Part shown: in pieces, positions 1-64,000 of the stretch
How the letters are laid out: every line of letters starts with the position of its first letter
How positions within the stretch are numbered: the stretch's first letter is position 1
DNA from: Alphaproteobacteria bacterium
Lineage (GTDB): Bacteria > Pseudomonadota > Alphaproteobacteria > UBA828
Assembly (NCBI GenBank): GCA_963422645.2
Contig: CAXXVO010000007.1
Coordinates: 576,001 to 640,000, forward strand
Length of the DNA stretch: 64,000 bases
Reading direction: 5' to 3'
Made by a program: the position numbers and the translations under genes
Notes under the pieces: generated by a model
The model's database searches: none
What the model was told of the DNA's origin: nothing
What the model saw: the letters and a program-made list of their open reading frames with translations, nothing else

Positions 1-757
1 CCCAACTGAACGAGAACCCGCCCTCGGTGCCCAGCAGCTTGTAGATCATCGTCCACGGATCGCGGGTCCGGTCGTCGGCCGCGAAGCTGCCCCAGACCGT
101 GGCAATCGCGCCGCCATCGGTCTTGAAGGCCATCAGCACCTGGTCGTCGCCGCGTGATTCCGGAGCGCGGGCGTTGGCCGAGAGAGCGACCGCGGTCGAA
201 GGGCGGCCGAGAAAGAAGAGCACGGCGTAGGCGTGGTGGATGCAGAGCTCGCGCATCGTGAGCCCGGGCGCCATCGCGCCCGCATCGTGTGACTGGTTGT
301 AGATCATCCAGAAGCTCGCGATGCGGCCGAACTTCCCCTCCCGGGCGAACTCCCGCCCGCGCACGAGGGCAGGGTCGTAGACGTAGTTGTGGCAGGGCAT
401 GCAGAGCCTCCCGGCCTTTTCCGCCTCGCGCTCCAGGAGGTCAATTTCGTCGAGGGTGGTTGAAATGGGCTTCTCGACGACGACGTGCTTCCCGGCCCGC
501 AGCGCCGCGAGGGCCTGCGGGACATGCTCCGGCGCCGGCGAGCAGACCGTGACGACCTCGACGGCGTCGTCCGCGAGCAGCGCATCCTGGCTCGCGAAGG
601 CCCGCCCGCCTTGCGCGTCCACGAAGCGACGGACGTTCTCGGGATTCCGGCTGAACGCGCCCGCAACCTCGATACCCGCGACCGCGTTGATCGCGTTCGC
701 ATGCAGGGTGGCGACCCCGCCCGTTCCAATCAATCCGATTCCAACCGGCTCGGCCAT
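1..757 (-). CDS. Gfo/Idh/MocA family oxidoreductase (runs off the window edge)
   Basis: Manual translation from ATG 757: MAEPVGIGLIGTGGVATLHA...GKHVVVEKP; Rossmann GxGxxA and EKP motifs. Absent from the ORF track because it is open at the edge. Confidence 0.85.
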   Translation of the reverse strand, partial: MAEPVGIGLIGTGGVATLHANAINAVAGIEVAGAFSRNPENVRRFVDAQGGRAFASQDALLADDAVEVVTVCSPAPEHVPQALAALRAGKHVVVEKPISTTLDEIDLLEREAEKAGRLCMPCHNYVYDPALVRGREFAREGKFGRIASFWMIYNQSHDAGAMAPGLTMRELCIHHAYAVLFFLGRPSTAVALSANARAPESRGDDQVLMAFKTDGGAIATVWGSFAADDRTRDPWTMIYKLLGTEGGFSFSW

Positions 758-911
758 GGCTGCGTCATCCTGATCGGGAGTTGGCGCAAAACACTACACC
801 TCTCCGCATATTGGCGACATCCCGCATACGGCGCGAGTGCTATCGGCCTAAACAGGTGACGGCGAGGAACGCGCCCCCGGGATGGGAGCGGCTTGCGCCC
901 CGTCGTCGGTG

Positions 912-1362
912 CTATCCGTCGCGGTCACCCTCCTTGACCTTGAGGCCGGAGGCCAAGCGCTGGAGATCCGTGTTGAACATGACGGCGGCGATGGTCAGGC
1001 CACCCAGCGCGAGGCGGAAGTACTCTATATCGACGCGCGCCATGATGAATCCGTTGTCGATGGAGCGCACGAGTAGGGCGCCCACCAGCGCGCCCAGTAC
1101 CGATCCGACGCCGCCGAATAGCGAAGTGCCACCGATCACCGCCGCCGCGATCGCCTCCAACTCGAGGCCCACGCCATAGGTGGGCAGCACGCTCCCGCCG
1201 ACACGGAAGGTCTGTAGGATCCCGGCGAAACCAGCGAGCATGGAACAAACCATGAAACATCCCATCTTCACGCGACGCCAGCCGATGCCCATGTCCCTTG
1301 CCGCCTGGGTGTGCCCGCCGGTGGCATAGACCCAGTTTCCGACGTTGGTACGGTGTATAATG
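912..1362 (-). pseudogene. sugar ABC transporter permease (RbsC-like), C-terminal fragment truncated by IS66
   Basis: GNWVYATGG...GLELEAIAAAVIGGTSLFGGVGS signature; the 5' part is missing beyond the IS66 end at 1363. Confidence 0.85.
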
Positions 1363-3120
1363 GTAACTGCCCAGGTCGTCTGATTTGTCATTTTGGGCCA
1401 GTGGATTGAGGCGTTTCTCGTTCGGAGTTGGTGGAAAGGGCTTGACGGGAATTTCGGGAAATGACTCAACAACGACATGAGCAATCCCGAGTCGCCGCGC
1501 GGCCCTTCGACGGGAGCAGCGCCCGAAACGCCCGCGCAGAAGATCGCCCGCCTGGAGGAGGAGAACGCCCGGCTTCGGGAGGAAAATGCCTGGCTTCGGC
1601 AGCAGAACGCGCGGCTGGAAGAGCAAGTCGCGCGTCTCGTCGAGCGCATCGAGGAGTTGGAGCGCCGTCTCGGCCTCAACAGCGGCAACAGCGTCAAGCC
1701 GCCTTCGAGCGATGGGCTGAGGAAGCCGAATTCGAAGCGGCGAACCCGAAGCCTGCGCGGCAAATCGGGCCGCAAGCCCGGTGGCCAGCCCGGCCACAAG
1801 GGCAAGACGCTGCGCCGCGCCGATCACCCGGATCGGGTGAAGGATCACGTCCCGGCTTCCTGCAAGGGATGCGGTTCGCCGCTTTCGGACGCGGCCAGGG
1901 CGGGAACGCCCGTCGCCCGCCAGGTGTTCGATCTGCCCGAGCCGAGCCCCCTGGAGGTGACCGAGCACCGGGCGCATGCCAAGTGCTGCGGGCATTGCGG
2001 GACGGTGACCCGGGCGGCGTTCCCCGACGGGGTGTCGGCGCCGGTGCAGTACGGCCCGCGCATTGCCGGGGTGGCGGTCTACCTTCAGCACGCTCACTTC
2101 CTGCCGGAGGATCGGCTGTCGCAGGTGATGGCCGAGCTCTTCGGCGCGCCGGTGACGGCTGCGACGTTGGCGACGATGAGCGAGAGGGCGGCCGAGCGGC
2201 TGCGGGACGCGGCCTTGCACATACAGGACCTGGCGGCGGGCACGGCGCGGGTGAAACACATGGACGAGACCGGCTTGCGGATCGGCGGTCAGACGCAGTG
2301 GCTTCATGTGATCTGCACGCCGCTGCTGGCGGCGTACCGGGTCAGCGGCAAGCGCGGCGCCCTGCTCTCGGGTGTCTCCGGCATCGTCGTGCACGATCAC
2401 TGGAAGCCGTACTTCGCGATGGAAGGGGTGGAGCACGGCCTGTGCAACGCCCATCACCTGCGGGAGTTGCAGGCGCTGGTGGACATCGAAGGGGAGGCTT
2501 GGGCCCGGCGGATGCAGCAGCTCCTGCGCCGAGCCAATCGCGCCGCCCGCATCGCGCTGGACAAGGATATCGCCGTTCCGGCGAGGCTTGTGGCGCTGAT
2601 CGAGCGCCGATACGACGAGATCATCGCCGATGCGCTGGCCTTTCACGAGAGCCAACCACCGTTCTCGCCTGGCAAGAGGAAGAAGCGCCGGAAGCGAAGG
2701 ATCGGTCACAATCTGGCCTTGAGGCTGCGCGACCACAAATGCGCGGTGCTCCGGTTCCTGATCGACCTCGAGGTCGGGTTCACGAACAACGAGGCCGAGC
2801 GCGACCTTCGGATGATGAAGCTGCGCCAGAAGATCTCCGGGGGCTTCCGGTCCGCGCAGGGGGCCGAGAACTTCGCCATCCTGCGCAGCGTCATCACCAC
2901 CGCCAGAAAGCAGGGCTGGAATATCATCGAAGCCCTGACCAGCCCATCGGATCGGCTCATCGCCACCGTCAAGTGCGCGTAAGCTCACCTGGCACGGGTT
3001 CTCCAACAGCGGAGCCATTCTCATAAACGATCATGGTCGACGCCGTGCTGGACCACCCCATAGAATGAAAATCGGTGCCCGTCGCGCGGGCGGACTTCGG
3101 GCCACATCGGGGTAGCTTAC
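1363..3120 (+). mobile_element. IS66 family element, single-ORF (ISBst12-like) type
   Basis: Left end GTAACTGCCC at 1363; best right end GGGTAGCTTAC ending 3120 (imperfect). No TSD found, so the right boundary is uncertain. Confidence 0.65.
1477..2982 (+). CDS. IS66 family transposase
   Basis: Coiled coil, NSGNSVKPPSSD, Cys zinc finger, HMDETG, VHD, CNAHHLREL and TNNEAERDLR motifs. Confidence 0.95.
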   Translation: MSNPESPRGPSTGAAPETPAQKIARLEEENARLREENAWLRQQNARLEEQVARLVERIEELERRLGLNSGNSVKPPSSDGLRKPNSKRRTRSLRGKSGRKPGGQPGHKGKTLRRADHPDRVKDHVPASCKGCGSPLSDAARAGTPVARQVFDLPEPSPLEVTEHRAHAKCCGHCGTVTRAAFPDGVSAPVQYGPRIAGVAVYLQHAHFLPEDRLSQVMAELFGAPVTAATLATMSERAAERLRDAALHIQDLAAGTARVKHMDETGLRIGGQTQWLHVICTPLLAAYRVSGKRGALLSGVSGIVVHDHWKPYFAMEGVEHGLCNAHHLRELQALVDIEGEAWARRMQQLLRRANRAARIALDKDIAVPARLVALIERRYDEIIADALAFHESQPPFSPGKRKKRRKRRIGHNLALRLRDHKCAVLRFLIDLEVGFTNNEAERDLRMMKLRQKISGGFRSAQGAENFAILRSVITTARKQGWNIIEALTSPSDRLIATVKCA

Positions 3121-3481
3121 CGGTCGCAGTCCGCAAGAGGGGCATCGTGAGCTGTGAAACCCGGCGACCCCAGATGTCAACGCCGGATGAAGATTCGGCC
3201 AGAGGGCGGCGCAAAAGACTGCCACTCTGGGTGATGCGTCGTTGTGACGGTTTTTCGGCGGGCGCGGTCCGTGGAGCCATCCAGAGCTCAAGCGGTCCGC
3301 GCGCGCCGGCCGACCGGAGGGCGGCCTACTGGTTTCGGTTTGTCGAGGTTCAACTTTGCGCCGTCAACGGACACGCCTGATGGCGGGATGACGGTGAGTG
3401 CCCGAGCACCGTCACGGCAGGTGGCGGGGGCTGGGGCTGGGCGCCTTGGCCGATCGGTGTCGGTCGTCGGCGTGCCGGGGT

Positions 3482-4246
3482 TCAGCTTGCGGTCTTGTTC
3501 CTGCGTGCACGGCTCTGGCTGAGGCGGTAGCTGTCGCCGTTCATCTCGAGGATGTTGACGTGGTGGGTGAGACGATCGAGGAGCGCCCCGGTGAGGCGCT
3601 CGGAGCCAAAGGTCTCGGTCCATTCGTCGAAAGGGAGGTTGGAGGTGATCAGGGTGGCGCCCCGTTCGTAGCGCTGGGAGACCAGCTCGAACAGCAACTC
3701 GGCGCCTGTCTTCGATAGCGGGACGAAGCCGACCTCGTCGATGATCAACAGCTTGAGGCTTGCCAGCTGCTTCTGCAGCCGCAGCAGTCGTCGTTCGTCA
3801 CGCGCCTCCATGAGCTCATGCACCAGCGCCGCTGCGGTGATGAAGCGCACGCTCAGCCCCTTCTGGCAGGCGGCCAGTCCGAGCCCCAGGGCGACATGGC
3901 TCTTGCCGGTGCCCGATGGGCCGAGGGCGATGACGTTCTCGCGCCGCTCGATCCATTCGCAGCGCGCCAACTCCAGCACCCGCGGCTTGTTCAGCGCGGG
4001 CATGGCCTTGAAGTCGAAGCTGTCGAGGCTCTTGGTGACCGGGAACTTCGCCGCCTTGATGCGCCGCTCGACCATGCGCCGTTCGCGCTCGATCAACTCC
4101 AGCTCCGCCAGCCGGGCCAGGAACTGGATATGATCCAGGCCCTCGGCCGCGCACTGGTGCGCCACTTTCTCGTATTGGCGCAGGAAGGTCGGCAGCTTCA
4201 GGGCCTTGAGGCGGTGCGCCAGCAGGATGTGGGGCGTGTCCGTCAT
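3482..4246 (-). CDS. istB: IS21 helper ATPase IstB
   Basis: GPSGTGKS Walker A, LLIIDEVG Walker [10 protein letters not shown]. Confidence 0.95.
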   Translation of the reverse strand: MTDTPHILLAHRLKALKLPTFLRQYEKVAHQCAAEGLDHIQFLARLAELELIERERRMVERRIKAAKFPVTKSLDSFDFKAMPALNKPRVLELARCEWIERRENVIALGPSGTGKSHVALGLGLAACQKGLSVRFITAAALVHELMEARDERRLLRLQKQLASLKLLIIDEVGFVPLSKTGAELLFELVSQRYERGATLITSNLPFDEWTETFGSERLTGALLDRLTHHVNILEMNGDSYRLSQSRARRNKTAS

Positions 4247-4322
4247 GCCGCGTCCTCCGACAGCAGGCACATGTAGCTGGCCGCCGAGGTCCTGCCGACG
4301 GTAGCCTTCGGCAGATAGGGGT
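4243..4322 (-). pseudogene. istA: IstA C-terminal fragment (continuation of 25634-27059)
   Basis: Reads ...PYLPKATVGRTSAASYMCLLSEDAA* and joins ...LDLDVYP across the ATAGGGGT duplication; its stop overlaps the istB ATG. Confidence 0.85.
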
Positions 4323-4457
4323 GTAATGCTTCTGTTCTCAGGTGATGGATGGTGATTTCACCGATTGAGTGTCCGCTTCCAGTCTCGTCGGAGAGGCCGC
4401 AGCCAGATGTCCCTCCTGGGCTCGGCCCGCTTCATGTGCGTGTCGTAGCGCCCGCGC
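4323..4457. repeat. left 135-bp terminal inverted repeat
   Basis: Reverse complement of 25499-25633 with 2 mismatches by eye. Confidence 0.93.
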
Positions 4458-4502
4458 AAAAGCCTCTGGTAACGCCGCCGGTGATTCGATATCGTCTCGC
4501 CC

Positions 4503-6941
4503 ATGGCGATGCGAGACGAGGATTTCGGGACGGCGCTGACACCGACCGAGGGGGACGAGGCGATCTGGTCGCCCCCCATGTCGGCGCCGGCGAGCGAGCC
4601 GCGCGACTGGCAATCTCTGTGCGAACAGGCGCAGGCGCGGGCGGAAGCAGCGGAAGCGCGTGCGGAAGAGTTGCGCTGGGCGGAAGTCGCCGCCCGCAGC
4701 GATGCGGGTGCGTGGAAGTCGCGGTTCAAGGCCTGCCGGCAGAGGCTGAGCGAGGCCGAGGAAGAGACCGGGGACCTCCGCCGCGCGGCCAAGGACGTGC
4801 CGGCCTTGCAGGCCGAAGTGGCGCACTTGCAGGAGTTGCTCTCCGAAGCCCGCAGCGTATCGAGCGAGTTCGGCACGATCGAAGCGCTGCGCGACGAGGT
4901 TGCTCAGTTGCAAGAGGCCCTGGCGTCGAAAGCCCGGAAGGACGCGACGGGGCCACTGTCGAGGGAGAATGCCCGGCTCCGCAAGACCCTGGAGCGGTCG
5001 CAGGGACAGAAGGACGAGGTCGCGGCGTTGCGCGGAGAGGTCTCGGCGCGGCGCAAGTCGGAGCGGGCCGCGCAGACGGCGCTGTCGAAGGAGAGCATCC
5101 GGCTGGGCAAGGCGCTGGAACGGACGCAGAAGCAGAAGGACACGGTCAAGGCGCTGCGCGAGGAAGTCGATTCCCTGACCCGGGAGACCCGTCGGCAGAA
5201 CCGGGAGAACGGCCGGCTGCGCCGCGAGCTGGAGTGGTTGCAGGGCATCAGGGCGACGGCACGTGGGTTGTCCGACGAGGTCGAGCTGCTGCGCGCGGAA
5301 CTGGCGGAATACCACGACCAGACGAACTTCATCGATTGGCAGGACAGGCGCATCGTCGACTTGCAAATTGCCCTGGATACGTCGGCCTTCAAGACCGAGC
5401 GGCTGGAGGCCGAGCTTGCCGAACGTCCCCTGCTGCCTGCGGCCTTGAAGAGATTGCGCCAGCAGGAGAAGACCATCGAGTCCCTGCGGGCCCGGATCGA
5501 GACGCTGGAAGAGGAGCTGGCCAAGCTGCGCTCGAGCCGGGCCGTCCTGTCGAAGGCGCTCCACGGCAGGAAGAGCGAGCAGCAGCAGAAGCCCGGTACG
5601 GGGCGCAAGCGCGGCCAGCAACGCGGCGCGCCCGGCCACGGCCGCACCCCGCGGCCCAAGCTCCAGGAGAAGAAGGAACGGCGCAACCCGCCGAAGGATG
5701 CGCGCATCTGTTCCTGTTGCGGCAAGCCCTATGTCGCCAACGGCGAACGCTCCACGAGCCTGATCGAGATCGAGGTCAAGGCCCACATCCGCAGGATCGT
5801 GCGGCCGCGCTACCGCCGGGGCTGCGAGTGTGCGTCCTCGCCCCTGGAAGCGATTGCGCCGCCGGTGCCGCGGCTGTTCCCCGGAACGCTCTTCGGAACC
5901 AGCTTCTGGGCACGGTTCCTGTTCGAACACTGTGGGTGTCTGCGCCCGCTGTGCCGGGTCGCCGCGTGGTACGGGGACCAGGGGCTGCCGGTCTCGCCGG
6001 GTACGCTGGCCAACAGCCTGAAGCGCTTCGTGCCGCTGTTCGACCCGCTCTACGAGGCGATCCTCGCGCACCAGAACACCGCGGCGTTGCGCCATGCCGA
6101 CGAGACCGGCTGGCGGGTACAGGAGTTCCGCGACACCGGCCGTTCGAGCCGCGCCTGGCTGTGGGTCTCGGTCAGCAAGGATTCGGTCTACTACATCATC
6201 GACCCCTCGCGCAGCGCCGAGGTCGCAAGGACCCTGTTCCGCGACACCGCCTGTATCGTCTTCCTGGTCTGCGACCGCTACAGCGCATACAAAACGCTGG
6301 CGCGCGAACTCGCCGGCAAGGTGATCCTGTGCTGGTGCTGGGCACATCAGCGACGCGACTTCGTCGACTGCGCGACCGGGCAGGAGGCGCTGACCGAATG
6401 GTGCCAGGAATGGGTCGAGCGGATCGCGCTCGTCTACCACCTGAACGACGAACGGCTGAAGCATTACGACCCCGCTCTCGAACGCCAGACACGGGCCTTC
6501 GACGCGGCGCAGCGCAAGCTCGGAAGGGCGGTCAAGCGCCTGTTCGCGGACGCCGAGGCGGAACTGGCCGGCCTGCCGGACAAGGACCGTCGGGCAAAGC
6601 CCTTGCGCTCGCTGCTCAACCACCGCGAAGGGTTGTGCGTCTTCGTCGACAATCCCCAGGTTCCGATGGACAACAACGCCGGGGAGCGGGCGATCCGCGG
6701 GCCGGCCATCGGGCGCCGATTGAGCTTCGGTTCCAACAGCGAGGACGGCGCGAAGTTCACCGCGACCATGTACTCCGTCATCGGCACGCTCTCGATGAAC
6801 GGCATCGACGTGCCGCGCTGGCTGGAGGCATGGTTGAAGGCCTGCGCGGAGAATGGCGGCAAACCGCCCGACGACCTGTCCCCATGGCTGCCGTGGACGA
6901 TGAGCGAGGCGCGCAGGCGCAAGTTCACGGCGCAGGAATGA
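4503..6941 (+). CDS. IS66 family transposase with long repetitive coiled-coil N-terminus (812 aa)
   Basis: HADETGW, CDRYSAY, CWAHQRRDF and MDNNAGERAIR motifs; N-terminal repeats LSRENARLRKTLERSQGQKD / LSKESIRLGKALERTQKQKD. Confidence 0.93.
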   Translation: MAMRDEDFGTALTPTEGDEAIWSPPMSAPASEPRDWQSLCEQAQARAEAAEARAEELRWAEVAARSDAGAWKSRFKACRQRLSEAEEETGDLRRAAKDVPALQAEVAHLQELLSEARSVSSEFGTIEALRDEVAQLQEALASKARKDATGPLSRENARLRKTLERSQGQKDEVAALRGEVSARRKSERAAQTALSKESIRLGKALERTQKQKDTVKALREEVDSLTRETRRQNRENGRLRRELEWLQGIRATARGLSDEVELLRAELAEYHDQTNFIDWQDRRIVDLQIALDTSAFKTERLEAELAERPLLPAALKRLRQQEKTIESLRARIETLEEELAKLRSSRAVLSKALHGRKSEQQQKPGTGRKRGQQRGAPGHGRTPRPKLQEKKERRNPPKDARICSCCGKPYVANGERSTSLIEIEVKAHIRRIVRPRYRRGCECASSPLEAIAPPVPRLFPGTLFGTSFWARFLFEHCGCLRPLCRVAAWYGDQGLPVSPGTLANSLKRFVPLFDPLYEAILAHQNTAALRHADETGWRVQEFRDTGRSSRAWLWVSVSKDSVYYIIDPSRSAEVARTLFRDTACIVFLVCDRYSAYKTLARELAGKVILCWCWAHQRRDFVDCATGQEALTEWCQEWVERIALVYHLNDERLKHYDPALERQTRAFDAAQRKLGRAVKRLFADAEAELAGLPDKDRRAKPLRSLLNHREGLCVFVDNPQVPMDNNAGERAIRGPAIGRRLSFGSNSEDGAKFTATMYSVIGTLSMNGIDVPRWLEAWLKACAENGGKPPDDLSPWLPWTMSEARRRKFTAQE

Positions 6942-7392
6942 CCGGCGCCATCGAGTGCCGGTACTACGGGCGCGACTTCACCGCCGAGGAGATGGCGCTC
7001 CTGCGCGTGCTCATCGCCGCCGGCCCACCGCCCAACCGCCATGCCCTGTCGAGGGAGTTCTGCCGGCGCATCGGCTGGTTCAAGCCTGACGGCGGGCTCA
7101 AGGACATGATGGCCAGGGTGACGATGCTGGCCATGCACAAGGACGGCCTGATCGTCCTCCCGCCGCCGAAATGGCCGCGCCCGCCGCGCCCGCCGCGTCG
7201 GCCCATGGTCTTCGGACCCGACACCGAGCCGCCGGTGCATCCGGCGCCGACATCCCTCGACGCGGTTCGCCCGCTCGATCTGCGGCCTGCCGTCCGCTAC
7301 AGCCGCGAGGGCAAGCTGTGGAACGAGTTCGTCGCCCGCTACCACTATCTCGGCTACAAGACCCTGGTCGGCGCCCAGATGCGCTACGCCGT
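6938..7392 (+). pseudogene. DUF4338 (DruA-like) protein, fragment 1 of 3
   Basis: The ATG overlaps the transposase stop (ATGA); LWNEFVARYHYLGYKTLVGAQMRY motif. Confidence 0.85.
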
Positions 7393-7399
7393 TGTAGCC

Positions 7400-7442
7400 G
7401 GCCGAAAGTCTTTGCGAATCGCGGCCGGAAGTCTTTGCGAAT
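7400..7442 (+). repeat. two adjacent putative transposase-binding sites (Mu R1/R2-like)
   Basis: GGCCGAAAGTCTTTGCGAAT at 7400 and GGCCGGAAGTCTTTGCGAAT at 7423 (23-bp period). Confidence 0.85.
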
Positions 7443-7564
7443 GGCCTGGAAAATCGGCTGGTTTTCGGGGCTGAATCGGGCTGGAAAAACCGGCCTGTGC
7501 ATGGGCCGTGAAGGAGCGCTGCGCGGGGGGTTCAGGGCCCGTGCACGGGCGGTGCGTGAGGGTT

Positions 7565-8446
7565 TCAGGCGCGGTCGGGACCGGGGCGGGCGCCGGGGCG
7601 GCACGGGCGTTCGAGTTCGGCCTTCCACCATTCGGGGTCTTCGACGGCGCGTTCTGCGGCGTCGTATCCGTCGTGACCGGTCCATCTTCCGGGGTCGGCG
7701 TCGGCGTACCATCGGCCTGCGCCGCGGTGTCGTTCGAGGGCGTCGTCGATGCGGGCGATCCCGTCCGCCGGGCGTCCCCGGCAGAAGCGCTCGAAGAAGG
7801 CGTTGAGGCGGCATCGGGGGCAGCGTCCGCAGGGCTCTGCCGCGACGGTGCATCGCCAGGTGAGCGCCTCCAGCCCGGGCGGGAGCAGGGCCTGGAGCAT
7901 GAAGCGCCCGGCGACGGGTCCGAAGGGGTCGTCCCGCGACGGCGGCCACTGCGCGCCGTCCTCCCAGCCGGGGAAGAAGGGGAGTTCCATGGGGACGGCG
8001 GTGCGCGCGCGGTAGGCCGGATGCCAGTACATGCGGTGCATGTCGTCGGCGGTGTCCCACGAGGTGATGCCGAGCATCACCCGGTCGGCGCGGTGCCGTT
8101 CGGCCTCGTCGGCGTGGGTTGCGTACCGGTCGAGGCCCCAGGGACCGAAGGTGGGGTCGCAGACGCCCTCCCACCCTCTCCCGTCCCTGATCGGGTATCC
8201 GGCGCCGGCGTCGAGGTCGAGGCGCAGGGCGTCGCGCGACACGTGGCGCACGGGCCGGACGTTGCGGGAAAGCCAGTCTGCGACGGCCTCGCTTGCGGCC
8301 TGCCCGCGGGCGATGCGCTCCGGCAGCTCGCGGGCGGGTTCGCGGTAGCAGGAGAGGACGACCTCGTCTTCGGTCTCGCGCAGGACGAGGAGGGCGAGGG
8401 CGGTGCTGTCGATGCCGCCGCCTGCGGGGACGAGGGTGCGGCGCAT
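7565..8446 (-). CDS. QueC-like PP-loop (adenine nucleotide alpha-hydrolase) protein
   Basis: N-terminal PAGGGIDST PP-loop and C-terminal TWRC-x6-CGRCPRC zinc site, as in the QueC family. Confidence 0.7.
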   Translation of the reverse strand: MRRTLVPAGGGIDSTALALLVLRETEDEVVLSCYREPARELPERIARGQAASEAVADWLSRNVRPVRHVSRDALRLDLDAGAGYPIRDGRGWEGVCDPTFGPWGLDRYATHADEAERHRADRVMLGITSWDTADDMHRMYWHPAYRARTAVPMELPFFPGWEDGAQWPPSRDDPFGPVAGRFMLQALLPPGLEALTWRCTVAAEPCGRCPRCRLNAFFERFCRGRPADGIARIDDALERHRGAGRWYADADPGRWTGHDGYDAAERAVEDPEWWKAELERPCRPGARPGPDRA

Positions 8447-8451
8447 CGCGA

Positions 8452-9222
8452 TCAGCCCCACTCGATGACGATATAGCCGGCGGAGACCGGGGAGGGCACG
8501 GTGAGCTGGGTGTGGCGGCTGACGCCGCTTGCGCCGGCGGGGGCGGAGGAGGTTCCGTCTGCGCCGTCTGCGCCGTTGCGTCGGCCATACGCTCTCTTGC
8601 CGCCCTTGCCGCCGCGCGCCGTGCCGCCGAGGACGGCGGTGTTGCTGCCGTCGCCGCCGTCCCTCAATCGCGCTCCGTCCACGCCGTTGTCTCCCACGGT
8701 CAAGCTGTAGGAGGTGCCCGGCGAGACCGCGATCTCGAAGTAGATGAAGCCGCCTTCGCCGCCGTCGCCGCCCGTCCAGCTGATCGGCGCGGCGCCCCTG
8801 TTGTATTCGAAGCCGCTATCGCCGGCGCCGTCGCCGCCGTCGCCGCCCCGCAACTGCACGCGCACGCGGGTCACGCCCGCGGGCGCGCGCCAGTACCCGG
8901 AGCCGGGCGAGGTGAAGGTCTTGCGCCCGCGCGGCGTTGGCCGGGGCGCGGGCTCGGGCCCGGGACGCGGCGGCGCCGTGCGCTCGCTGAGGTTGGCCAG
9001 CCGCGTGCGCTCGGCGGCGGTGAATACCTCGCCCCGCATCTGGCGGAAGGGGTGCAGGCCGGAGCCGTCGAGGGTGGCGACGCCGTTCGGATCGCCGAAG
9101 GCGTCGATCATGGCGTTGATTGTGTCGGCCATGGCCTTGATGGCGGCGCGGGCGTGGGCGGGCGAATCGCTGCCCTGGTCGAGGTGGGTGGTGTCGATCT
9201 TCCGGGTGGGCCATGCGGTCAT
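8452..9222 (-). CDS. phage tail-fibre-like protein with glycine-rich domain, copy B
   Basis: Conserved N-terminus, Pro-rich linker, then a TFTSPG...APAGVTRVRVQLRGGDGG Gly-rich domain; phage context. Confidence 0.65.
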   Translation of the reverse strand: MTAWPTRKIDTTHLDQGSDSPAHARAAIKAMADTINAMIDAFGDPNGVATLDGSGLHPFRQMRGEVFTAAERTRLANLSERTAPPRPGPEPAPRPTPRGRKTFTSPGSGYWRAPAGVTRVRVQLRGGDGGDGAGDSGFEYNRGAAPISWTGGDGGEGGFIYFEIAVSPGTSYSLTVGDNGVDGARLRDGGDGSNTAVLGGTARGGKGGKRAYGRRNGADGADGTSSAPAGASGVSRHTQLTVPSPVSAGYIVIEWG

Positions 9223-9243
9223 GGGGTTTCCTTTCGTGATCGC

Positions 9244-9375
9244 TCAGCGCGGCGGAGCGGCGATCCGGGCGCGGTAGCAGGAGAGGACGACCTCGTCGTC
9301 GGTCTCGCGCAGGACGAGGAGGGCGAGGGCGGTGCTGTCGATGCCGCCGCCTGCGGGGACGAGGGTGCGGCGCAT
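9244..9375 (-). pseudogene. truncated duplicate of the QueC-like gene 5' end, fused to the 3' end of the upstream tail gene
   Basis: MRRTLVPAGGGIDSTALALLVLRETDDEVVLSCYR then ARIAAPPR*, homologous to AHIAAPAS* ending at 10170. Confidence 0.8.
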
Positions 9376-9380
9376 CGCGA

Positions 9381-10148
9381 TCAGCCCCACTCGACGACGA
9401 CATAGCCGGCGGAGACCGGGGAGGGCACGACGAGCTGGACCTGCTTGCTCGAGTTGCTCACACTCGACATGAAGGGGGCGTAGGAGTTTCCGTCTGCGCC
9501 GTCTGCGCCGTTGCGGTTGTATTGCGCTCTCTTGCCGCCCTTGCCGCCGTACGCCTTGCCGTAGAGGAAGGTGGTGTCGCCGCCGTCGGCGCCGTCCCTG
9601 CCGCGCGCTCCGTTCGCTCCGTTGCCTCCAACGATGACGGGGTAGGTCCCGCCCGCCCTGACCGCGATATCGAAGTAGATGAATCCGCCGCCGCCGCCCT
9701 CGCCGCCACGCCAGGTGGTGGTCCTCGAGTCGCCCCTGCCGCTGACGGTGCGGCTATAGTCGCTGCCGTCGCCGCCGCTGCCGCCCTGCAACTGCGTGCG
9801 CACGCGGGTCACGCCCGAGGGCACCTTGAAGTAGAATGTCCCGGGCGTGGTGAAGGTCTTCCGCCCGCGCGGCGTGGGCGTGGGCGCGGGACGCGGCGGC
9901 GGCGTGGTCTCGCTGAGGTTGGCCAGCCGCGTGCGCTCGGACGCGGTGAACACCTCGCCCCGCATCTGGCGGAAGGGGTGCTCGCCGCCGTCGTCGAGGG
10001 TGGCAACGCCGCCCGGATCGCCGGCGGCGTCGATCATGGCGTTCAGGGTGTCGGCCATGGCCTTGATGGCGGCCCGGGCGTGGGCGGGCGAATCGCTGTC
10101 CTGGTCGAGGTGGGTGGTGTCGATCTTCCGGGTGGGCCATGCGGTCAT
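9381..10148 (-). CDS. phage tail-fibre-like protein with glycine-rich domain, copy A
   Basis: Paralog of 8452-9222 with a near-identical first ~75 aa and a diverged C-terminal domain. Confidence 0.65.
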   Translation of the reverse strand: MTAWPTRKIDTTHLDQDSDSPAHARAAIKAMADTLNAMIDAAGDPGGVATLDDGGEHPFRQMRGEVFTASERTRLANLSETTPPPRPAPTPTPRGRKTFTTPGTFYFKVPSGVTRVRTQLQGGSGGDGSDYSRTVSGRGDSRTTTWRGGEGGGGGFIYFDIAVRAGGTYPVIVGGNGANGARGRDGADGGDTTFLYGKAYGGKGGKRAQYNRNGADGADGNSYAPFMSSVSNSSKQVQLVVPSPVSAGYVVVEWG

Positions 10149-10169
10149 GGGGTTTCCTTTCGCGCCCAC

Positions 10170-10441
10170 TCAGCTCGCCGGCGCGGCGATATGGGCGCGG
10201 GCGAGGCCGAAGCAGAGGTACTTGACGGTGGGAATCTGCCCCCGTTCCCAGGTCCAGGTCCACTCGACCTGGACCACGCGACCGGTAATCGCGTCCCCGG
10301 CGGCGTAGCCGGTCCAGGCGGCGTCGTCGAGGTCGTCGCGGTAGTCGGCGGCGCGCACGCGCACCGTCGGCTGGACAGGGGAATCGGACTCCCAGGTCAG
10401 TAGCGAGACGACGCCGTCCTGGCCGAGGGCCGCCGGCATGG
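10170..10441 (-). pseudogene. C-terminal remnant of a phage gene (probably tail) cut by IS21
   Basis: Open frame up to the IS21 end; located directly upstream of the fibre gene. Confidence 0.5.
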
Positions 10442-10548
10442 TGTTGTTAAGCGTGGAAAAGTGACCCCCTATTGGGGGTGATCGGCGTCCAAAATTGACC
10501 CCCTTGGATTTGTGTCCATGAACACACCTCGTCGTTTGGACGGACGGG

Positions 10549-12075
10549 GTGGTGGGGGAGATGCTGGTTGTGGAAACGATCGCGAAGATCCGTCGGGATC
10601 ATCTGGTGAAGGGCGTTCCGATCAAGAAGCTCGCCCGGGATTTGAGGGTTTCCAAGAACACGATACGCAAGGTGGTGCGGGGCGATGCGACCTCGCACAG
10701 CTACGAGCGCAAGATCCAGCCGATGCCGAAGCTTGGGCTGTGGGTGGAGGAGCTTGAGCGCCAGCTGAAGGCCAACGAGAAGAAGGCACGCAAGGATCGG
10801 CTGTCTCTTCTGCGGATTCATGAAGACCTTGTGTCGCTGGGCTACAAGGGCGGCTATGACGCGGTTCGCCGCTATGCCAGGGCCTGGCGGCGCCGGTGGC
10901 GGCTGTTGTCGCCGGCGCAGGCCTATGTGCCGCTGATCTTCGATCCCGGCGAGGCCTACCAGTTCGACTGGAGCCACGAGTACGCGCGTCTGTCGGGCGC
11001 GACGACCAGGGTGAAGGCGGCGCACATGCGGCTGTGCCACAGCCGGATGTATCTGGTCCAGATCTTTCCCCGCGAGAGCCAGGAGATGGTCTTCGAGGCG
11101 CACGAGCGTGCCTTCCGCTTCTTCGGCGGGGTCTGCCGGCGGGGCATCTACGACAACATGAAGACGGCGGTGAGCACGATCTTCGTGGGCAAGAAGCGGG
11201 ACTACAACCGCCGCTTCCAGGAGCTGTGCTCGCACCATCTGGTGGAGCCTGTGGCGTGCACGCCAGGGGCTGGCTGGGAGAAGGGGCAGGTCGAGAAGCA
11301 GGTGGGTGACCTTCGCGGCCGCCTGTTCGTGCCCATCCCGCGGGGCCGCTCCTACGCCGAGATCAACGAGTGGCTGATGGATCGGTGCATCGAGGACGCC
11401 AAGAAGCATCCGCATCCGACAATCCCGGGCAAGACGGTGTGGCAGGTGTTCGAGGAGGAGCAGCCCTTCCTGATGGCGTATCGCGGCCCCTTCGACGGCT
11501 TCCATGCCAGCGAGGTGTCGGTCTCGAAGACCTGTCTGGTGCGCTTCGACAACAACCAGTACAGCGTCGCGGCCCGCGCCGTCGGCCGGCCGGTGGACGT
11601 GCGGGCCTATGCCGATCGGATCGTCATCCGCCAGGACGGCGAGACCGTTGCCGAGCACCCCCGCAGCTTCGGGCGCGGCCGGTTCGTCTACGATCCGTGG
11701 CATTACGTGCCGATCCTGACGCGGAAGCCCGGCGCGCTACGCAATGGCGCGCCCTTCAAGGACTGGCAGTTGCCCAACGCGCTCGGCCGCCTGCGAACCC
11801 GGCTCGCGGGCCACGACGACGGCGACCGGCAGTTCGTCAAGGTGCTCGCGGCGGTGCTGGAGGACGGACTGGAGGCGGTTGAGGCGGCCTGTGCCGAGAC
11901 GCTCGACTGCGGTGCCTGCAGCGCCGACGTGGTGCTCAACATCCTCGCCCGGCAGCGCCAGCCGGCACCGCCGGCAATCATCCCGACGCCCGAGGGCCTG
12001 CAGCTTCGCCACAAGCCGGTAGCCGACTGTCAGCGCTACGACAGCCTGAGGGAGGCCGGTCATGGAGCGTCATGA
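10549..12075 (+). CDS. istA: IS21 transposase IstA
   Basis: [14 protein letters not shown] and WEKGQVE DDE motifs. Confidence 0.95.
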
Positions 12076-12790
12076 TGTGCTGGAGATGATGACCCAGCTG
12101 AAGCTCGCAGGTATGCGCGCCGCTTACGACGACATCCTTGCCGACGGGCTCAAGCGCCGCCATCCGGTGCAACAGATCATCGGTACGCTGCTGCAGGTCG
12201 AGATCGCCGACAAGAGGGCCCGCTCGATCAAGTACCAGATGGCCTCCGCCAAGCTGCCGACGGTCAAGGAGCTGGCCGACTTCGACTTCGCCGCCTCGCC
12301 GGTCAACGAGCCCCTGATCCAGGAGCTCGCCGGCGGCGGCTTCCTCGAGGGCAAACGCAACATCGTGCTGGTCGGCGGCACCGGTACCGGCAAGACCCAT
12401 CTCGCCGTCGCCATCGCGCGGTCCTGCATCCGCAAGGGCGCGCGCGGCCGGTGCTACAACGTCGTCGACCTGGTCAACCTCCTCGAGGCCGAGCTTCGCG
12501 CCGGACGCCAGGGCCGCACTGCAGACCAGCTCGTCCGCCGCGACTTCGTCATCCTCGACGAGCTCGGCTACCTGCCCTTCGCCCAGGCCGGTGGGCAGCT
12601 GCTCTTCCATCTGATGAGCCGGCTCTACGAGCGCACCTCGATCGTCATCACCACAAACCTCGCCTTCGGCGAATGGCCATCCGTCTTCGGCGACCCCAAG
12701 ATGACCACAGCGCTGCTCGATCGCCTCACCCATCATTGCGAGATCATCGAGACCGGCAACGAGAGCTGGCGCTTCAAGAACCGCTCCTGA
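12062..12790 (+). CDS. istB: IS21 helper ATPase IstB
   Basis: [24 protein letters not shown]. Confidence 0.95.
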
Positions 12791-12960
12791 CCCGCCGCCG
12801 GCCTCCCTTGTGAGCGCGCGCGGTCTTTCAGCGGGGATCGGGGCCTGATCCGCTCGGATTTGTTGAGGTTTTGGGGCGGGTGCCCCTCGGCGAACTTGCA
12901 AGAAGTTCGCCGGGGGGCTTTGTCTCGTGGTGACGGTCACAATCGCCAGAGACGGCCCCA

Positions 12961-13578
12961 ATGTCGCACAACATTTTCCGCCACTCCATGCTTTGCAACG
13001 CCCTGGTCTGGGCCTGGCTGCGCGAGGTCGATGAGGCCGAGGCGGCGCGCTGCCGCGAGGCGGGCTGCCGACACTGCCCCGGCAAGCTGCACAGCGCGAC
13101 GTATCCGCGCAAGCCGTACGGTCTGGCAGCCGAGTTGAGGGAAGAGGGCACGCGGCGGTTCAGCTTCTGCTGCGCGGATTGCCGCCTGCGAGCGACCCCA
13201 CCATCGGTACGATTCTTCGGGCGCCGCTTTTATCTGGGCGCCCTGTTCGTTCTGTTGAGTGCACTGGTTCTGAGAGGCGGGGTGCGGTTGCAGACGATCA
13301 AGCGGAAGTGGGGGGTCTCGGTCGCCACACTGCGCCGCTGGCGGAAGTGGTGGCTGGAGGCGTTCCCGGCGACGGAGCCCTGGGGAGCGAAGCGTGGCGA
13401 ACTGGTGATGCCACCCGAGGAGGTGCCGCTGCTCTTCGTGCTGCGGCAGATGCGGGGCGGACGCTTCGGTGAGCGTCTGTTCCTGAGCCTGATCTGGTTC
13501 AAGCCGTGGACGGGCTATTGCGGGCTCGGCGATGGCTCGGCGCCGCCCGCAGAAAGTGTTCCTGTCACGCCCGGATAG
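12961..13578 (+). CDS. Cys-rich (zinc finger) + HTH hypothetical protein
   Basis: CRHC and CCADC pairs; VSVATLRRWRKWW HTH-like segment; first gene of the element. Confidence 0.65.
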   Translation: MSHNIFRHSMLCNALVWAWLREVDEAEAARCREAGCRHCPGKLHSATYPRKPYGLAAELREEGTRRFSFCCADCRLRATPPSVRFFGRRFYLGALFVLLSALVLRGGVRLQTIKRKWGVSVATLRRWRKWWLEAFPATEPWGAKRGELVMPPEEVPLLFVLRQMRGGRFGERLFLSLIWFKPWTGYCGLGDGSAPPAESVPVTPG

Positions 13579-13627
13579 GGCGTTCTACATGGGCATCTCT
13601 CCGATGCGGCGAGGGAGGGATGCCGGA

Positions 13628-15104
13628 ATGGACAAGGACGACGCGGGCGCCAGGCGCGAGAAGTGGGCCCGGCTGCGCTTTGCGGTGGTGGGGCCGCTTC
13701 TGGCTTCACCGCCGCCTGCAGGCCAGCTGGGGGCCGAGTTCGAGCGTCTGTCGCAGCGCGACTGGGAGCACCCGTCGGGCAAGGGGCCGGTGCGCTTTGC
13801 GGCCTCGACGATCGAGCGCTGGTACTACCGGGCGCGGGCAGAGGAGCAGGACCCGGTCAAGGCGCTGCGCCGGAAGCCTCGGACCGACGTCGGCCGCGAG
13901 CGGTCCATGTCGGCGGGGCTGATCGCGGCGCTGCGCGAGCAGTACCGGGTCCATCCCTCGTGGGCGGCGCAGCTCCACTACGAGACCCTCAAGGCTCATG
14001 TTGCGACCCATCCCGAGCTCGGCCCGATGCCGTCCTACGCGACGCTGAGCGCGGGCGATGCGCAATCGCGGCCTGGTGCGCGAGCGCCCCAGGAAGTGGC
14101 ACGAGGGTGAGGACAAGCCGGCGGTCGAAGCCCGCGAGGTCCTTAGCTACGAGGTGTCTCGCAGTCACGCGCTGTGGCACGGGGACTTCCACCACGGCAA
14201 GCGCCGCGTGCTGACGGCGTCGGGCGAATGGCAGACGCCCATCCTGCTCGGCTTCCTCGACGACCACTCCAGGCTTGGCTGCCACCTGCAGTGGTACCTG
14301 GAGGAGACCGCCGAGGTCTTCGTCCACGGGCTCTGTCAGGCCTTCATGAAGAGGGACTTGCCCAGGTCCCTGCTGACCGACAACGGCGGGCCGATGACGG
14401 CGGGCGAGGTCGAGGAGGGCTTGCACCGCCTCGGCATCGTGGGGGCCACGACACTCGCTTACAGCCCCCATCAAAATGGAAAAATCGAGTCGTTCTGGGG
14501 CACGGTCGAGGGCCGCCTGATGGCTCAGCTCGAAGGCGTCGACGCGCTCACCCTGAAGATGCTCAACGACGCCACCATAGCCTGGCTGGAGCAGGACTAC
14601 CATCGGCGGGTGCACCGCGAGCTCGGCATGACGCCGCATGAACGCCTCGCCGGGAGCGTCAAGGCATCGAGGCCCTGCCCCGCCTCGGACGAGCTCAAGG
14701 CGGCCTTCCGCATCGCCAGGAAGCGCACGCTCAGGCGCTCGGACGGCACCGTCTCGGTCGAGGGCATCCGCTACCAGGTGCCACAGCCGTGGCGCCACCT
14801 GAGGACGCTCTGGGTCCGCTATGCGCGCTGGGACCTCAGCGGCGTCGATCTGGTGGAAGGCCGAAGCGGCGAGCGGCTGTGCACGCTGTACCCCCTCGAC
14901 AAGCGCGGCAACGCCGATGGCGTCCGCCGTCCTGCGAGACCCGGCAGCGACCATGGCGGCGCCAGCGCGGGCGTCGGCGAACTTCCGCCGCTGCTCAAGG
15001 GCGTGCTCGACGCCCAGGCCGCAACAGGCCTGCCGCCGGCCTGGGTACCCCATAACAAGACGCCCGGTCCGGGCGAGGACGACGATCAGGGAGATCCGTC
15101 ATGA
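13628..15104 (+). pseudogene. rve/Mu-like DDE transposase, +1 frameshift near 14050
   Basis: N-terminal HTH (STIERWYY), then LWHGDFH, LTDNG and NGKIESFW catalytic motifs and a Mu-type C-terminal DGTVSVEGIRYQVP; the two ORFs overlap at 14047-14058. Confidence 0.85.
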
Positions 15105-15888
15105 ACCGCGAGCTGCTCACCTTCTACGGGCTCAAATGGAACCCCTTCGCCACCGACCTTCCGGTCGACAGCCTCATGGTGAGCCCCGCCGTCGACAGCT
15201 TCTGCCTCAGAATCGAGCATCATCTTGTGCGCCAGGGCGGCTTCGCGTTGATCGCCGGCGAGCCCGGCACCGGAAAGAGCGTGGCGTTGCGCGTGCTCGC
15301 CGACCGCCTCGGCCGCTCGGACGGGCTCAGGGTCTGTGCCATCACCCACCCCTCTTCCAGGCTGTCCGACTTCTACCGCGAGATCGGCGGGATGTTCGGC
15401 GTCGACCTGATGTACAACAACCGCTGGGCCAGCTTCAAAAACCTGCGCGAGCGATGGCTCACCCATGTCGACGACACCCGCATGCGGCCCGTGGTGCTCA
15501 TCGACGAGGCCCAGGAGCTGCTGCCCTCGGTGATCTCCGAGATCCGCCTGCTGGCGTCCACCGACTTCGACTCGCGCGCCATCCTCTCGGTCGTCTTCGC
15601 CGGCGACAGCCGCCTGATCGACAGGCTCCGCCAGCCCGACTTGCAGCCCATCGCCTCGCGCCTGCGCCAGCGCCTGGTCATGACCCAGGCAGACGCCGGC
15701 GACCTCGCGGCCCTGCTCGACCATCTGGTCGAGCAGGCCGGCAATCCGGGCCTCATGAGCGCAGAGCTCAAGGACACCCTGGTCACCCACGCCGGCGGCA
15801 ACCCCAGGGCGCTTACCGTCATGGGCGACATGCTGCTCGCCGCCGGCGCCGAGAAGAACCGCGAGGTTCTCGACGAGAAGCTCTTCAT

Positions 15889-18047
15889 CCCAGGTTGGCA
15901 CTTTTTGTGTTCTGCTGTCGTTTATCGCTTTGATATGGCGCAATATTTTTCTCTGCCGATTCCAACATGGCACTACATTTTGTGAGATTCTGTCAGCTCG
16001 TCAGGCGGGTCCTCGTGCGGTGGATGGCGGGGTCAACACCCGCCGCCGAGGAGATTTGGGCGACCTCGGCGGCCGGGCGCGTGTCCTGGCGGTTGACGAT
16101 CAAGGTGCCGTCGGTCTGGCGCAGTCGCGTGGTGATCCGCACCCAGGTCCGCATGCCCTCGCGGATCGATGCCCAGCACTTGTGGATGCCCCGCGCGGCC
16201 AGTCGGGTACGGATCAGATGCACGGCGTGATAGGCCAGCACGGCGATCAGCAGGTGGGCCGCGATGCGACGGTCGAGCTGGTGCCAGATCGGGCGAAGGC
16301 CGAGCTCGGATTTCAGGCTGCGGAAGGTGGCCTCGATGTCGGTGATGCGCCAGTAGGTCCGCAGGATCGTCTCGATATCCCAGTCGACGTGGCTGGTGCG
16401 CAGCACATAGGCGCCGGCGCCCTCGTCGGCCTCGTCGTATTGCGGCCTGCGCTTGAAGCGCACGGCGGCGGCGTTGGGGCCGGTTTTCGCCTTCTCGACC
16501 GTGACCTCGTAGTGTCTGGCGACGGTGGAGAAGCGCTGCTTGAGACGGCCAATGCTCTCCAGCACCCTGTCGTAGCGCTTGAGGCGGCCCTTGACCGGCA
16601 GGCCGCTATGGAGCCTTTCCAGCGCCGCCTCGAAGCGGTTCCGCCTGAGGCCGATGATCGCGTTCTCGGCCTTCTTCTTGCCCTCGCTGACGACGTAGAG
16701 CCGCGCCTCGCCGTCCTCGCTGGCAAGCCGCCAGGCGCGCACCTCGTGCCGCGCGCTGGTGATCAGCAGAGCCTCGGGCCCGCCCTCGGGCAGCGGCGGC
16801 CTGGCGCCGCGGCTGACCGCGATCCAGTCGTAGCCCTGCTCGCCCAGCCACGCGACGTTCTCCTCGGTGGCGATGCCCGCGTCCATGACCACCGTGGGCT
16901 TCGGCGCCGTGCCGCCGCACACCGCCTCGAGCCTGACCAGCGCGTCCTCCAGCGTGCCCGGCTCGCTCACGTTGCCCGGCAGGATCTCGCAACTGCGCGG
17001 GAAGCCTGCGCCGTCGAGCGCCAGCGCCAGCGTGATCAGCGGACAGTCGTCGCGCTTCTGCTTGGAGCGCCCGAACCTGGGAAGCTGGCCGTGGGTGTGG
17101 CCGTGGTAGTGGACATTGGTGAGATCGTAAAAGGCGATCGTTTCGGGCAGGTCGAGCAGCGCGCGCTCGCGGTTGAACAGCTCCCGCTGAATGGCGGCCC
17201 GGTGGCGCCAGAGCAGGTCGCCGATGCGGTAGAGCGTCTTGCGCCGCAGCGCCTTGCGGTCGCCCTCCAGCCCCAGGAGCTCGGCGGTCGCGCTGTCGCG
17301 GCGCAGCCAGCGGCTGGTGTCACGCTCGCTGGCGGGATGGACCATCCTGGCGACGATCAGCGCGCTGGCGATGCGCCCGTCGCGGCCCTTGATATCGAGG
17401 CCGTGGAGGATGTCGGCGAAGCCGAGGTCGTCGAGGGCCTTGAGGCACAGGCGCTCGCAGCCGACCGTGCGCGGGTTCTCGTGCTCCAGGGTATCGAGGT
17501 CGACGGTGGCGATGTCGGGCTTGCGCGCCTCTTCCTGTATCGCCTCGGGGCGGAACCCCCTGGCCCTGAGCTTGGCGACGATGTCCTCGGCTGCGGCCTG
17601 CACGTCCGGCGCGGCTTCGAGCAGCGGCGGGCGGCCGTTGAGCAGCGCCTCGGCGAGTCCGGCAACTTCGCGCCATTTCTCCTTCGGCACCGGATAGTCG
17701 GTGCCGAGGTTGAGAAGCGTGCGCTGCCTGACCTTGTCGCCGATGCGCTGCGAGAGCACGAGGCGATGGCTGCGGACCGGCTTGCCTTCGGTAGTGTGGG
17801 TCTTGGTTGCCCTGATGAACATGTCGCCCGGCACGTTTTGGTCGTGGCGGGTTCAGATATGTCGGCTTTGGTGGTGGGGTCAAGGGAAATCCTGCAAACC
17901 CACCATTCCCTGGCACTACAAAGGGAGTTCGAGACGGCAATCGCAAATGTAGGGGCGTGCCCTTCTCGTCAACGCTATATCTGGTGTGTCAGCCGGAAAA
18001 ACCTGGCCAATTCGGCCCCGAACAAACGGAAAAAGTGCCAACTTGGG
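15889..18047 (-). mobile_element. IS1634 family insertion sequence
   Basis: IR CCCA(G/A)GTTGGCACTTTTT; TSD TCAT at 15885-15888 and 18048-18051. Confidence 0.9.
15993..17822 (-). CDS. IS1634 family transposase
   Basis: FYDLTN, GRSKQKRDD, VVMDAG, IEATFRSLKSELGLRPIWHQ. Confidence 0.92.
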   Translation of the reverse strand: MFIRATKTHTTEGKPVRSHRLVLSQRIGDKVRQRTLLNLGTDYPVPKEKWREVAGLAEALLNGRPPLLEAAPDVQAAAEDIVAKLRARGFRPEAIQEEARKPDIATVDLDTLEHENPRTVGCERLCLKALDDLGFADILHGLDIKGRDGRIASALIVARMVHPASERDTSRWLRRDSATAELLGLEGDRKALRRKTLYRIGDLLWRHRAAIQRELFNRERALLDLPETIAFYDLTNVHYHGHTHGQLPRFGRSKQKRDDCPLITLALALDGAGFPRSCEILPGNVSEPGTLEDALVRLEAVCGGTAPKPTVVMDAGIATEENVAWLGEQGYDWIAVSRGARPPLPEGGPEALLITSARHEVRAWRLASEDGEARLYVVSEGKKKAENAIIGLRRNRFEAALERLHSGLPVKGRLKRYDRVLESIGRLKQRFSTVARHYEVTVEKAKTGPNAAAVRFKRRPQYDEADEGAGAYVLRTSHVDWDIETILRTYWRITDIEATFRSLKSELGLRPIWHQLDRRIAAHLLIAVLAYHAVHLIRTRLAARGIHKCWASIREGMRTWVRITTRLRQTDGTLIVNRQDTRPAAEVAQISSAAGVDPAIHRTRTRLTS

Positions 18048-18093
18048 TCATGGAGATCCTGGGCGAGCCCGCCAAGCCGAAGAGGGCACGGCG

Positions 18094-19092
18094 GTGAAGG
18101 GCTTCCCGACACGGGCGCCGATGCAGCTCGAGGATCGCCCCCGGGCGCAACAGTGGATGGTGGACACGCTGTGGGCCGAGCAGGCCGTGGGCATCGTCGG
18201 CGGCGAGCCCAAGTGCGGCAAATCCCTGCTCGCGCTCGATCTCGCCGTCGCCGTGGCCACCGGCGTCCCATGCCTGCGCCACTACCGCCCCAGCGCAAGC
18301 GGCACCGTGCTGCTCTTCGCCGCCGAGGACGCCGGCCACAGGGTGCGCAAGCGTCTGCAGGGGATCGCCCGCGCCGCCGCCACCCCCTTCGACGAACTCG
18401 ACATCGCCGTCATCGACGTGCCCACCCTGCGTCTCGACCAGCGCATCGACCGTCAGCGCCTGCAGGAGACCGTGGAGCGCATCGAACCGCGCCTCCTGAT
18501 CCTCGATCCCCTGGTCCGCCTGCACAGCGTCGACGAGAACGCCGTCGCAGAGATCGCCCCCATCCTCGGCTTCCTGCGCGAACTGCAGCGCCGCTTCGAA
18601 ACCGCCGTCCTCCTCGTCCACCACGCCCGCAAGAGCGGCGGCACCCGGCCGGGGCAGGCCCTGCGCGGGAGCAGCGAGCTGCACGCTTGGGGTGACTCAA
18701 ATCTGTACCTGCGCCGGCGCGACAAGAAGATCGTCATGACGGTCGAGCAGCGCGACGCCCGGGGCCTCAACGACATCGAGCTGGAACTCGTCGACGGCGG
18801 ACATGGGCCGGCCTTCCGTCTGCACCAGGACGCGGCAGATGAAGACAGGCACGAGCCCGCCACCGTCGAGCAGCGCGTCTTCAAGGCGATCGAGCAGGCC
18901 GAAAAGCCGCTCTCGAAAGCCCAGATCCGCTCACGCGCCGCTGCCCGCAACGCCACCGTCGTTGCCGCCATCGAGAGCCTCACCAGGGAGGGGCGCATCG
19001 AACGGGCGCCCAGGGGTGGCTATCGCCTCGCAGCCGCCGAGGCGCACCGGGAGCCGCAATCCCCTGCCGCCATCAACGGAAGTGCGGGATGA
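18094..19092 (+). CDS. AAA_25/RepA-like RecA-fold helicase with C-terminal winged helix
   Basis: GTG start overlapping the ExeA stop (GTGA); GGEPKCGKS, LLILDPL, LLVHHARK, LRGSS. Confidence 0.85.
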   Translation: MKGFPTRAPMQLEDRPRAQQWMVDTLWAEQAVGIVGGEPKCGKSLLALDLAVAVATGVPCLRHYRPSASGTVLLFAAEDAGHRVRKRLQGIARAAATPFDELDIAVIDVPTLRLDQRIDRQRLQETVERIEPRLLILDPLVRLHSVDENAVAEIAPILGFLRELQRRFETAVLLVHHARKSGGTRPGQALRGSSELHAWGDSNLYLRRRDKKIVMTVEQRDARGLNDIELELVDGGHGPAFRLHQDAADEDRHEPATVEQRVFKAIEQAEKPLSKAQIRSRAAARNATVVAAIESLTREGRIERAPRGGYRLAAAEAHREPQSPAAINGSAG

Positions 19093-19094
19093 GG

Positions 19095-19151
19095 CGTTCC
19101 CGTTCCCGTTCCCGGAACTCTTAAGCGTTGAAGGGTACAGGAACGGGAACG
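19095..19151. repeat. CGTTCC direct repeats with inverted GGAACG copies (possible origin)
   Basis: CGTTCCCGTTCCCGTTCCCGG...GGAACGGGAACG flanking a more AT-rich spacer between the helicase and primase genes. Confidence 0.6.
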
Positions 19152-19194
19152 CCGTCAGCCTCCCTTCCAAGCAGACCTTCGCCGGGACCCGGCA

Positions 19195-20064
19195 ATGAGC
19201 GGCGGCGATCCCCTGGCCACCTGCCGCAACATCCCCCTCGACCGGGTCGCCGCCGCCCTCGGCTACCGCAGAGACCCGACCGACCGGGCGCGCTTCAAGC
19301 GCGGGGGCTCGGTCATCAGCATCAACGGCGAGAAGTTCTTCGATCACCTGCGCGGCACGGGAGGGGGTGGCGCCATCGACCTCGTCATCCATGCGACGGG
19401 ATGCCGCTTCCCGGAAGCCCTCCGCTTCCTCGGAAGCCATGAGGGGCGGAGGGAGATCACCACCATCCCAGCCGCCCCGCGACGCCTGCGGCTGCCAAGG
19501 CCCAGTCCCCGCGCCTGGCCCAGGGTCCGGGACGCCCTCATCCGCCAACGCGCTATCGGCACCGACGTGCTCGAAGCCTGCCACGGCCGAGGCCTCCTCT
19601 ACGCCGATGACAGGATCAACGCCGTCTTCATCTGCCGAAACGCCAGCGGGCACACGACCGGCGCCGAGATCCTCGGCACCGCGCCGCAGCCCGGAACAAA
19701 ACGCTTCAGGGGCATGGCCCCGGGATCGCGCAAGGCGCGTGGCGGCTTCTGGCTCCACTGCGACCGAAACCAGCCCGCCCTCGTCATCCTCACCGAGAGC
19801 GCCGTCGACGCCATCTCTGCACGAAGCCTGCGCGTCGAGGGGACGCGCGAGAACGGCGCCGTCGTCGCCTCAACCGCCGGCATCGCCAGCTCGGTCCCGC
19901 CCTGGATCAAGGAGTGGAAGCCACGTCGCATCGTCTGTGCCTACGACGCAGACAGCGCCGGCGACACTGCCGCCGAGCATCTCGTGCTCAACGATCCAAG
20001 GGTGAAAAGGTTGCGCCCACGACACGCCAAGGACTGGAACGAGATGCTCCTGCGGTCTCGATGA
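19195..20064 (+). CDS. TOPRIM-domain primase-like protein (DUF3991-like)
   Basis: GGGAIDLV N-terminal motif, LTESAVDAIS, CAYDAD, KDWNE. Confidence 0.85.
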   Translation: MSGGDPLATCRNIPLDRVAAALGYRRDPTDRARFKRGGSVISINGEKFFDHLRGTGGGGAIDLVIHATGCRFPEALRFLGSHEGRREITTIPAAPRRLRLPRPSPRAWPRVRDALIRQRAIGTDVLEACHGRGLLYADDRINAVFICRNASGHTTGAEILGTAPQPGTKRFRGMAPGSRKARGGFWLHCDRNQPALVILTESAVDAISARSLRVEGTRENGAVVASTAGIASSVPPWIKEWKPRRIVCAYDADSAGDTAAEHLVLNDPRVKRLRPRHAKDWNEMLLRSR

Positions 20065-20352
20065 AAGCCAGGCCACTCACCGCTCTCGCAGATCAACCAA
20101 GCGCCGCATCACGAACATCAAATAATCCGAAAACCGCACCATCAAATGCTGGGCGCACGCTCACCTTGCGGCCCGGTTGCCCCGGTGGGCCAACAGGGAC
20201 CCCCCACGCGGCTTCGCTCCGCGTAGCGCAGGGCGCCACACGAAGCCGCGCGGGTCCCCCCTATTGGCTACCGGGACAACCTCCGCCGTGCCACTCAGGG
20301 GGGTCAATTTTGCACGCCGATCGGGGGTCAGTATTGAAAGCCGATTGACACC

Positions 20353-21003
20353 ATGGACGCCCCCGTCAACGCCGCCATGCGCCTCGATGCCCCCGACTTC
20401 CGCATCGCCGCCGTCCTGCCCCGGGTCGACACCCGCCAGCTCCTCGCCATGCGATCCTTCCTCACCGACAGGATGAAGGACGTCTCCGCCGCCCTCGCAG
20501 ACCGCGTCAACACCCAGATCGGCCTCGCCATGACCGGCTCGGTCCCCGTCGGCGAGACCACCGGCCGCGTCGCCGCCATCCTCAAGACCGGCGGCAGGTC
20601 CCGCGCCCTGACAATCGTGCGGACCGAGCTCGGCCGCGCATACTCCATGGCCGGACAGCAGCGCATGGAGCAGGCCGCCGGGATCCTGCCGGGGCTGAGG
20701 AAGCAGTGGCGACGCTCCGGAAAGCTCAGAAGCCGCATCGCCCACGACGCCGTCGACGGACAGACCAGGGAAGCCGCCAGGCCCTTCGACGTCGGCGGCG
20801 CCACGCTCATGTACCCCCGCGATCCCGCCGGACCCGCCGCCGAGACGATCAACTGCGGATGCCAGTCGCTGCCATGGATGGAAAGCTGGGAGGTCGAGAA
20901 CCCCGGGCGAAAGCCGTTCTCCGACGAGGAGATCGCACGCGACCCGCGGCGCGCCGATCTCGAAGGGAAGGAGGCCGGCGCGGGGACAACGCCGGCATCG
21001 TAG
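20353..21003 (+). pseudogene. phage minor head/head morphogenesis protein (Mu gpF / SPP1 gp7-like), 5' truncated
   Basis: IVRTE, KQW, R..H...DGQ, PF, YPRDP and INCGC motifs; begins at the IS21 end. Confidence 0.85.
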
Positions 21004-21127
21004 ACCGGGCGAGGCGAAGCCCCGCGCCGCACCCCGATTTACCGGCGAATCCGCACCCCCGGAACCGCCCCGATTTACAGGCCTTTCAGCACCCCTGAAA
21101 CGCCCCGAAAATCACCGTTTCCAGCCA

Positions 21128-21266
21128 ATTCACGGCCCTTTCCGGGCCGGATTCGCAAAGACTTTCGTCCGGCCCGCCAGACCCCGGAAACGCCGCCAAC
21201 CCCTTGACCGTCCGCCATCTTCCGCCTTCTTCCCGGCATCTTCCGGATTCGCAATGACTTTCGTCC
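21128..21266 (-). repeat. spaced transposase-binding sites (Mu L1/L2/L3-like)
   Basis: ATTCGCAATGACTTTCGTCC at 21247, ATTCGCAAAGACTTTCGTCC at 21151 (76-bp spacer), and a degenerate copy at 21128. Confidence 0.8.
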
Positions 21267-21278
21267 CCCTACAGCCGT

Positions 21279-21538
21279 CCACGACCGTGACGGCCGGCCC
21301 ATCGCCATGCTCGGCTTCAGCACCGCGGCGCGAAAGCTCGCACCCCGCGACCGCTTCATCGGATGGACGCCGCAGTCGCGCGAGAAGAACCTCCCGCTTG
21401 TGATCGACAACCCGAGGTTCCTTATTCTGCCCTGGATCGTCATCCCGAACCTGGGCTCGCACATCCTCTCGCTCGTGCGCCGGCAACTGCCCGGCGACTG
21501 GGAGGCGCGCTTCGGAGCGCGCCCGGTTCTGGTGGAGA
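21279..21538 (+). pseudogene. DUF4338 protein, fragment 2 of 3
   Basis: LGFSTAARKLAPRDRFIGW...NPRFLILPW...NLGSHILS...DW; in frame with fragment 1 across the TSD. Confidence 0.88.
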
Positions 21539-21727
21539 TGAAGGCTTCATAATGCTTCTCCGTTGTGCAGGTGGGCGGGCGTTTCTACCGCATTGATAGA
21601 AAAGGCGGTTTGGATTCCGTTGTTGCCGCCGCGGCGACCTTTACATCGTGCCGGACGTGATTTTCCAGTATCGCACGTTGGAGGTGCGGATCTGCATCGG
21701 GCGTTTTGCCTGACGGTCCGGGCATGG

Positions 21728-23908
21728 TCACCCCCCATCACCGTTGAGCCCGCGCAGCAGCGGCAGTTCGTCCTCGACCGGCAAACGCACATACAGTCCG
21801 CGCGTCTTGCCGCGGGTCACATGGCAGCTGTCCAGCCTGCCCGCCTTGATCCGTTCCCAGACCGTCTGCCGCGTGACACCCAGACGATCCATTGCCACAG
21901 CGAGGGGAACAAACCCCTCCGGAGGCGCCTCACGAAAGCGCTCGCGCAAGGTCGGGGTCATCCGGATCCGAAGAGGAGCACCTTCGATATCGGGCTGGGC
22001 AACCGGAACCAGCCCCTCGCGGATCCAGCGATAGATGGTGTCATCCGAGACTCCGATCTCCTTCGCCACATCGGCAACGCCCATGAGCACCGGCTCGTCC
22101 CCGTCGGGCTGGTAGGGCGCAATGCCATGGCGGCGACGCAGGCTGCCAACAAGCTCGGCCGTGAAATCCAGACCCCGTGCTGTGCGCCGTCCCTGGCGGG
22201 TGAGAACCTTCGCGGTCTCCCGGTCGTTGTAAAAGCATGACAGCTTGCGCACGAGCTCGACCGTGCTGCGCTCATCGCGCCGGGGTGTCGGAGAGCCCGC
22301 GAGCATCGGCAAAGTGATCTCGTCGATCTGCCCGCCACGCCAGCGCAATGTTGCCATGATCTCACGCTCCTGTCGCGCAAGCTCGATCGTCACCTCGTCG
22401 AGGAGGCAGGCGAGCAGGCGCTTGCGCTCGCGCATGGTCGTCGACGACGCCCCCCAGACCTGCGACAGGCGCGCGCCGAGACCCTCGAAAACCGCCGGGG
22501 CAGGGGCCGCGGGCTGACGCGCCCGTGCCGCCTCAAGCGCTTCCTGTGCAGCCTTCTCGGCGCGAAGCGCCTTCTCCCACTCGCGCTCCAGCGTTGCCGC
22601 AATCAGACGGTTGTCGGGATCGACCTGCTTTTAGCGCCGCTCGGCAAGCCGCGCCTCGTACCGGCAGTGCTCAAGATCCAGCTCCCAACGGCGCAACGCG
22701 CGCAGGCCGCGTTCAGCAACATCACAAGCCGCCTGCCGGGCCGCCTCCACCCCCGCCGGCGTGACCGCATCGAGAAACAGACGGGCAACTTCCGCATCAA
22801 CGCGCTTGCCGCCTGTCGACCAACAACCGCCGCGCCGGCGCGCAGCATCGCGCTTGCGGCACTCATACCCCCAGCCCGTCTTGCTGTAGTAGACGGTCAT
22901 CGGCAATCCGCAGCCGCCGCAGACCGCGAGACCCTGGAGCAGAGCCGACCCTTCCCGCGCCGCGCCGCGGGCTCCGTCCGGAGCCATGTGGTTGCGGGCC
23001 AGCTGCTCCTGTACTTCAAGCCATTCTGCCCAACTGACATATCCCTCATGCTTCTCCGGCTGAAGAATATCCCAGCGCTCCTGGACCGGCCGCAGCGGCG
23101 CACCGTGACCAACGCCGCGTTTGAAGCCGTAGGCATAGGCGCCGCCCATCGCCGGGTTGGTGAGGATGCGGTACACCCGTTCATAGCGCGCCGGGCCCCA
23201 TTCCAATGCTGCCCCCGGGTGCCGGCGAGAGGGAACATCCTCGCCCGCCTCACGCAGCAGCATCGTCGCCTGGCGGGCCGAACCGGCTTGCCGAAAACGC
23301 GCAAAGACCGTTGCAATCGCCGCCTGAACCCGGGCATCCGGATCCTTCCGCAAAGTCGAGCCATCCCGCACAAATCCGATCGGAACGCGCGAGTACAACT
23401 CGCCACGAAGCGCCTTGTTCCGCTTTCCGCCCTCCATCCGGGCGCGAATAAGAGACAGCTCAGCGGCGCTCACGGTTCCCTTGATCCCCAGGACAAGGGA
23501 GTCGTCGTCCCGGCTCGGGCAGTAGATGTGGCAGTCCTCAACCAGAACCGTGTCGTGCCTGCGACATAGATCGAGAAGCTGAAACCATTCCATCGTGTTC
23601 CTGGCGAGCCGCGAAACCTCAATCCCGAAGATGCCCCCGACATGGTCCCGGGCGATCAGGTCGCACATCTCCCGAAAGCCGCCACGCTCGCCGCGCGCCT
23701 TCTCGCTTGCGCTCTCGCCAAGATCGGCGTCGATCGTCCGTATCCGCTCGGCCGGCCAGCCAATCTCCCGGGCACGCTCGCCAAGCGCGTATTGGCGCAG
23801 CTGCGATTCCTGGTGCGCGTTCACTTGCAAGGGTGTCGACTGGCGAACGTAGACAACTGCAAGACGCTCAAGATGACGCTGGGTGATCTTCGACGGATCG
23901 ACCGTCAT
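21728..23908 (-). pseudogene. large serine recombinase with one in-frame nonsense codon (TAA at 22631-22633)
   Basis: VYVRQST, EVSRLARN, LLQGLAVCGGCG; reads AERR*KQVDPDNRL where Tyr is expected; C-terminal HTH repeats. Confidence 0.9.
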
Positions 23909-24059
23909 CGGCCGCCTCCCGATCCGCAATCCGAACCATCAGATCGGCCAGACCCTGCACGACGCGATCCCGGTCCGGAGCCGGAAACGCCAGCCACCGG
24001 TCCCGGCGCTCCTCCCACTCCATCAGCGCGATCAGCGCCAACTCCTGCTCCGCATCCAT
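23868..24059 (-). CDS. small accessory protein overlapping the LSR start
   Basis: MDAEQELALI...LADLMVRIA; overlapping small-ORF arrangement, also seen in the second LSR element. Confidence 0.45.
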   Translation of the reverse strand: MDAEQELALIALMEWEERRDRWLAFPAPDRDRVVQGLADLMVRIADREAADDGRSVEDHPASS

Positions 24060-24123
24060 CGCGCCTGAGTTCCCTCTCATCAAGGTCATTCAGAAGATTA
24101 AGGAGGGTGAGGAAATCAGACAA

Positions 24124-25174
24124 ACCGCTTATGCACATGGCTCCGGTTCGATCAACATGCTGTAGGTAAGGGGTTTTGCATTGGTGGCGATGCGGAAGAG
24201 CGAGCGGAAAGCAGCGTGGCGGGTTTTGCGGCGGTTGAAGCGAAAGGCGAACTCATCGAGATAGGCCTGCAGATGCTTGCGGCGCAGCCCGTGGTAGACG
24301 CCTCGCGCCCATCCTTTGAGGTTGGAGAAGACTTGGTGGATCCACGGCAGGACGAGGTGAGCGGCGGTCTTCCCGACGACATGGACATTGTGGCGATCGG
24401 CGGGGACCGCAGCGTAGCCGGACCAGCCGTCGGTTTTCGCGATGGCGTCGGGATCGGCGGCGGTTTCGACGAAGTGTCCGAGGTCGGCGGCGCCGTAGGA
24501 GGAGATTTCGGCCAGCCGCAGGCGGCCCGGGATGGTTCCATCCCCCAGTTCGATGGCGCCGACGATGAGCATCTTGCCGTCGTGGCTGCGTCCTTGCCCT
24601 CCGGTGGGAGGATCGTCTTTGGTCCGGAATGGAAGGCTGGCCTCGTCGATTTCCACCAGGCCCGACAACGGGTTGCGCTCGGGGTCGACCATGCTGGCGC
24701 GCAGCTTGTGGGCGAGCAGCCAAGCGCTGCGGTAAGAGCCGATACCGAGCTGTTTCTGGAGCTGCAGGGCAGAGATGCCGTTGGAGTGGGTCGCCATCAG
24801 GTAGGCGGCCCAGAACCAGACGGTGAGCGGCAGCTTGCTGGCGTGCAGGATCGTCCCGGCCGTCACCGAGGTCTGCCGGCGGCAGCCGGCGCACTCGAAG
24901 GTGTGTGCTTTTCTGCGCAGCGCCCATCCCTTTTCATGGCCGCACGCGGGACAGACGAAGCCGTCCGGCCAGCGCATTTCGATCAGCCAGGCGGCGCAGG
25001 CGTCATCGTCCGGGAACATGTGCTGGAAGGCGAGGAGGCTGTCGGCGACCTGTTTCATGTGGTGGCTCCGTCGGCAGGAACGTATAGGCAACATTCTACC
25101 CGTTCTCCCGCCCTAACCTCAACCTCAACATCTGGTGGCAAACTCTCGCGACCGGAGCCATGTGCATAAGCGGT
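24124..25174 (-). mobile_element. IS1595 family insertion sequence
   Basis: IR ACCGCTTATGCACATGGCTCCGGT; 8-bp TSD TCAGACAA (24116-24123, 25175-25182). Confidence 0.93.
24129..25058 (-). CDS. IS1595 family transposase
   Basis: Zn ribbon CPACG/CAGC, VEIDE, KTDGWSGY, YLDEFAFRFNRR. Confidence 0.95.
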   Translation of the reverse strand: MKQVADSLLAFQHMFPDDDACAAWLIEMRWPDGFVCPACGHEKGWALRRKAHTFECAGCRRQTSVTAGTILHASKLPLTVWFWAAYLMATHSNGISALQLQKQLGIGSYRSAWLLAHKLRASMVDPERNPLSGLVEIDEASLPFRTKDDPPTGGQGRSHDGKMLIVGAIELGDGTIPGRLRLAEISSYGAADLGHFVETAADPDAIAKTDGWSGYAAVPADRHNVHVVGKTAAHLVLPWIHQVFSNLKGWARGVYHGLRRKHLQAYLDEFAFRFNRRKTRHAAFRSLFRIATNAKPLTYSMLIEPEPCA

Positions 25175-25400
25175 TCAGACAACTCTCCGATCAGGCGTGG
25201 TGCATCCTCGGGACGGGCTCCAAGGCTCGTCCATGCCGCTGGTATCCAACAACAGCTGCCGTCCGGCATCCGAACCTTCAGAGTCCGGCCCCCGTAACCT
25301 CCTTTGCGCCGATCGAGAATCTCGATCGCCTCACCGTCGAAAGGATGCTTGTAGCGTCGAATGCGAACGGGCTCAGGAGCCTCGGAAGCCTGCAAGATAG
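25175..25400 (-). pseudogene. DUF5372-like accessory gene of the LSR element, split by IS1595 (continues 23905-24123)
   Basis: HPFDGE...PDGS...IPAAWT motif; the frame is restored across the TSD. Confidence 0.55.
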
Positions 25401-25422
25401 TAGTCTGTGACGTTCGTGGAGA

Positions 25423-25598
25423 CCTTCGTCGAGACGCCCCGCTACACCGGCGCCGTCTACAAGGCATCCGGCTGGATCCGCGTCGGGACCACCCAGGGGC
25501 GCGGGCGCTACGACACGCACATGAAGCGGGCCGAGCCCAGGAAGGACATCTGGCTGCGGCCTCTCCGACGAGACTGGAAGCGGACACTCAATCGGTGA
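25423..25598 (+). pseudogene. DUF4338 protein, fragment 3 of 3
   Basis: TFVETPRYTGAVYKASGWIRVGTTQGRGR...KDIWLRPL; the three fragments total 891 nt = 296 aa + stop. Confidence 0.88.
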
Positions 25599-25633
25599 AA
25601 TCACCATCCATCACCTGAGAACGGAAGCATTAC
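25499..25633. repeat. right 135-bp terminal inverted repeat
   Basis: Inverted copy of 4323-4457; includes the last ~33 codons of the DUF4338 gene. Confidence 0.93.
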
Positions 25634-27059
25634 ATAGGGGTAGACATCGAGGTCGAGCTTCGGCGGGCGCTTCTCGAGGCGGCACAGCACCAGGTGCTTG
25701 ACCGCGTCGAAGCCTATGGCGCCCAGGCGCAGGGCATCCTTCACTGCGGCGTGGAGATCCTCCAGCCCGAAGCTCTCCAGCAGCCGCAGGACCTGCACGT
25801 ACTCCCGCCGCCCCGCCTTGAGCGCGCGTGCCTCCATCAGGCGGCGCAGGGTCTGGAAGGCGGGCGGCAGGTCCCATCCGGCGAGCGGCGCTGCCTGGTC
25901 CAGGGCGCCGATCTTCTGCTCGATCAGGGGCAGATAGTGGATCGGCTCGAAGATCATGTCCTCACGCTCATAGGACCGGGGATGGCGGGCGATGACGTCT
26001 CCGCCACAGCCGATCACCACTCGATCGACGTAACCGCGTACCCAGACGTCACGATGGCCATAGGCCACCGGCACCGAGTAGTCGTTGGTCCGATAGCGAA
26101 CCAGAGACTGCGAGCTGACCTGGCCGGGAGCCTGGTCACAGGCCTCGAAGGGCGTAGCCGGCGGCGCGGCCATGGCCGCCACATCCCGCGCCAGGCGCTC
26201 TCCGATGGTCTCGCGGTGTCCGCGCAGGATATCGCCCTGGCGGCTGTGGCATTGCTCCTCGAGCCGCAGGTTGAACTCTTCCCAGCTCGCAAACCGTGGC
26301 AGCGGCACCATGAAGTTGCGCCGGGCGAAGCCCACCAGACCCTCGACCGCGCCCTTGTCGTTCCCCTTGCCCGGACGCCCGTAACGATCATGCACGAGGT
26401 AGTGCGACAGGAACCCGTTGAAGAGCCCCGCCCGCTTGCGCGTCCCGTCCGCCAGGATGCGCGACACCAGGCAGCGGTCGTTGTCGTAGAGAACCCGATC
26501 GGGGAACCCCGCCGAAGAAGGCGAAGGCATGCACATGCCCGTCCATCCACGCCTCGGCCGTCGCCGCAGGGTAGGCCCGCACGTAGCAGGCGTCGCTGTG
26601 CGGAAGATCGAACACGAAGAAGTGCGCCTTGCGCGCGATACCCCCGATCACCGCCCGCGCCTCGCCGAAGTCCGCCTGCCCATGCCCCGGCGGATGGATC
26701 AGCGGCACGAACATCTCTCGCCGCCGGCGCCGATGCTCGCGCACATGATCCTTCACAATCGTGTAGCCGCCGCTGAACCCGTGCTCGGCCCGAAGACGGT
26801 CGAAAATGCGCTTCGCCGTGTGCCGCTGCTTGGGCAGCTGCTCCAGATCGTCCCGCAGCCACCCGTCGATGATCTCGATGAACCCGTCCAGCTTCGGACG
26901 CCGAAGCGGCGCCGTCCGCCGATAGCCCGGCGGCGCCGAAAACTGCAGCATCTTCTTCACGCTCTCGCGTGAAATCCCGAAGTGACGCGCCGCAGCCCGC
27001 TCACTCATCCCGTCCCGGCAGGCGAGACGGACCTTCCGATAAAGTTCCACGGTATGCAT
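25634..27059 (-). pseudogene. istA: IS21 transposase IstA (frameshift at ~26495 and insertion at 25633)
   Basis: GQADFG, LYDND and NDKGAVE motifs; extra base in the GGVPRS-VLYDN segment. Confidence 0.9.
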
Positions 27060-27168
27060 GCCCCCGCCCTCCCCGTCGCCGGGAAGGGCCTATCTGGCAG
27101 AGTCTTGCTCCGCCCGCAGCGAGACAATCCCGCCGCTACCGTGGACTAATTTCGCACCGCCGTTTCCA

Positions 27169-27738
27169 ACCGTGCACCAGTTCGGCGGCACGTTCCCCTT
27201 GATGTCAATCGGCCGGTCCTTCTTCGTCGGGGTCGAACCGACCAAGAGATGGGGGCCCTTCACTGTCTTCGACCGCAAGAGAGCCAACGAGATCGCGGTG
27301 AAAGCGGTGCAGGACTTCGGGATCAACCGGATCGACGACGGCAACCGGCTAGTCGGCGGGCTTTCGGGCGGTGAGCGTCAGTCGCTCGCCATAGCCCGGG
27401 CGGTGTACTTTGGCGCTCGCGTGTTGATCCTTGACGAGCCCACCGCCGCGCTCGGCGTAAAGCAGGCGGCCCACGCGCTTCGGATTGTCAACGAGGCCAA
27501 GCGCCGGGGACTGCCCGTCATCTTCATCACTCACCAGGTCCTGCACGCGCGCGCTGTCGGCGACCACTTCGCGGTCCTGATCCGCGGTGCTGTCGCCGCC
27601 GACTTCCGAAAGGGCGAAAAGACCCGCGAGGAAATCACCGACCTCATGGCCGGCGGCGAGGACATGTCCGAGTTGGAAGCCGAATTCGCGAGCCTCATGG
27701 AGACGCAGGACGATCGTGGCTCGCCACCGGGCCAGTAA
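27169..27738 (+). pseudogene. sugar ABC transporter ATP-binding protein, C-terminal fragment
   Basis: LSGGERQ, ILDEPT, ITH; the Walker A region is missing, cut at the IS21 end. Confidence 0.88.
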
Positions 27739-27744
27739 CCGCCG

Positions 27745-28752
27745 TCAGGCGATCTCGGAGACCTGGACCAGGCGCTTCTCGCTTAGCGACTTGTAGGCGG
27801 CCTCGGCCAGGATGAGGGCGCGGCGGCCATCCTCGAAGCTTACCTCGGGCTGCTCTCCCGTCTCGATTGCGTCGACGAAGGCGTCGATTTCGGCCATGAA
27901 GGCCTCGGTGTAGCGCTCGATGAAGAAGAAGAGGTAGGGCTCGGCGCCTTCGATGCTGTCTGCCGAGTAGCGCCGCATCTCGTGGGGCTTGCGGTTGCCG
28001 GATTGCACCATGCCCTTGGTTCCCATCAGCTCGATGCGCTGGTCGTAGCCGTAGACCGCGGTGCGCGAGTTGTTGATGTGGCACTGCGTGCCGCTCGCCG
28101 TGCGCATGACGATCATGGCGGTGTCGATCTCGTCCAGCTCGGCGCCCAGTACCGGGTCGATCAGCGCGCCCGCAACCGCGAAGACCTCGACCGGCTCCTC
28201 GCCCAGCATGTAGCGGGCGAGATCGAAGTCGTGGATGGTCATGTCGCGCAGCAGCCCGCCGGCATCCTCCAGGTAGCCGCGCGGCGGCAGCTCCGGGTCG
28301 CGCGAGGTGATGATGACCTGGTGGAGATCGCCGATCTCGCCGGCGAGAAGGGCGTTGCGCGCCGCCCGGTGGCCCGGGTCGAAGCGGCGGTTGAAGCCGA
28401 TCTGGATCGGCACCGACGAGCCCGCGATCCGGGCCCTGCAGGCCTCGACCCGGGCGAGATCGAGGTGAATGGGCTTCTCGCAAAGCGCGGGCTTCCCAGC
28501 CTCGACCGCCATCTCGATATACTCGACATGAGTCGGCGTCGCGGATGCGATCAGGACCGCGTCGACCTCGGGCGACGCCAGCACCTCCTCGGCGCTCGCT
28601 GAGGCGCGGGCCCCTTCGCGCTCGGCCACGGCCGCTGCCGCCGCCGCGTCGATGTCGTAGACCATCGCCAGCGAGGCGCGCGGGTGGCGCGCGACGTTGG
28701 CCGCATGCATCTGGCCGATGCGCCCGCACCCGAGAACCGCGATCCGAACCAT
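27745..28752 (-). CDS. iolG: myo-inositol 2-dehydrogenase
   Basis: GCGRIG, CEKP, GFNRRFDP, DMTIHDFD, YGYDQRIE; iol cluster context. Confidence 0.9.
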   Translation of the reverse strand: MVRIAVLGCGRIGQMHAANVARHPRASLAMVYDIDAAAAAAVAEREGARASASAEEVLASPEVDAVLIASATPTHVEYIEMAVEAGKPALCEKPIHLDLARVEACRARIAGSSVPIQIGFNRRFDPGHRAARNALLAGEIGDLHQVIITSRDPELPPRGYLEDAGGLLRDMTIHDFDLARYMLGEEPVEVFAVAGALIDPVLGAELDEIDTAMIVMRTASGTQCHINNSRTAVYGYDQRIELMGTKGMVQSGNRKPHEMRRYSADSIEGAEPYLFFFIERYTEAFMAEIDAFVDAIETGEQPEVSFEDGRRALILAEAAYKSLSEKRLVQVSEIA

Positions 28753-28824
28753 GTCATCCTCCTCCTGTATGTCTGCGCTGTTCGGCGCTTGGCGCCGGAA
28801 CGATCCGGCCGCGATGGGGCGGCG

Positions 28825-29958
28825 TCAAGTCTTGACCGGGAGCCAGCGCCCTTCGCGCGAAGACCGCCGGATCGTCTCCAGCAAGATCTGGGAGCGCAGA
28901 CCGTCGCGGAAGTTGAAGGTCTCCGGGCCCTTGCCCGCCATGGCGTCGACGAAGCCCGCCATCTCGATCGCCTTCAGGTCGTTGAAGCCGAGCTGATGGC
29001 CCGCCCCCGGGCAGAAGCGGCCATAGGGCGGATGATCCGGCGCGGCTTCGATGCGGCGGAAGCCACGCCGCCCCGGCGCATCGTCCACCCTGTAGTAGTG
29101 CAGCTCGCTGAACCGTTCCTGGCTGAAGGCCAAAGCGCCCTTGGAGCCGTAAACCTCGAAGTCGTGCTGCATCTTGCGGCCGGTCGACATCCAGTTGCCC
29201 TCGATCGACCCGGTGGCGCCGCTCTCGAACACGACGAAGGCGCGGCCCACATCGTCGACTTCCATCGTGCGCCGGCCGCCCTCCTCGTCGGGACGCTCGG
29301 CGATCGTGGTCACGCAATGCCCCATCACCTCGGCGATCGGCCCGAGTAGATACTCCGCCGTGGCGAGCGCGTGGCTGCCGATATCGGCCAGCGCCCCGCC
29401 GCCCGCCGGCTCGTGGCGGAAGTTGGGCGGCGCCTCGGCATCGGTCATGTAGTCCTCGCAGTGGAGACCGCGGTAGCCGCGGATATCGCCGAGCTCGCCG
29501 GACGCGATCATCTCCTTCGCGAGAGCCATCATCGGGTTGCAGAGATAATTGAACCCGACCTGAGTCTTGATGCCTGCGGCCTCGGCCGCCGCCGTCATCG
29601 CGCGCGCATCCTCGACCGACGTCGCGAGCGGCTTCTCGCAGTGGACGTGCTTGCCCGCGGCGATGGCCGCGAGCGACATCTCACAGTGCAGCGCGTTGGG
29701 CGTGGCGACGTGGATCACGTCGATCGTGGGATCGTCGATCATGGTCCGCCAGTCGGTCGTCCACTGCGCGAAACCCATTGCGTCGGCCGCGGTCGCCGCG
29801 AGTTCCTCCGTGATGTCGGCGACCGTATGCATGACCGGCGCCAGCGGCAGGTCGAGGACCTTCTGCGCCGTGGCATAGCCGAAGACGTGGGCTTTGCCGA
29901 TGTATCCGGTTCCGATGACACCGACCTGGAGTTGGGGTTTTTGTTGTGCGCGGGGCAT
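28825..29958 (-). CDS. Gfo/Idh/MocA oxidoreductase (inositol-isomer dehydrogenase-like)
   Basis: GTGYIGKAH, CEKP, GGGALADIGSH; start ATG 29958 overlaps the upstream stop. Confidence 0.88.
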   Translation of the reverse strand: MPRAQQKPQLQVGVIGTGYIGKAHVFGYATAQKVLDLPLAPVMHTVADITEELAATAADAMGFAQWTTDWRTMIDDPTIDVIHVATPNALHCEMSLAAIAAGKHVHCEKPLATSVEDARAMTAAAEAAGIKTQVGFNYLCNPMMALAKEMIASGELGDIRGYRGLHCEDYMTDAEAPPNFRHEPAGGGALADIGSHALATAEYLLGPIAEVMGHCVTTIAERPDEEGGRRTMEVDDVGRAFVVFESGATGSIEGNWMSTGRKMQHDFEVYGSKGALAFSQERFSELHYYRVDDAPGRRGFRRIEAAPDHPPYGRFCPGAGHQLGFNDLKAIEMAGFVDAMAGKGPETFNFRDGLRSQILLETIRRSSREGRWLPVKT

Positions 29959-30770
29959 CAGTAGATGCTCCCGGACTTGGGCTCGGTCTGGAGGTCTTGG
30001 CCTGTGAGGCTGCGCCATGCGGCGACCGAGGCGCCTGCGGCGGCGGCGAGCAGGCGCGAGTCCGCTGCGACCGTGGTCCAGGCGTAGCCCCACTCGATGG
30101 CGCGGAGCGCATACTCCGGCGTGCCGCAATGGATGCCGGCCTTGATGCCCTTTTCCCGGCAGACGTCGGCGATGCGGCGGATGATGGCGATCATCTCCTC
30201 CTCCTCCCGGTCGAGCGCAGGCGGGAGCCGCCCCTCCTGGGTGCCAAGGGTGAGGTCGGCGGGGCCGACATAGACGCCGTCGAGGCCAGGCGTGGCACAG
30301 ATCGCCTCGAGGTTGCGCACACCGTCGGCGGTCTCGATCATCGCCATCGCCAGCACCTCGGCATTGGCGTCCACGCCGTAGCCCGGCATGGCGACGGCCG
30401 CGCGTGTCGGGCCGAAGCTGCGCTGGCCGAGCGGCGGGTAGCGCATGTAGGAGACCAACGCTTCCGCGTCGTCCCGGGTGTTGACCATGGGGCAGATGAT
30501 ACCCATGGCGCCGGCATCCAGCGCCTTCATGATCACCCCGGGCTCGAGCCAGGGGACGCGCGCCATGGGCACCACGTCAGAGGCGCGCACCGCCTGCAGC
30601 ATGGGCAGGAGCGCGGCGTAGTCCAGCGCGCCGTGCTGGACGTCGACCGTGATCGCATCGTAGCCCTGCGATGCCATGATCTCGGCGGTGAAGGAATTGC
30701 CGATGGAGCACCAGCCGTTGAGCACCGGCGAGCCTGAGGCCCAGATCTCTTTCAGCGCGTTGTGTTGCAT
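29958..30770 (-). CDS. HpcH/HpaI class II aldolase family protein
   Basis: DVQHG, LDAGAMGIICPMV, YPPLGQRSFG, MIET, GPADL. Confidence 0.9.
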   Translation of the reverse strand: MQHNALKEIWASGSPVLNGWCSIGNSFTAEIMASQGYDAITVDVQHGALDYAALLPMLQAVRASDVVPMARVPWLEPGVIMKALDAGAMGIICPMVNTRDDAEALVSYMRYPPLGQRSFGPTRAAVAMPGYGVDANAEVLAMAMIETADGVRNLEAICATPGLDGVYVGPADLTLGTQEGRLPPALDREEEEMIAIIRRIADVCREKGIKAGIHCGTPEYALRAIEWGYAWTTVAADSRLLAAAAGASVAAWRSLTGQDLQTEPKSGSIY

Positions 30771-31000
30771 GTCGTCTCCCTCGGCGTAGGGGCCGGACCG
30801 ACGCGGCATCGGCGGGCCCGCCCCTCTCCTCGCTGCGCCCGCTTTCCTACCATCGCGCGCGCCGGAAGGCGATCTGCCCCTTCGCGTCTCCTGCGCACCT
30901 CACCGGCGCTCTGCCGACAGCAGTCATTGCAACCGGCGCGCTCTGTCAATATGAGATCGTCAGTCATCGGGGATCACGCTTGCGCGGGGAGGGGACGACG

Positions 31001-32860
31001 ATGCCACGCGATACCGTACGCCTGACGATGGCGCAGGCCCTGGTCCGCTATCTTTGCAGCCAGCACACCATCATCGACGCAGAGCAGGTTCCGCTCTTCG
31101 CCGGTGTGTTCGCGATCTTCGGCCACGGCAACGTCACCTGTCTCTCGGAGGCGCTGGAGCCGGTTCAGGACCGGCTGCCGACCTGGCGCGGGCAGAACGA
31201 GCAATCCATGGCGCTGGCGGCCATGGGCTACGCCAAGGCGAAGCGCCGGCGCCAGATCATGATCGCGACGTCCTCGATCGGCCCGGGCGCGCTCAACATG
31301 ATGACGGCTGCGGGCGCGGCCCATGCCAACCGGCTGCCGATGCTGATCCTCGCGGGCGATACCTTCATGAACCGGCTGCCCGATCCGGTGCTGCAACAGG
31401 TGGAGCACTTCGGCGACCCCACCGTCACCGTGAACGACGCCTTCAAGGCGGTCTCGCGCTACTGGGACCGGATCGCGCACCCGGCGCAGCTGATGGCGTC
31501 GCTGCCGCAGGCCATCGCCACCATGCTCGACCCGGGCGACTGCGGCCCTGCCTTTATCGCGCTGCCCCAGGACACGCAGGAGATGGCCTTCGACTACCCG
31601 GAGGCGTTCTTCGAGGAGCGGGTCTGGACCATCCCCCGCCCGCGCCCGGACCGTGACCGCGTGGCCGAGGCTGCGGCGTTGCTGCAGACGGCGAAATCGC
31701 CGCTCATCATCTCGGGCGGCGGGGTGCGCTACTCCGGCGCCGAGGCGGCGGTGGCGGCCTTTGCCGCCGAGCGCGGGATTCCGGTGGTCGAGACGATTGC
31801 CGGCAAGGGTGCGTTCAGCCACGACGACCCGGTCCATTGCGGCCCGATCGGGGTGGTGGGCTCGACCTCGGCCAATACCCTCGCCGCAAGCGCCGACGTG
31901 ATCCTCGCCATCGGCACCCGGCTGCAGGACTTCACCACCGGGTCGTGGACCGCGTTTGCGCACGATGCGGCCTTCATCTCGATCAACGCCGCGCGCTGGG
32001 ACGCGACCAAGCACCGGGCGCTTGCGGTGGTGGGCGATGCGCTGGAGACGGTGCGGGAGCTGGACGCAGCACTCGGCGCCTGGAAGGTGGAGGGCGCCCA
32101 CCTGGCCAAGGCTCAGGCACTCTTCAAGGAGTGGGACGCGCTCCTGGACGAGCACCAGGCGCAGACCAACGCGCCGGTTCCCTCTTACGCGCAGGTGGTG
32201 GGTGTGGTGAACCGGGCTGCGGGCGAGGGCGACCACCTGATCGCCGCCGCCGGCGGGATTCCGGGCGAGGTCGCCAAGGGCTGGCGGGTCAAGCAGCGCA
32301 ACACCTTCGACCTCGAGTTCGGCTTCTCCTGCATGGGCTACGAGGTCGCCGGCGGCTGGGGCAATGCCATGGCGACCGCGGGCTCATCCACGCCCATCGT
32401 CATGGTGGGCGACGGCAGCTACCTGATGTTGAACGCCGAGCTCTATTCCTCGGTCCTCACGGGCCACAAGATGATCGTGGTGATCTGCGACAATGGCGGC
32501 TACGCGGTCATCAACCGGCTGCAGGAGTTCAAGGGCACGCCCGGCTTCAACAACCTGTTCAAGGATTGCCGGCGGGCTACGACCGGCGACCCGCCGCTGG
32601 TGGATTTTGCGCAGCACGCGGGGTCCATGGGGGCCCATGCGCGCCACTGCGCGAGCCTCGCCGACCTCGAGGCCGCACTGGAGTGGGCCAAGGGGACCGA
32701 CCGGACGACGGTCCTCTCGATCACCACGGAAGCCTACACCTGGACGCCGGGCGATGCCGCCTGGGATGTCGGCGTGCCCGAGGTCTCGGAGCGCGAGACG
32801 GTGCGGGCCGCCCGCGCCGATCACGAAGAGATCCGGGCGAAGCAGCGCGTGGGAGTGTGA
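31001..32860 (+). CDS. iolD: 3D-(3,5/4)-trihydroxycyclohexane-1,2-dione acylhydrolase (TPP-dependent)
   Basis: RLTMAQAL, AIFGHGNV, EFGFSCMGYE, GDGSYLM. Confidence 0.95.
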   Translation: MPRDTVRLTMAQALVRYLCSQHTIIDAEQVPLFAGVFAIFGHGNVTCLSEALEPVQDRLPTWRGQNEQSMALAAMGYAKAKRRRQIMIATSSIGPGALNMMTAAGAAHANRLPMLILAGDTFMNRLPDPVLQQVEHFGDPTVTVNDAFKAVSRYWDRIAHPAQLMASLPQAIATMLDPGDCGPAFIALPQDTQEMAFDYPEAFFEERVWTIPRPRPDRDRVAEAAALLQTAKSPLIISGGGVRYSGAEAAVAAFAAERGIPVVETIAGKGAFSHDDPVHCGPIGVVGSTSANTLAASADVILAIGTRLQDFTTGSWTAFAHDAAFISINAARWDATKHRALAVVGDALETVRELDAALGAWKVEGAHLAKAQALFKEWDALLDEHQAQTNAPVPSYAQVVGVVNRAAGEGDHLIAAAGGIPGEVAKGWRVKQRNTFDLEFGFSCMGYEVAGGWGNAMATAGSSTPIVMVGDGSYLMLNAELYSSVLTGHKMIVVICDNGGYAVINRLQEFKGTPGFNNLFKDCRRATTGDPPLVDFAQHAGSMGAHARHCASLADLEAALEWAKGTDRTTVLSITTEAYTWTPGDAAWDVGVPEVSERETVRAARADHEEIRAKQRVGV

Positions 32861-32863
32861 GGG

Positions 32864-33769
32864 ATGCTGGAAGCGAAGCTGGGCATCGCGCCCATCGCCT
32901 GGTGGAACGACGATCTGGTGGAGCTTTCCGACGACGTGAGCCTGGAGGAGTGTCTGCGCCAGGCCTCGGTGGCGGGGTTTAGCGGGATGGAGACCGGCCG
33001 GCGCTTTCCGATGGACATGGACGAGCTCGGGCCGATCCTGAAGCGCTACGGGATCTCGGTCTGCGGCGGCTGGCATTCGGGCCGTCTGCTGGAGGGCGAT
33101 ATCGAGGCGGAGAAGGAGCGCATCCGGCCGATGATGGACTTCTTCATCGCGGCCGAGGCGCCCTGCATCGTCTATGGCGAGATCGCGGGCGCCATCCAGG
33201 GCGAGCGCAGCGCCCCGCTCGCGACCAAGCCCCGCATCGCCGACGACGACCGGATGAGGGCGTACGGCCGCAACATGACCGCGTTTGCGGAGTGGTGCGC
33301 GGAGGAGGGCATGCCGATCGCCTATCACCACCACATGGGCGCCGTGATCGAGACCGAGGCGGAGCTCGACGGCCTGATGAGCCACAGCGGCGAGGCGCTT
33401 CGGCTGGCCTATGACACCGGCCACCTCGCGTTTGCGGGCGGCGACGGGCTGCGCGTCATCGAGCGCTACCGCCGCCGGCTCGGCCACATCCACACCAAGG
33501 ACGTGCGCCGGGGCGTGGTGGACGGCCTCGACCGCAGCCGGGAGAGCTTTTTGGACGCGGTCATCAAGGGGGCGTTCACGGTGCCGGGCGACGGCGACCT
33601 CGACTTCGAGACCATCGTCCACCGCCTCGCCGAGGTCGGCTACGAGGGCTGGTTCGTGGTCGAGGCGGAACAGGACCCGGTGCCAAACCCGCCGCTCGAG
33701 ATGGCCAAAAAAGGACACGCCGAACTCCGCCGCGTCATGGCCAAAGCCGGATACAAGGTCACCCAATGA
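32864..33769 (+). CDS. iolE: myo-inosose-2 dehydratase
   Basis: GIAPIAWWNDD, YHHHMG, FTVPGDG, VVEAEQDP. Confidence 0.95.
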   Translation: MLEAKLGIAPIAWWNDDLVELSDDVSLEECLRQASVAGFSGMETGRRFPMDMDELGPILKRYGISVCGGWHSGRLLEGDIEAEKERIRPMMDFFIAAEAPCIVYGEIAGAIQGERSAPLATKPRIADDDRMRAYGRNMTAFAEWCAEEGMPIAYHHHMGAVIETEAELDGLMSHSGEALRLAYDTGHLAFAGGDGLRVIERYRRRLGHIHTKDVRRGVVDGLDRSRESFLDAVIKGAFTVPGDGDLDFETIVHRLAEVGYEGWFVVEAEQDPVPNPPLEMAKKGHAELRRVMAKAGYKVTQ

Positions 33770-34581
33770 ATAGAATCGATGGAAAGGTCGCCGTCGTCAC
33801 CGGCGGCACCCAGGGAGTCGGCGCGGCCATCGCCCGGCTCTTCGCGAAGGCCGGGGCAGCCGGGATCGTCACCGTCGGCCGCGACGCGGCGAAGGGCCGC
33901 ACGGTGGCCGAAGAGATCACGAGAGAGAGCGGCGTGCCGGTAGAGGTGGTCGGCGCCGACCTCTGTGTCATGGAAGACGTGCGCCGGGTCATGGCCGAGA
34001 CGGACGCCCGCTTCGGCCGGGTCGACATCCTGGTCAATGCTGCGGGCATGTCCAACCGGGGCAACCTGCTCAACACTTCGCCCGAGCTCTTCGACACGCT
34101 CTTCGCCGCGAACGTTCGCGCCCCCTTCTTCCTGATGCAGGACGCGGCAAAGATCATGATTCGCGAGGGCATTGAAGGCGTGATGGTCAATATCGGCTCG
34201 ACCTCCGCGCGCGCGGGCCAACCCTTCCTTGCGCCCTATAGCGCGTCGAAGGGCGCGCTCGCCACGCTCACGCAGAACGCGGGCTTCGCGTTGATGCGCA
34301 ACCGCATCCGCGTGAACCAGCTCAACATCGGCTGGACCAACTCGGATAACGAACGCAGGCTCCAGGCCGAGGAATCGGGCGATCCCGACTTCATCGACAA
34401 GGCCGCAGCCACGCTGCCCTTCGAACGACTGCTGGAGCCCGCCGAGATCGCGCGCGCCGTGCTCTGGGTGGCCTCCGGCGACAGCGGCATGATGACCGGC
34501 TCGGTCATCCAGTTCGACCAGTCGGTCTGGGGCGCATACGACGGCCAGGCACCGGCACCGGGGGAAGCGCTGAGCGAATAG
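33766..34581 (+). CDS. SDR family oxidoreductase
   Basis: TGGTQGVG, VNAAG, YSASK. Confidence 0.9.
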   Translation: MNRIDGKVAVVTGGTQGVGAAIARLFAKAGAAGIVTVGRDAAKGRTVAEEITRESGVPVEVVGADLCVMEDVRRVMAETDARFGRVDILVNAAGMSNRGNLLNTSPELFDTLFAANVRAPFFLMQDAAKIMIREGIEGVMVNIGSTSARAGQPFLAPYSASKGALATLTQNAGFALMRNRIRVNQLNIGWTNSDNERRLQAEESGDPDFIDKAAATLPFERLLEPAEIARAVLWVASGDSGMMTGSVIQFDQSVWGAYDGQAPAPGEALSE

Positions 34582-34666
34582 GGCCGCCGGCCCGGCGGCC
34601 CAACAGCAGGGTGGGCCCACTGCCTCTTTCCCTAATCCAGAGGCAGAGCGATCAGATAGGAGAGGG

Positions 34667-35576
34667 TCAATCCTGCGTTGCGGCGAAGCGAACCAGGGCG
34701 TCCTGAAGGTGCTCCGCCATGGCCTGAGCAGCCAGCGTCGGTAGGCGCTCGGACGGCGCAATCAGGCAAAGCCGCAGGCGGGACAACCGGCCATCTTCGA
34801 GCGGCACCGCGACCAGCCGCCCGCGGTCCAACTCTTCCGTGAATCCCAGGCGCGTGTAAAACGCGATCCCGACGCCGCGCAGCAAGAGCCGCTTCAGAAC
34901 AGCCAGGGTGTTGGAGATCGCCAAGGGCTTGTGTGCGTTCTTGAACGCCTCCATCTCTTCTCCGAAGAAGAGCTGCATGGAGCCGGAATGATCCTGGTAC
35001 ATCAGCGGGTAAGCGCCGCACTCGTCCAGGGAAACGGTCTTGCGGGCCGCCAGCGTATGGTCTGGAGGCATGATCGCGCACATGGGGCAGGAAACGTCCT
35101 TGAGCACCGTAATCCCGCGACGCAAGGCCGGCGAGAAAGTCAGGCCGAGATCCGCGTTCCCCTGGGCAACCGAGTGCATGGTTTCGACGGGATCGCAGGC
35201 CATGACCCGGATCTGCACCGCCGGGTGGACGGCGATGAATTCGGCCAGCGCTTCCGGCAGGAATTGCACGTTCAGGCTGTCCAGCGTGGTGATGGTCACG
35301 TCGCCGCTGACGACGCCGCGCAGCTTGTCAATGTCGCCGCGCAGGCGGGCGAAATCATGCAGTGTGGTTTGCGCGTGGCGCAGGACCAGCTGACCGGCAT
35401 CGGTGAGCCGCATGCCGTCGGGCCGCCGCTCGAACAACGGGGTGCCGAGGTAATCCTCGAGCTTCAGAATCTGGCGATTGACGGCGGACGGCGAGATGTG
35501 AAGGCGTTCCGACGCGCGGCGGATCGATCCGTCCTCGGCGACCGCCTCGAAGTAGCGCAGCACCGCCGCGTGGCAT
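34667..35576 (-). CDS. LysR family regulator (extra C after the ATG; alternative GTG start at 35563)
   Basis: LRYFEAVAEDGSIRRASERLHISPSAVNRQI HTH; the sequence reads ATG-C-CAC-GCG where MHAA is expected. Confidence 0.85.
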
Positions 35577-35588
35577 CGACGCTCGGCC

Positions 35589-36356
35589 TCAGTCTCCGCT
35601 CCACACGGGCGCGCGCTTCTCCCGGAAGGCCGCGACGCCTTCCTCCGCATCCCGGCTCTGCAGCGCGGCCGCGAGGCTCGGCAGGCGGGCGTTGCGGGCC
35701 TCCCGCATCGTCAGGTGCGCCGTGTCGGCGGCGGACCGCTTGATCGCCTTCAGGCTGAGTGGGGCGCAGGCGACGATATCGTCGATCCACGACTGGACGG
35801 CGCCGTCGAGCTCGTCCTCCGGCACGACCTGATTGACGAGGCTGCATTCGAGCGCTTCCGCCGCGCTGATGCGCCGGCCAGTCAGCAGCATGCCCATGGC
35901 ATGTGCCCGCGGGATCAGGCGGGGCAGGAGGATCATGCCGTCCAGCGGCAGGCGGCCGACCCGTGGCTCGGGCAGTCCGAAGGATGCGGTTTCGGCGGCG
36001 ACGATGAGGTCGCAGCCGAGCACCATCTCGAAGCCGCCGCCGAGCGCGAGGCCGTTGACCCTGGCGATGACGGGGACGGACAAGCGACCGCCGAGCGCGA
36101 TGCCGCCGAAGCCGTGGTCGCCGGTGCCGGCCCAGTAGGCGAGGCCGCCGGGGCCGTCTTCCTTCATGTCTGCACCGGCGCAGAAGGCGCGCCCGGTGCC
36201 GGTGAGCACGACGCAGCGGATCGCCGGGTCCCCTTCGATCGCGTTCCAAATGTCGTCGAGAGCGGCGTCGGCAGCGGAGTCGATGGCGTTCAAGCGCTCA
36301 GGACGGTTCAGCGTGACCCGGGCGACGCCGTCACAGACGCTAAAACCCACGCTCAC
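35589..36356 (-). CDS. enoyl-CoA hydratase/isomerase family protein
   Basis: AFCAGADM, ALGGGFE, FGLPE. Confidence 0.92.
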   Translation of the reverse strand: MSVGFSVCDGVARVTLNRPERLNAIDSAADAALDDIWNAIEGDPAIRCVVLTGTGRAFCAGADMKEDGPGGLAYWAGTGDHGFGGIALGGRLSVPVIARVNGLALGGGFEMVLGCDLIVAAETASFGLPEPRVGRLPLDGMILLPRLIPRAHAMGMLLTGRRISAAEALECSLVNQVVPEDELDGAVQSWIDDIVACAPLSLKAIKRSAADTAHLTMREARNARLPSLAAALQSRDAEEGVAAFREKRAPVWSGD

Positions 36357-37534
36357 GCCGCGTGCTCACTGGCGCGTGCCGGGGCCAGCACTTCGTCATT
36401 GTGCTCGCCCAGCGTCGGCGGGGCGCGGCGAACGGCGAAGGGCGCCGCCGACATCTCGATGGGGGAGGCCACGAGACGCACCGGCCCGCCGGCTGTTGGA
36501 TCGAGCTCCACGATCATGCGGTTGCAGGCGGTCTGCGGGTCGTCCAGGGCGTCCTCAAGCGTCACCACCGGGGCGCACAGGATGTCCACGCCCTCGAGCC
36601 GCGCCAACCAATGCGCGGTGGTGTTGCCGGCGAAGCCCTCACGGAAGATCGCCTGCAGCTCTGCCCGGTGAAGCGTCTGCTGCTCCAAGGTGTCGTAACG
36701 GGGATCGGGGGAGAGATCGTCGATCCCCAGTGCTTGGCAAATGTCGCGCAGGGGATTCTCCTTGAACGCGCCGACCATGACGATGGCGCCGTCGGTGGTC
36801 TCGAACACGCCGGAGAGCGGCATCGCGGCCCAGTTGAGCTCGCGCCCCCGCATCATCCACATCGCCGCTTCCTGCATCTGCATCGCCAGCATGGAGTTGT
36901 AGAGCGAGACCGAAACCTGCTGCCCCTCGCCGGTCTTCTCGCGCTGCAAGAGAGCGAGAAGGATCCCCTGCACGAGGTGCATGCCGGCGCTGTAGTCGGC
37001 GAGCGCGGTGGGGTAGACCGAGAGCGGCAGTTCCGGGTCCGCGCGGCGGTGCATCGCGCCGCTCATGGCCTGAGCGAGCACGTCCTGCCCGCCCTTGTGC
37101 ACGTAGGGGCCCTCCAGCCCGAATCCTGTGCCGACGGCGCAGATGATGCGCGGGTTGAGGCGGCGCAGGTCGTCGTGGCCGAAGCCCATGCGCTCCATCA
37201 CGCCCGGGCGAAAGTTGCTGACGACCACGTCTGCGCTCTCCACGAGACGCAATGCGGCCTGACGGTCCGCCTCCGACTTCAGGTTAAGGGCGACGCTGCG
37301 CTTGTTGCGGTTCAGGCTGGCGAAGACCGGGTTGTTGCCGCCGTCCGGGTCCTCGCCCACGCTCCAGCGCGACAGATCGCCGGCGCCGACCCGCTCGATC
37401 TTGATCACGTCTGCGCCATAGTCGCCCAGCATCTGGGTGCAGCACGGGCCCATCATCACCTGGGTGAAGTCGAGGACCCGCACGCCGTCGAGTGGCAGCG
37501 GACGGTCGCCGGCAACGCCTGCTTGGGCGGACAT
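36353..37534 (-). CDS. CaiB/BaiF family III CoA transferase
   Basis: LDGVRVLDFT, GADVIKIE, NRNKRS, NFRPG, PTLGEHN. Confidence 0.92.
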   Translation of the reverse strand: MSAQAGVAGDRPLPLDGVRVLDFTQVMMGPCCTQMLGDYGADVIKIERVGAGDLSRWSVGEDPDGGNNPVFASLNRNKRSVALNLKSEADRQAALRLVESADVVVSNFRPGVMERMGFGHDDLRRLNPRIICAVGTGFGLEGPYVHKGGQDVLAQAMSGAMHRRADPELPLSVYPTALADYSAGMHLVQGILLALLQREKTGEGQQVSVSLYNSMLAMQMQEAAMWMMRGRELNWAAMPLSGVFETTDGAIVMVGAFKENPLRDICQALGIDDLSPDPRYDTLEQQTLHRAELQAIFREGFAGNTTAHWLARLEGVDILCAPVVTLEDALDDPQTACNRMIVELDPTAGGPVRLVASPIEMSAAPFAVRRAPPTLGEHNDEVLAPARASEHAA

Positions 37535-38895
37535 CAGGCGGCCTCCGTCACGAGCGCGTTCGGGGCCGGCCGGTCTCCGGGGTCCGCGCCCTGGGCCCGC
37601 ATCTGCCTCTGGATGCCGCGAACGTCGACATCGCGCACCAGGATGCCGCCGTCGAGCGCCTGGGCAGCGGCGATGCCGGCGGCCTCGCCCATGGCCATGC
37701 AGGGCGGGATCTCGCGGCTGATTTTTTGGGCCTGCGATGTCGCCGAGTAGTGGCGGCCTGCGACCAACAGCTGCTCCACGCCCATCGGCAGCAGCGCGCG
37801 GTAGGGGGTGTAATAGTCCCGCCCGCGGCAGACGCTGTCGTGGAAGTGCACCCGCTCCTTCACGTCCCGCTTGGTCACCACGTATTCGCCTTCGAGCAGG
37901 CGGGTCTGGCGCACGCCGGTCTGGGGGGCGAAGTCCACGAAGTAGGCGCGCTCGAATCCCGGCACCCGCGCACGGGCGAATTCCAGCACCGCCTGCATGC
38001 GGCGCCGGCCCTCGAACTCGGCCGCCGTGAGATCCGCCACCTTGAGGCCGTCGAAGCCGGACATGTGCGGGCAGTTGCACCAGACGATGCCCGGCAGCGG
38101 GGTCTTCAGCCACCAGTGTTGCCAGCAGCCCCCGATCAGGCGCCGTGCTCTGAGGTCGATCTCGGCAAACCGCTCGGGCTCCTCGAACTGGAAGCGCTCA
38201 GCCTCGTCCGTATCCACGCCGCCCATGCGCGAGACCGTGGTGACGATGTAGGAACCTTCGGCAAAGGACGCTCCGGCGCTGGCGGCCACGTCGAGGTCGC
38301 CGGTGGCATCGACGACGATGCTGCCACGAATGGCCTGCGCACCCTCCTTGGTCTCGACGATGACGCCGGCGGCGCGGCCGTCCTCGACGATCGTGGACTG
38401 GAACCAGCTGTGCAGCCTGAGCGTGACGCCGGCTTCGCGCACCATGTCGAGCGAGGCCTGCTTGAAGCCGTCCGGATCGAAGGATGCCGCGAAGATGACG
38501 GGATAGGGCTTCGTGTTGGCATAGAAGTCGTAGAGGCCCCACCGGGACCACTTGCGCCAGAGCGCATCGGTCGTGCGCACCGCCGGGTCGCGGTCGGCCT
38601 CCGGCGGGTAGACGCAGAGCTCCTTCGCGTGCATGCGCTCGACGATCTCCATGGCGAGGCCGCGCACGGAGATCTCCGTGTCGTTGTGCATGTCGTCCAG
38701 CACCAGCACCATGCCGCCGGAAGCGAGGCCGCCGAGATAGGGGTAGCGCTCGATCAGCGCCACCTGCGCGCCATTGCGCGCGGCCGAGACCGCCGCCGAT
38801 ATTCCGGCGGGCCCGCCGCCCACCACCACCACGTCGGCGGTGGCGACGACCGGTACGCGGGTTTCCGGCCGGGTCAAAATTTCGGGCGATGACAT
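37534..38895 (-). CDS. FAD-dependent oxidoreductase
   Basis: VVGGGPAGISAA, DATGDLD, PYRALLP, PCMAMGEAAG. Confidence 0.9.
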   Translation of the reverse strand: MSSPEILTRPETRVPVVATADVVVVGGGPAGISAAVSAARNGAQVALIERYPYLGGLASGGMVLVLDDMHNDTEISVRGLAMEIVERMHAKELCVYPPEADRDPAVRTTDALWRKWSRWGLYDFYANTKPYPVIFAASFDPDGFKQASLDMVREAGVTLRLHSWFQSTIVEDGRAAGVIVETKEGAQAIRGSIVVDATGDLDVAASAGASFAEGSYIVTTVSRMGGVDTDEAERFQFEEPERFAEIDLRARRLIGGCWQHWWLKTPLPGIVWCNCPHMSGFDGLKVADLTAAEFEGRRRMQAVLEFARARVPGFERAYFVDFAPQTGVRQTRLLEGEYVVTKRDVKERVHFHDSVCRGRDYYTPYRALLPMGVEQLLVAGRHYSATSQAQKISREIPPCMAMGEAAGIAAAQALDGGILVRDVDVRGIQRQMRAQGADPGDRPAPNALVTEAA

Positions 38896-38926
38896 GCTCT
38901 TGCCTCCAGGTGTCTTCGCGGCTGGT

Positions 38927-39766
38927 TCAGTAGACCGCGCCGGGTTTCCACTTCAGGACCTGCCGTTCGACGAGGGACGTGGTCACGAAGAAGGCCACCG
39001 CGAGCCCTGCGCCCAGGATCACCGTGGCGTAAAGCAGGGGGGCGCGGAAGTTGTAGGTGGCCTCGATGATGAGGGAGCCCAGGCCGTAGTTGGAGCCGAT
39101 CCATTCGCCGACGATGGCGCCGATAACGCAAGTCGTGGACGCGATCTTCAACGCCGCGAAGAGGAAGGGCAGCGAGCTCTGCAGCCGGATCTTGAACAGG
39201 ACTTCCCGGTCGTTGGCGGAGAGCACGCGCATCAGCTCGAGCATCTGCGGGCTGACGGCCTTGAGGCCACGCACCATGTTGACCAGGGTCGGGAAGAAGC
39301 AGATCAGGGCCGCGATGACGATCTTGGGCTCGTAGCCGTTGCCCAGCATCAGCACCAGGATCGGCGCGATGGCGATGATGGGGATCGTGTTGATGAAGAC
39401 CGCGATGGGATAGAACGCGCGCTCCGCGAGCCCGCTGTGCACGAACCAGACCGCCAGCAACACCGCGATGGTGTTGCCCAGCGCGAAGCCACACACCGCT
39501 TCCAGCAGGGTCGGCAGGAAGTTGATCCAGAGGATGTCGCCCTGCTCGGCAAACACCTGCAGGACCTGCCACGGGCTCGGTGCGATGTAGGTCGGCACCT
39601 CGAACCCGGTAACGATGAGGTGCCAGACGACCACCATGCCGACGGCGGCGATGACGGCCGGTGCGCGGCGGAAGCGCCGCCGCATCTTCGTTCTCTGGGA
39701 ACGCGCGGCCCCGGCCGCAGACGCCCGCGGCTTGGCGGCCTTCGCACCGACCTCTGTCGAGGTCAT
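38927..39766 (-). CDS. ABC permease (TauC/SsuC-like)
   Basis: Hydrophobic segments; IPIIAIAP, FFP, IVGEWIGSNYGLG. Confidence 0.9.
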   Translation of the reverse strand: MTSTEVGAKAAKPRASAAGAARSQRTKMRRRFRRAPAVIAAVGMVVVWHLIVTGFEVPTYIAPSPWQVLQVFAEQGDILWINFLPTLLEAVCGFALGNTIAVLLAVWFVHSGLAERAFYPIAVFINTIPIIAIAPILVLMLGNGYEPKIVIAALICFFPTLVNMVRGLKAVSPQMLELMRVLSANDREVLFKIRLQSSLPFLFAALKIASTTCVIGAIVGEWIGSNYGLGSLIIEATYNFRAPLLYATVILGAGLAVAFFVTTSLVERQVLKWKPGAVY

Positions 39767-40578
39767 CGCGGCACCTCCAACAGGCCGCGCAGGTGCGCGG
39801 TGACCTGCACGAACTCGAGCGTGTCGCGCATGCCGAGGACGCGCGGCGCGGTGAAGGAGATATCCACGTATTCGCGGACGCGGCCCGGCTGGGCCGAGAG
39901 CACCAGGCACTTCTGGCCGAGGAACGCGGCTTCCGGCACCGAATGGGTCACGAACATGATCGTGGTGCCTGTTTCTCTCCAGATACGCAGCAGCTCCTCG
40001 TTCAGCTTGTCGCGGTTGATCTCGTCGAGCGCGCCGAAGGGCTCGTCCATCAGCAGCACGCGGGGGCGGCAGACAAGCGCCCGGGCGATGGAGACGCGCT
40101 GACGCATACCGCCCGAGAGCTCGTGGGGCAGGGCATCCGTGCGTCCCTCCAAACCGACCAGCGCCAGCAGCTCCTCAGGCTCCGCATGCTGCTCGACGGC
40201 AACGCCGCGCCGGCCAACCTCCAACGGCAGGCGGACGTTGTCGATGACGCTGCGCCAGGGGAGCAGCGTCGCATCCTGAAAAACGAAGGCGAAGTCGCGG
40301 GCCCGGCGCGCCTGCTCCGGCGTGCGGCCGAAGACGCTGATCGCACCCGCGCTCACCGGTACCAGGTCGGCGATCGCCCTGAGCAACGTAGACTTGCCGC
40401 AGCCTGACGGCCCCAGCATGGTGACGAAGCCGGCTTCGAGCACGTCGAAGCCGACCTCGTCTAATGCCGTAATGCTGCCGGCGTCTCCGTCGAAACGGAC
40501 CGCCAGGTCGCGCACCGAGATCGCCGGGGCGGCGGAGGTCTCAGCGCCTGCCGTCGCCGCGGCGATGGCTGACGTCAT
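39763..40578 (-). CDS. ABC ATP-binding protein (TauB/SsuB-like)
   Basis: GPSGCGKS, LSGGMRQR, MDEPFGALD. Confidence 0.92.
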   Translation of the reverse strand: MTSAIAAATAGAETSAAPAISVRDLAVRFDGDAGSITALDEVGFDVLEAGFVTMLGPSGCGKSTLLRAIADLVPVSAGAISVFGRTPEQARRARDFAFVFQDATLLPWRSVIDNVRLPLEVGRRGVAVEQHAEPEELLALVGLEGRTDALPHELSGGMRQRVSIARALVCRPRVLLMDEPFGALDEINRDKLNEELLRIWRETGTTIMFVTHSVPEAAFLGQKCLVLSAQPGRVREYVDISFTAPRVLGMRDTLEFVQVTAHLRGLLEVPR

Positions 40579-41621
40579 CCAACCTGCTTTCTCACTTCCT
40601 CCGTGGCGGCCAGGACATCCGAGGTCATGACGTCGTCTACAGTCGGTGTCGCCCCCTGGAACTGCTCCAGCTCGGCGTAGGTATCGATCTGGTCCTGCCA
40701 GTTCGCCCGATTCATGGTCGCCCAGCCTTCGCTTGCTGTGACATCGTTGAAGGCGAAAGTGAGCAATGGAGCGACCGCTTCCAGCTCGCTCGCGTGGTCC
40801 AGGTTCTGGTACTCGGCCACGAGGTGCTCGACGCCGGCCTCGGGGTTCTTGCGCACCTCGCCCCAGCCGCGCGCAGACCCGGTGAGGAAGCGAGCCAACA
40901 CGTCTCCGTGTTCCGCCAGCATCTCGTCGGTGGCGTAGTAGACGTTGGCGTAGAGTTGGATGCCCGCGTCCCACAGCATCATGTCGACGCGACCGTCGCC
41001 GATGACTCTCAGCGCAGCGGTGTTGGACAGCCAGCCGGTGACCGCGGCGGCTCGGCCGGTCATCAGCTGGTTCATGTCGCTCCCCATCTTGACGACCTCG
41101 ACCTGATCCTCGGCGATGCCGTTCTTCGCCAGCAGCGCCCTGAGCAGGATCACCGCCGTCGGCTGCGTGGCGATGGTCTGGCCGATCATGTCCTGAGGCG
41201 TGCGGATGGGATTGCTCTCGAGCGAGAAGTAGGTGAAGGGGTGCTTCTGATAGCCGGCGGCGAACGCCTTGACCGGGATGCCGGCGGAACGCGCCAGCAT
41301 CAGCGAAGGGCTGGAGGAGAGCTGGCCGCTCTCAGCCCGGCCGGCGGCGACCGAAGCCACGCCGTCCACGCCTGGCCCGCCCGGCGTGACCTCGAGCTCG
41401 ATGCCCAGCTCGTCGTAGATTCCAGTGCGCTTGGCCATGACCTCGCCCAGGATGCCGTTGCTGGCGAGCCAGCCCAGCTGCATGTTGACCTTCGCCGCAT
41501 CGGCGCCGAGGGCCTCGACGCTGATCATGGACGACATTGCGGCGACGCCGCCGAGGGCGGAGCCGTAGCGCAGCAGTTCGCGGCGGCTGATCCCGGATTG
41601 GTGGTGATTGTGCTCTGTCAT
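40575..41621 (-). CDS. NMT1/THI5-like ABC substrate-binding protein, Tat signal
   Basis: SRRELL twin-arginine motif, QLGW, PGGP. Confidence 0.85.
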   Translation of the reverse strand: MTEHNHHQSGISRRELLRYGSALGGVAAMSSMISVEALGADAAKVNMQLGWLASNGILGEVMAKRTGIYDELGIELEVTPGGPGVDGVASVAAGRAESGQLSSSPSLMLARSAGIPVKAFAAGYQKHPFTYFSLESNPIRTPQDMIGQTIATQPTAVILLRALLAKNGIAEDQVEVVKMGSDMNQLMTGRAAAVTGWLSNTAALRVIGDGRVDMMLWDAGIQLYANVYYATDEMLAEHGDVLARFLTGSARGWGEVRKNPEAGVEHLVAEYQNLDHASELEAVAPLLTFAFNDVTASEGWATMNRANWQDQIDTYAELEQFQGATPTVDDVMTSDVLAATEEVRKQVG

Positions 41622-42048
41622 GGTCTGGCCTCCCAGGTGGTTGTCAGGCAGGTAGCGGATGGTGCGGGCCCGGCACCGCGTGCGCGCTTGGACTGCGAAT
41701 AGCGCGCCGGCGGCTCGTGTCGAAGCTGCATCGTCGGTTCTGGGCACCGCGCTACCAGCTCTTTCCGATGGACGTGATGCGGGAGGCGCGGCGGAGCGAT
41801 GCGAACCATCCCACTTGGATCATCCCCGATACCTCCCAACGTCGCAATCAACGGTAGCCAGCCGGCCTGTTCGAGGGAACTGCCAAATTCTGCTCCATGT
41901 GTTGCCCAAATTGCAACGCATGGAGCAGAACGGGCGACGTAATCAGGACACCGCGCGGAACGGATGCCGACCGGCGTGGTACCGTGTCGACTGGCTTCGA
42001 TTCAGAGGGGTCGAACGACGACGCCCAACGACAGCAGGGGGAGCGGTC

Positions 42049-43056
42049 ATGAGTCAGGCCAAAGCGGGCCGGGTGCATGTCGCGGCGTTCGAGGAAGTGC
42101 CGCAGATCGATATCGGGCCGCTGTTCCAGGACGACGAGCCGGCCCGTCGCCACGTGGGCGATGCCGTGCGGGGCGCCTGCATCGACGTCGGCTTCTTCTA
42201 CATCCGCAATCATGGCGTGCTGAAGGCGACCGTCGACGATCTGTTCGAGCAGATGGCGCTGTTCTACGCCCTGCCTAAAGTCGCAAAGAGCGAAATTCAC
42301 GCCAGCAAGTCCCGGTACTTTCGCGGCTATTCCGGGCTCTTTGAGGAGCGGCACGACGCGGCGGCCGACTATTACGAGCCGCACGAGGTCGTCGACTTCG
42401 GCCGCGAGAACCAGCCCGACGACCCGCCGGAATGCGCGAGCAGCCTGCTCTACGGCCCTAACCTCTGGCCGTCGGACCCGCCAGCGTTGCGCCAAGCCGT
42501 CGAGGCCTATTACGCGGCCATGCTTGAGGTCTCGAACGCGCTGCTCCGCGCCTTCGCGCTCGCCCTCGCTCTGCCCGAGGCCTATTTTGGCGACCAGTTC
42601 GACCGCGCCGCAGGCGCGCTCAGGCTCTTGCACTACCCGCCCCAGCCCTCCGGCGAGACGCGGCTCGGCGTCGGCGCGCACACTGACTACGAGATGTTCA
42701 CCATCCTGGCGCAGGATGCCAATCCCGGACTTCAGGTCTTGAACGGCGCGGGCCGCTGGATCGATATCCCGCCGGTCGCGGGAACCTTCGTGGTCAATAT
42801 CGGTGACCTCATGGCCCGCTGGACCAACGACCGCTTCACCTCGAACATCCACCGCGCCGCCAATCGGACCGGGCGGAACCGCTACTCGATCCCCTTCTTC
42901 ATGGGCGCGAACGTCAACACCGAGATCCGGTGCCTCGAGAGCTGCACCGGCCCGGACGACCCGCCCAGATACCCGCCTGTGCTGGCGGGGGCGCATATCG
43001 AGGCCCGCCTCGTCGAACTGCAGAAGGCCCTGATGGAAGCGAAGCGCGCCAGCTAA
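42049..43056 (+). CDS. 2OG-Fe(II) oxygenase, isopenicillin N synthase-like
   Basis: VPQIDI, GFFYIRNHG, HTD...H...R-Y-S motif. Confidence 0.92.
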   Translation: MSQAKAGRVHVAAFEEVPQIDIGPLFQDDEPARRHVGDAVRGACIDVGFFYIRNHGVLKATVDDLFEQMALFYALPKVAKSEIHASKSRYFRGYSGLFEERHDAAADYYEPHEVVDFGRENQPDDPPECASSLLYGPNLWPSDPPALRQAVEAYYAAMLEVSNALLRAFALALALPEAYFGDQFDRAAGALRLLHYPPQPSGETRLGVGAHTDYEMFTILAQDANPGLQVLNGAGRWIDIPPVAGTFVVNIGDLMARWTNDRFTSNIHRAANRTGRNRYSIPFFMGANVNTEIRCLESCTGPDDPPRYPPVLAGAHIEARLVELQKALMEAKRAS

Positions 43057-43112
43057 CCGCGCCGGGCGGCCGGCGCATTGACATGGCCGCTGCCCAGAGT
43101 TTCAAATGACCG

Positions 43113-43128
43113 AGGCACCATGCGTGCA
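43113..43128 (+). promoter_or_regulatory. possible sigma-54 promoter
   Basis: AGGCAC-CATGC-GTGCA with GG-N10-GC spacing upstream of the ABC operon; imperfect consensus. Confidence 0.25.
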
Positions 43129-43305
43129 GATGCAGCAGGGCATGGAAGACAAGGCGGGCCCCTCACAGGGGTATTGCAGCGGTCGTTCGGCACAGGCCGT
43201 CACTGTCCGCACCGCGCGATTACCCCCCGGCGGACGGGCCGTCCGGGATCGCAGGAGGTGGCGCCGGGCCATCCCTCGACAGGCTGACGCAGCAAGGAGG
43301 CTCCG

Positions 43306-44475
43306 ATGAATAACGGCGATAGTTCGAAGAAGACCGAAGGCACTGGTCTCAAAGTCAACCGACGCACCCTCCTGAAGGGTGGTGCGGCGGCGGCCGGCGC
43401 TGCGGCGGCGGGTTCACTCACCATCTTCTCGCGCACCGCGCGCGCTGCCGACACGCTACGGGTGCTGTGTTGGCCGGGCTATGAAGAGAAGGACGTGATC
43501 CAGGAGTTCGAGGATACGCACGGCGTCAACGTCGAGTTCAAGATCTACATCGGCGGCGAGCAGATGCTCCAGTTCTTCAACCAGACACCGCGCGGGACCT
43601 ACGACAATGTCCTGGCGGACGCCGAATACATCCGCAAGCTTGCGGCCATCGATGCGGTCGAGCCCTACAACCCGGGAGAGGTGCCCGAGCTCGCCAACTA
43701 CCACCCGAAATTCAACGACATGCACCAGGTGCAGGCGGGCGATGGGATGGTCTGGGGCACGCCGACGCGCTTCAGCTTCTACGCCATCTCGTATAACTCG
43801 GATCACATGAGCTTCGAGGAGAGCGGCGACTGGAACTCGCTCTTCCTGCCCAAGTTCGAAGGCAAGATCGGCATCTTCGACTGGTACCTGCCGAACATGG
43901 GCAATGCCAGCCTCGCCGTTCATCCCAACAAGGAGAACCCCTACGACCTGACTGACGAGCAGCTCGGTGCGGTCCGCGACTGGCTGCTGAAGCTCAGGCC
44001 CCAGGTCAACATGTTCGGCTCCGGCGCCCAGGCCATCGTGCAGGCGATGATCAACGGCGATGTCGTCGCAGGGATGATCGGCGATCTCGACATCGACCTG
44101 AAACTCGCCGGCTACACGAACATGGAATCGACCATTCCAGTGCAGGGCGGCATCCGTTGGCAGGAAGTGGCCACCATGTGCAAGCAGAGCGAGAACAAGG
44201 AGCTCGCGCTGGAGTGGATCAAGTACATGAGCCAGGCGCACGTCCAGGCCAAGCTCGCTTACACCAAGGCGTTCAAGGCGCGCGGCCCCAACCTCAATAT
44301 CGCCGACTACTGGACTGAGGAGCAGAACAATCTGCTCGGCTACTACCCCGATCCCAACAACCCCAGCCAGATGTGGGTGGAGACGCTGATCGACCGCAGC
44401 GTTGGCCGCGACCTTCCCGTGCAGCAGGATGAGAAGGCGTGGATCGACATCTTCAACGAGTTCAAGACGGGCTAG
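43306..44475 (+). CDS. PotD/PotF-like ABC substrate-binding protein, Tat signal
   Basis: NRRTLLK, LCWPGY, FEDTHGVNV. Confidence 0.85.
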   Translation: MNNGDSSKKTEGTGLKVNRRTLLKGGAAAAGAAAAGSLTIFSRTARAADTLRVLCWPGYEEKDVIQEFEDTHGVNVEFKIYIGGEQMLQFFNQTPRGTYDNVLADAEYIRKLAAIDAVEPYNPGEVPELANYHPKFNDMHQVQAGDGMVWGTPTRFSFYAISYNSDHMSFEESGDWNSLFLPKFEGKIGIFDWYLPNMGNASLAVHPNKENPYDLTDEQLGAVRDWLLKLRPQVNMFGSGAQAIVQAMINGDVVAGMIGDLDIDLKLAGYTNMESTIPVQGGIRWQEVATMCKQSENKELALEWIKYMSQAHVQAKLAYTKAFKARGPNLNIADYWTEEQNNLLGYYPDPNNPSQMWVETLIDRSVGRDLPVQQDEKAWIDIFNEFKTG

Positions 44476-44570
44476 ATTACCGCAGCTCGGCAAGCATCGA
44501 GGGAGGTGGGCGCCGGCGTTTCCGTGCGCCGGCCCCGCCCCACGCTCGGTCCACATGAGCCTGACAGACG

Positions 44571-45704
44571 ATGGTGCATGAGCGTGTGAGCGCGACAACG
44601 GGAGGCGCGGTCGCCGACCTGGAGGTGCGCGGCATCGCCAAGCGTTTTGGCTCGGTGGTCGCCATTGAACGGGTCGATATCGACGTTCAGCGGGGCGAGT
44701 TCGTCGCCATCATGGGGCCGAGCGGCTGCGGCAAGACGACGCTGCTCAGGATCATCGCCGGCTTGGAGAGAGCGGACGCAGGTACGCTGCTGCTGCGGGG
44801 CGAGGACATCAGCGACGTGCCGGTGCACAAGCGCAGCACTCGGCTGATCTGGCAGGACTATTCGCTCTTCCCCTTCCTCAACGTGCGCAAGAACATCGAG
44901 TTCGGGCTGACGCTCAGGCGCCACGACAAGAAGGCGGTGCGTGCCAAGGTCGACGCCGTGGCCGCGCAGGTGCATCTGGACCATCTTCTCTCGCGCCGCA
45001 TCGGCCAGTTGAGCGGCGGTGAGAAGCAGCGGGTCGCCATCGCCCGGGCGCTGGTCACAGAACCCGAAATCCTTCTCCTCGACGAGCCGCTCAGCTCGCT
45101 CGACGCGCACCTCAGGATCAAGGTGCAGAGCGAGCTCACGGTGCTGCAGCGGGAGCTTGGAATCTCCTTCATCTACGTCACCCACAACCAGAGCGAAGCC
45201 TTCGCGATGGCGGACCGGGTGGTGGTGATGAACAAGGGTGTGGTGGAGCAGACCGGCCGGCCTGCCGAGATCTACAATCGTCCGGAAACCCACTTCGTCG
45301 CCGAATTCGTGGGCGCCAACAATATCTTCGAAGGCAGGGTCGCGGACACGGCGGGAGGCACGGTGGCGGTCGACTGCAGCCACGGCAAGGTCCACATCGC
45401 CGGCCACGGCAACAGGGTCGACCAGGGTGCCGCCGTCGAGCTCGTCGTGCAGGCGGACAAGCTGCGCCGCCGCCAGGACGGCGAGGACGGCCTGAACGCG
45501 ATTCGGGCGGTCCTGAGGGGCCGCGAGTTCACCGGCTCGCAGGTGATCTACTACCTGGAGACCGCTCAAGGCGTCGAGGTCAAGATGGTCCTTCAGGAAC
45601 CCTTCACCGAGGGCGAAGGCACCGAGATCAACTCGGAAATGGAGCTCTGCTGGGAGCCCGAGGACACCGTCATCCTCGGGCACCCGGACGCGCGCCAGCC
45701 GTGA
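44571..45704 (+). CDS. PotA-like ABC ATP-binding protein
   Basis: GPSGCGKT, LSGGEKQR, LDEPLS, C-terminal TOBE-like region. Confidence 0.92.
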   Translation: MVHERVSATTGGAVADLEVRGIAKRFGSVVAIERVDIDVQRGEFVAIMGPSGCGKTTLLRIIAGLERADAGTLLLRGEDISDVPVHKRSTRLIWQDYSLFPFLNVRKNIEFGLTLRRHDKKAVRAKVDAVAAQVHLDHLLSRRIGQLSGGEKQRVAIARALVTEPEILLLDEPLSSLDAHLRIKVQSELTVLQRELGISFIYVTHNQSEAFAMADRVVVMNKGVVEQTGRPAEIYNRPETHFVAEFVGANNIFEGRVADTAGGTVAVDCSHGKVHIAGHGNRVDQGAAVELVVQADKLRRRQDGEDGLNAIRAVLRGREFTGSQVIYYLETAQGVEVKMVLQEPFTEGEGTEINSEMELCWEPEDTVILGHPDARQP

Positions 45705-45743
45705 GCACGGCTTACCCAACACTGTGCTGAGGACGGGGGTCTT

Positions 45744-46652
45744 GTGACCGAAGGCAGCGTCATCCCCCCTTCAAACAGGAGTCCTCTCAAGCTCACGTTC
45801 CTGGCGCCGCCGGTCGCCTACTATGCGATTTTCTTCATCGCGCCGCTGGCATTCCTGATCGTGCTCGGCTTCTGGATCGTGCGCGACTATCAGATCGTCT
45901 CCGAGTTTTCGGTCACCAATTACGTCGACATCTTCTCCCAGTTCTTCAGCCGTTCGCGCTTCGGCTTCGCCCTGATCCAGTCGATCTATGTCGCGGTGAC
46001 CACCAGCGTGTTCGCCGTCATCTTCTGCTACTTGCTGGCGATGGGGATCGTCTTCTGCGTGCCCGAGCGCTACCAGCGGCTCTTCCTGGTGCTCGCGATA
46101 CTCCCCTTCTGGAGCAGCTACGTCCTCAGGCTCTTCGCCTGGCAGCTGATACTGGCGCAAAAGGGCGTGCTCAACTACGCCCTCGGCGCGCTCGGCCTAG
46201 ACGACCCCCTGATCATCACGAACACGCAGATCGGTACGCGCATCGGCCTCATCCACTACCTTTCGCCGATCCTGATCATCATCCTCTACATCACGCTCAT
46301 CAACGTGAACCGGAACCTGATCGAGGCGGCGCGCGAGCTCGGCGCGACGCGCCTGCAGGCGTTCTGGCGCGTGATCGTGCCCCTCAGCCGGCTCGGGCTG
46401 ACATTCGCCTTCGGCTTCGGCGTTATCGTCAGCTTCGGCGACGTGCTCTCGGGTATGTTGGTCGGCGGCGGGATCGGCCAGTCCTGGCTGGGCTCTTATC
46501 CGCTCTACTCCAACATGATCATGGCCGACTACAACAGTTACACCAACCTGCCCCGCACCGCGGCGCTGGCCACGGTCATGGTCCTCATCATGGTGGTGAT
46601 GCTGGTGGTCGCCTACCGCATGGCCGACCGGGCCAGGCACCGGATGTCGTGA
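45744..46652 (+). CDS. PotB-like ABC permease
   Basis: LPFWSSYVLR, EAARELGA. Confidence 0.9.
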   Translation: MTEGSVIPPSNRSPLKLTFLAPPVAYYAIFFIAPLAFLIVLGFWIVRDYQIVSEFSVTNYVDIFSQFFSRSRFGFALIQSIYVAVTTSVFAVIFCYLLAMGIVFCVPERYQRLFLVLAILPFWSSYVLRLFAWQLILAQKGVLNYALGALGLDDPLIITNTQIGTRIGLIHYLSPILIIILYITLINVNRNLIEAARELGATRLQAFWRVIVPLSRLGLTFAFGFGVIVSFGDVLSGMLVGGGIGQSWLGSYPLYSNMIMADYNSYTNLPRTAALATVMVLIMVVMLVVAYRMADRARHRMS

Positions 46653-47473
46653 CCGTGGGCCGCCTTGATTTCTATCTTCGCGAGAACGGCTACAAGCTCG
46701 CCGGGCGCGTCTACCTCTTTCTCGGCTTCATCTTCCTGCTGTTGCCGATCGCCTTCCTGATCCTCTTCTCGTTTCAGAAGAACGTCTATTCCTCGCTCCC
46801 CCTCCGGGGCTGGTCGCTCGAGTGGTACGACAAGCTGGTGAGGGACGGAGTCCTCTTCGACGCGCTGCTGAACAGCCTTTATGTCTCTCCGATCGCGGCG
46901 ACTGGGGCCTCGATCATCGGCTTCCTCGCGGCCTATGCCCTCAACCGCTTCGTCTTTCCCGGTCGCCTGCTGACGGCGACGATCCTGATCCTGCCGATCC
47001 TGATACCGCCGCTGATCCTCGGCGTCTCGCTGCTGGGCCTGCTCTCCCGGATCGGCCTGCACGGCCAGCTCTACAGCATCATCATCGCGCACACGCTGCT
47101 GCTGACGGCGCCCGCCATGGCGATCATCCAGCTTCGCCTCGCGCAGATGCCGTCCACGCTGGAGGAGGCCGCCTGGGACCTCGGCGCGAACGAGCTCCAG
47201 ACCATCTGGCGCGTGGTATTGCCCTGGGCGCTGCCCGGCATCGCCGGCGGCTGGCTGCTGGCCTTCACCTTCTCGTTCGACGAATTCATCATCGCCTGGT
47301 TCGTGTCGGGCTTCGACCAGACGCTGCCGGTCGCCGTCTACAATGTCATGATCGCCTCGCACGATCCCTCGCTCAACGCGATCGGAACGATCGTCTTCGG
47401 CCTGCTCCTGCTCACCCTGCTGGGCGCCGAGCTGCTGATCATTCCGCTATTCATGAGACGCCGCACGACGTAA
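46649..47473 (+). CDS. PotC-like ABC permease
   Basis: EEAAWDLGA, FTFSFDEF. Confidence 0.9.
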   Translation: MTVGRLDFYLRENGYKLAGRVYLFLGFIFLLLPIAFLILFSFQKNVYSSLPLRGWSLEWYDKLVRDGVLFDALLNSLYVSPIAATGASIIGFLAAYALNRFVFPGRLLTATILILPILIPPLILGVSLLGLLSRIGLHGQLYSIIIAHTLLLTAPAMAIIQLRLAQMPSTLEEAAWDLGANELQTIWRVVLPWALPGIAGGWLLAFTFSFDEFIIAWFVSGFDQTLPVAVYNVMIASHDPSLNAIGTIVFGLLLLTLLGAELLIIPLFMRRRTT

Positions 47474-47505
47474 CGCTGCACCGCGATTCAAGGAAGGAGA
47501 GCGCG

Positions 47506-48033
47506 ATGGACAAGACAGACTACATGAGACGGGCGATCGATCTCGCGCGGGAGAAGATGCTTGAGGGCACCGGCTACTGGCCCTACGGCTGCGTCATCGT
47601 GAAGGACGGCGAGGTCGTGGGCGAGGGCTGCAACGATATGGGCTTCTCGCTCGACCCGACAGGCCATGGCGAGATCGTGGCGATCCGCGATGCCTGCAAG
47701 CGGCTCGGCACGATGGATCTCACAGGTTGCGAGCTCTACACCAGTTGCGAGCCCTGCTCGCTCTGCTCCAGCGCGATCTGGCTAACCAACATCGCCAAGG
47801 TGTACTACGGCGCCTCGCTGGAGGACTGCCGCGGCCATGGCTCGGATTTCGACCCGCTGCGCCGCGACGTCGGCAAGCCCATTCACGAGAGGAGCATACC
47901 GGCAGAGCGCGTGCTCGGTGAGGAGGGGAGCGCCCTGCTTGCGGAGTGGGCCGCGCTCATCGAGAAGACTCCCGCCATGCAGGAGGAGCGCAGCCGCCAC
48001 GCTCCCATCGGCGAGCGGTCGGGCTCGGCGTAG
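47506..48033 (+). CDS. nucleoside/nucleobase deaminase (GuaD/TadA-like CDA fold)
   Basis: DPTGHGE and EPCSLC zinc motifs; RBS AAGGAGA upstream. Confidence 0.9.
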   Translation: MDKTDYMRRAIDLAREKMLEGTGYWPYGCVIVKDGEVVGEGCNDMGFSLDPTGHGEIVAIRDACKRLGTMDLTGCELYTSCEPCSLCSSAIWLTNIAKVYYGASLEDCRGHGSDFDPLRRDVGKPIHERSIPAERVLGEEGSALLAEWAALIEKTPAMQEERSRHAPIGERSGSA

Positions 48034-48066
48034 GCGACGGTAGGGCCGGAACGCGGGAGAGCGACG

Positions 48067-48480
48067 GTGAGCCTCGATGCCTTGCGAAATCTGACCGACA
48101 TCGGCCTCTTCGTCTCGGACCTGGAGCGCGCCATCGCCTTCTACGGCGAGACCCTCGGTTTCGAGCTCAAGCGCCGTGACATCGGCTTCGCCGAGTTCCA
48201 CACTAACGGCGTGGGCCTCGCGCTCTGGGAGGTCTCAGACGTGACCCAGGCGCTCGAGCTCGCAGAGACGCCCCGCCAGGGACTCTCCGTTATGGTGGCG
48301 GTCCGTGTGGAGACGGCGGAAACCGTGGACGCGCTCCACGACACGTTGGCGGCCAAGGGCGTGCGCATCGTTCAGCCGCCGACCACGCATTCGTGGAATG
48401 CGCGCACCACCTACTTCAGCGATCCGGACGGCAACCTCTGGGAAATATATGCCTGGGTCGACGCCCCGCGCACGATCTGA
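48067..48480 (+). CDS. VOC/glyoxalase family protein
   Basis: VSDLERAIAFY...LG, FSDPDGNLWEI. Confidence 0.88.
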   Translation: MSLDALRNLTDIGLFVSDLERAIAFYGETLGFELKRRDIGFAEFHTNGVGLALWEVSDVTQALELAETPRQGLSVMVAVRVETAETVDALHDTLAAKGVRIVQPPTTHSWNARTTYFSDPDGNLWEIYAWVDAPRTI

Positions 48481-51238
48481 GCCGCTGGCGACGAAAGCCT
48501 CCACGCGTCCCTGCGCTGGCCGAGGCGCATTCGACATTCCCCGGTAAAGCCCGGCATCCCGTCCGGCCCAAGATCAGAGACTCTCGGGCCAAATTCCTGA
48601 GATTCTGCCCTCGTGGGCGCCTCGATCCGGCCGATGAAGGCGAGCCGCGCAGGCACCGACGACCGGTGCGGAAACGCGGCGTGCGGCCGGGCTGGCGCCA
48701 TACCGTTCTGCCCTTCTCGGTGCGTCCGCTGCCGTCCGCGCATAACAATTTCCAATCGGCCCCATTCAAAAATCCGTCTGGTTACTATGGAAGCGCTGCC
48801 CACCTGACTCGTTAGCGCATTCGTTTCGGATGCAGCCGCCACGCACAGCGCAAGCGGAGTCGGGTCATGGCAGCGCCAACCGTCGTCGAATGGATCATCT
48901 GCCCGCGGGACGTACGCTTCTCCCGCTGCGGCGCGCTGCGGTTCCGCGCTTCCACTGAAGCCTCGGGCCCGCCGCCCTGGGTCCTGCAGGCCCGCTGCGT
49001 GCCGCTGCCGGAGCCCGACCGCGGGTTCCGGAATCCGGACCCGACCCCGACAGAGCGCCGTGCACGGCTCCCCGTGCGCGGCGTTTTCGTCTTCGGAGGA
49101 ACGCAATCATGACCCATCGCCAAGCCTTCACGGCCACCGTTGGACACGCCGAACAAGAAGCGCGGGGCAGGCGCTGCTGCCCGGCGGGCCGCGTCCTCCG
49201 CGCGATACTGCGACTCACCGTCCCGGCCCTGGTTGCGGTGGCGATGCTCCTCGGCGCCGGCGCGCCGGTCCGTGCGTTCCCCGGACTCGACCAACCGAGT
49301 GTGAGCATCGCCGCAGAGCACGGTTCCTACGGCTTCGGGATCGACGATGTCATCTTCAAGCTAAGACGCGCGGGTCCGGCGGACGACGCGGTCTCGGTTC
49401 GGGTTTCGCTCGCCCAGGCCCACCTTTACCTGCCGACCGACCGGCTCAACGCGGTCGTGCGGTTCCGGGCGGGCAAGAGGGATGCGGAGTTCCGCATCCG
49501 GGCGCGGCAGTTCAACGGTCCGGCGACGCAATCGGGCGCGCTGAGCGCGACGCTGGTCGCCGCGTTCGGCTACACGGTGGGGCACCCGGACAGCGCGCGA
49601 ACCCGCCTGGTGGTCAAGAATCCGGCGATCACGGTCCGCCCGGAGCAGGCTTCCTACACCGTCGAACCCGACGACGGGGCGGTTAGGGTGACGTTCGTGG
49701 CCCGCACCGAGGGCGAGTTGCCCCGGCCCGGCAAGGCATTCTCCCTCGCGGTGTCCTCGAAAGCCGCATCCGACGAGACGGCAGCGCGCCGCGTAGCCAG
49801 GGGCGTGTCGCAAACGGTCGAATTCAAGCCGCGCGACTTCGTTTCCACGGACGGAAAGTGGGAAGCGAGCAGGACGGTCTCCTTCTCGACGGCCGAAACC
49901 GCCGAGGGCCTGGAAGTGATGTTCAAGCGCGCGGCGTCGACTCCGGAGCGAATCCGGCCGCGCAATTCCGACGGCAGCACCTGCACGGACGATGTCTGCA
50001 TGGTGCCGGTGTTCATGGCCCAAAGCGAGGAACCGACGCTCACCATCGCGGCCGGGCAGGAGAGCTACGGTTTCGGGATCGACACCGTGGTCTTCACCGT
50101 CACACGCAACGAAACCGCCGAAGGGGAGATCGGCGGCGCGGTGACACTCTCGCAGGACGAAAATTTCGTGACTAGCGTTTCCCGGACGAACTTCACCATT
50201 CCAGCAAACGAGACGAGCACGGACGTCGAGCTGTTCCGGTCGCTCTTCGACGGCGACGCAGCGCAGTCCGGCGATCTGACCGCGACCATCGAGGCAGGGG
50301 ATGGATACGCGGTCGGCACGCCCGGCTCGGCAACGACCCGGATTGTCGTGGCGGACCCGGCAGTCACGGTGCGGGCGGAGCGGGCCGCCTACCGCTTCGT
50401 CGAAGGCGGTGCCGAGGCAACCGTCGCGGTCGTCGCGCGCACCGCGCCCGGCGTGCCCCCGCCCGGCAGCAGGTTCCCGATACTGGTCTTTTCGGACCCC
50501 ACATCGGGCACGGCCACTGTTGGCGACGACTACGAAGAACTGCTGACCAATGTCGTCTTCGGCCCCGACGACTTCACCGCCACGGGCGGCGTTTGGGAGG
50601 CGCGCAAAGAGGTCTCGCTAACGATCGTCGACGACGACGTGACGGAAGCCGACGAGACCGTCGAGTTGCGGCTCCGGTCCACTCCTGATTTTACGCCGCA
50701 GAGGATCCGGCCGCGCAACGCCGACGGAAGCGCGTGCGCCGATGACGTCTGCACGGTACCGGTCACGATCGCCGCCAACGATGGACCGCCGGTGGCCCGG
50801 ATCGAGATCACACCGGTTCCACCGGCGGCAAGCGCCGACCACGGCCCCTACTACATCAAGGACGACTTCCTCGCCCTGCCGGACGACACGGTGCACGGAA
50901 GGGGCGCCACGCTGACCTTCACGCTCAACCTCGACACCGAGGTGACCGTGACCGGCACGCCCGAGCTGGTGCTCGATATCTTCGATCGCGAGCGCCGGGC
51001 GCGCTACACCGGTGGCTCGGGCTCGCGGCAACTGACCTTCACCTGGACGGTGGAGAAGGGCGACAACGACCCGGACGGGCTGGAGTTCAGATGCCGTAAT
51101 GGGGCTCGGCACCAATCGGCACCGTTGAAGCCTGTCGCGATGGTAGCGAATCGGGTGTCGTTGCCCTTACACGCTCAGCGTGTTCACGGGGTCTTGCCGC
51201 AAGGCGCGCCCCAATTCCTCGAAGGAAAGGGCAACGAC

Positions 51239-52282
51239 ATGAACGTCTATATCGGGCTGGATGTATCGCTGGCAAGCACGTCAATCTGCGTCATCGGCGA
51301 GAAGGGGAAGATCGTTACCGAGGCGCAGGTAGCCAGCACGCCTGAAGCACTCGTTGCGTTCATGGGCAAGCTGGAGCACGAGATCGCCGCGATCGGTCTT
51401 GAGGCCGGTCCCTTGTCCCACTGGTTGCACAAGGGTCTGACCGGCGCCGGCTTCGAGGCCGTGCTGATGGAGACCCGGCGGGTGAAGGCCGCGCTGAAGG
51501 CGATGCCGATCAAGACGGATCGCCGGGATGCGGAGGGCATCGCACGGCTGCTGCAGATGGGCTGGTTCCGGCCGGTGCACTGCAAGTCGGTGTCATCGCA
51601 GGAGATGCGCGCGCTGCTGACCTCGCGCAAGTCGGTGCTGAACGCGCTCACCAATATGGAGCTGTCACTGCGCGGCGTGTTGCGCAACTTCGGCCTGAAG
51701 CTGGGCCAGGTCTCCAAGGGCCGCTACGAGGCCCGCGTCCGGGAATTGATCGCCGGCAACGCGATGCTGGAAGCCGCGGCCGAACCGATCTTGCGCGCGC
51801 GGGCGGCTCTGCGCCGCGAGCTGGCCGGCCTGGAGAAGCTGGTCCGTAATCTGGCCAGGGAAGATCCGGTGTGCCGGCTGCTCATGACCATGCCCGGCGT
51901 CGGCCACGTCATAGCGCTGACCTTCATGTCCGCGATCGACGATCCCGGGCGCTTCCGAAGATCGAAGGATGTCGGCCCCTGGGTGGGGCTGACGCCGGGA
52001 CGGGCCCAATCCGGCGAGCGAGATATCGTCGGCGCCATCACGAAGTGTGGCGACGCAGGTCTGCGCTCGGCGCTCTATCAGGCTGCCACGGTGATGCTGA
52101 ACCGCACCACCGGCCCGAACTGGTTGAAGGCCTGGGCGCAGCGTCTGACGAAGCTCCGGGGCAAGAAGCGTGCAACGGTTGCCTTGGCCCGGCGCATCGG
52201 CGTGGTGCTCCATCGGATGTGGCGGGACGGCGCCGGGTTCCGGTTTACGCGCGAGGAGGCGATGGCGCTGCAGACGGCATAG
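51239..52282 (+). CDS. IS110 family recombinase/transposase
   Basis: IGLDVS, LEAG and KTDRRDA DEDD motifs; GLTP...QSG catalytic Ser. Confidence 0.95.
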   Translation: MNVYIGLDVSLASTSICVIGEKGKIVTEAQVASTPEALVAFMGKLEHEIAAIGLEAGPLSHWLHKGLTGAGFEAVLMETRRVKAALKAMPIKTDRRDAEGIARLLQMGWFRPVHCKSVSSQEMRALLTSRKSVLNALTNMELSLRGVLRNFGLKLGQVSKGRYEARVRELIAGNAMLEAAAEPILRARAALRRELAGLEKLVRNLAREDPVCRLLMTMPGVGHVIALTFMSAIDDPGRFRRSKDVGPWVGLTPGRAQSGERDIVGAITKCGDAGLRSALYQAATVMLNRTTGPNWLKAWAQRLTKLRGKKRATVALARRIGVVLHRMWRDGAGFRFTREEAMALQTA

Positions 52283-52356
52283 GCGCGGCTGCATCCCACC
52301 GACAGTCAATTAGGAGAGGAGGAAAGAGTCGCGCCTGAAGGTGGCGATCCACCGGT

Positions 52357-52524
52357 GTCCCCTCGCCGGGACGCGGTTCCCGAAGATGCGCGTTTTGAAC
52401 CCTGTTCGCCGAACCGCCCTGTTGCGGTCGAGCACGTAGATCAGATCGGCACTCGGGAATCGTCTTGGACCAGGCATGACGTTGGCGGCCGCTGCGCCGA
52501 CCACGGACGGAAGCGAGAGCCTGG
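52357..52524 (+). ncRNA. predicted bridge/seekRNA of IS110 copy 1
   Basis: 5' hairpin plus two stem/internal-loop modules with guides matching the target (AGATCAG, GAACC) and donor (ACGGAAG, GGCAT); folded by hand. Confidence 0.7.
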
Positions 52525-52820
52525 CGGCGGACACATCCGGGATCGTAGTTCCTTCTCTGTGCCGCGCCGGGCGAGTCAGTTAGCAGCTTTTGCCAAGGTA
52601 ACCACCTATGTTGACCATGCCTGGGACGACGATCGGCCGCAGGCGATGGTTCTTCATGTTCAAGAGACCGTGCCAAGCCGGAAGATCGTGAATATCTGTG
52701 TTTGACATCAACTGCCCCATTACGGAAGCGAATCGGGTGTCGTTGCCCTTACACGCTCAGCGTGTTCACGGGGTCTTGCCGCAAGGCGCGCCCCAATTCC
52801 TCGAAGGAAAGGGCAACGAC

Positions 52821-53864
52821 ATGAACGTCTATATCGGGCTGGATGTATCGCTGGCAAGCACGTCAATCTGCGTCATCGGCGAGAAGGGGAAGATCGTTAC
52901 CGAGGCGCAGGTAGCCAGCACGCCTGAAGCACTCGTTGCGTTCATGGGCAAGCTGGAGCACGAGATCGCCGCGATCGGTCTTGAGGCCGGTCCCTTGTCC
53001 CACTGGTTGCACAAGGGTCTGACCGGCGCCGGCTTCGAGGCCGTGCTGATGGAGACCCGGCGGGTGAAGGCCGCGCTGAAGGCGATGCCGATCAAGACGG
53101 ATCGCCGGGATGCGGAGGGCATCGCACGGCTGCTGCAGATGGGCTGGTTCCGGCCGGTGCACTGCAAGTCGGTGTCATCGCAGGAGATGCGCGCGCTGCT
53201 GACCTCGCGCAAGTCGGTGCTGAACGCGCTCACCAATATGGAGCTGTCACTGCGCGGCGTGTTGCGCAACTTCGGCCTGAAGCTGGGCCAGGTCTCCAAG
53301 GGCCGCTACGAGGCCCGCGTCCGGGAATTGATCGCCGGCAACGCGATGCTGGAAGCCGCGGCCGAACCGATCTTGCGCGCGCGGGCGGCTCTGCGCCGCG
53401 AGCTGGCCGGCCTGGAGAAGCTGGTCCGTAATCTGGCCAGGGAAGATCCGGTGTGCCGGCTGCTCATGACCATGCCCGGCGTCGGCCACGTCATAGCGCT
53501 GACCTTCATGTCCGCGATCGACGATCCCGGGCGCTTCCGAAGATCGAAGGATGTCGGCCCCTGGGTGGGGCTGACGCCGGGACGGGCCCAATCCGGCGAG
53601 CGAGATATCGTCGGCGCCATCACGAAGTGTGGCGACGCAGGTCTGCGCTCGGCGCTCTATCAGGCTGCCACGGTGATGCTGAACCGCACCACCGGCCCGA
53701 ACTGGTTGAAGGCCTGGGCGCAGCGTCTGACGAAGCTCCGGGGCAAGAAGCGTGCAACGGTTGCCTTGGCCCGGCGCATCGGCGTGGTGCTCCATCGGAT
53801 GTGGCGGGACGGCGCCGGGTTCCGGTTTACGCGCGAGGAGGCGATGGCGCTGCAGACGGCATAG
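52821..53864 (+). CDS. IS110 family recombinase/transposase, copy 2
   Basis: Same translation as copy 1. Confidence 0.95.
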   Translation: MNVYIGLDVSLASTSICVIGEKGKIVTEAQVASTPEALVAFMGKLEHEIAAIGLEAGPLSHWLHKGLTGAGFEAVLMETRRVKAALKAMPIKTDRRDAEGIARLLQMGWFRPVHCKSVSSQEMRALLTSRKSVLNALTNMELSLRGVLRNFGLKLGQVSKGRYEARVRELIAGNAMLEAAAEPILRARAALRRELAGLEKLVRNLAREDPVCRLLMTMPGVGHVIALTFMSAIDDPGRFRRSKDVGPWVGLTPGRAQSGERDIVGAITKCGDAGLRSALYQAATVMLNRTTGPNWLKAWAQRLTKLRGKKRATVALARRIGVVLHRMWRDGAGFRFTREEAMALQTA

Positions 53865-53938
53865 GCGCGGCTGCATCCCACCGACAGTCAATTAGGAGAG
53901 GAGGAAAGAGTCGCGCCTGAAGGTGGCGATCCACCGGT

Positions 53939-54106
53939 GTCCCCTCGCCGGGACGCGGTTCCCGAAGATGCGCGTTTTGAACCCTGTTCGCCGAACCGCC
54001 CTGTTGCGGTCGAGCACGTAGATCAGATCGGCACTCGGGAATCGTCTTGGACCAGGCATGACGTTGGCGGCCGCTGCGCCGACCACGGACGGAAGCGAGA
54101 GCCTGG
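53939..54106 (+). ncRNA. predicted bridge/seekRNA of IS110 copy 2
   Basis: Same sequence as 52357-52524, offset by 1582. Confidence 0.7.
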
Positions 54107-56842
54107 CGGCGGACACATCCGGGATCGTAGTTCCTTCTCTGTGCCGCGCCGGGCGAGTCAGTTAGCAGCTTTTGCCAAGGTAACCACCTATGTTGACCAT
54201 GCCTGGGACGACGATCGGCCGCAGGCGATGGTTCTTCATGTTCAAGAGACCGTGCCAAGCCGGAAGATCGTGAATATCTGTGTTTGACATCAACTGCCCC
54301 ATTACGGAAGGTTCCTCGACCTCAACGGCGGCACCATCCGCGACACCCAGGGCAATAACTTCGTGCCTGAGACCATCCCGGCGCAGCAATTCACCAAGCA
54401 CCGGGTGCGCGGCGGGTTGCACGCCATGCGGCTCGAGGTGTCCGGCTCGGCGCGCGAGGGCGAGCCCTTCGAGATCCGGGTAGTCCGCAACGGCGGCTTC
54501 GAGGAGGTGGCGGTGGCCGGGGTTGGCGTGGCCGACAGTGCCCTGCCGCACGAAAAGCCTTCGTTCCACTACGCGGTGAACGGGCCCGGCCGTTACCAGT
54601 TCGACTTCGATCACGGGGCGGCGAACGAGCCCGGCGTGCGGGTCTCGACGCGCACCGTGACGCCGATCGGGGACGGCGTTGCCGACGCGTCGCGCACACT
54701 GACGATACGGCTGACCGGGACCGACGCGGGCTTCCATCTGACGCCCCCCCTTGGCGACTATCGGGCCTGGTACCTGGCCGAAGGGCCGCTGGAGGTCACG
54801 GTGCCGGTGATCGACACCGGGCTGTCGCTGGGCGAGGCGGGTTTCCGGGTCCACGGGGCCTCGGTACGCGAGGCACCGGGTGCGAAGCTCGCCTTCAAGG
54901 TCAGCCTGTCGCCCCACAGCGAAGCACCGGTGACGGTGGACTACCGGACCGGAGAAGACCCGCCCAACGGGTCCAAGGCGGTCGCGGGGGAAGACTATGT
55001 GGCCACGAGCGGCACGCTGACCTTCGAGGCCGGCGAGACCCTGAAGACCGTCGAGGTGGAGGTGCTCGCCGACGATCATGACGAGGGCTTCGAGACCATG
55101 CGGCTTTTCCTGTCGAACGCGCAGGGCGCGCGCATCGATGGTGCTTCGGGGCTCGGCGTCATCAAGAATACCGGACCGATCCCGAAGGCTTGGCTGGGGC
55201 GCTTCGGGCGCACGGTGGCCGAGCAGGTGCTAGGCGCGGTCGAGAGCCGGGTGCGGGCAACGCGGCAGCCCGGCATCGAGATGACGCTCGCCGGCCAACG
55301 GGTCGGTGGCCAAGCACCGCAGGAAGCTTCACCCGCGCAACGCGATTCAGCCTGGCAAGAGCACGCCGGCCCCACGTCCCTGGCGTCGCGCGGCGTGACG
55401 CAGGGCGACCTGCTGAGCGGCACCTCCTTCGCAGTCACCGCGGAAACCGGGCAGCACGGGTATGCCACCCTCTGGGGACGCGCCGCCGTTTCCCGCTTCG
55501 ACGGCCGCGAGGGCGACCTCACGCTCGACGGCGAGGTCTCGAGCGCCATGATCGGCGTCGACTGGGCCCGTGAGAACTGGACCGCCGGTCTGATCGTCTC
55601 GCGCAGCGCCGGCGATGGCGGCTACGTCGGCCACAGCAAGGGCCGGGTGGAAGCCACGTTGACGGGCCTCTATCCTTGGGGGCGCCTTGCGCTCTCCGAG
55701 CGGGTGGACGCATGGGGCGCCGCCGGTTACGGCACGGGCGAGCTTTCCGTGACGCCGAAGAAGCCGGGGACGGACGAGGACGGCGCCACGATCCGCACCG
55801 ATCTGGACCTGCGCATGGCGGCGGCCGGGCTACGCGGAAGCCTGCTGGACGGCACCGAGGACGGCCTCACTCTGGCCGCCAAGACCGACGCGCTGATCGT
55901 GCAGACCGCGTCCGACGCGGGCCGCGGGACGGACGGCGGCAACCTGGCTGCAGCCCGGGCCACGGTAACCCGGCTGCGTCTCGGCCTAGAAGGGTCGCAG
56001 CCGATACCGCTCGAGGGCGGTGCGAGCCTGACTCCCTCCGTCGAGATCGGCGTGCGTCATGACGGCGGCGATGCCGAGACCGGGTTCGGCATCAACCTCG
56101 GCGGCGGGTTCGCCTGGTCCGATCCGGAGAGCGGGCTGGTCGCGGAGCTGCGCGGACATGCGCTTCTCACTCACGAAACAGAGGGCTTCCGCGAGCGCGG
56201 CGTTTCCGCCTCGCTCACCTGGGACCCGAAGCCGTCCTCGGCGCTCGGCCCGACGGCGACGCTGACCCAGACGGTCGGCGACCCGGCCTCTGGCGGTGCT
56301 GATGCGTTGCTGGCGCAGGGGGCGCTGACGGGCCTCGCGGCGCAGTCCGGCTCAGAGTTGGACGGTGAGGGCGACCTGCAGCATCGCCGGCTGGAAGCAA
56401 GGTTCGGCTATGGCTTCCCGGCCTGGGGCGGCCGCTTCGCGTCGGTTCCCGAGGTCGGCCTCGGCCTCTCCGACACCGGCCGGGAGTACATCCTGGGCTG
56501 GCGATTGGCGAGCGACGGGCCCGGCGCGCTCCAGCTGTCGACAGAGGCGCGTCGAATCGAGAGCAAGGGCAGCGGCCCGGTGGAGCACCGCATCGGCGCC
56601 CGCCTCTCGGCCCGGTGGTAGCCGGAAGACGGCGCGTCGTCTTCTGACGTGCTCCGGAGAGAGGCGCGGGCTGTGAACGAGGTGAGAGATGCGGGCGAGA
56701 GCGTTTCCGTTTCACACGGAAACACGCACCTTCGGTGCTAAGTAGCTGATTCGATTGCGATGGTCTTCCGTTTCTATTGACACCGGGCGCGGAATTCAAG
56801 CCGATTCCGCACCTCGCTGCAACAGATCGGAGACGCGCAATC

Positions 56843-57096
56843 ATGCCAGCCATCCGCCTCACCCAGCGAAGAGTCGACGCTCTTCGGCCCCGCCCCAAGG
56901 TGCGTGATATCCGGGACGCCGAACTGAAGGGGTACGGCGTCCGGGTCATGCCCTCCGGCGCCAGGCGCTACTTCATCCACAGCCAGCACAGGGGCAAGCG
57001 GGTCTGGAAGATCATAGGCGACGCGGCGACGATCACCGAGCCCGAGGCGCGGGCCAGGGCCAGGTCGATGCTCGCCGCGCTGCGCGACGGCCGGGA
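56843..57096 (+). pseudogene. tyrosine integrase N-terminal arm-binding domain (DUF4102-like), truncated
   Basis: LTQRRVDALRP...RDAELKGYGVRVMPSG...EARARA; the catalytic domain is absent. Confidence 0.8.
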
Positions 57097-57655
57097 GACC
57101 TGCACAACCGCGTGCACTCGGGAGCGTACCGGGCGACGCCATCACGGCGGGTGAACATCCCGAAGCCGGATGGCGGCACACGACCGCTCGGCGTCGCGGC
57201 CATCGAGGACAAGATCGTCCAGAAGGCGGTGACGGAGATAATCCTGACGCCGATTTACGATGCGGAGTTGCTGGGGTTCAGCTACGGGTTCCGGCCCGGG
57301 CGGAGGGCGCTCGACGCGCTCGACGCGCTTGCGGTTGGGATCGGAAGGCGCAAGATCGACTGGGTGGTCGATTGTGACATCCGGGCGTTCTTCGACACTG
57401 TGTCCCGAGATTGGCTGGTCCGGTTTCTGGAGCACAAGATCGGGGACAAGCGGATCATCAGGCTGATCATCAAGTGGTTGAACGCCGGCGTCATGGAAGC
57501 TGGCGAGTGGCGGGACGATCTGCGGGGGACGCCGCAAGGCTCGGTGATGACGCCCTGAACGCAAAAGGTAACTTCCGCTTCGAACGTCAGATTGTGGAAT
57601 GGCGAGACCGTCCCTTGACTGACTTGCGCCGCAAACGGTAATATTCTTATGGCAA

Positions 57656-57985
57656 ATGATCCGGTCAACAAGATCCCAGAAGGTCGAGCGGCTCAATGCC
57701 GCCTACACGCTGCTCGCCCAGGGCGCCACGGCGAGCGAAGCCGTGGCACGGCTGTCGCAGCGCTTCGGGCTGTCGCAGCGTCAGTCCTATCGCTACGTCC
57801 AGGACGCGCGCGCCATGGGCCAGCCGGCCGAGCCGACCGAAGAGCTGATCCCGATCACCATCAAGATTCCAGGCACTCTGGCGGAGACCTTGCGAGCCCA
57901 CGCCAGGAGCAGCGGCCACTCCATCGGGGAGATCGTCGCGCGGGCGCTGAGACGCTTTTTATCGGACGCGGATCGGCATGGCTGA
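57656..57985 (+). CDS. small HTH + ribbon-helix-helix DNA-binding protein
   Basis: LSQRFGLSQRQSYRY HTH; ITIKIPGTL...SIGEIVARAL RHH-like segment. Confidence 0.65.
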   Translation: MIRSTRSQKVERLNAAYTLLAQGATASEAVARLSQRFGLSQRQSYRYVQDARAMGQPAEPTEELIPITIKIPGTLAETLRAHARSSGHSIGEIVARALRRFLSDADRHG

Positions 57986-58184
57986 ACGTCGCTTGGGCGC
58001 TCGGCCCACGGTTCACCTCGCTTATGCCTTCGATCGTCTGCTCGACGCCAAACTCCACAACGCCTACGCGATCCTGGTGCCCGATCAAACTCACAAAATC
58101 CCGGTCCGAGCGCAGGACATAGGAGACGACCATGAAGATCGCAGCCATTTACGCGCGGGTCTCCGGCGAGCGGCAGAGAGATGA
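57978..58184 (+). CDS. small accessory protein overlapping the LSR start
   Basis: Overlapping gene arrangement; no recognised motif. Confidence 0.45.
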   Translation: MAERRLGARPTVHLAYAFDRLLDAKLHNAYAILVPDQTHKIPVRAQDIGDDHEDRSHLRAGLRRAAER

Positions 58185-59802
58185 CAACACGATAGCGAGC
58201 CAGACCGAGGCCCTGATCGCCTACGCCGAGGACCACGGTTACAGCGTCGCGCCCGACATGATCATTGAAGATGACGGCTATACCGGCGCCGTTCTCGAAC
58301 GCCCGGGGCTCGAGCGGGTCAGGGATCTCGCCGCGGAAGGGCGCATCGACACGGTGCTGGTCCATGCCCCGGACCGTATGAGCCGGCGCTATGCCTACCA
58401 GGTTCTGATCATCGAGGAGCTGGCCCGTCAGGGCGTCGAGACCGTGTTCTTGAGAGCGCCGTCGATGGAAACCCCGGAAGATCATCTGCTCGTCCAGTTC
58501 CAGGGCATGATTGCGGAATACGAGCGCGCGCAAATCCTGGAGCGTTCCCGGCGCGGCAAGCGACATCGGGCGCGACGCGGCGAAATCGCCGTCCTCGGCG
58601 GCGCGCCCTATGGCTACCGCTACCACAAGAAAACCCCGGACAGCGATGCGTTCTACGAAATCGTCGAGCCGCAGGCGTCGGTGGTTCGCGAGGTTTACCG
58701 CTGCTACACCTGCGATCACATGAGCATCGGCGCGATCACCTGCAGGCTCAATGAGCGCGCGGTACCCACCTCCACCGGGCGCTCGCGCTGGGAACGCTCG
58801 ACGGTGTGGGCGATGCTCCGCAATCCGGCGTACAAGGGGAAAGCCTGTTTCGGCAAGACCCGCCAGATGCCGCGTAAATGTGTGACACGTCCTCTGCGCC
58901 TGCGCCGCGGCGTGGCCAGCGGCACGACCGGCGGTCACGAAAAACCGCGTGAGGAGTGGATCGAGATCCCGGTGCCGGCGATCGTCAGCGAAGAGACCTT
59001 CGCCCTGGCCGAAGAGCGGCTGGAGATGAACAAGATCCACGCGCCGCGTCGCACGAAGACGCCCAGCGTGCTCCAGGGACTGGTCTCGTGCGGCAAATGC
59101 GGCTACGCGCTGTCTCGCACATCGGCCCAGACGAGTGCCCGCAAGATCTCCTATTATCGCTGCCTGGGTTCTGACTCTTGGCGCCATCTCAACGGACCGG
59201 TGTGCGACAGTCGGCCGGTGCGCCAGGACTTGCTCGATGACGTCGTCTGGGGCGAAGTGGTCCGCCTGCTCGAGGATCCAGCACTGATCGGCGCCGAGAT
59301 CGACCGGCGACTACAGGCGGCCCGCGCTTCCGATCCAAACCAGCAGCGCGAGAACGACCTGCGGCACCGTCTGATCCGGGTCCGAAAAAGCATCGACCGC
59401 CTGGTCAACGCCTATCAGGAGGAGTTGATTACAATCGATGAACTGCGCGACAGAACGTCCGAGCTCCGTCGTCAGGATCAGGCTCTGAATCGCGAACTGC
59501 AATCCGCCGTCGATCGGGCGAAGGATCGCGAGACCTATCTCCGGCTCGCCGAGACGCTGACCGGCTTTCTGGCGCGGCTGCACTCGTCCGCCGAAACCCT
59601 GGACATCGCCGAACGGCAGCGCATCGTCCGGCTCATCGTGAAGGAGGTGTTGGTCACCGAGGACAAAATCACCATTCGCCATTCAATCCCAATCTCGGGA
59701 TCGCCAGGCGGCGGTCCAGACCCGTCGAAACCCGGCAACCACAGCACCGAAGGCGAAGGTTGCCTTTTGCGTTCAGGGCGTCATTTCACCGATCCTGGCT
59801 AA
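58132..59802 (+). CDS. large serine recombinase
   Basis: AIYARVS, DRMSR, PYGY, LQGLVSCGKCG zinc ribbon, coiled coil; the frame runs across the right att site. Confidence 0.95.
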   Translation: MKIAAIYARVSGERQRDDNTIASQTEALIAYAEDHGYSVAPDMIIEDDGYTGAVLERPGLERVRDLAAEGRIDTVLVHAPDRMSRRYAYQVLIIEELARQGVETVFLRAPSMETPEDHLLVQFQGMIAEYERAQILERSRRGKRHRARRGEIAVLGGAPYGYRYHKKTPDSDAFYEIVEPQASVVREVYRCYTCDHMSIGAITCRLNERAVPTSTGRSRWERSTVWAMLRNPAYKGKACFGKTRQMPRKCVTRPLRLRRGVASGTTGGHEKPREEWIEIPVPAIVSEETFALAEERLEMNKIHAPRRTKTPSVLQGLVSCGKCGYALSRTSAQTSARKISYYRCLGSDSWRHLNGPVCDSRPVRQDLLDDVVWGEVVRLLEDPALIGAEIDRRLQAARASDPNQQRENDLRHRLIRVRKSIDRLVNAYQEELITIDELRDRTSELRRQDQALNRELQSAVDRAKDRETYLRLAETLTGFLARLHSSAETLDIAERQRIVRLIVKEVLVTEDKITIRHSIPISGSPGGGPDPSKPGNHSTEGEGCLLRSGRHFTDPG

Positions 59803-60469
59803 CATCTACCTGCACTATGTCCTTGATCTCTGGTTCCAGCGGAAGTGGCGCAACCACGAGGTCGGAGGCGACACGATTATCGTGCGCTACGCCGACGACT
59901 TCGTGGTGGGCTTCCAGCACAAGCGGGATGCGGAGCGTTTTCTGAACGCCATGAAGGAGCGGTTCGGAGGTTTCGGACTGGACCTGCACCCCGACAAGAC
60001 CCGGCTCATCGAGTTCGGGCGGTTTGCCAGTGAGCGCCGCCGGGAACGAGGACAGGGTAAGCCGGAGGCCTTCGACTTTCTGGGCTTCACGCACTACTGC
60101 GCGGAGACCGGACAGGGACGGTTCCAGCTGGGGCGCAAGCCGGAGGCGAAGCGGATGGCACGCACTCTGAAACGGCTCAAGGAGGCGCTACGCAGGCGGA
60201 TGCATCACAAAGCTGTGGTCACGGCAAAATGGCTGGGAAAGGTGGTCGACGGATGGCTGAACTATTACGCCGTTCCAACCAGCTTCCTATCTCTAAGCCG
60301 ATTTGCCGATCGCCTGACGCGGCTGTGGCTGCGATGCTTGCGCCGCAGATCGCAGAAGGACCGCTTCTCATTGGCCAGCCTCATGGCCCTCAGAGGGGCA
60401 CACTGGCCCAAGCTCGAAATCCGACACCCGTGGCCGAGCCAACGACTCGCCGTCAGCACAACCCAAGGG

Positions 60470-60543
60470 AGGAGCCGGATGCCTTAGCGGGTATGTCCGG
60501 ATCCGTGCGGGGGGTCCCCAGCAATGGGGATCCCTACCGCGAT
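60470..60543 (+). ncRNA. group II intron domains V and VI
   Basis: GAGCCGGATGCC-TTAGC-GGGTATGTCCGGATC DV stem; GGTCCCCA-GCAA-TGGGGATC DVI with bulged A; ends in GAT. Confidence 0.88.
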
Positions 60544-60755
60544 CAACAGCCGGCGGCCGGCCGCGGCCATCCTTCAAGTGACAGCGCTGGCAGGCGCGCG
60601 CGTTGAAGAGGGGTCCGAGACCGTCCGACGACGTGGTCGAGCTCGGCGCCGAGACCCAGATCTTCCTGAAGATCCCGTTGCCGACCCTGAAGTCGCGTTC
60701 GCGCTTGAAAGGCATGTTGGCGGAGGGATGCGAGAACGCGTTCCGGTTCACCGCG
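60544..60755 (-). pseudogene. di-heme oxidoreductase (thiol oxidoreductase) family internal fragment
   Basis: NAFSHPSAN...FRVGNGIFRKIWVSAPSST..SDGLGPLFNARACQRCHLKDGRG with CxxCH. Confidence 0.8.
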
Positions 60756-61586
60756 ACGTCCGAGCGCGACGTGCTCTCACACTATGCGGATCTGGCGCAC
60801 GCCGTGTACGAGGATTCGCTGATCGCAGCCCGCGATCTACAAGGCGCGGTGAACCGGTTCATCGCCGACCCGATCGAGGCAAATATGTCGGCGGCGCGGG
60901 ATACCTGGCGGGCGGCGCGCGTCCCCTACCAGCAGAGCGAGGTCTACCGCTTCGGCAACGCCGTCGCCGACGACTGGGAAGGCAAGGTGAACGCCTGGCC
61001 GCTCGACGAAGGCCTCATCGACTACGTGGCGGCGAGCTACGGCGCGGAGTCGGAGGAGAATCCCGGCTATCGCGCCAACATCGTCGCCAGCCCGAGCTTC
61101 ACCTTCTCGGGCGAATTGATCGACGCGGGGAGCATCACCAAGGAGCTGCTCGCGGACACGTTGCATGAGCTTGGCGGCGTCGAGGCCAACGTGGCGACCG
61201 GCTACCATGCCGTCGAGTTTCTGCTCTGGGGCCAGGACCTGAACGGCACCTGCACCGGCGCGGGTGCGAGGCCTGCCAGCGACTTCGATCCGGCCAACTG
61301 CTCATGGGGCAACTGCGAGCGCCGCGCCGCCTACCTGCAGACGGCCACCGATCTGCTGATCGATGACCTCGAGTGGATGACCGCCCAGTGGGCACCGGGC
61401 GGCGAGGCCTACGACTAGCAAATCGGCGAGGGGAATGCGGCAGGCAACGCGAGGGTGCAGGCCGCGATCGATGCGCTGACCGCGCAGACGAGCGCGATCG
61501 AGGGCGCGGTCGCGGCGCTCAACCTCGCTTTGATCGACTTCGAGGGCTCGGACAGCCTCGACGACCCCGAGGCCGTCTTCGAGTAA
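60755..61586 (+). pseudogene. imelysin family iron-regulated protein; 5' truncated, internal deletion, nonsense codon at 61416
   Basis: ARVPYQQSEVYRFGN, VNAWPLDEGLIDYV, ATGYHAVEFLLWGQD, C-terminal FEGSDSLDDP. Confidence 0.85.
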
Positions 61587-61630
61587 GCGCCTTCCCGGCG
61601 GTCTGCCGCGCCAAACGACGCAGCAGACCG

Positions 61631-61664
61631 GGGCCGCCCCGCTCGACCCCCCGCGGGGCGGCCC
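61631..61664. terminator. GC-rich hairpin after the imelysin gene
   Basis: 12-bp stem GGGCCGCCCCGC/GCGGGGCGGCCC; no U-tract. Confidence 0.35.
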
Positions 61665-61748
61665 TCGAGCCGGCGCATTGGCCGGCGCCGGGGTGCGCGC
61701 ATCTTGGTTCGGTAGCGACCCACCCTCACCAGCACGGAGAGGCGAGCC

Positions 61749-62296
61749 ATGTGCGAACCTTGCGTCGTTCCGCCCAAGCAGAGCGGGAGCCAGCGCCACA
61801 AGCTGTGGGAGATCCGGCCGGACCTGCGTTGCACCATTATCGGCACCTGCCTCAGCTATGCCGATCTGCTCAAGATCGGCCGCAAGGCCGGCTTCGCGCC
61901 GAGCGAAACGGCCACCGAATACGAGATGCATAACTATTTCGTGCACCGCGCCGAGGAGCCGGACCGGCTCGCCCAGCTGATGCACAAGGCGCTGGACGCC
62001 AAGTACCGGGCCGGCATTCACGCCTGCCAGCAGGCGCAGTGCGTGGCAGATCTGGAGGAATTCTGGTCGGACGCTCTCGCCAAGGGCGATATCCCCGGGC
62101 CTACTGGGCGTTGATGACGCACCCCCTGACCTCGGAAGCGCTGCTGGTCCGCGCCTTCTGCCACACGGATGCGCTCTCGCACTTTATCGCTCACGGCAGC
62201 CGGCCTGTGGCCGGCGCCTCCGCGAGGGCGCACCGCAAAAGCGGCGGCCCGCGGTCGCGGCCTGTCGCGCGGCCGTCGAAGACGGACGCGCTCTAG
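61749..62296 (+). pseudogene. N-terminal part of a DUF2325-type protein, frameshift at ~62098
   Basis: KLWEI...CTIIGTCL...GDIPG/AYWALMTHP pattern split across two frames; the C-terminus is missing. Confidence 0.55.
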
Positions 62297-62330
62297 TTCT
62301 CAGTCATCCTGACGTTTGACCGCCTCGTGC

Positions 62331-63167
62331 TCAGGCGCCGGGCTTGCGGGCGTGGACGATGTAATTCACCGCGAGATTGGAGCTCGTCGTCCAGCCGCCG
62401 GCAAGCGGGTTGTAGACCATGCCCCGCATGTCGGCGACAGTCAGCCCGTGGCGGCGCAGCAGGCGCACCATCTCGGCCGGGCGCACGAAGCGCGACCAGT
62501 CGTGGCTGCCGGCCGGTAGCCAGCCCAGAATCCGCTCGGCCGCGACGATGGCCAGCGCATAGGCCGCAAGCGTGCGGTTGAGCGTCGCCACGACGAGCGA
62601 CCCGCCTGGCTTGACCAGGCTCGTGCAGGCGTCGGCGAAGACGTCGAGATCGGCCACGTGCTCGACGATTTCGAGCGCCAGCACGGCGTCGAACAGCTCG
62701 CCGTCTGCGGCCAGTGCCTCGGCCGTGGCGTGGCGGTAGTCGATGGCGAGCTCTTGCTCCTCGGCGTGGTGGCGGGCGGCGCGGATATTGGGCTCCGCCG
62801 CGTCGATGGCGACTACGTCGGCGCCCAGCCGACACAGGGGCTCGGCCATCAGGCCGCCGCCGCAGCCGACATCGAGGAGTCTCAGGCCGGCGAGGGGCTT
62901 GAGCGATGTTGCTGCGTCGGTGCGCGCGCAGGCAGCGGCTTCGGCGACCACCGCGTCCCGCACATAGGCGATGCGCACCGGGTTCAGCGCGTGGAGCGCG
63001 CGGAAGGCACCGTGACGGTCCCACCACCGCTCCGCAAGCGCGGCGAAGCGCTCGATCTCTTCCGGGTCGACGCTGGGGTCCAAAGCAGGCTCGGCCGCGG
63101 CGGCGCGGGGCGCTTCTGCACCCTCTGCGGTATCCGGCGATCGCCCTTCGCGTCTGTCCCCGGCCAT
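62331..63167 (-). CDS. ubiG: ubiquinone biosynthesis O-methyltransferase
   Basis: [42 protein letters not shown]. Confidence 0.93.
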
Positions 63168-63283
63168 CGATGCGCTCCTCTCCGGCACGGCCGCCAGCTT
63201 GCACGGTCGCGACCGAGTCAGTATGTAGGGGCGTCTCCACGACCGGCAAGCGTCGCCTCTCCGGCGCGGACGCGTCCCATCCA

Positions 63284-64000
63284 ATGGCTCTAATCGTTCA
63301 CAAATACGGCGGCACGTCGCTGGCTGACCTCGACCGCATCAACGCCGTCGCCGACCGGGTGAAGGCCTCATTCGATGGCGGCGATGAAATAGCGGTGGTG
63401 GTCTCGGCGATGGCCGGCACCACCGACCAGCTGGTTTCCTGGGTGCGCGCCGCGGCGCCGCTCCACGATGCGCGGGAATACGACACCGTCGCCGCGGCGG
63501 GCGAGCAGATCACCGCCGGCCTGCTGGCGCTTGCGCTGCAACACCGCGGCATCACGGCGCGCTCGTGGCTCGGCTGGCAGATCCCTATTCATACCGATGG
63601 CGGCCATGGGCGCGCGCGGATCGAGGGGATCGAAACCGCAGAGCTGCACCGGCGTATCGAGCGCCGCGAGGTGCCGGTGGTGGCGGGCTTCCAGGGCCTG
63701 GGTCCGCTCGGACGGATCACGACCCTGGGCCGGGGCGGCACCGATACTTCGGCAGTCGCCCTTGCTGCGGCGCTGGGCGCGGACCGGTGCGATATCTTCA
63801 CGGACGTGGAAGGCGTGTTTACTGCCGATCCGCGCATCGTTGCGACGGCGCACAAGCTGACTAAGATTACTTACGAAGAGATGCTGGAGCTCGCCTCAGT
63901 CGGCGCCAAGGTCTTGCAGACTCGCGCCGTCGAGATGGCGATGAAGCACCAGGTGCCGCTTCAGGTCGCCTCCAGCTTCGCCAACACCCCCGGAACATTC
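63284..64000 (+). CDS. lysC: aspartate kinase (runs off the window edge)
   Basis: [48 protein letters not shown]. Confidence 0.95.

Follow-up and report, generated by a model that had tools for sequence, protein, structure and literature searches.

The window, by which we mean the whole 64,000-nucleotide stretch of DNA analyzed, contains an IS66-family insertion sequence (IS) whose second gene, encoding a DUF4338 protein, is split by two inserts (Table 1). Once both inserts were removed by a coordinate-joining script, positions 4323 to 25633 collapsed to a single element of 3,541 bp. Direct reading placed its termini at GTAATGC (from 4323) and GCATTAC (up to 25633), flanked by the 8-bp target site duplication (TSD) ATAGGGGT; reading and joining thus bear out the size, GTAA...TTAC ends, and TSD proposed in the first-pass annotation. 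A repeat-finding tool reported inverted arms of 136 nt (99%, 4322 to 4457 and 25499 to 25634). Because chance pairing adds a single flanking base to each arm, we take the true arms to be about 135 nt long. The left arm corresponds, in reverse complement, to the final ~33 DUF4338 codons together with 35 nt, and 180 nt separate the left end of the element from the transposase ATG.

Table 1. Features of the IS66-family element and of the inserts that interrupt it (positions in the window)
Feature	Position	Strand	Basis
Left TSD copy, 8 bp, ATAGGGGT	4315-4322	.	Direct reading
Left terminal inverted repeat, ~135 nt, GTAATGC start	4323-4457	+	Repeat search; end alignment of three copies
IS66-family DDE transposase, 812 aa	4503-6941	+	PF03050, 3.9e-58; NCBIfam NF033517, 288 bits (cut-off 180)
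DUF4338 gene, piece 1: winged-helix-like N-domain and GNAT start	6938-7392	+	ATGA overlap; PF14236; joining script
Insert 1, multicopy Tn7/Tn5053/Mu-type transposon plus second GCCGT copy	7393-21278	.	Ends, repeats
DUF4338 gene, piece 2: GNAT core, equivalents of R195, N206, and S209	21279-21538	+	PF14236, 6.4e-18, model 91-177
Insert 2, 2.8-kb serine-recombinase element plus trailing GTGGAGA	21539-25422	.	Ends, junction comparison
HTH_17 protein, insert 2	21731-22435	-	
Large serine recombinase, insert 2	22634-23929	-	
IS1595-family IS lodged in insert 2	24123-25175		
DUF4338 gene, piece 3: ETFV strand, Y248 helix, basic C-terminus	25423-25598	+	PF14236; stop TGA 25596-25598
Right terminal inverted repeat, overlapping the DUF4338 gene 3' end	25499-25633	-	Reading, repeat search, end alignment
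Right TSD copy, 8 bp, ATAGGGGT	25634-25641	.	Direct reading

The same genome carries three near-identical copies of the element together with diverged or partial ones. A search for copies with the same ends, suggested in the earlier annotation, located an intact second copy of 3,532 bp (C13:253005-256536) with its own 8-bp TSD, CAGAATTC, and a DUF4338 protein of 293 aa that matches PF14236 at 2e-38 (132.7 bits versus a cut-off of 27). The copy at C6:339315-345680 is flanked by TCGCATGC, shares insert 2, and likewise has a split DUF4338 gene. The 8-bp duplication thus differs among the window, C13, and C6 copies. High copy numbers were seen in relatives. In the window copy the transposase reading frame is intact and the second gene is dead, split by the two inserts.

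The 812-aa transposase anticipated from the open reading frame matched both PF03050 and NF033517. It consists of a ~370-aa coiled-coil N-terminus, a Cys-rich stretch, and a DDE domain at residues 462 to 751, compared with a length of 532 aa for a canonical IS66 transposase elsewhere in the genome. No tnpA or tnpB was found upstream of the transposase gene, and the DUF4338 gene is the only second gene within the element. Canonical IS66 elements have the order tnpA-tnpB-tnpC, whereas ISBst12-type members reportedly carry the transposase TnpC alone (ISfinder/TnPedia). The element groups with these single-transposase (ISBst12-like) forms, still inside the IS66 family, and shares with them the IS66 DDE transposase, GTAA... 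termini, the 8-bp TSD, and the lack of tnpA and tnpB. It departs from them in the long coiled-coil extension, in the ~135-nt inverted repeats that contain coding sequence, and in a second conserved gene that overlaps the transposase stop codon. Like canonical IS66, it is a multigene IS with a small accessory gene coupled to the transposase gene; unlike in canonical IS66, the accessory gene is placed downstream and its product shows no relationship to TnpA or TnpB.

The ATG of the DUF4338 gene overlaps the transposase stop codon as ATGA, and translational coupling of the second gene is therefore probable. Joining the three pieces yielded 891 nt encoding 296 aa with zero internal stops, as expected from the in-frame rejoining noted earlier, and all three pieces matched PF14236 colinearly (model positions 56 to 86, 91 to 177, and 187 to 225), which confirms the assignment to DUF4338. 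The inverted repeats enclose the gene, whose 3' end belongs to the right repeat. At related loci in other genomes, DUF4338 lay directly downstream of the transposase in 11 of 11 cases; among the loci examined, close transposase homologs thus do not mostly lack it. At all 11 the transposase end and the DUF4338 start share one coordinate, which fits the ATGA overlap in the window. When nine such loci were tested, the inverted repeats of five enclosed just the transposase and DUF4338 genes; an 8-bp TSD was also found at the loci L020, L024, and L028, and part of the subfamily has long repeats (134 to 201 nt). Across the 11 loci, DUF4338 identity was 79 to 92%, versus 54 to 61% for the whole transposase. 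Pairwise comparison of the 11 intact genes (55 pairs) gave a median dN/dS of 0.24 (range, 0.15 to 0.36), with 0.30 for the N-domain versus 0.23 for the GNAT core, values that indicate purifying selection. From its position within the repeats, its presence at all 11 loci, and this selection, we conclude that DUF4338 is an integral, selected part of the element, as the first-pass annotation had suggested. The host tolerates its loss, because many DUF4338 genes in the genome are interrupted. In metatranscriptome contigs from two runs, relatives were covered at 90 to 99% identity over 28 to 29 of 30 bins, a coverage that does not amount to proof of transcription.

The two inserts that split the gene differ in kind. 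Insert 1 proper (7393 to 21273) has TGTAG...CTACA termini and a 5-bp duplication, GCCGT, whose second copy occupies 21274 to 21278; besides rve and AAA_22 genes, it holds IS21-family and IS4-like elements nested inside it. Insert 2 proper (21539 to 25415) is flanked by GTGGAGA, with the downstream copy at 25416 to 25422. Initially regarded as simply another nested insert, insert 2 is not randomly placed: its left junction falls at the same DUF4338 codon in 11 of 11 cases, and it is a site-specific element targeting DUF4338 genes. Its integration site carries ...GAGACCTTCGT... within it. That a serine-recombinase element homes into the most conserved codons of DUF4338 represents an unusual specialization on the accessory gene of another element. 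The two split-DUF4338 copies occupy different sites, each with its own TSD. This could reflect movement without DUF4338 in cis; independent hits by insert 2 account equally well for it. We rejected the C6 copy as proof of movement after the split of the second gene, because insert 2 is site specific.

The ~290-aa DUF4338 module is not confined to IS66-type elements but recurs, fused or adjacent, with DDE transposases from five or more families (IS66, IS4, Tn5-like, ISAs1, and ISLre2). Three of these partner architectures coexist in the source genome, which has, next to the IS66-family element, an IS4-family IS in 11 copies that encodes a single 737-aa protein, DUF4338 fused to the DDE domain, and an ISAs1-type fusion. 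Among 120 longer homologs listed, 67 combined PF14236 with PF03050, 33 with Tn5-type domains, and 5 with PF01609. In a phylum sample (a family search across 300 genomes), 15 of 25 distinct DUF4338 loci were linked to IS66, ISLre2, Tn5-like, ISAs1, or IS4 transposases. In-frame fusions to the transposase, placed at either end, occurred in numerous lineages, separate-gene forms occurred in both gene orders, and the ISAs1 fusions retained the GNAT part alone (HMM positions ~100 to 290). In total, DUF4338 relatives formed 8,407 clusters at 50% identity (E ≤ 0.001). A search of plasmid DNA returned only three weak matches, two of them with the PGAP names "DUF4338 domain-containing protein" and "ISAs1 family transposase." Full-text literature searches turned up no paper that connects DUF4338 or PF14236 with transposons, and the module is not known to have a role in transposition.

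An AF2 model of the DUF4338 protein (pLDDT 91.6) showed a small winged-helix-like N-domain followed by a C-terminal GNAT fold. The best solved structural match was phage Mu Mom (PDB 8bv8), and phage Mom-like proteins topped a search of a viral library. Profile-profile comparison with eight Mom-family proteins gave a probability of 79.8% (E = 1.5e-5, 158 columns) and aligned S209 with Mom S124, H133/Y134 with H58/Y59, and Y248 with Y159. Across 81 modules from all partner types, the 78 with a residue at position 209 comprised 75 with Ser and 3 with Thr; His133 was kept in 78 of 80, Tyr248 in 77 of 78, and Glu235 in 78 of 78. By this alignment, the Mom-like putative catalytic residues are retained in every partner context, and the C-terminal domain is a Mom-type GNAT fold with the equivalent of the Mom catalytic serine and an HY motif. 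In PMC13219725, Mom is described as a tRNA-dependent DNA-modifying enzyme that uses Gly-tRNA(Gly) on double-stranded DNA, acetyl-CoA is stated not to be its donor, and its S124A variant is reported to be catalytically dead. The hallmark reaction of the Mom family is a modification of adenine in DNA that depends on aminoacyl-tRNA.

The link to Mom is of moderate strength. Comparison of DUF4338 with a single Mom sequence (hhalign, hmmsearch, and global hhalign) gave nothing significant, and only the eight-sequence Mom profile gave a signal. The protein of the element did not match the Pfam Mom model PF25680 at E ≤ 0.05; among 36 relatives, 10 matched it weakly, all below the cut-off (best E value, 0.0023; L036 scored 25.9 bits against a cut-off of 27.1). 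DruA and, weakly, Mom were the only recurrent Pfam matches on DUF4338 proteins. A PDB sequence search with the protein and its profile found no relative. Unlike Mom, DUF4338 falls outside the Pfam Mom family at the cut-off and has the N-terminal winged-helix-like domain. Its strands 3 and 4 are separated by a conserved insert of two helices, in place of which Mom has an HTH-like insert at residues 175 to 209. In DUF4338 the sequence of the beta4-alpha3 loop is PNLGS or PNLAS, and Mom has PRNSES at that place; the canonical Q/RxxGxG/A CoA-loop motif was not found on reading this loop in DUF4338.

The label "DruA-like" given initially holds in the sense of the broad Pfam family, in which the IS protein, like true DruA, scores above the PF14236 cut-off. 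It does not hold more narrowly. The DruA of Druantia type I reportedly goes back to Doron et al. 2018; true DruA proteins are ~700 aa long, compared with 293 aa for the IS protein, and score 592 to 967 bits with PADLOC DruA1 (L044 and L046), versus 18.9 bits (E = 1.6e-4) for the IS protein. The element has two genes only and, unlike Druantia, no DruB-E neighbors, and the genome has three MZB/DUF1998 helicase genes, all of them 30 kb or more away from any DUF4338 copy. The IS-type DUF4338 profile gave nothing against four true-DruA segments (probability <1%), a comparison weakened by its four rows and set beside a Pfam model that links both groups; the same four segments, again only four rows, gave nothing against Mom (probability <1%). 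The text of a YprA preprint (10.1101/2025.09.15.676423) contained no mention of DUF4338, GNAT, or transpos*. The IS protein and true Druantia DruA are related only distantly. These data lend no support to the transposon origin of a Druantia component that the first-pass annotation raised.

On balance we read the element as a two-gene IS66-family IS that pairs a coiled-coil DDE transposase with a probably coupled winged-helix-like/Mom-type GNAT module. We take the module to be a partner that is linked to transposition and probably catalytic. It quite likely acts with the transposase at the DNA of the element, not as passenger cargo, and its predicted activity as a group-transfer enzyme is somewhat more probable than its absence. 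A tentative suggestion is that it would act on nucleic acid, with DNA of the element itself or of its target as the likeliest substrate. On that suggestion, a self-encoded mark might gate transposase binding or expression or might shield transposition intermediates. Host Dam methylation controls transposase binding and expression in IS10 and IS50. In those elements a DNA mark at the ends and at the transposase promoter couples transposition to replication, a possible analogy; a host enzyme writes that mark, whereas here, wholly by analogy, the element would supply its own enzyme. A complex prediction for transposase residues 360 to 812 with the DUF4338 protein (scores of 0.00, 0.46, and 0.00) favored neither side. 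IS66 elements with a transposase alone (the ISBst12 group) count against a need for the module, DDE chemistry working without such a partner.

Between the two roles offered in the first-pass annotation, transposition accessory and defense cargo, the fusions in several families favor a transposition partner, and the low PADLOC score disfavors defense. As cargo, the gene would benefit the host or the element, would play no part in transposition, and would be a stand-alone DruA-like defense gene or a Mom-like anti-restriction DNA modifier spread by the IS. PF14236 does include Druantia DruA, the nearest fold is that of an anti-restriction enzyme, and the separate-gene forms occur in both orders. 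In-frame transposase fusions at either terminus in many lineages would be unexpected for cargo, however; the end of the gene is built into the inverted repeat, the element has no space for DruB-E, and the helicase genes lie elsewhere. We consider this reading improbable. As a protein acetyltransferase or regulator, a GNAT that acylates the transposase or a host nucleoid protein, or that senses acyl-CoA or charged tRNA, could instead tune transposition without DNA as its substrate. We give this reading a slightly higher, still small, chance. Against it stand Mom, and not a protein acetyltransferase, as the best match and sole recurrent second Pfam match, and a loop that reads PNLGS, in which the CoA-loop motif was not found.

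The winged-helix-like N-domain and the 134- to 201-nt repeats in part of the subfamily would also suit a noncatalytic subunit that uses this domain and the basic C-terminus to bind the long repeats and thereby bring in or repress the transposase, the GNAT fold serving only as a scaffold. The faster evolution of the N-domain is what a coevolving specificity domain would show. The ISAs1 fusions, however, keep the GNAT part alone, and the Mom catalytic positions, needless for a scaffold, are near-invariant in all contexts; this reading is about as improbable as cargo. The window copy is broken, and high G+C yields many spurious long open reading frames, so to speak the ingredients of a decaying passenger or a miscalled frame without function. 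Against this stand the PF14236 match at 2e-38, the median dN/dS of 0.24, the 8,407 relative clusters, and the confident AF2 model, and we give it almost no weight. The broadest form of the preferred, transposition-linked reading is itself unlikely as a whole, if less so than any of these: DUF4338 would be a Mom-type aminoacyl-tRNA- or acyl-CoA-dependent enzyme that puts a covalent mark on DNA. Insertion sequences from five or more DDE families would use it on their own termini or on their targets, as an element-encoded epigenetic switch for transposition or as a shield for its intermediates, and the GNAT domains of Druantia DruA and of DndF/SspF-type defense proteins would have branched off from this DNA-acting module.

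The general view is that insertion sequences require little besides a transposase, and to our knowledge accessory proteins are known in only a few IS families. In the phylum sample, transposon-linked loci numbered 15 and true DruA 4 of the 25 distinct loci; because transposon-linked members outnumber true DruA, the Pfam name "DruA" will mislabel many IS genes as defense genes. Kinship with Mom also yields a specific hypothesis about the chemistry that is open to experiment. If the broadest reading is true, one biochemical activity would be common to part of a defense system and to a transposon accessory that is very widespread.

The IS66-family element of the window is a two-gene insertion sequence (IS) encoding a transposase and a DUF4338 (PF14236) protein. 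Its ends form inverted repeats of ~135 nt (99%), and the transposase matches PF03050 at 3.9e-58 and NCBIfam NF033517 at 288 bits (cutoff, 180). The transposase stop codon overlaps the ATG of the DUF4338 gene as ATGA, and the latter gene is interrupted at two places, by inserts 1 and 2. Joined by coordinates, its three pieces yielded 891 nt, or 296 codons, with no internal stops, and they matched PF14236 colinearly; without both inserts, the element measures 3,541 bp. Direct reading and joining thus bore out every part of the first-pass annotation (ends, duplication, transposase, ATGA coupling, and in-frame rejoining), and its DUF4338 assignment held in the HMM check. The transposase N terminus is a long, repetitive coiled coil of variable length among relatives (713 to 864 aa), with weak matches to SMC/Rad50-type coiled coils, and contigs from RNA libraries skip 146 nt within this region.

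Coordinates of the window element, its inserts, and related features of the source genome (window positions unless a contig, C, is given; the window itself is C8:576001-640000)
Feature	Position	Details
IS66 element, left end	4323	Begins GTAATGC (read directly)
IS66 element, right end	25633	Terminates GCATTAC (read directly)
Target-site duplication	4315-4322 and 25634-25641	ATAGGGGT, flanking both IS66 element ends
IS66 transposase ORF	4503-6941	812 aa, IS66 DDE domain
Transposase coiled-coil N terminus	4503-5600	Residues 1-370
Insert 1	7393-21273	Ends TGTAG...CTACA; 5-bp duplication GCCGT
IS21-family element nested in insert 1	10440-12810	68 genome places
IS4-like element nested in insert 1	About 15889-18047	13 genome places
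Stretch before insert 2	21492-21538	~47 nt
Insert 2	21539-25415	2.8-kb element, then repeat of GTGGAGA
IS1595-family element landed in insert 2	24123-25175	1,053 bp; perfect 25-nt inverted repeats
Intact IS66-type copy	C13:253005-256536	3,532 bp; duplication CAGAATTC
Second IS66-type copy	C6:339315-345680	Duplication TCGCATGC
IS4-type DUF4338 IS, example copy	C5:386153-388626	Extracted locus L011:499-2974
ISAs1-type fusion	C3:34809-37694	Extracted locus L016:1810-4695
Near-identical repeat	C5:389130-391020	~1.89 kb; >45 other places

The search for additional copies in the source genome, as suggested by the first-pass annotation, recovered two, each with its own target duplication. The intact C13 copy is 97% identical to the window copy over its first 3,070 nt and encodes a DUF4338 product of 293 aa (PF14236, 2e-38), and the C6 copy corresponds to the window copy minus insert 1 and minus the IS1595 element. 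Further diverged or partial IS66-type copies lie on C16, C10, C8, and C5. Insertion sequences are unusually abundant in this genome.

Of 20 same-genus genomes, 14 contain transposase homologs, as does 1 of the 20 that were searched from beyond the genus. At all 11 loci from other genomes, the DUF4338 gene lies directly 3′ of the transposase gene, with its start and the transposase end at one common coordinate, consistent with the ATGA overlap read in the window. Inverted repeats bound both genes at five of the nine loci tested (25 to 29 nt at two, 146 to 201 nt at three) and were not found at the remaining four of these nine (L018, L019, L023, and L025); the bounded elements, at 3,165 to 3,749 bp, leave room for the transposase and DUF4338 genes only. 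Duplications of 8 bp were seen at L020, L024, and L028. Across the 11 loci, DUF4338 is 79 to 92% identical, whereas the whole transposase is 54 to 61% identical, its catalytic part being more alike (mostly 64 to 82%). The partner gene is under selection (median dN/dS = 0.24, range 0.15 to 0.36; 55 pairs from 11 intact genes). The pairing, the bounding repeats, and the dN/dS ratio together uphold the earlier claim that DUF4338 is integral to the element.

The pattern noted in the first-pass annotation is genuine and extends further than that annotation could show: DUF4338 is paired with transposases of several families. The source genome alone holds three architectures, namely, IS66 with a separate gene, an IS4 fusion, and an ISAs1-type fusion. 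The second, unrelated to the IS66 element, is a 2.47-kb IS present in 11 copies (at least 99.4% identity), with ends CAATGGCATTCA... and an apparent duplication AGGTGCTGG(C) of 9 to 10 bp; its single 737-aa protein carries DUF4338 N-terminally (residues 88 to 272) and an IS4-type DDE domain (418 to 639). The third joins DUF4338 to DDE_Tnp_1_assoc and DDE_Tnp_1 and is cut by a canonical IS66, whose 532-aa transposase gene enters from the other strand. Among public proteins longer than 513 aa, the best 120 relatives listed comprised 67 with PF03050 and PF14236, 33 with Tn5-type PF14706 (with or without PF02281) and PF14236, 5 with PF01609 and PF14236, and 15 others (6 carrying only PF14236, 4 carrying different domains, 4 in which PF03050 but not PF14236 was recorded, and 1 lacking any). 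Some of the long entries with 80% identity or above may reflect gene calls that read through the gene overlap; the solid set is a class of ~800 to 810 aa at 40 to 47% identity that recurs over many clusters and sources. In a sample across the phylum, PF14236 occurred in 18 of 300 other genomes, giving 26 loci, 25 of them distinct. Fifteen of the 25 are transposase linked: IS66 with DUF4338 upstream (L035, L037, and L052), ISLre2/UPF0236 (L031 and L032), Tn5-like (L033 and L038), ISAs1 fusions (L039, L040, L041, L043, and L056), and DDE_Tnp_1 or DUF772 nearby (L047, L051, and L053). Four have a long protein and no transposase (L044, L045, L046, and L054), and six had no partner within the extracted DNA, several being on very short contigs (L036, L042, L048, L049, L055, and L057). 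Fusion of DUF4338 with transposases is recurrent.

Maximum-likelihood analysis of 69 full-length modules (12 partial rows were left out: the ISAs1 fusions, L038, L042, L053, L055, P0213, and two true-DruA fragments) gave a tree in which partner labels were clustered: they changed 15 times, compared with 41 on average after shuffling and a possible minimum of 8. Tn5 fusions formed a single clade (support, 99/94), and IS66 partners occurred at three or more separate places; given weak deep branches and an arbitrary root, the tree carries no readable order of events.

The inserts are themselves mobile. Insert 1, a multicopy transposon whose left end is matched over 80% or more of its length at 17 genome places, has subterminal repeats GAAAGTCTTTGCGAAT and encodes rve with AAA_22, AAA_25, DUF3991-Toprim, MuF-like, and glycine-rich proteins. 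Genes for a large serine recombinase and an HTH_17 protein lie in insert 2, and its IS1595-family passenger matches 19 genome places over at least 80% of its length. End probes of insert 2 matched the genome at 11 left and 11 right ends (C5, C6, C8, C10, C13, and C14). All 11 left junctions fall after the same DUF4338 codon (...PVL[I/V]E followed by TFV...), six in IS4-type genes and five in IS66-type ones, two gene types that are just ~35% identical. Of the 11 right-end matches, 10 end ...GACGTTC, followed by GTGGAGACCTTCGT. Because all left junctions lie at one codon, the apparent homing target of insert 2 is the module's most highly conserved motif (ETFV coding), which would make insert 2 a mobile element specialised on the accessory gene of another element. 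Given such homing, the presence of insert 2 in both the window and the C6 copy is uninformative as to the order of events. Over the stretch before insert 2, the window and C6 genes are identical to IS4-type genes and not to other IS66-type copies; an otherwise identical copy at C8:743k retains its own sequence there. Gene conversion or cotransfer with the insert could account for this identity.

The first-pass label "DruA-like" stands insofar as the IS form (the ~290-aa module) and true DruA (the long Druantia-type protein) have one Pfam family in common, but they are distinct subfamilies, since PADLOC DruA1 models scored the IS protein at 18.9 bits and the 702-aa proteins of L044 and L046 at 967 and 592 bits. 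Other IS-type proteins gave no match to these models or reached an E value of 5e-6 at best. The IS form was the commoner in the phylum sample. At L045 and L054 (genomes G042 and G086), true DruA-type proteins are fused to SspF/DndF-like C-terminal parts (1,077 and >1,177 aa), which fits PMC10853773, where DUF4338 is independently termed a GNAT domain and listed among DndF N-terminal domains.

The AF2 model of the DUF4338 protein (pLDDT, 91.6) comprises a hairpin and three helices (residues 1 to 70) and a GNAT fold (104 to 293), and Foldseek linked it to many GNATs at probability 1.0. In a viral structure library, the top matches were small phage proteins (E values, 6e-9 to 1e-6), one of them named Mom. 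At the sequence level, the Pfam Mom model was the only second family with recurrent matches, which came from 10 of 36 relatives and all lay below the cutoff (best E value, 0.0023), and a profile of eight phage Mom-family proteins aligned with the DUF4338 profile over 158 columns (Prob, 79.8%; E value, 1.5e-5). This alignment pairs DUF4338 H133/Y134, R195, N206, S209, G245, and Y248 with Mom H58/Y59, R111, N121, S124, G156, and Y159, respectively, positions that are near invariant across 81 modules of every partner type. According to PMC13219725, Mom moves glycine from Gly-tRNA(Gly) onto double-stranded DNA, and its S124A variant is catalytically dead. The models and alignments together show that the module has a fold of the Mom type, in which the catalytic positions are conserved.

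We infer that the DUF4338 partner acts together with the transposase on DNA and is probably an enzyme; least certainly, it may modify the DNA of the element or of its target. IS10 and IS50 are under Dam control, and DNA modification by DUF4338 would be a self-encoded counterpart; alternatively, it might protect transposition intermediates. Three rival roles are unlikely: a protein acetyltransferase or sensor, given that the best match is Mom; a noncatalytic DNA-binding subunit, given the near-invariant Mom-paired residues; and defence or anti-restriction cargo, given the repeated fusion to transposases and the low DruA1 score of the IS protein. As a transposon accessory module, DUF4338 appears undescribed in the searchable transposon literature, and its likeness to Mom gives it a testable biochemical hypothesis.

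Follow-up and report, generated by a model that had tools for sequence, protein, structure and literature searches.

The transposon at positions 12811–20163 of the window (the whole 64,000-nucleotide stretch that was analysed) is, in our judgement, probably a Tn6049-type transposon with a built-in replication module made of an initiator-helicase and iterons. The module would have three parts: an initiator-helicase, in which a RecA-fold ATPase resembling RepA of RSF1010 is fused to a winged helix; cognate 6–7-bp iterons immediately 3′ of the helicase gene; and a priming device, which would be a Toprim primase in the studied element or a conserved DNA hairpin. The anatomy of the element, its ends and target site duplication (TSD), its recent activity, the conservation of its helicase and the pairing of its repeats with the recognition helix were observed. 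As the family always carries a replication-type helicase together with matching repeats, the element probably helps to copy its own DNA.

The transposon was found inside an IS21-family element that spans 10442–20350, and an IS1634 insertion is included in its own span. The left part of the host element (10442–12810, + strand) carries istA (10549–12075) and istB (12062–12790), and the right part (20169–20350, + strand) terminates in ...GATTGACA. Two copies of a 5-bp TSD, CCTTG, flank the transposon at 12806–12810 and 20164–20168. For the empty site, 100 bp of left flank were joined to the 100 bp downstream of the second CCTTG, and this query matched at 200 of 200 positions (100% identity) in about 65 of the 77 matches listed, which are uninterrupted copies of the host IS21-family element. 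As these copies match the joined flanks exactly, the ends and the 5-bp TSD are proven, and the bounded unit with inverted repeats described in an earlier note on this DNA is real. The same note had given a 3-bp CTT duplication, which is replaced by the 5-bp CCTTG (4–6 bp in relatives), and non-TG ends, which were placed one base out; the termini are TGAGCG...CGCTCA (TG...CA). At the left end (12811–12870, + strand), the terminal inverted repeat TGAGCGCGCGCG precedes subterminal repeats of the CGGATTTGTTGA type; at the right end (20074–20163, + strand), subterminal CATCAAAT repeats lead up to the terminal ...GGGCGCACGCTCA. The inverted repeats are short and imperfect (TGAGCGCGCGCG / TGAGCGTGCGCC), and the elements of relatives start alike (TGAGCGGGCGC / TGAGCAGGCGC). 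As 10 of the genome’s 24 left ends lack the preceding G, the G of GTGAGCG belongs to the flank; the C after the terminal GCTCA is likewise flank.

Inside these ends, five co-oriented genes were found, as had been claimed, with Zn/HTH, HTH_32+rve, AAA_22, AAA_25 and DUF3991+Toprim_2 domains, and there was no capsid, relaxase or conjugation gene, again as claimed. ORF1 (205 aa, 12961–13578, + strand) is, by its predicted domains, a family-specific accessory protein with a Cys-rich (CxxC...CCxxC), zinc-ribbon-like N-terminus and an HTH; C36, C39, H44, C70, C71, and C74 were invariant in 359 homologues. ORF2, the DDE transposase (13628–15104, + strand), gave domain matches to rve, rve_3, and HTH_32, and the domain search for Mu-transpos_C gave no match. 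Intact ORF2 has 523 aa (491 aa from M33) and a D218/D283/E319 catalytic triad with D-65-D-36-E, IS481/IS3-like spacing; in the window its gene is broken by an extra G (+1) at about 14049. The best family match of ORF2 was IS481 (NF033577), with 117.3 bits against a curated cut-off of 224. Membership of the IS481 family was rejected because this cut-off was missed and because four or five genes are present, compared with the single ORF of such an IS. ORF3 (15101–15888, + strand) is an AAA_22 (ExeA/GspA/MuB-like) ATPase with matches to AAA_22 (6e-19) and to phrog_296 (DNA transposition protein); the PHROG match to a Mu-like transposase was phrog_310. In the window ORF3 is cut 15 codons before its stop by IS1634, and the residual codons lie beyond the insertion at 18052–18097. 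ORF2/ORF3 and ORF3/ORF4 share 4 bp each, which bears out the overlapping start and stop codons reported from the transposase to the helicase.

This core is already known from Tn6049, which comes from Cupriavidus metallidurans CH34 and is also present on the Pseudomonas aeruginosa plasmid pHS87a. We place the studied element in a Tn6049-related superfamily of small DDE transposons, whose members share the three-gene core, TG...CA ends and a TSD of 4–6 bp. Tn6049 has an ORF1-like protein, an IS481-like DDE transposase and a ‘gspA’ AAA+ ATPase in the same order, short imperfect inverted repeats beginning TG, and CCATCAA-type subterminal repeats. ORF1, ORF2, and ORF3 were colinear with the pMOL30 copy and 41%, 48%, and 50% identical to it, respectively, and tblastn against the pMOL30 and pBPHYT01 copies gave 39–41%, 48–50%, and 50–51%. 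The TSD of the pMOL30 copy is 6 bp; the accessible part of one account gives the inverted repeat of Tn6049 as TGTGCaTaAGCA and its direct repeat as 4 bp (PMC4739549). Tn6049 differs in its length of 3.5 kb, in its fourth ORF, which encodes a 71-aa hypothetical protein, and in being without helicase, iterons, hairpin, and primase, whereas the studied element has 5189 bp with a 332-aa helicase and a 289-aa primase, and its relatives have 4384–4409 bp with the helicase. The earlier statement that the element is not a characterised family was only half right, as its core is homologous to the named Tn6049; by comparison of the sequences, the helicase gene is the new part. The accessible part of a second account lists 12 copies of Tn6049 in CH34 and no helicase (PMC2864759), so the module is not needed for Tn6049-type transposition. 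No mechanism is described in the accessible parts of the Tn6049 accounts.

The genome contains 24 left ends and 26 right ends of the transposon. Eight uninterrupted copies had lengths of 5189–5192 bp and were 99.8–100% identical, and all five ORFs were full-length in seven of them; the 5189 bp of the intact copies agrees with the unit of about 5.2 kb (without IS) that had been proposed. As about 25 repeats occur in the genome at 99.8–100% identity, the transposon is more than a chance arrangement, and the family is active. The TSD was missing from 7 of the 12 complete copies in the source genome, and flank cross-matching among the copies of this genome gave no excess over controls. A four-gene relative in two other genomes, one of which holds 24 copies of it, showed a TSD at 18 of 18 copies (5 bp in 11, 4 bp in five, and 6 bp in two).

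ORF4 (332 aa, 18094–19092, + strand) resembles RepA of RSF1010 and has a RecA-type fold, a Walker A motif (GEPKCGKS, G37–S44) and a predicted C-terminal winged helix at about residues 258–312. The domain search returned AAA_25 (3e-36) and a weak DnaB_C match, the sole PDB sequence match was the RSF1010 RepA helicase (1g8y, E 8e-9), and the PHROG matches were primase/helicase families. The model of ORF4, of moderate quality (mean pLDDT 61.5), showed a RecA/DnaB/RadA-type fold, and its best fold matches were Rad51/RadA as much as DnaB. For these two reasons we treat the helicase activity as putative. Of a RepA/DnaB-type core, the Walker A motif and the RepA similarity are present, as is the RecA fold in the model, and the formation of a hexamer and unwinding are putative.

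The helicase was located within the inverted repeats at 25 of 25 close genome loci. Among 17 metagenome loci with a helicase of at least 65% identity, the rve and AAA_22 pair was found upstream in 15, and in the remaining two the upstream sequence was missing. In five of these 15 loci, the transposase and ATPase were only 26–29% identical and the helicase was 68–70% identical. Divergent helicases (41–45% identity) in G283, G438, G538, and G601 again followed an rve–AAA_22 pair. Overall, the helicase occurred downstream of two or three other, highly divergent transposase/ATPase pairs; the lineage-B transposases carry a Mu-transpos_C domain. As homologous elements retain the helicase, it is an integral part of them and not chance cargo, and the description of a compact transposon whose inverted repeats enclose a DDE transposase, an AAA+ ATPase and a RepA-type helicase holds.

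Right after the helicase stop codon, iteron-like repeats occupy 19093–19157 (+ strand), where GTTCCC occurs three times facing GGAAC/GGGAAC in an imperfect palindrome. Three 6–7-bp repeats were observed at the same position after the helicase stop in 22 of 22 readable elements, and in all 22 the repeat unit agreed with the residue that opens the predicted recognition helix: N occurred with GGGAAC, P or T with GGTAAC, A with GGAAAC, and H with GGAACC. The helicase tree shows at least three repeat/residue switches between sister groups. In the proposed reading, ORF4 would bind these iterons, and they would act as an origin. As the winged helix lies less than 150 bp from the iterons, the pairing may also be the co-inheritance of one DNA segment.

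ORF5 (289 aa, 19195–20064, + strand; DUF3991 + Toprim_2) is primase-like and an optional gene of the family. The primase had been presented as part of the conserved unit, within the same inverted repeats as the helicase; this was correct for the helicase and not for the primase, because an ORF5-type primase was present in a minority of relatives and most are four-gene elements (4384–4409 bp) without it. In these primase-less elements a conserved hairpin occupies the primase slot. Primase and hairpin were mutually exclusive: the hairpin was present in 15 primase-less elements and absent from six primase-bearing ones. A search for the hairpin in the source genome gave 0 matches, and in G773 and G774 the hairpin count was equal to the element copy count.

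If the Tn6049-type transposon does carry a replication module, transposase and ATPase would cut the ends and join them into the captured target. The winged helix would place the helicase on the iterons, so that it loads itself inside the element, and priming would be done by the element’s own primase or by host primase at the hairpin. The element DNA would be copied alongside transposition, and the form replicated would be either an excised circle or the donor site or strand-transfer intermediate. The outcome would be a gain in copy number without loading by host replication restart. That the transposon is self-priming and replicative, as the earlier note had put it, is likewise putative.

An IncQ replicon combines a RepA helicase, a RepB′ primase, a RepC initiator, iterons, and ssi hairpins (ssiA/ssiB). 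The studied family resembles RSF1010 (IncQ) in its RepA-like ORF4 and in the succession of helicase, short direct repeats, and then hairpin or primase. It differs in having no RepC homologue, a winged helix on the helicase itself apparently providing the DNA binding, in repeats of 6–7 bp compared with about 20 bp, and in a Toprim/DUF3991 primase compared with the RepB′ type. As the five ORFs include no RepC-like initiator or RepB′-type primase, the element was not classed as an IncQ-type replicon.

A rather unlikely explanation, though the strongest of the alternatives, is that the helicase-like protein serves transposition in an accessory or regulatory role, that the repeats are its operator or a cis site, and that the host copies the DNA. 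The winged-helix RecA-fold ATPase would then control expression, target choice, or immunity. The repeats abut the stop codon and form a palindrome in many elements, as an operator would; they could allow autoregulation through such an operator, and a terminator-like hairpin could arise from the palindrome in some elements. The palindrome is gone, however, in seven elements with direct repeats only (L022, L033, L042, L058, L060, L071, and L072), which speaks against a plain terminator or an operator built on a palindrome. The equal rank of Rad51/RadA-type ATPases and DnaB in the fold search would suit a regulator, as would the multiplication of Tn6049 without a helicase gene in the accessible accounts, but the sole sequence match in the PDB is to the replicative helicase of a plasmid and the PHROG matches are to primase/helicase families. 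Neither an AT-rich stretch for unwinding nor a DnaA box could be identified. The absence of such a stretch, and of a right-end/left-end circle junction, which was looked for in the assembly and not found, also favours regulation; the occupation of one slot by either a Toprim primase or a conserved hairpin is hard to explain by it.

We consider it still less probable that the element transposes replicatively in the classical manner of Mu, with helicase and primase acting at the forked strand-transfer intermediate and not at an internal origin. They would replace PriA/DnaB-loader-dependent restart, and the repeats would be regulatory only. Like MuA/MuB, Tn7, Tn5053, Tn552, and IS21, the element pairs a DDE transposase of the rve fold with a downstream AAA+ ATPase, which is MuB-like here, and it shares with Mu/Tn7-type elements its TG...CA ends, its multiple subterminal repeats and a TSD close to 5 bp. 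The many near-identical copies imply a gain in copy number, and the Mu-transpos_C domain of the lineage-B transposases points in the same direction. However, ORF2 has a D-65-D-36-E core, from which the catalytic spacing of MuA differs, and its best family match is IS481; the IS481 and IS3 groups move by copy-out-paste-in, not by Mu-type cointegration. The element lacks a resolvase, the TSD-less copies showed no reciprocal flank pattern above the control, and the winged helix with its matching repeats suggests site-specific loading. Compared with the Mu, Tn7, Tn5053, Tn552, and IS21 pairs, the element also has no TnsA or TniQ, and ORF2 gave no Mu-transpos_C match; those pairs depend on host helicase and primase, whereas the studied family encodes its own predicted helicase.

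Although helicase–primase pairs are typical of plasmids and satellites and the window holds other mobile-element debris, the reading of helicase and primase as cargo acquired by chance from a plasmid or prophage remnant, or of the element as a DDE-integrating phage satellite, is very improbable and close to refuted, because every close relative keeps the helicase inside its inverted repeats and several divergent transposon lineages retain it too, the viral contig collection held no relatives of ORF2 or ORF4, tblastn of ORF4 against 72,556 plasmids (PLSDB) gave no match at E ≤ 1e-8, and an element of 4.4–5.2 kb has no capsid, packaging, or interference genes. The satellite alternative of the earlier note therefore has no support, and a phage satellite of the P4-like, PICI, or PLE kind was likewise rejected, as the five ORFs contain no packaging or integrase domain.

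Casposons, Polintons, P4-like satellites and tycheposons with their primase-helicases, and IEE likewise combine an integration enzyme or helper with replication proteins. In the accessible parts of the respective papers, casposons are self-synthesizing elements with integration and replication proteins (PMC4046053, PMC4779613), and the PrimPol-helicase IEE boosts the excision of IS3-family elements (10.1101/2023.06.07.543989). These elements differ in using Cas1, tyrosine recombinases, or pPolB, and the replication protein of IEE acts in trans; the studied element has a DDE transposase with an AAA+ ATPase in 4.4–5.2 kb, a predicted RecA-fold helicase with matching repeats, and no polymerase. 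We propose only tentatively, with slightly more doubt than belief, that it represents a widespread, undescribed class of ‘transposable replicon’, namely 4.4–5.2-kb DDE transposons with their own origin. The origin would then consist of iterons, a co-evolved winged-helix initiator-helicase, and a primase or a hairpin for host primase, and this module would have been swapped between unrelated Mu/IS481-like transposition modules. Self-replication, as a circle or in situ, would be obligatory for transposition. Such a class would be a bacterial DDE counterpart to self-synthesizing transposons and an evolutionary bridge between transposons and small plasmids.

The copy in the window is dead, owing to the frameshift in its transposase gene and to the IS1634-family insertion in the 3′ end of its ATPase gene. 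This secondary insertion (2159 bp, 15889–18047, − strand) is not part of the transposon; its transposase gene lies at 15993–17834 on the minus strand, and it is flanked by a 4-bp TSD, TCAT, at 15885–15888 and 18048–18051. The IS1634 profile NF033559 gave 256.6 bits against a cut-off of 100, and the family assignment made earlier was thus right. The insertion takes the last 15 codons off the ATPase gene and cuts the helicase gene from the operon. The frameshift, this truncation and the IS21-family host element had gone unremarked in the earlier note. Elsewhere, the window also holds a Mu-F-like gene and other debris of mobile elements.

The element (window 12811-20163) carries five co-oriented genes, ORF1 to ORF5. 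In the domain search ORF1 gave a weak HTH_23 match, ORF2 matched HTH_32 and rve, ORF3 matched AAA_22, ORF4 matched AAA_25, and ORF5 matched DUF3991 and Toprim_2. The unit is split by an IS1634-family element at window 15889-18047 (TSD TCAT), the transposase of which scored 256.6 bits on NF033559 (cut-off 100). This insertion cuts the ATPase gene (ORF3) 15 codons short, and the transposase gene (ORF2) is frameshifted by an extra G at about 14049, so the window copy is doubly dead. The istA and istB genes of an IS21-family element lie directly 5' of the element, and the IS21 terminal ...GATTGACA is found downstream at 20350. As parts of IS21 lie on both sides, the nesting is three deep, with IS1634 in the element and the element in IS21. 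The host IS21-family element (window 10442-12810 and 20164-20350) is present in about 65-70 copies in the 5.9-Mb genome, which also holds copies of IS1634 and is heavily laden with insertion sequences. Mobile-element debris flanks the element at window 20353-21003, 22631-23929, 24129-25094, and 25601-26536, comprising a Phage_Mu_F-like ORF, a large serine recombinase, an IS1595-family transposase, and a Mu-transpos_C_2 ORF that is a remnant of a different Mu/Tn552-like transposase.

All copies of the element in the genome that the window comes from (5.9 Mb in 23 contigs) were located, and the exact motifs marked 24 left and 26 right ends. The earlier note had bounded the element by GTGAGCGYGCGC inverted repeats and a CTT duplication, and both had to be revised. 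G precedes only 14 of the 24 left ends, so the element begins with TGAGCG and finishes with CGCTCA, giving TG...CA termini, and the TSD is 5 bp. The window flanks read ...CCTTG/TGAGCG and CGCTCA/CCTTG..., which is a 5-bp duplication. For the empty-site test, 100 bp of left flank (one CCTTG included) was combined with the 100 bp past the second CCTTG. The reconstructed site was found over 200/200 positions at 100% identity in about 65 of the 77 matches listed, all in other IS21 copies, which fixes the element boundaries and the 5-bp TSD exactly. Among the 12 complete copies in this genome, three showed a perfect 5-bp TSD, two, on our reading of the flanks, a 4-bp TSD, and seven none. Cross-matching of left- and right-flank 5-mers of the TSD-less copies gave three trans matches in 624 pairs, against two to three in controls, and so no excess. 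These copies may stem from recombination between copies or from intramolecular events.

Eight of the copies are uninterrupted (5189-5192 bp), four are split by other insertions, and the remainder are truncated. They are 99.8-100% identical to one another, and all five ORFs are full-length in seven of the eight uninterrupted copies. A regular-expression search of this assembly found no circle or tandem junctions (right end to left end) and no head-to-head or tail-to-tail ends. Logan contigs from three sequencing runs, which break off at repeats, contained no joints either, and the one raw-read run (Hi-C) gave no matching reads. At G000:C6:430794-436755 one copy is inserted inverted into another at element position ~3609, so target immunity against self, if any, is not absolute. 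Two helicase alleles, differing by six clustered substitutions, were observed at 3966-3992 of locus L055 (element ~3466-3492, in ORF4). Both coexist among the own-genome copies (98.8% versus 100% protein identity), and the second is the only allele seen in runs X2 and X5.

The intact reference copy (G000:C19:156077-161265, 5189 bp) supplies the coordinates of the gene map. ORF1 (151-768) encodes a 205-aa HTH protein with invariant C36, C39, H44, C70, C71, and C74. Its AlphaFold model had a mean pLDDT of 61.2; Foldseek against the PDB returned nothing at E ≤ 0.001, and a PDB sequence search gave no match. The ESM Atlas links it to clusters of which some carry DUF6431, which we regard as a lead only; together these results speak neither for nor against a TniQ-like role. 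ORF2 (722-2293) has the triad D218, D283, and E319 with spacings of 65 and 36; its true start is likely M33, because the homologues are 491 aa long. The AAA_22 ATPase ORF3 occupies 2290-3123, the AAA_25 helicase-like protein ORF4 occupies 3120-4118 with a GTG start, and the primase-like protein ORF5 occupies 4221-5090. ORF2/ORF3 and ORF3/ORF4 each overlap by 4 bp, in agreement with the overlapping start and stop codons described earlier from transposase to helicase. A reading as a defence system was dropped, as the PADLOC matches were weak and at the P-loop or Toprim level only.

The tblastn search against plasmids found transposases of 48-50% identity on Cupriavidus and Paraburkholderia plasmids. 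The pMOL30 locus is annotated with a 181-aa 'transposase', an 'IS481 family transposase', an 'AAA family ATPase', and a 71-aa hypothetical protein, and its first three genes are 41%, 48%, and 50% identical to ORF1, ORF2, and ORF3, respectively. This locus is Tn6049. In the NCBIfam search IS481 was nearest to ORF2 (117 bits, well under the cut-off of 224), and PHROGs placed ORF2 with a Mu-like transposase and ORF3 with a transposition protein. The available text of PMC2864759 describes Tn6049 as a 3.5-kb transposon with 12 copies in strain CH34 and an ATPase gene 'gspA' in all of them, and that of PMC4739549 reports, for pHS87a, imperfect IRs of 12 bp (TGTGCaTaAGCA) together with direct repeats of 4 bp. 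These portions of the two papers give no mechanism, and the other Tn6049 papers examined record presence only. The earlier note did not recognise a characterised family; this no longer holds for the transposition core, which is known by name, but the replication-type module is the new part and appears undescribed. Searches of the full text of papers turned up no Tn6049-like or Mu-like transposon reported to carry a helicase; ISfinder or TnCentral may list one.

The general view is that bacterial DDE transposons need the replication or repair functions of the host to finish transposing. How they recruit host machinery is a long-standing question; Mu uses PriA-dependent restart. A 2026 preprint addresses this recruitment for Tn3. 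The best-supported reading, which we consider somewhat more probable than not, is that the present element is a Tn6049-type DDE and AAA+ transposon with a putative module of initiator-helicase, iterons, and priming device, which it would use to copy its own DNA in connection with transposition. The DNA replicated may be the element in circular form, its donor site, or an intermediate of strand transfer. A family equipped with a helicase, repeats that match it, and a means of priming would amount to a natural experiment on how replication is recruited, and its compactness (less than 5.2 kb) would make it easy to take apart.

The sole PDB sequence match of ORF4 was the RSF1010 RepA helicase (E 8e-9). 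Its AlphaFold model (mean pLDDT 61.5) resembles RecA-fold ATPases including RadA, DnaB, and Rad51. The C-terminus is predicted to be a winged helix from weak GntR and AbiEi matches and from the model, in which this part reaches a pLDDT near 88. Directly 3' of the helicase stop, all 22 readable elements have three tandem 6-7-bp repeats, often faced by an inverted set. The repeat unit varies among elements, and all units within an array shift together; this concerted change argues for a sequence-specific binder. The unit pairs with the first residue of the predicted recognition helix (here N286 in A-R-N-A-T-V). Residue N goes with GGGAAC (10 elements), P (six) or T (one) with GGTAAC (seven elements), A with GGAAAC (two elements), and H with GGAACC (three elements of lineage B, which has a divergent transposition module). 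The helicase tree shows residue and unit switching jointly between sister groups at least three times, namely the reference element versus L058/L060, L044 versus L071, and L066/L072 versus the GGGAAC clade. This one-residue/one-base pairing is a candidate specificity code; with under 150 bp between the winged helix and the repeats, it could also arise from co-inheritance alone.

The main alternative makes ORF4 a regulator or target-choice ATPase and the repeats its operator. It gains from Tn6049, which reaches 12 copies without a helicase, so the module is not required for such transposition. We judge this regulatory role clearly less probable than self-copying, though still worth serious weight.

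The distribution of ORF4 bears on the cargo and satellite readings. Close homologues are common in metagenomes (more than 120 clusters at ≥66% identity). No match was found among 72,556 plasmids at E ≤ 1e-8, viral contigs held no relative of ORF4 or of ORF2, and in a sample of 400 further genomes of the same class only one had a relative of ORF4. Genes with rve and AAA_22 lie directly upstream in 15 of 17 metagenome loci with a helicase of ≥65% identity, and the other two have no upstream sequence. Remoter helicases (41-45% identity) in four genomes (G283, G438, G538, and G601) likewise follow rve-AAA_22. That the module is cargo or the element a satellite is thus nearly excluded, given this transposon context among relatives and the lack of viral-contig and close plasmid relatives.

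Five of the 15 loci (L062, L063, L064, L069, and L070) form lineage B, the other loci being of lineage A, with the Tn6049-related module. Lineage B has a 210-aa ORF that shows no similarity to ORF1 by BLAST, an AAA_22/TniB-like ATPase, and a transposase of 440-461 aa that combines HTH_32, rve, and Mu-transpos_C. Identity to ORF2 and ORF3 is only 26-29%, while that of the helicase is 68-70%. The ends TGTTGTCTT...AAGACAACA are also TG...CA, with the helicase inside. Lineage B forms a single clade (100/100) on the helicase tree, nested among lineage-A clades, and primase-bearing elements fall at three separate places, which indicates that the helicase module was exchanged between transposon lineages and that the primase slot turned over. 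One helicase/iteron module swapped among transposase lineages of only 26-28% identity suggests a portable function. The exchangeable, obligate helicase/iteron module and the primase-or-hairpin alternative appear new to the literature.

A scan of species-representative genomes gave 28 loci. One alphaproteobacterial MAG (G773) has 14 copies of a 4384-bp version on its main chromosome and 24 genome-wide, and a second MAG (G774) has four copies of a 4409-bp version. Both versions have ORF1-ORF4 and lack the primase; their ends are TGAGCGGGCGC...ACTCA and TGAGCAGGCGC...GCTCA. All 18 copies of these four-gene relatives have a TSD (5 bp in 11, 4 bp in five, and 6 bp in two). Five-gene versions with a primase are L033 (TSD CCGGT), L044, and four of 18 metagenome loci. 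The earlier note had tied its reading to homologs with both helicase and primase inside the same IRs; given the four-gene relatives, that test splits, the helicase being kept within the IRs and the primase optional. Several alphaproteobacterial genomes hold at least 24 element copies each, so these elements matter for genome erosion and assembly. Near-identical members (~80% transposase identity; L021, L027, L036, L044, and L045) come from MAGs labelled Gemmatimonadota, Acidimicrobiales, and Chloroflexota, into which their short, high-coverage contigs were binned; this could reflect repeat mis-binning or genuine cross-phylum transfer. L046 (OZ253557.1, 7281-9931) is a decayed relative with ORF1, the first 98 transposase codons, and a primase-like gene that shares just 47% identity with ORF5, which suggests that the family has a second type of primase.

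In both lineages, elements that lack a primase have a strongly conserved block after the repeats (alignment A2). Its first part is an almost invariant hairpin of 13 pairs, ATGGCCG-A-AAGC-loop-GCTT-A-CGGCCAT. RNAalifold found one covarying pair only (A-U to G-U to G-C), so the conservation is of sequence and not of pairing. The hairpin occurs in 15 primase-less elements and is missing from all six primase-bearing ones (the reference element, L033, L044, L058/L059, L060, and L072). The window's own genome gave no match, G773 gave 24, and G774 gave four; the 14 matches on the G773 main chromosome and the four in G774 equal the numbers of element copies from those records. An Rfam scan of four elements found no family matching the block. 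The hairpin is a candidate single-strand priming signal that may stand in for an own primase. The second half of the block (~66 nt, GGCGGGTCACCCGAAGGGCCG...GCTTGACGCGCCGACGGC, alignment A2 columns ~220-290) contains a small hairpin with a compensatory swap, GCCGC/GCGGC to GCGGC/GCCGC, and is bordered by GACGGC direct repeats. It is kept in L022, L031, L061, and others and is absent from L027 and L021, as though it were an insert that can be separated or had been lost by deletion between the repeats. L071 (4193-4663) and L044 (~2700-3060) carry an extra small ribbon-helix-helix ORF, placed past the iterons and ahead of the hairpin or primase, with a borderline NikA-like match in L071 (27.1 bits against a cut-off of 27), which could be a copy-control or mobilisation accessory.

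Follow-up and report, generated by a model that had tools for sequence, protein, structure and literature searches.

An apparently tandem IS1111-group insertion in an alphaproteobacterium and a candidate bispecific guide RNA that matches the target sites and ends of the element

Results

An IS110-family insertion in a Calx-beta gene

The 64,000-nt stretch analysed here, referred to as the window, corresponds to G000 C8:576001-640000 in assembly GCA_963422645.2. It was found to carry an insert of 3220 bp that consists of one full copy of an insertion sequence, here designated isA, followed directly by a second copy from which the left end is missing. The full copy (51091-52728, forward strand, 1638 bp counting one AG) is a member of the IS1111 group of the IS110 family, and a second full copy, 100% identical, is present elsewhere in the genome (C16:189296-190933). 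The left-end-less copy, and with it the second occurrence of the RNA described below (53939-54106), had gone unreported in a preliminary description of the locus.

The insert lies in a gene for a large repetitive protein, the two halves of which (49109-51088 and 54311-56621) both include Calx-beta domains. The gene is broken after ...CTGGAGTTC-AG, where AG occupies 51089-51090, and picks up at GTTCCTCGAC (54311). The left junction reads GAGTTC-AG|ATGCC (51089-51091), and the right end reads TACGGA-AG|GTTCC (54303-54315), with the AG core at 54309-54310 followed by the right half of the target, GTTCC. One AG is thus found on each side, while the empty site, with which the core is common, would contain it once. 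When 51091-54310 was taken out, leaving a single AG, the host reading frame came back (...GLEF-R-FLDLNGG...), which bears out the target GAGTTC-AG-GTTCC, the ends TACGGA-AG and ATGCC, and the AG core that had been proposed beforehand. The Calx-beta gene is inactivated, or split, by the insertion of isA.

The transposase gene (51239-52282, forward strand) is intact and encodes a 347 aa protein with matches to PF01548 (59 bits) and PF02371 (82 bits), as well as to the NCBIfam model NF033542 for the IS110 family RNA-guided transposase (248 bits, cut-off 140). Its Tnp domain matched that of IS621 in the structure 8wt6 (E = 1.5e-12). Residues D8, E55, D94, D97 and S258 aligned with the catalytic residues of IS621, S258, located in GLTPGRAQSG, being aligned to IS621 S241. 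Judged by these alignments, the isA enzyme is a DEDD/Ser recombinase in which both the reading frame and the catalytic residues are intact; an intact recombinase had been supposed in the preliminary description.

The non-coding ends of isA measure 148 nt before the gene and 446 nt after it. Perfect subterminal inverted repeats of 12 bp begin 4 bases inside each end, and the left repeat, CCGTAATGGGGC (51094-51105), is 100% complementary both to the right repeat of the first copy, GCCCCATTACGG (52714-52725), and to 54296-54307 in the second. The defining features of the IS1111 group, as they are described in PMC11187229 and PMC11208160, were all found in isA, namely the domains, the inverted repeats, the long 3' non-coding region and the AG core without target duplication. 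The other isA copies carry the same AG at their ends. Among relatives of the element the search pattern for the ends required AG, so that its invariance there is not an independent test; a search by the repeats only, without the AG requirement, returned the same ag/aag context.

A predicted two-module RNA downstream of the transposase gene

The candidate bridge RNA, or seekRNA, occupies 52357-52524, within the 446-nt non-coding region 3' of the gene and in the same sense as the transposase, the location anticipated for the IS1111 group. It begins with a 5' hairpin, GUCCC-N6-GGGAC (52357-52372), which precedes the target-binding module (52373-52463). This module is built from a basal stem of 11 pairs, two of them G-U (52373-52383/52453-52463), a short UGC/GCA helix, an internal loop that includes both target guides, and an upper stem-loop. 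The donor-binding module (52470-52524) has the basal stem CCAGGC/GCCUGG, an internal loop and an upper stem-loop at 52481-52504.

In the target loop, the right-target guide is UUUUGAACCC (52393-52402), of which the segment TTTGAACC (52394-52401) complements top-strand G-GTTCAAA at the C16 copy, the base opposite the core A being a mismatched C. The left-target guide AGAUCAG (52438-52444) consists of 5 nt plus the AG core and is identical to the top strand, hence it pairs with the bottom strand. In the donor loop, the right-donor guide GGCAU (52473-52477) is the complement of the left-end start ATGCC, and its first three bases are part of the basal stem. It is followed by GA and not by CU, the complement of the core, so that this guide stops short of the core. 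The left-donor guide ACGGAAG (52507-52513) has the same sequence as the 7 bases that end the element. The target-module stem, AGATCAG, the extent and stem of module 2, ACGGAAG, and GGCAT with its partial burial in the stem were all located in the sequence where the preliminary description had placed them. The right-target guide had been given there as GAACC (52397-52401), which is present at that position and proved to be part of the longer guide; the C mismatch and the early stop of GGCAU are additions of the present analysis.

The structure was written from the alignment of the relatives' RNAs and comprises the 5' hairpin, the 11-bp basal stem, the UGC(C)/(G)GCA helix, and the upper and donor stems. 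Over 44-45 distinct sequences, 88.0% of cells were paired, as against 27-39% when the 3' partners were slid by 1-3 columns, and 19 pairs altered on both sides, as against 5-7 in the slid controls. The fold across homologs, named beforehand as a check on the RNA, was in this way upheld. Covariation is carried by the upper stems and by the target-module basal stem: the helices of the target module are 80-92% paired with 13 pairs altered on both sides, and the donor upper stem is 99.7% paired with 3 covarying pairs. The 5' hairpin (98.9% of cells paired) is without covariation because it is nearly invariant. The weakest part of the fold is the basal stem of the donor module, which is 62.9% paired family-wide, while an alternative helix that buries GGCAU reaches 64.8%; in the isA subgroup of the alignment the CCAGGC/GCCUGG stem holds, with A-U, G-U and G-C at the third pair. 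The frequent G-U pairs indicate that the structure belongs to the transposase-sense strand.

Folding energies of the single sequence were no better than those of shuffled sequences (z = 0.06 and -0.94), as is usual in G+C-rich DNA. The minimum-energy fold of the single sequence pairs the two target guides with each other and was disbelieved. RNAalifold by itself gave 24 pairs, accounting for part of the structure only; an AUGC/GCAU pairing between the modules was among them and was discarded, since relative L054 keeps the local UGCC/GGCA helix by a double change. A search of both strands of 50800-54600 against Rfam 15 gave no match at E <= 1. The segment between the stop codon and the RNA core (52283-52356) is conserved among the closer relatives and includes the purine-rich AGGAGAGGAGGAAAGAG and a GGUGG-CGAU-CCACC hairpin; it may be part of a longer precursor RNA.

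Insertion sites of isA compared with the guides

The full copy on C16 is flanked, in the element orientation, by ...GTAGATCAGATCAGATC-AG on the left and GTTCAAATGCGC... on the right, and its site, ...AGATCAGATC-AG-GTTCAAATG..., corresponds to AGATC-AG-GTTCAAA. At this site AGAUCAG equals the left flank and core at 7/7 positions, and the 5' loop segment UUUGAACC complements G-GTTCAAA without a mismatch over 8 contiguous bases, which amounts to 12 matched positions (5 + 7) beyond the AG core. A preferred target near AGATC-AG-GTTC had been predicted from the RNA alone, and it is this sequence that flanks the only other full isA copy. The C16 target (around 189295/190934) covers the 3' end of an opposite-strand gene, taking in its final two codons and stop (…HLN-LI*), so that the insertion replaces the C-terminal end of that gene.

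At the window site, AGTTC-AG-GTTCC, the left guide matches at 6/7 positions, AGATCAG against AGTTCAG, as had been noted before, and the right guide at 5/8. The window copy is located at a near-cognate site and not at a cognate one. On contig C5, a 270-bp fragment of the isA left end follows AGACC-AG, again with the left guide matching 6/7; the right side is lost, the remainder of the copy having been removed by an IS3-family element. This fragment lies at 1501-1770 of locus L010 (G000 C5:44221-47490), a nest of insertion sequences in which there is an IS3 rve-type OrfB-like frame of 301 aa with the terminal sequence TGAACCGCTCCGG..., and in which the fragment adjoins an IS21-type IstB-like frame. 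The 8-mer TTTGAACC occurs at the C5 break and was considered as an inverted cognate site; it was rejected as a chance match, being the IS3-family terminal repeat. No unoccupied perfect isA target was found in the genome assembly. Matches of 5-mers are unconvincing by themselves, and it is the flanks on C16, the permutations given below and the fold that make the case.

The sister element isB

Six copies of a sister element of 1636 bp, isB, are present in the same genome (C8:417733, C8:523876, C8:526953, C18:202919, C11:61108 and C3:192895; loci L004-L009). Over positions 1-1445 its identity with isA is 85%. When the two elements are aligned, the RNA stems are seen to be kept and the differences to be concentrated in two loop segments, UUUUGAACCC of isA being replaced by UGGGCCCACU in isB, and UAGAUCAG by UGUGGAG. 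The four isB copies with intact ends sit in ...(C/T)(T/G/A)AT(T/A)TGG-AG-TGGGCCCCTGGGG..., and these replacements follow the target ...TTGG-AG-TGGGCCCC...: the right guide GGGCCCACU complements AG-TGGGCCC at 9/9 positions, and the left-target guide UGGAG equals TGG-AG of the target. The right ends of the two elements differ as well, ACAGA-AG in isB and ACGGA-AG in isA, and at the same position of the RNA isB has ACAGAAG and not ACGGAAG.

The sequence into which isB inserts is a repeated one, ...TGACCCCC(T/G)ATTGG-AG on one side and TGGGCCCCTGGGG... on the other, and it resembles the end of an IS3-family element; in one copy an orfA-like frame, MAKHRTHRTHGIAFKRQV..., follows it. The flanks of relative L029 (OZ253557.1), ...CGCCCATGGCAA-AG-CACCGCACCCAC..., are similar to the start-codon region of the IS3-family orfA beside an isB copy. 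Such flanks suggest that other insertion sequences serve as targets for members of this clade. Two isB copies, C8:417733 and C3:192895, have aberrant right ends, that on C3 being replaced by inverted left-flank sequence. Further IS110-family remnants and more distant relatives occur at C9:177374-177448, C16:12386-13243, C14:9228-10085 and C3:18516-18641; among them are a right-end fragment of 85% identity, with ACGGA-AG-GCCGGG at its flank, and two transposase genes 64% identical. In isA, isB and the C9 fragment a TTGAC(A) hexamer has been kept 21 nt inside the right terminus (52702-52707 in the window), although the 190 nt around it cannot be aligned between isA and isB. From its sequence it may be the -35 element of a junction promoter; no convincing -10 was found across the predicted circle junction.

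Guides and sites vary together among relatives

A scan of GTDB representative genomes gave 80 loci with transposases 68-93% identical. Both ends were placed in 55 of these loci and in 5 copies of the own genome, the other 25 loci being cut by contig ends or missed by the pattern. Alignment of the relatives' 3' regions showed a conserved RNA interrupted by two hypervariable patches. For the comparison of guides and sites, flanks of at least 10 nt on the left and at least 12 nt on the right were available in 50 rows (49 of them unique), and 11 were dropped for short flanks.

Identity between the left guide and the 5 bases 5' of AG averaged 3.9/5 over the 49 rows, against 1.43 when flanks were permuted among the elements, and the longest exact match of the right guide to the reverse complement of core plus right flank averaged 6.69, against 3.56. 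None of 5000 permutations reached the observed left or right value, and the same was found with one row per guide pair (n = 34). Row by row, the left guide matched 5/5 in 17/49, the right match was at least 7 in 27/49, and both were attained in 8/49. Guide and site match poorly in some relatives (L020, L021 and L026), which probably lie at non-cognate sites. A case outside this genome is a sibling element in genome G037, the six copies of which give the site consensus GACCA-AG-ACGCAGC and the guides GACCAAG and GCUGCGUCU. The left half of the site is GACCA-AG in 5/6 copies (5/5 match) and TACCA-AG in the sixth, and the right half is ACGCAGC with 0-3 mismatches. Comparison of other insertion sites with the guides had been put forward in the preliminary description as a check, and the copy on C16, the isB copies and the six-copy consensus of G037 each match their own guides.

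The donor guides follow the ends of the elements in the same manner. The left-donor heptamer equals the last seven bases of its own element in 41/45 distinct RNAs across four end variants, among which are ACAGAAG (5), ACCGAAG (3) and ACGAAAG (1); in the four exceptions G stands in for an A of the end, which against the bottom strand would give a G-T wobble. On the other side of the loop, GGCAU complements the five bases that open the left end without fault in 36/45. Three lineages whose left end starts ATACC (L032, L041 and L050) have GGUAU or AGUAU in its place, and what differences remain come down to G-T or U-G wobbles, or a single gap. For the donor loop as a whole, all 8 exceptions were of a G-T or U-G wobble type.

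The base opposite the core A is U in about half of the relatives, and in several with otherwise well-matched sites it is A. Non-U bases at well-matched sites (e.g. L050, L052, L071 and L073-L077) suggest that this clade can do without pairing at the first core base. Immediately before the core, the right end of the relatives invariably has A, and the AU that follows the left-target guide is invariant, as are the first two bases of the left end, to which it corresponds. There was no signal for a handshake guide of the IS621 type, the base 3' of the right-target guide varying among T, G, C and A.

The left-end-less second copy

The second isA copy (52729-54310, forward strand) is without the first 56 bp and comprises element positions 57-1638; 1587 bases are 99.94% identical with a period of 1582, and the copies differ only at the junction base. 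Within it are a further transposase gene (52821-53864) and another RNA of identical sequence. The tandem junction reads ...TTACGGA-AG|CGAATCGGG..., whereas the sequence ahead of CGAATCGGG in the first copy is GATGGT-AG (51140-51146). Of the two breakpoints, one accordingly coincides exactly with the right terminus of the element, and the other is the AG of the internal site ATGGT-AG-CGAAT (51140-51151, forward strand), which is 5/7 like the right end ACGGA-AG. The internal AG was found only in isA, GG being present in isB and in the other examined relatives that carry the motif.

A breakpoint at the right terminus together with an AG behind a look-alike of that terminus points, as far as the sequence goes, to a junction that the recombinase made rather than to random duplication. 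A specific version, that the bridge recombinase joined the right end ACGGA-AG to ATGGT-AG (51140-51146) by an off-target exchange at a donor-like and not a target-like site, is put forward tentatively, and the chances are against it. Unequal exchange between sister copies is a possible route to the tandem. The junction occurs once in the assembly, and the contigs of the public sequencing runs X1, X2 and X5 end at 52727/52728, none of them spanning it, while about 1 in 100 of the raw reads of run X21 yielded no read that could be placed here; the tandem could be an assembly artefact. If the off-target exchange did take place, the product would be a 1582-bp unit with the enzyme and the RNA but without a left end, and this would offer a route to head-to-tail arrays and modular sub-elements.

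Discussion

The proposed guide RNA and the alternatives

The sequence at 52357-52524, repeated at 53939-54106, is very probably the bispecific guide RNA of an active IS1111-group element. According to the mechanism proposed, an RNA of transposase sense would be produced from the long 3' non-coding region and fold into two stem-loop modules with one internal loop each. The target loop would hold AGATC-AG-GTTCAAA and the donor loop the circle junction ACGGA-AG-ATGCC. With both loops bound, the DEDD/Ser recombinase would bring the circle junction TACGGA-AG-ATGCC to the target, where strands would be exchanged at the common AG, an exchange that would leave no target duplication. Transcription, binding by the enzyme and the circular intermediate are presumed here by analogy with ISEc11, ISPa11, ISKpn4 and IS621. 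Programmability is likewise suggested by natural variation, that between isA and isB and that among 34 distinct guide pairs.

Covariation of sequence demonstrates base-pairing and cannot by itself separate an RNA from a DNA strand, so it was considered whether the guide segments act as single-stranded DNA in the transposition complex, in the way of the subterminal guides of IS200/IS605. In keeping with a DNA guide, no match to a sigma-70-like promoter or an intrinsic terminator was found in 51050-52800, and at most 0.11 of the sampled words of the stretch were present in any of the RNA sequencing runs. However, the guides are placed 200-370 nt inward of the right end, away from the cleavage site, and the many G-U pairs of the conserved fold occur on the sense strand only. 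In addition, the RNA made from the corresponding region of relatives is described as co-purifying with the transposase and as necessary for transposition (PMC11187229), and the RNA of IS621 is visible in the solved complex (PMC11208158; 8wt6). A DNA guide is consequently judged very unlikely. Less probable still is that the 3' region has a regulatory or structural role in the transposase mRNA, through stability, attenuation or antisense action, with the likeness to flanks a by-product such as captured target sequence. It is true that the region begins directly after the stop codon, that the purine-rich stretch and hairpins upstream of 52357 are conserved too, and that IS110-family elements carry other small RNAs, Asr9 and Ssr9 of ISPpu9 being those described in PMC12288879. 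A role in the mRNA would leave unexplained why the variable positions fall only in two loop segments that track both target halves on opposite strands, and why the donor segments follow single-base changes in the element ends; the guides are also far from the ends, so captured flank sequence is no explanation.

A further alternative accepts the guide RNA and takes isA for a fossil, in which RNA and enzyme worked in an ancestor and the element is now immobile. The C opposite the core A, the near-cognate site in the window and the odd tandem would agree with this, as would one truncated copy, the lack of an empty perfect target in the genome, and the absence of the circle junction motif from the assembly. 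Against it, two full copies and a partial one are identical save for the junction base, a sign of recent movement, the reading frame is unbroken and the catalytic residues are retained, and bases other than U opposite the core A also occur in relatives at well-matched sites. Loss of mobility in isA thus appears unlikely, although it is a better candidate than the two alternatives above.

Significance

The locus adds a well-documented natural case to a mechanism established in 2024. Within one genome, two sister elements with enzymes and RNA scaffolds about 85% alike differ in the target loops and at a single donor-loop base, changes that run in step with their targets and ends. The clade, with 45 distinct RNAs, 34 guide pairs and defined sites, provides material for AG-core bridge recombinases of the IS1111 type, and the window site gives the mismatch tolerated by a natural insertion, 6/7 plus 5/8. 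For annotation, the split Calx-beta gene finds an explanation, and the 3' region of the element would be treated as a functional RNA and not as spacer.

Comparison with known systems

Durrant et al. (2024, PMC11208160) predicted a bridge RNA within the right end for 93% of IS1111 elements, so that an RNA in isA will be no surprise to a specialist. In IS1111-type elements, as described by Siddiquee et al. (2024, PMC11187229), the seekRNA is located 3' of the gene, with the match to the top strand placed 5' of the match to the bottom strand, and for ISEc11, ISPa11 and ISKpn4 the RNA is reported there to co-purify with the transposase and to be required for movement. By the description in the same source, isA resembles ISEc11, ISPa11, ISKpn4 and ISPst6 in having a transposase of the 330-350 aa class with the GL-P----SG motif (GLTPGRAQSG in isA), subterminal inverted repeats (7-17 bp in the group) and a long downstream non-coding region. 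It is nonetheless a different element, from an alphaproteobacterium and with the target AGATC-AG-GTTCAAA, and its RNA is a predicted one.

With the bridge RNA of IS621, as presented in PMC11208160 and PMC11208158, the isA RNA shares a pair of internal loops, serving target and donor respectively, and a core dinucleotide common to the left and right guides of the target loop, and the recombinases share the DEDD plus Ser arrangement. The differences, measured against the same accounts, are that the RNA is 3' of the gene in isA and 5' in IS621, that the order of guides within each loop is reversed, that the core is AG instead of CT, and that the inverted repeats are of 12 bp instead of 2-3 bp. 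Furthermore, the right-donor guide of isA does not cover the core, and no handshake-guide signal accompanies its right-target guide.

ISPpu9 of Pseudomonas putida, described by Pares-Guillen et al. (2025, PMC12288879), is like isA an IS110-family element with AG dinucleotides at both ends. In that description its bridge RNA is located upstream and transposition does not depend on the small RNA downstream, Ssr9, whereas in isA it is the downstream RNA that carries the guides. ISPpu9 is also described there as forming circles from alternative internal boxes and as having one module duplicated in tandem. The alternative site in isA is a single AG that resembles the right end, unlike the repeated box of ISPpu9; the internal boxes and tandem module of that element nevertheless constitute a precedent for the left-end-less second copy of isA.
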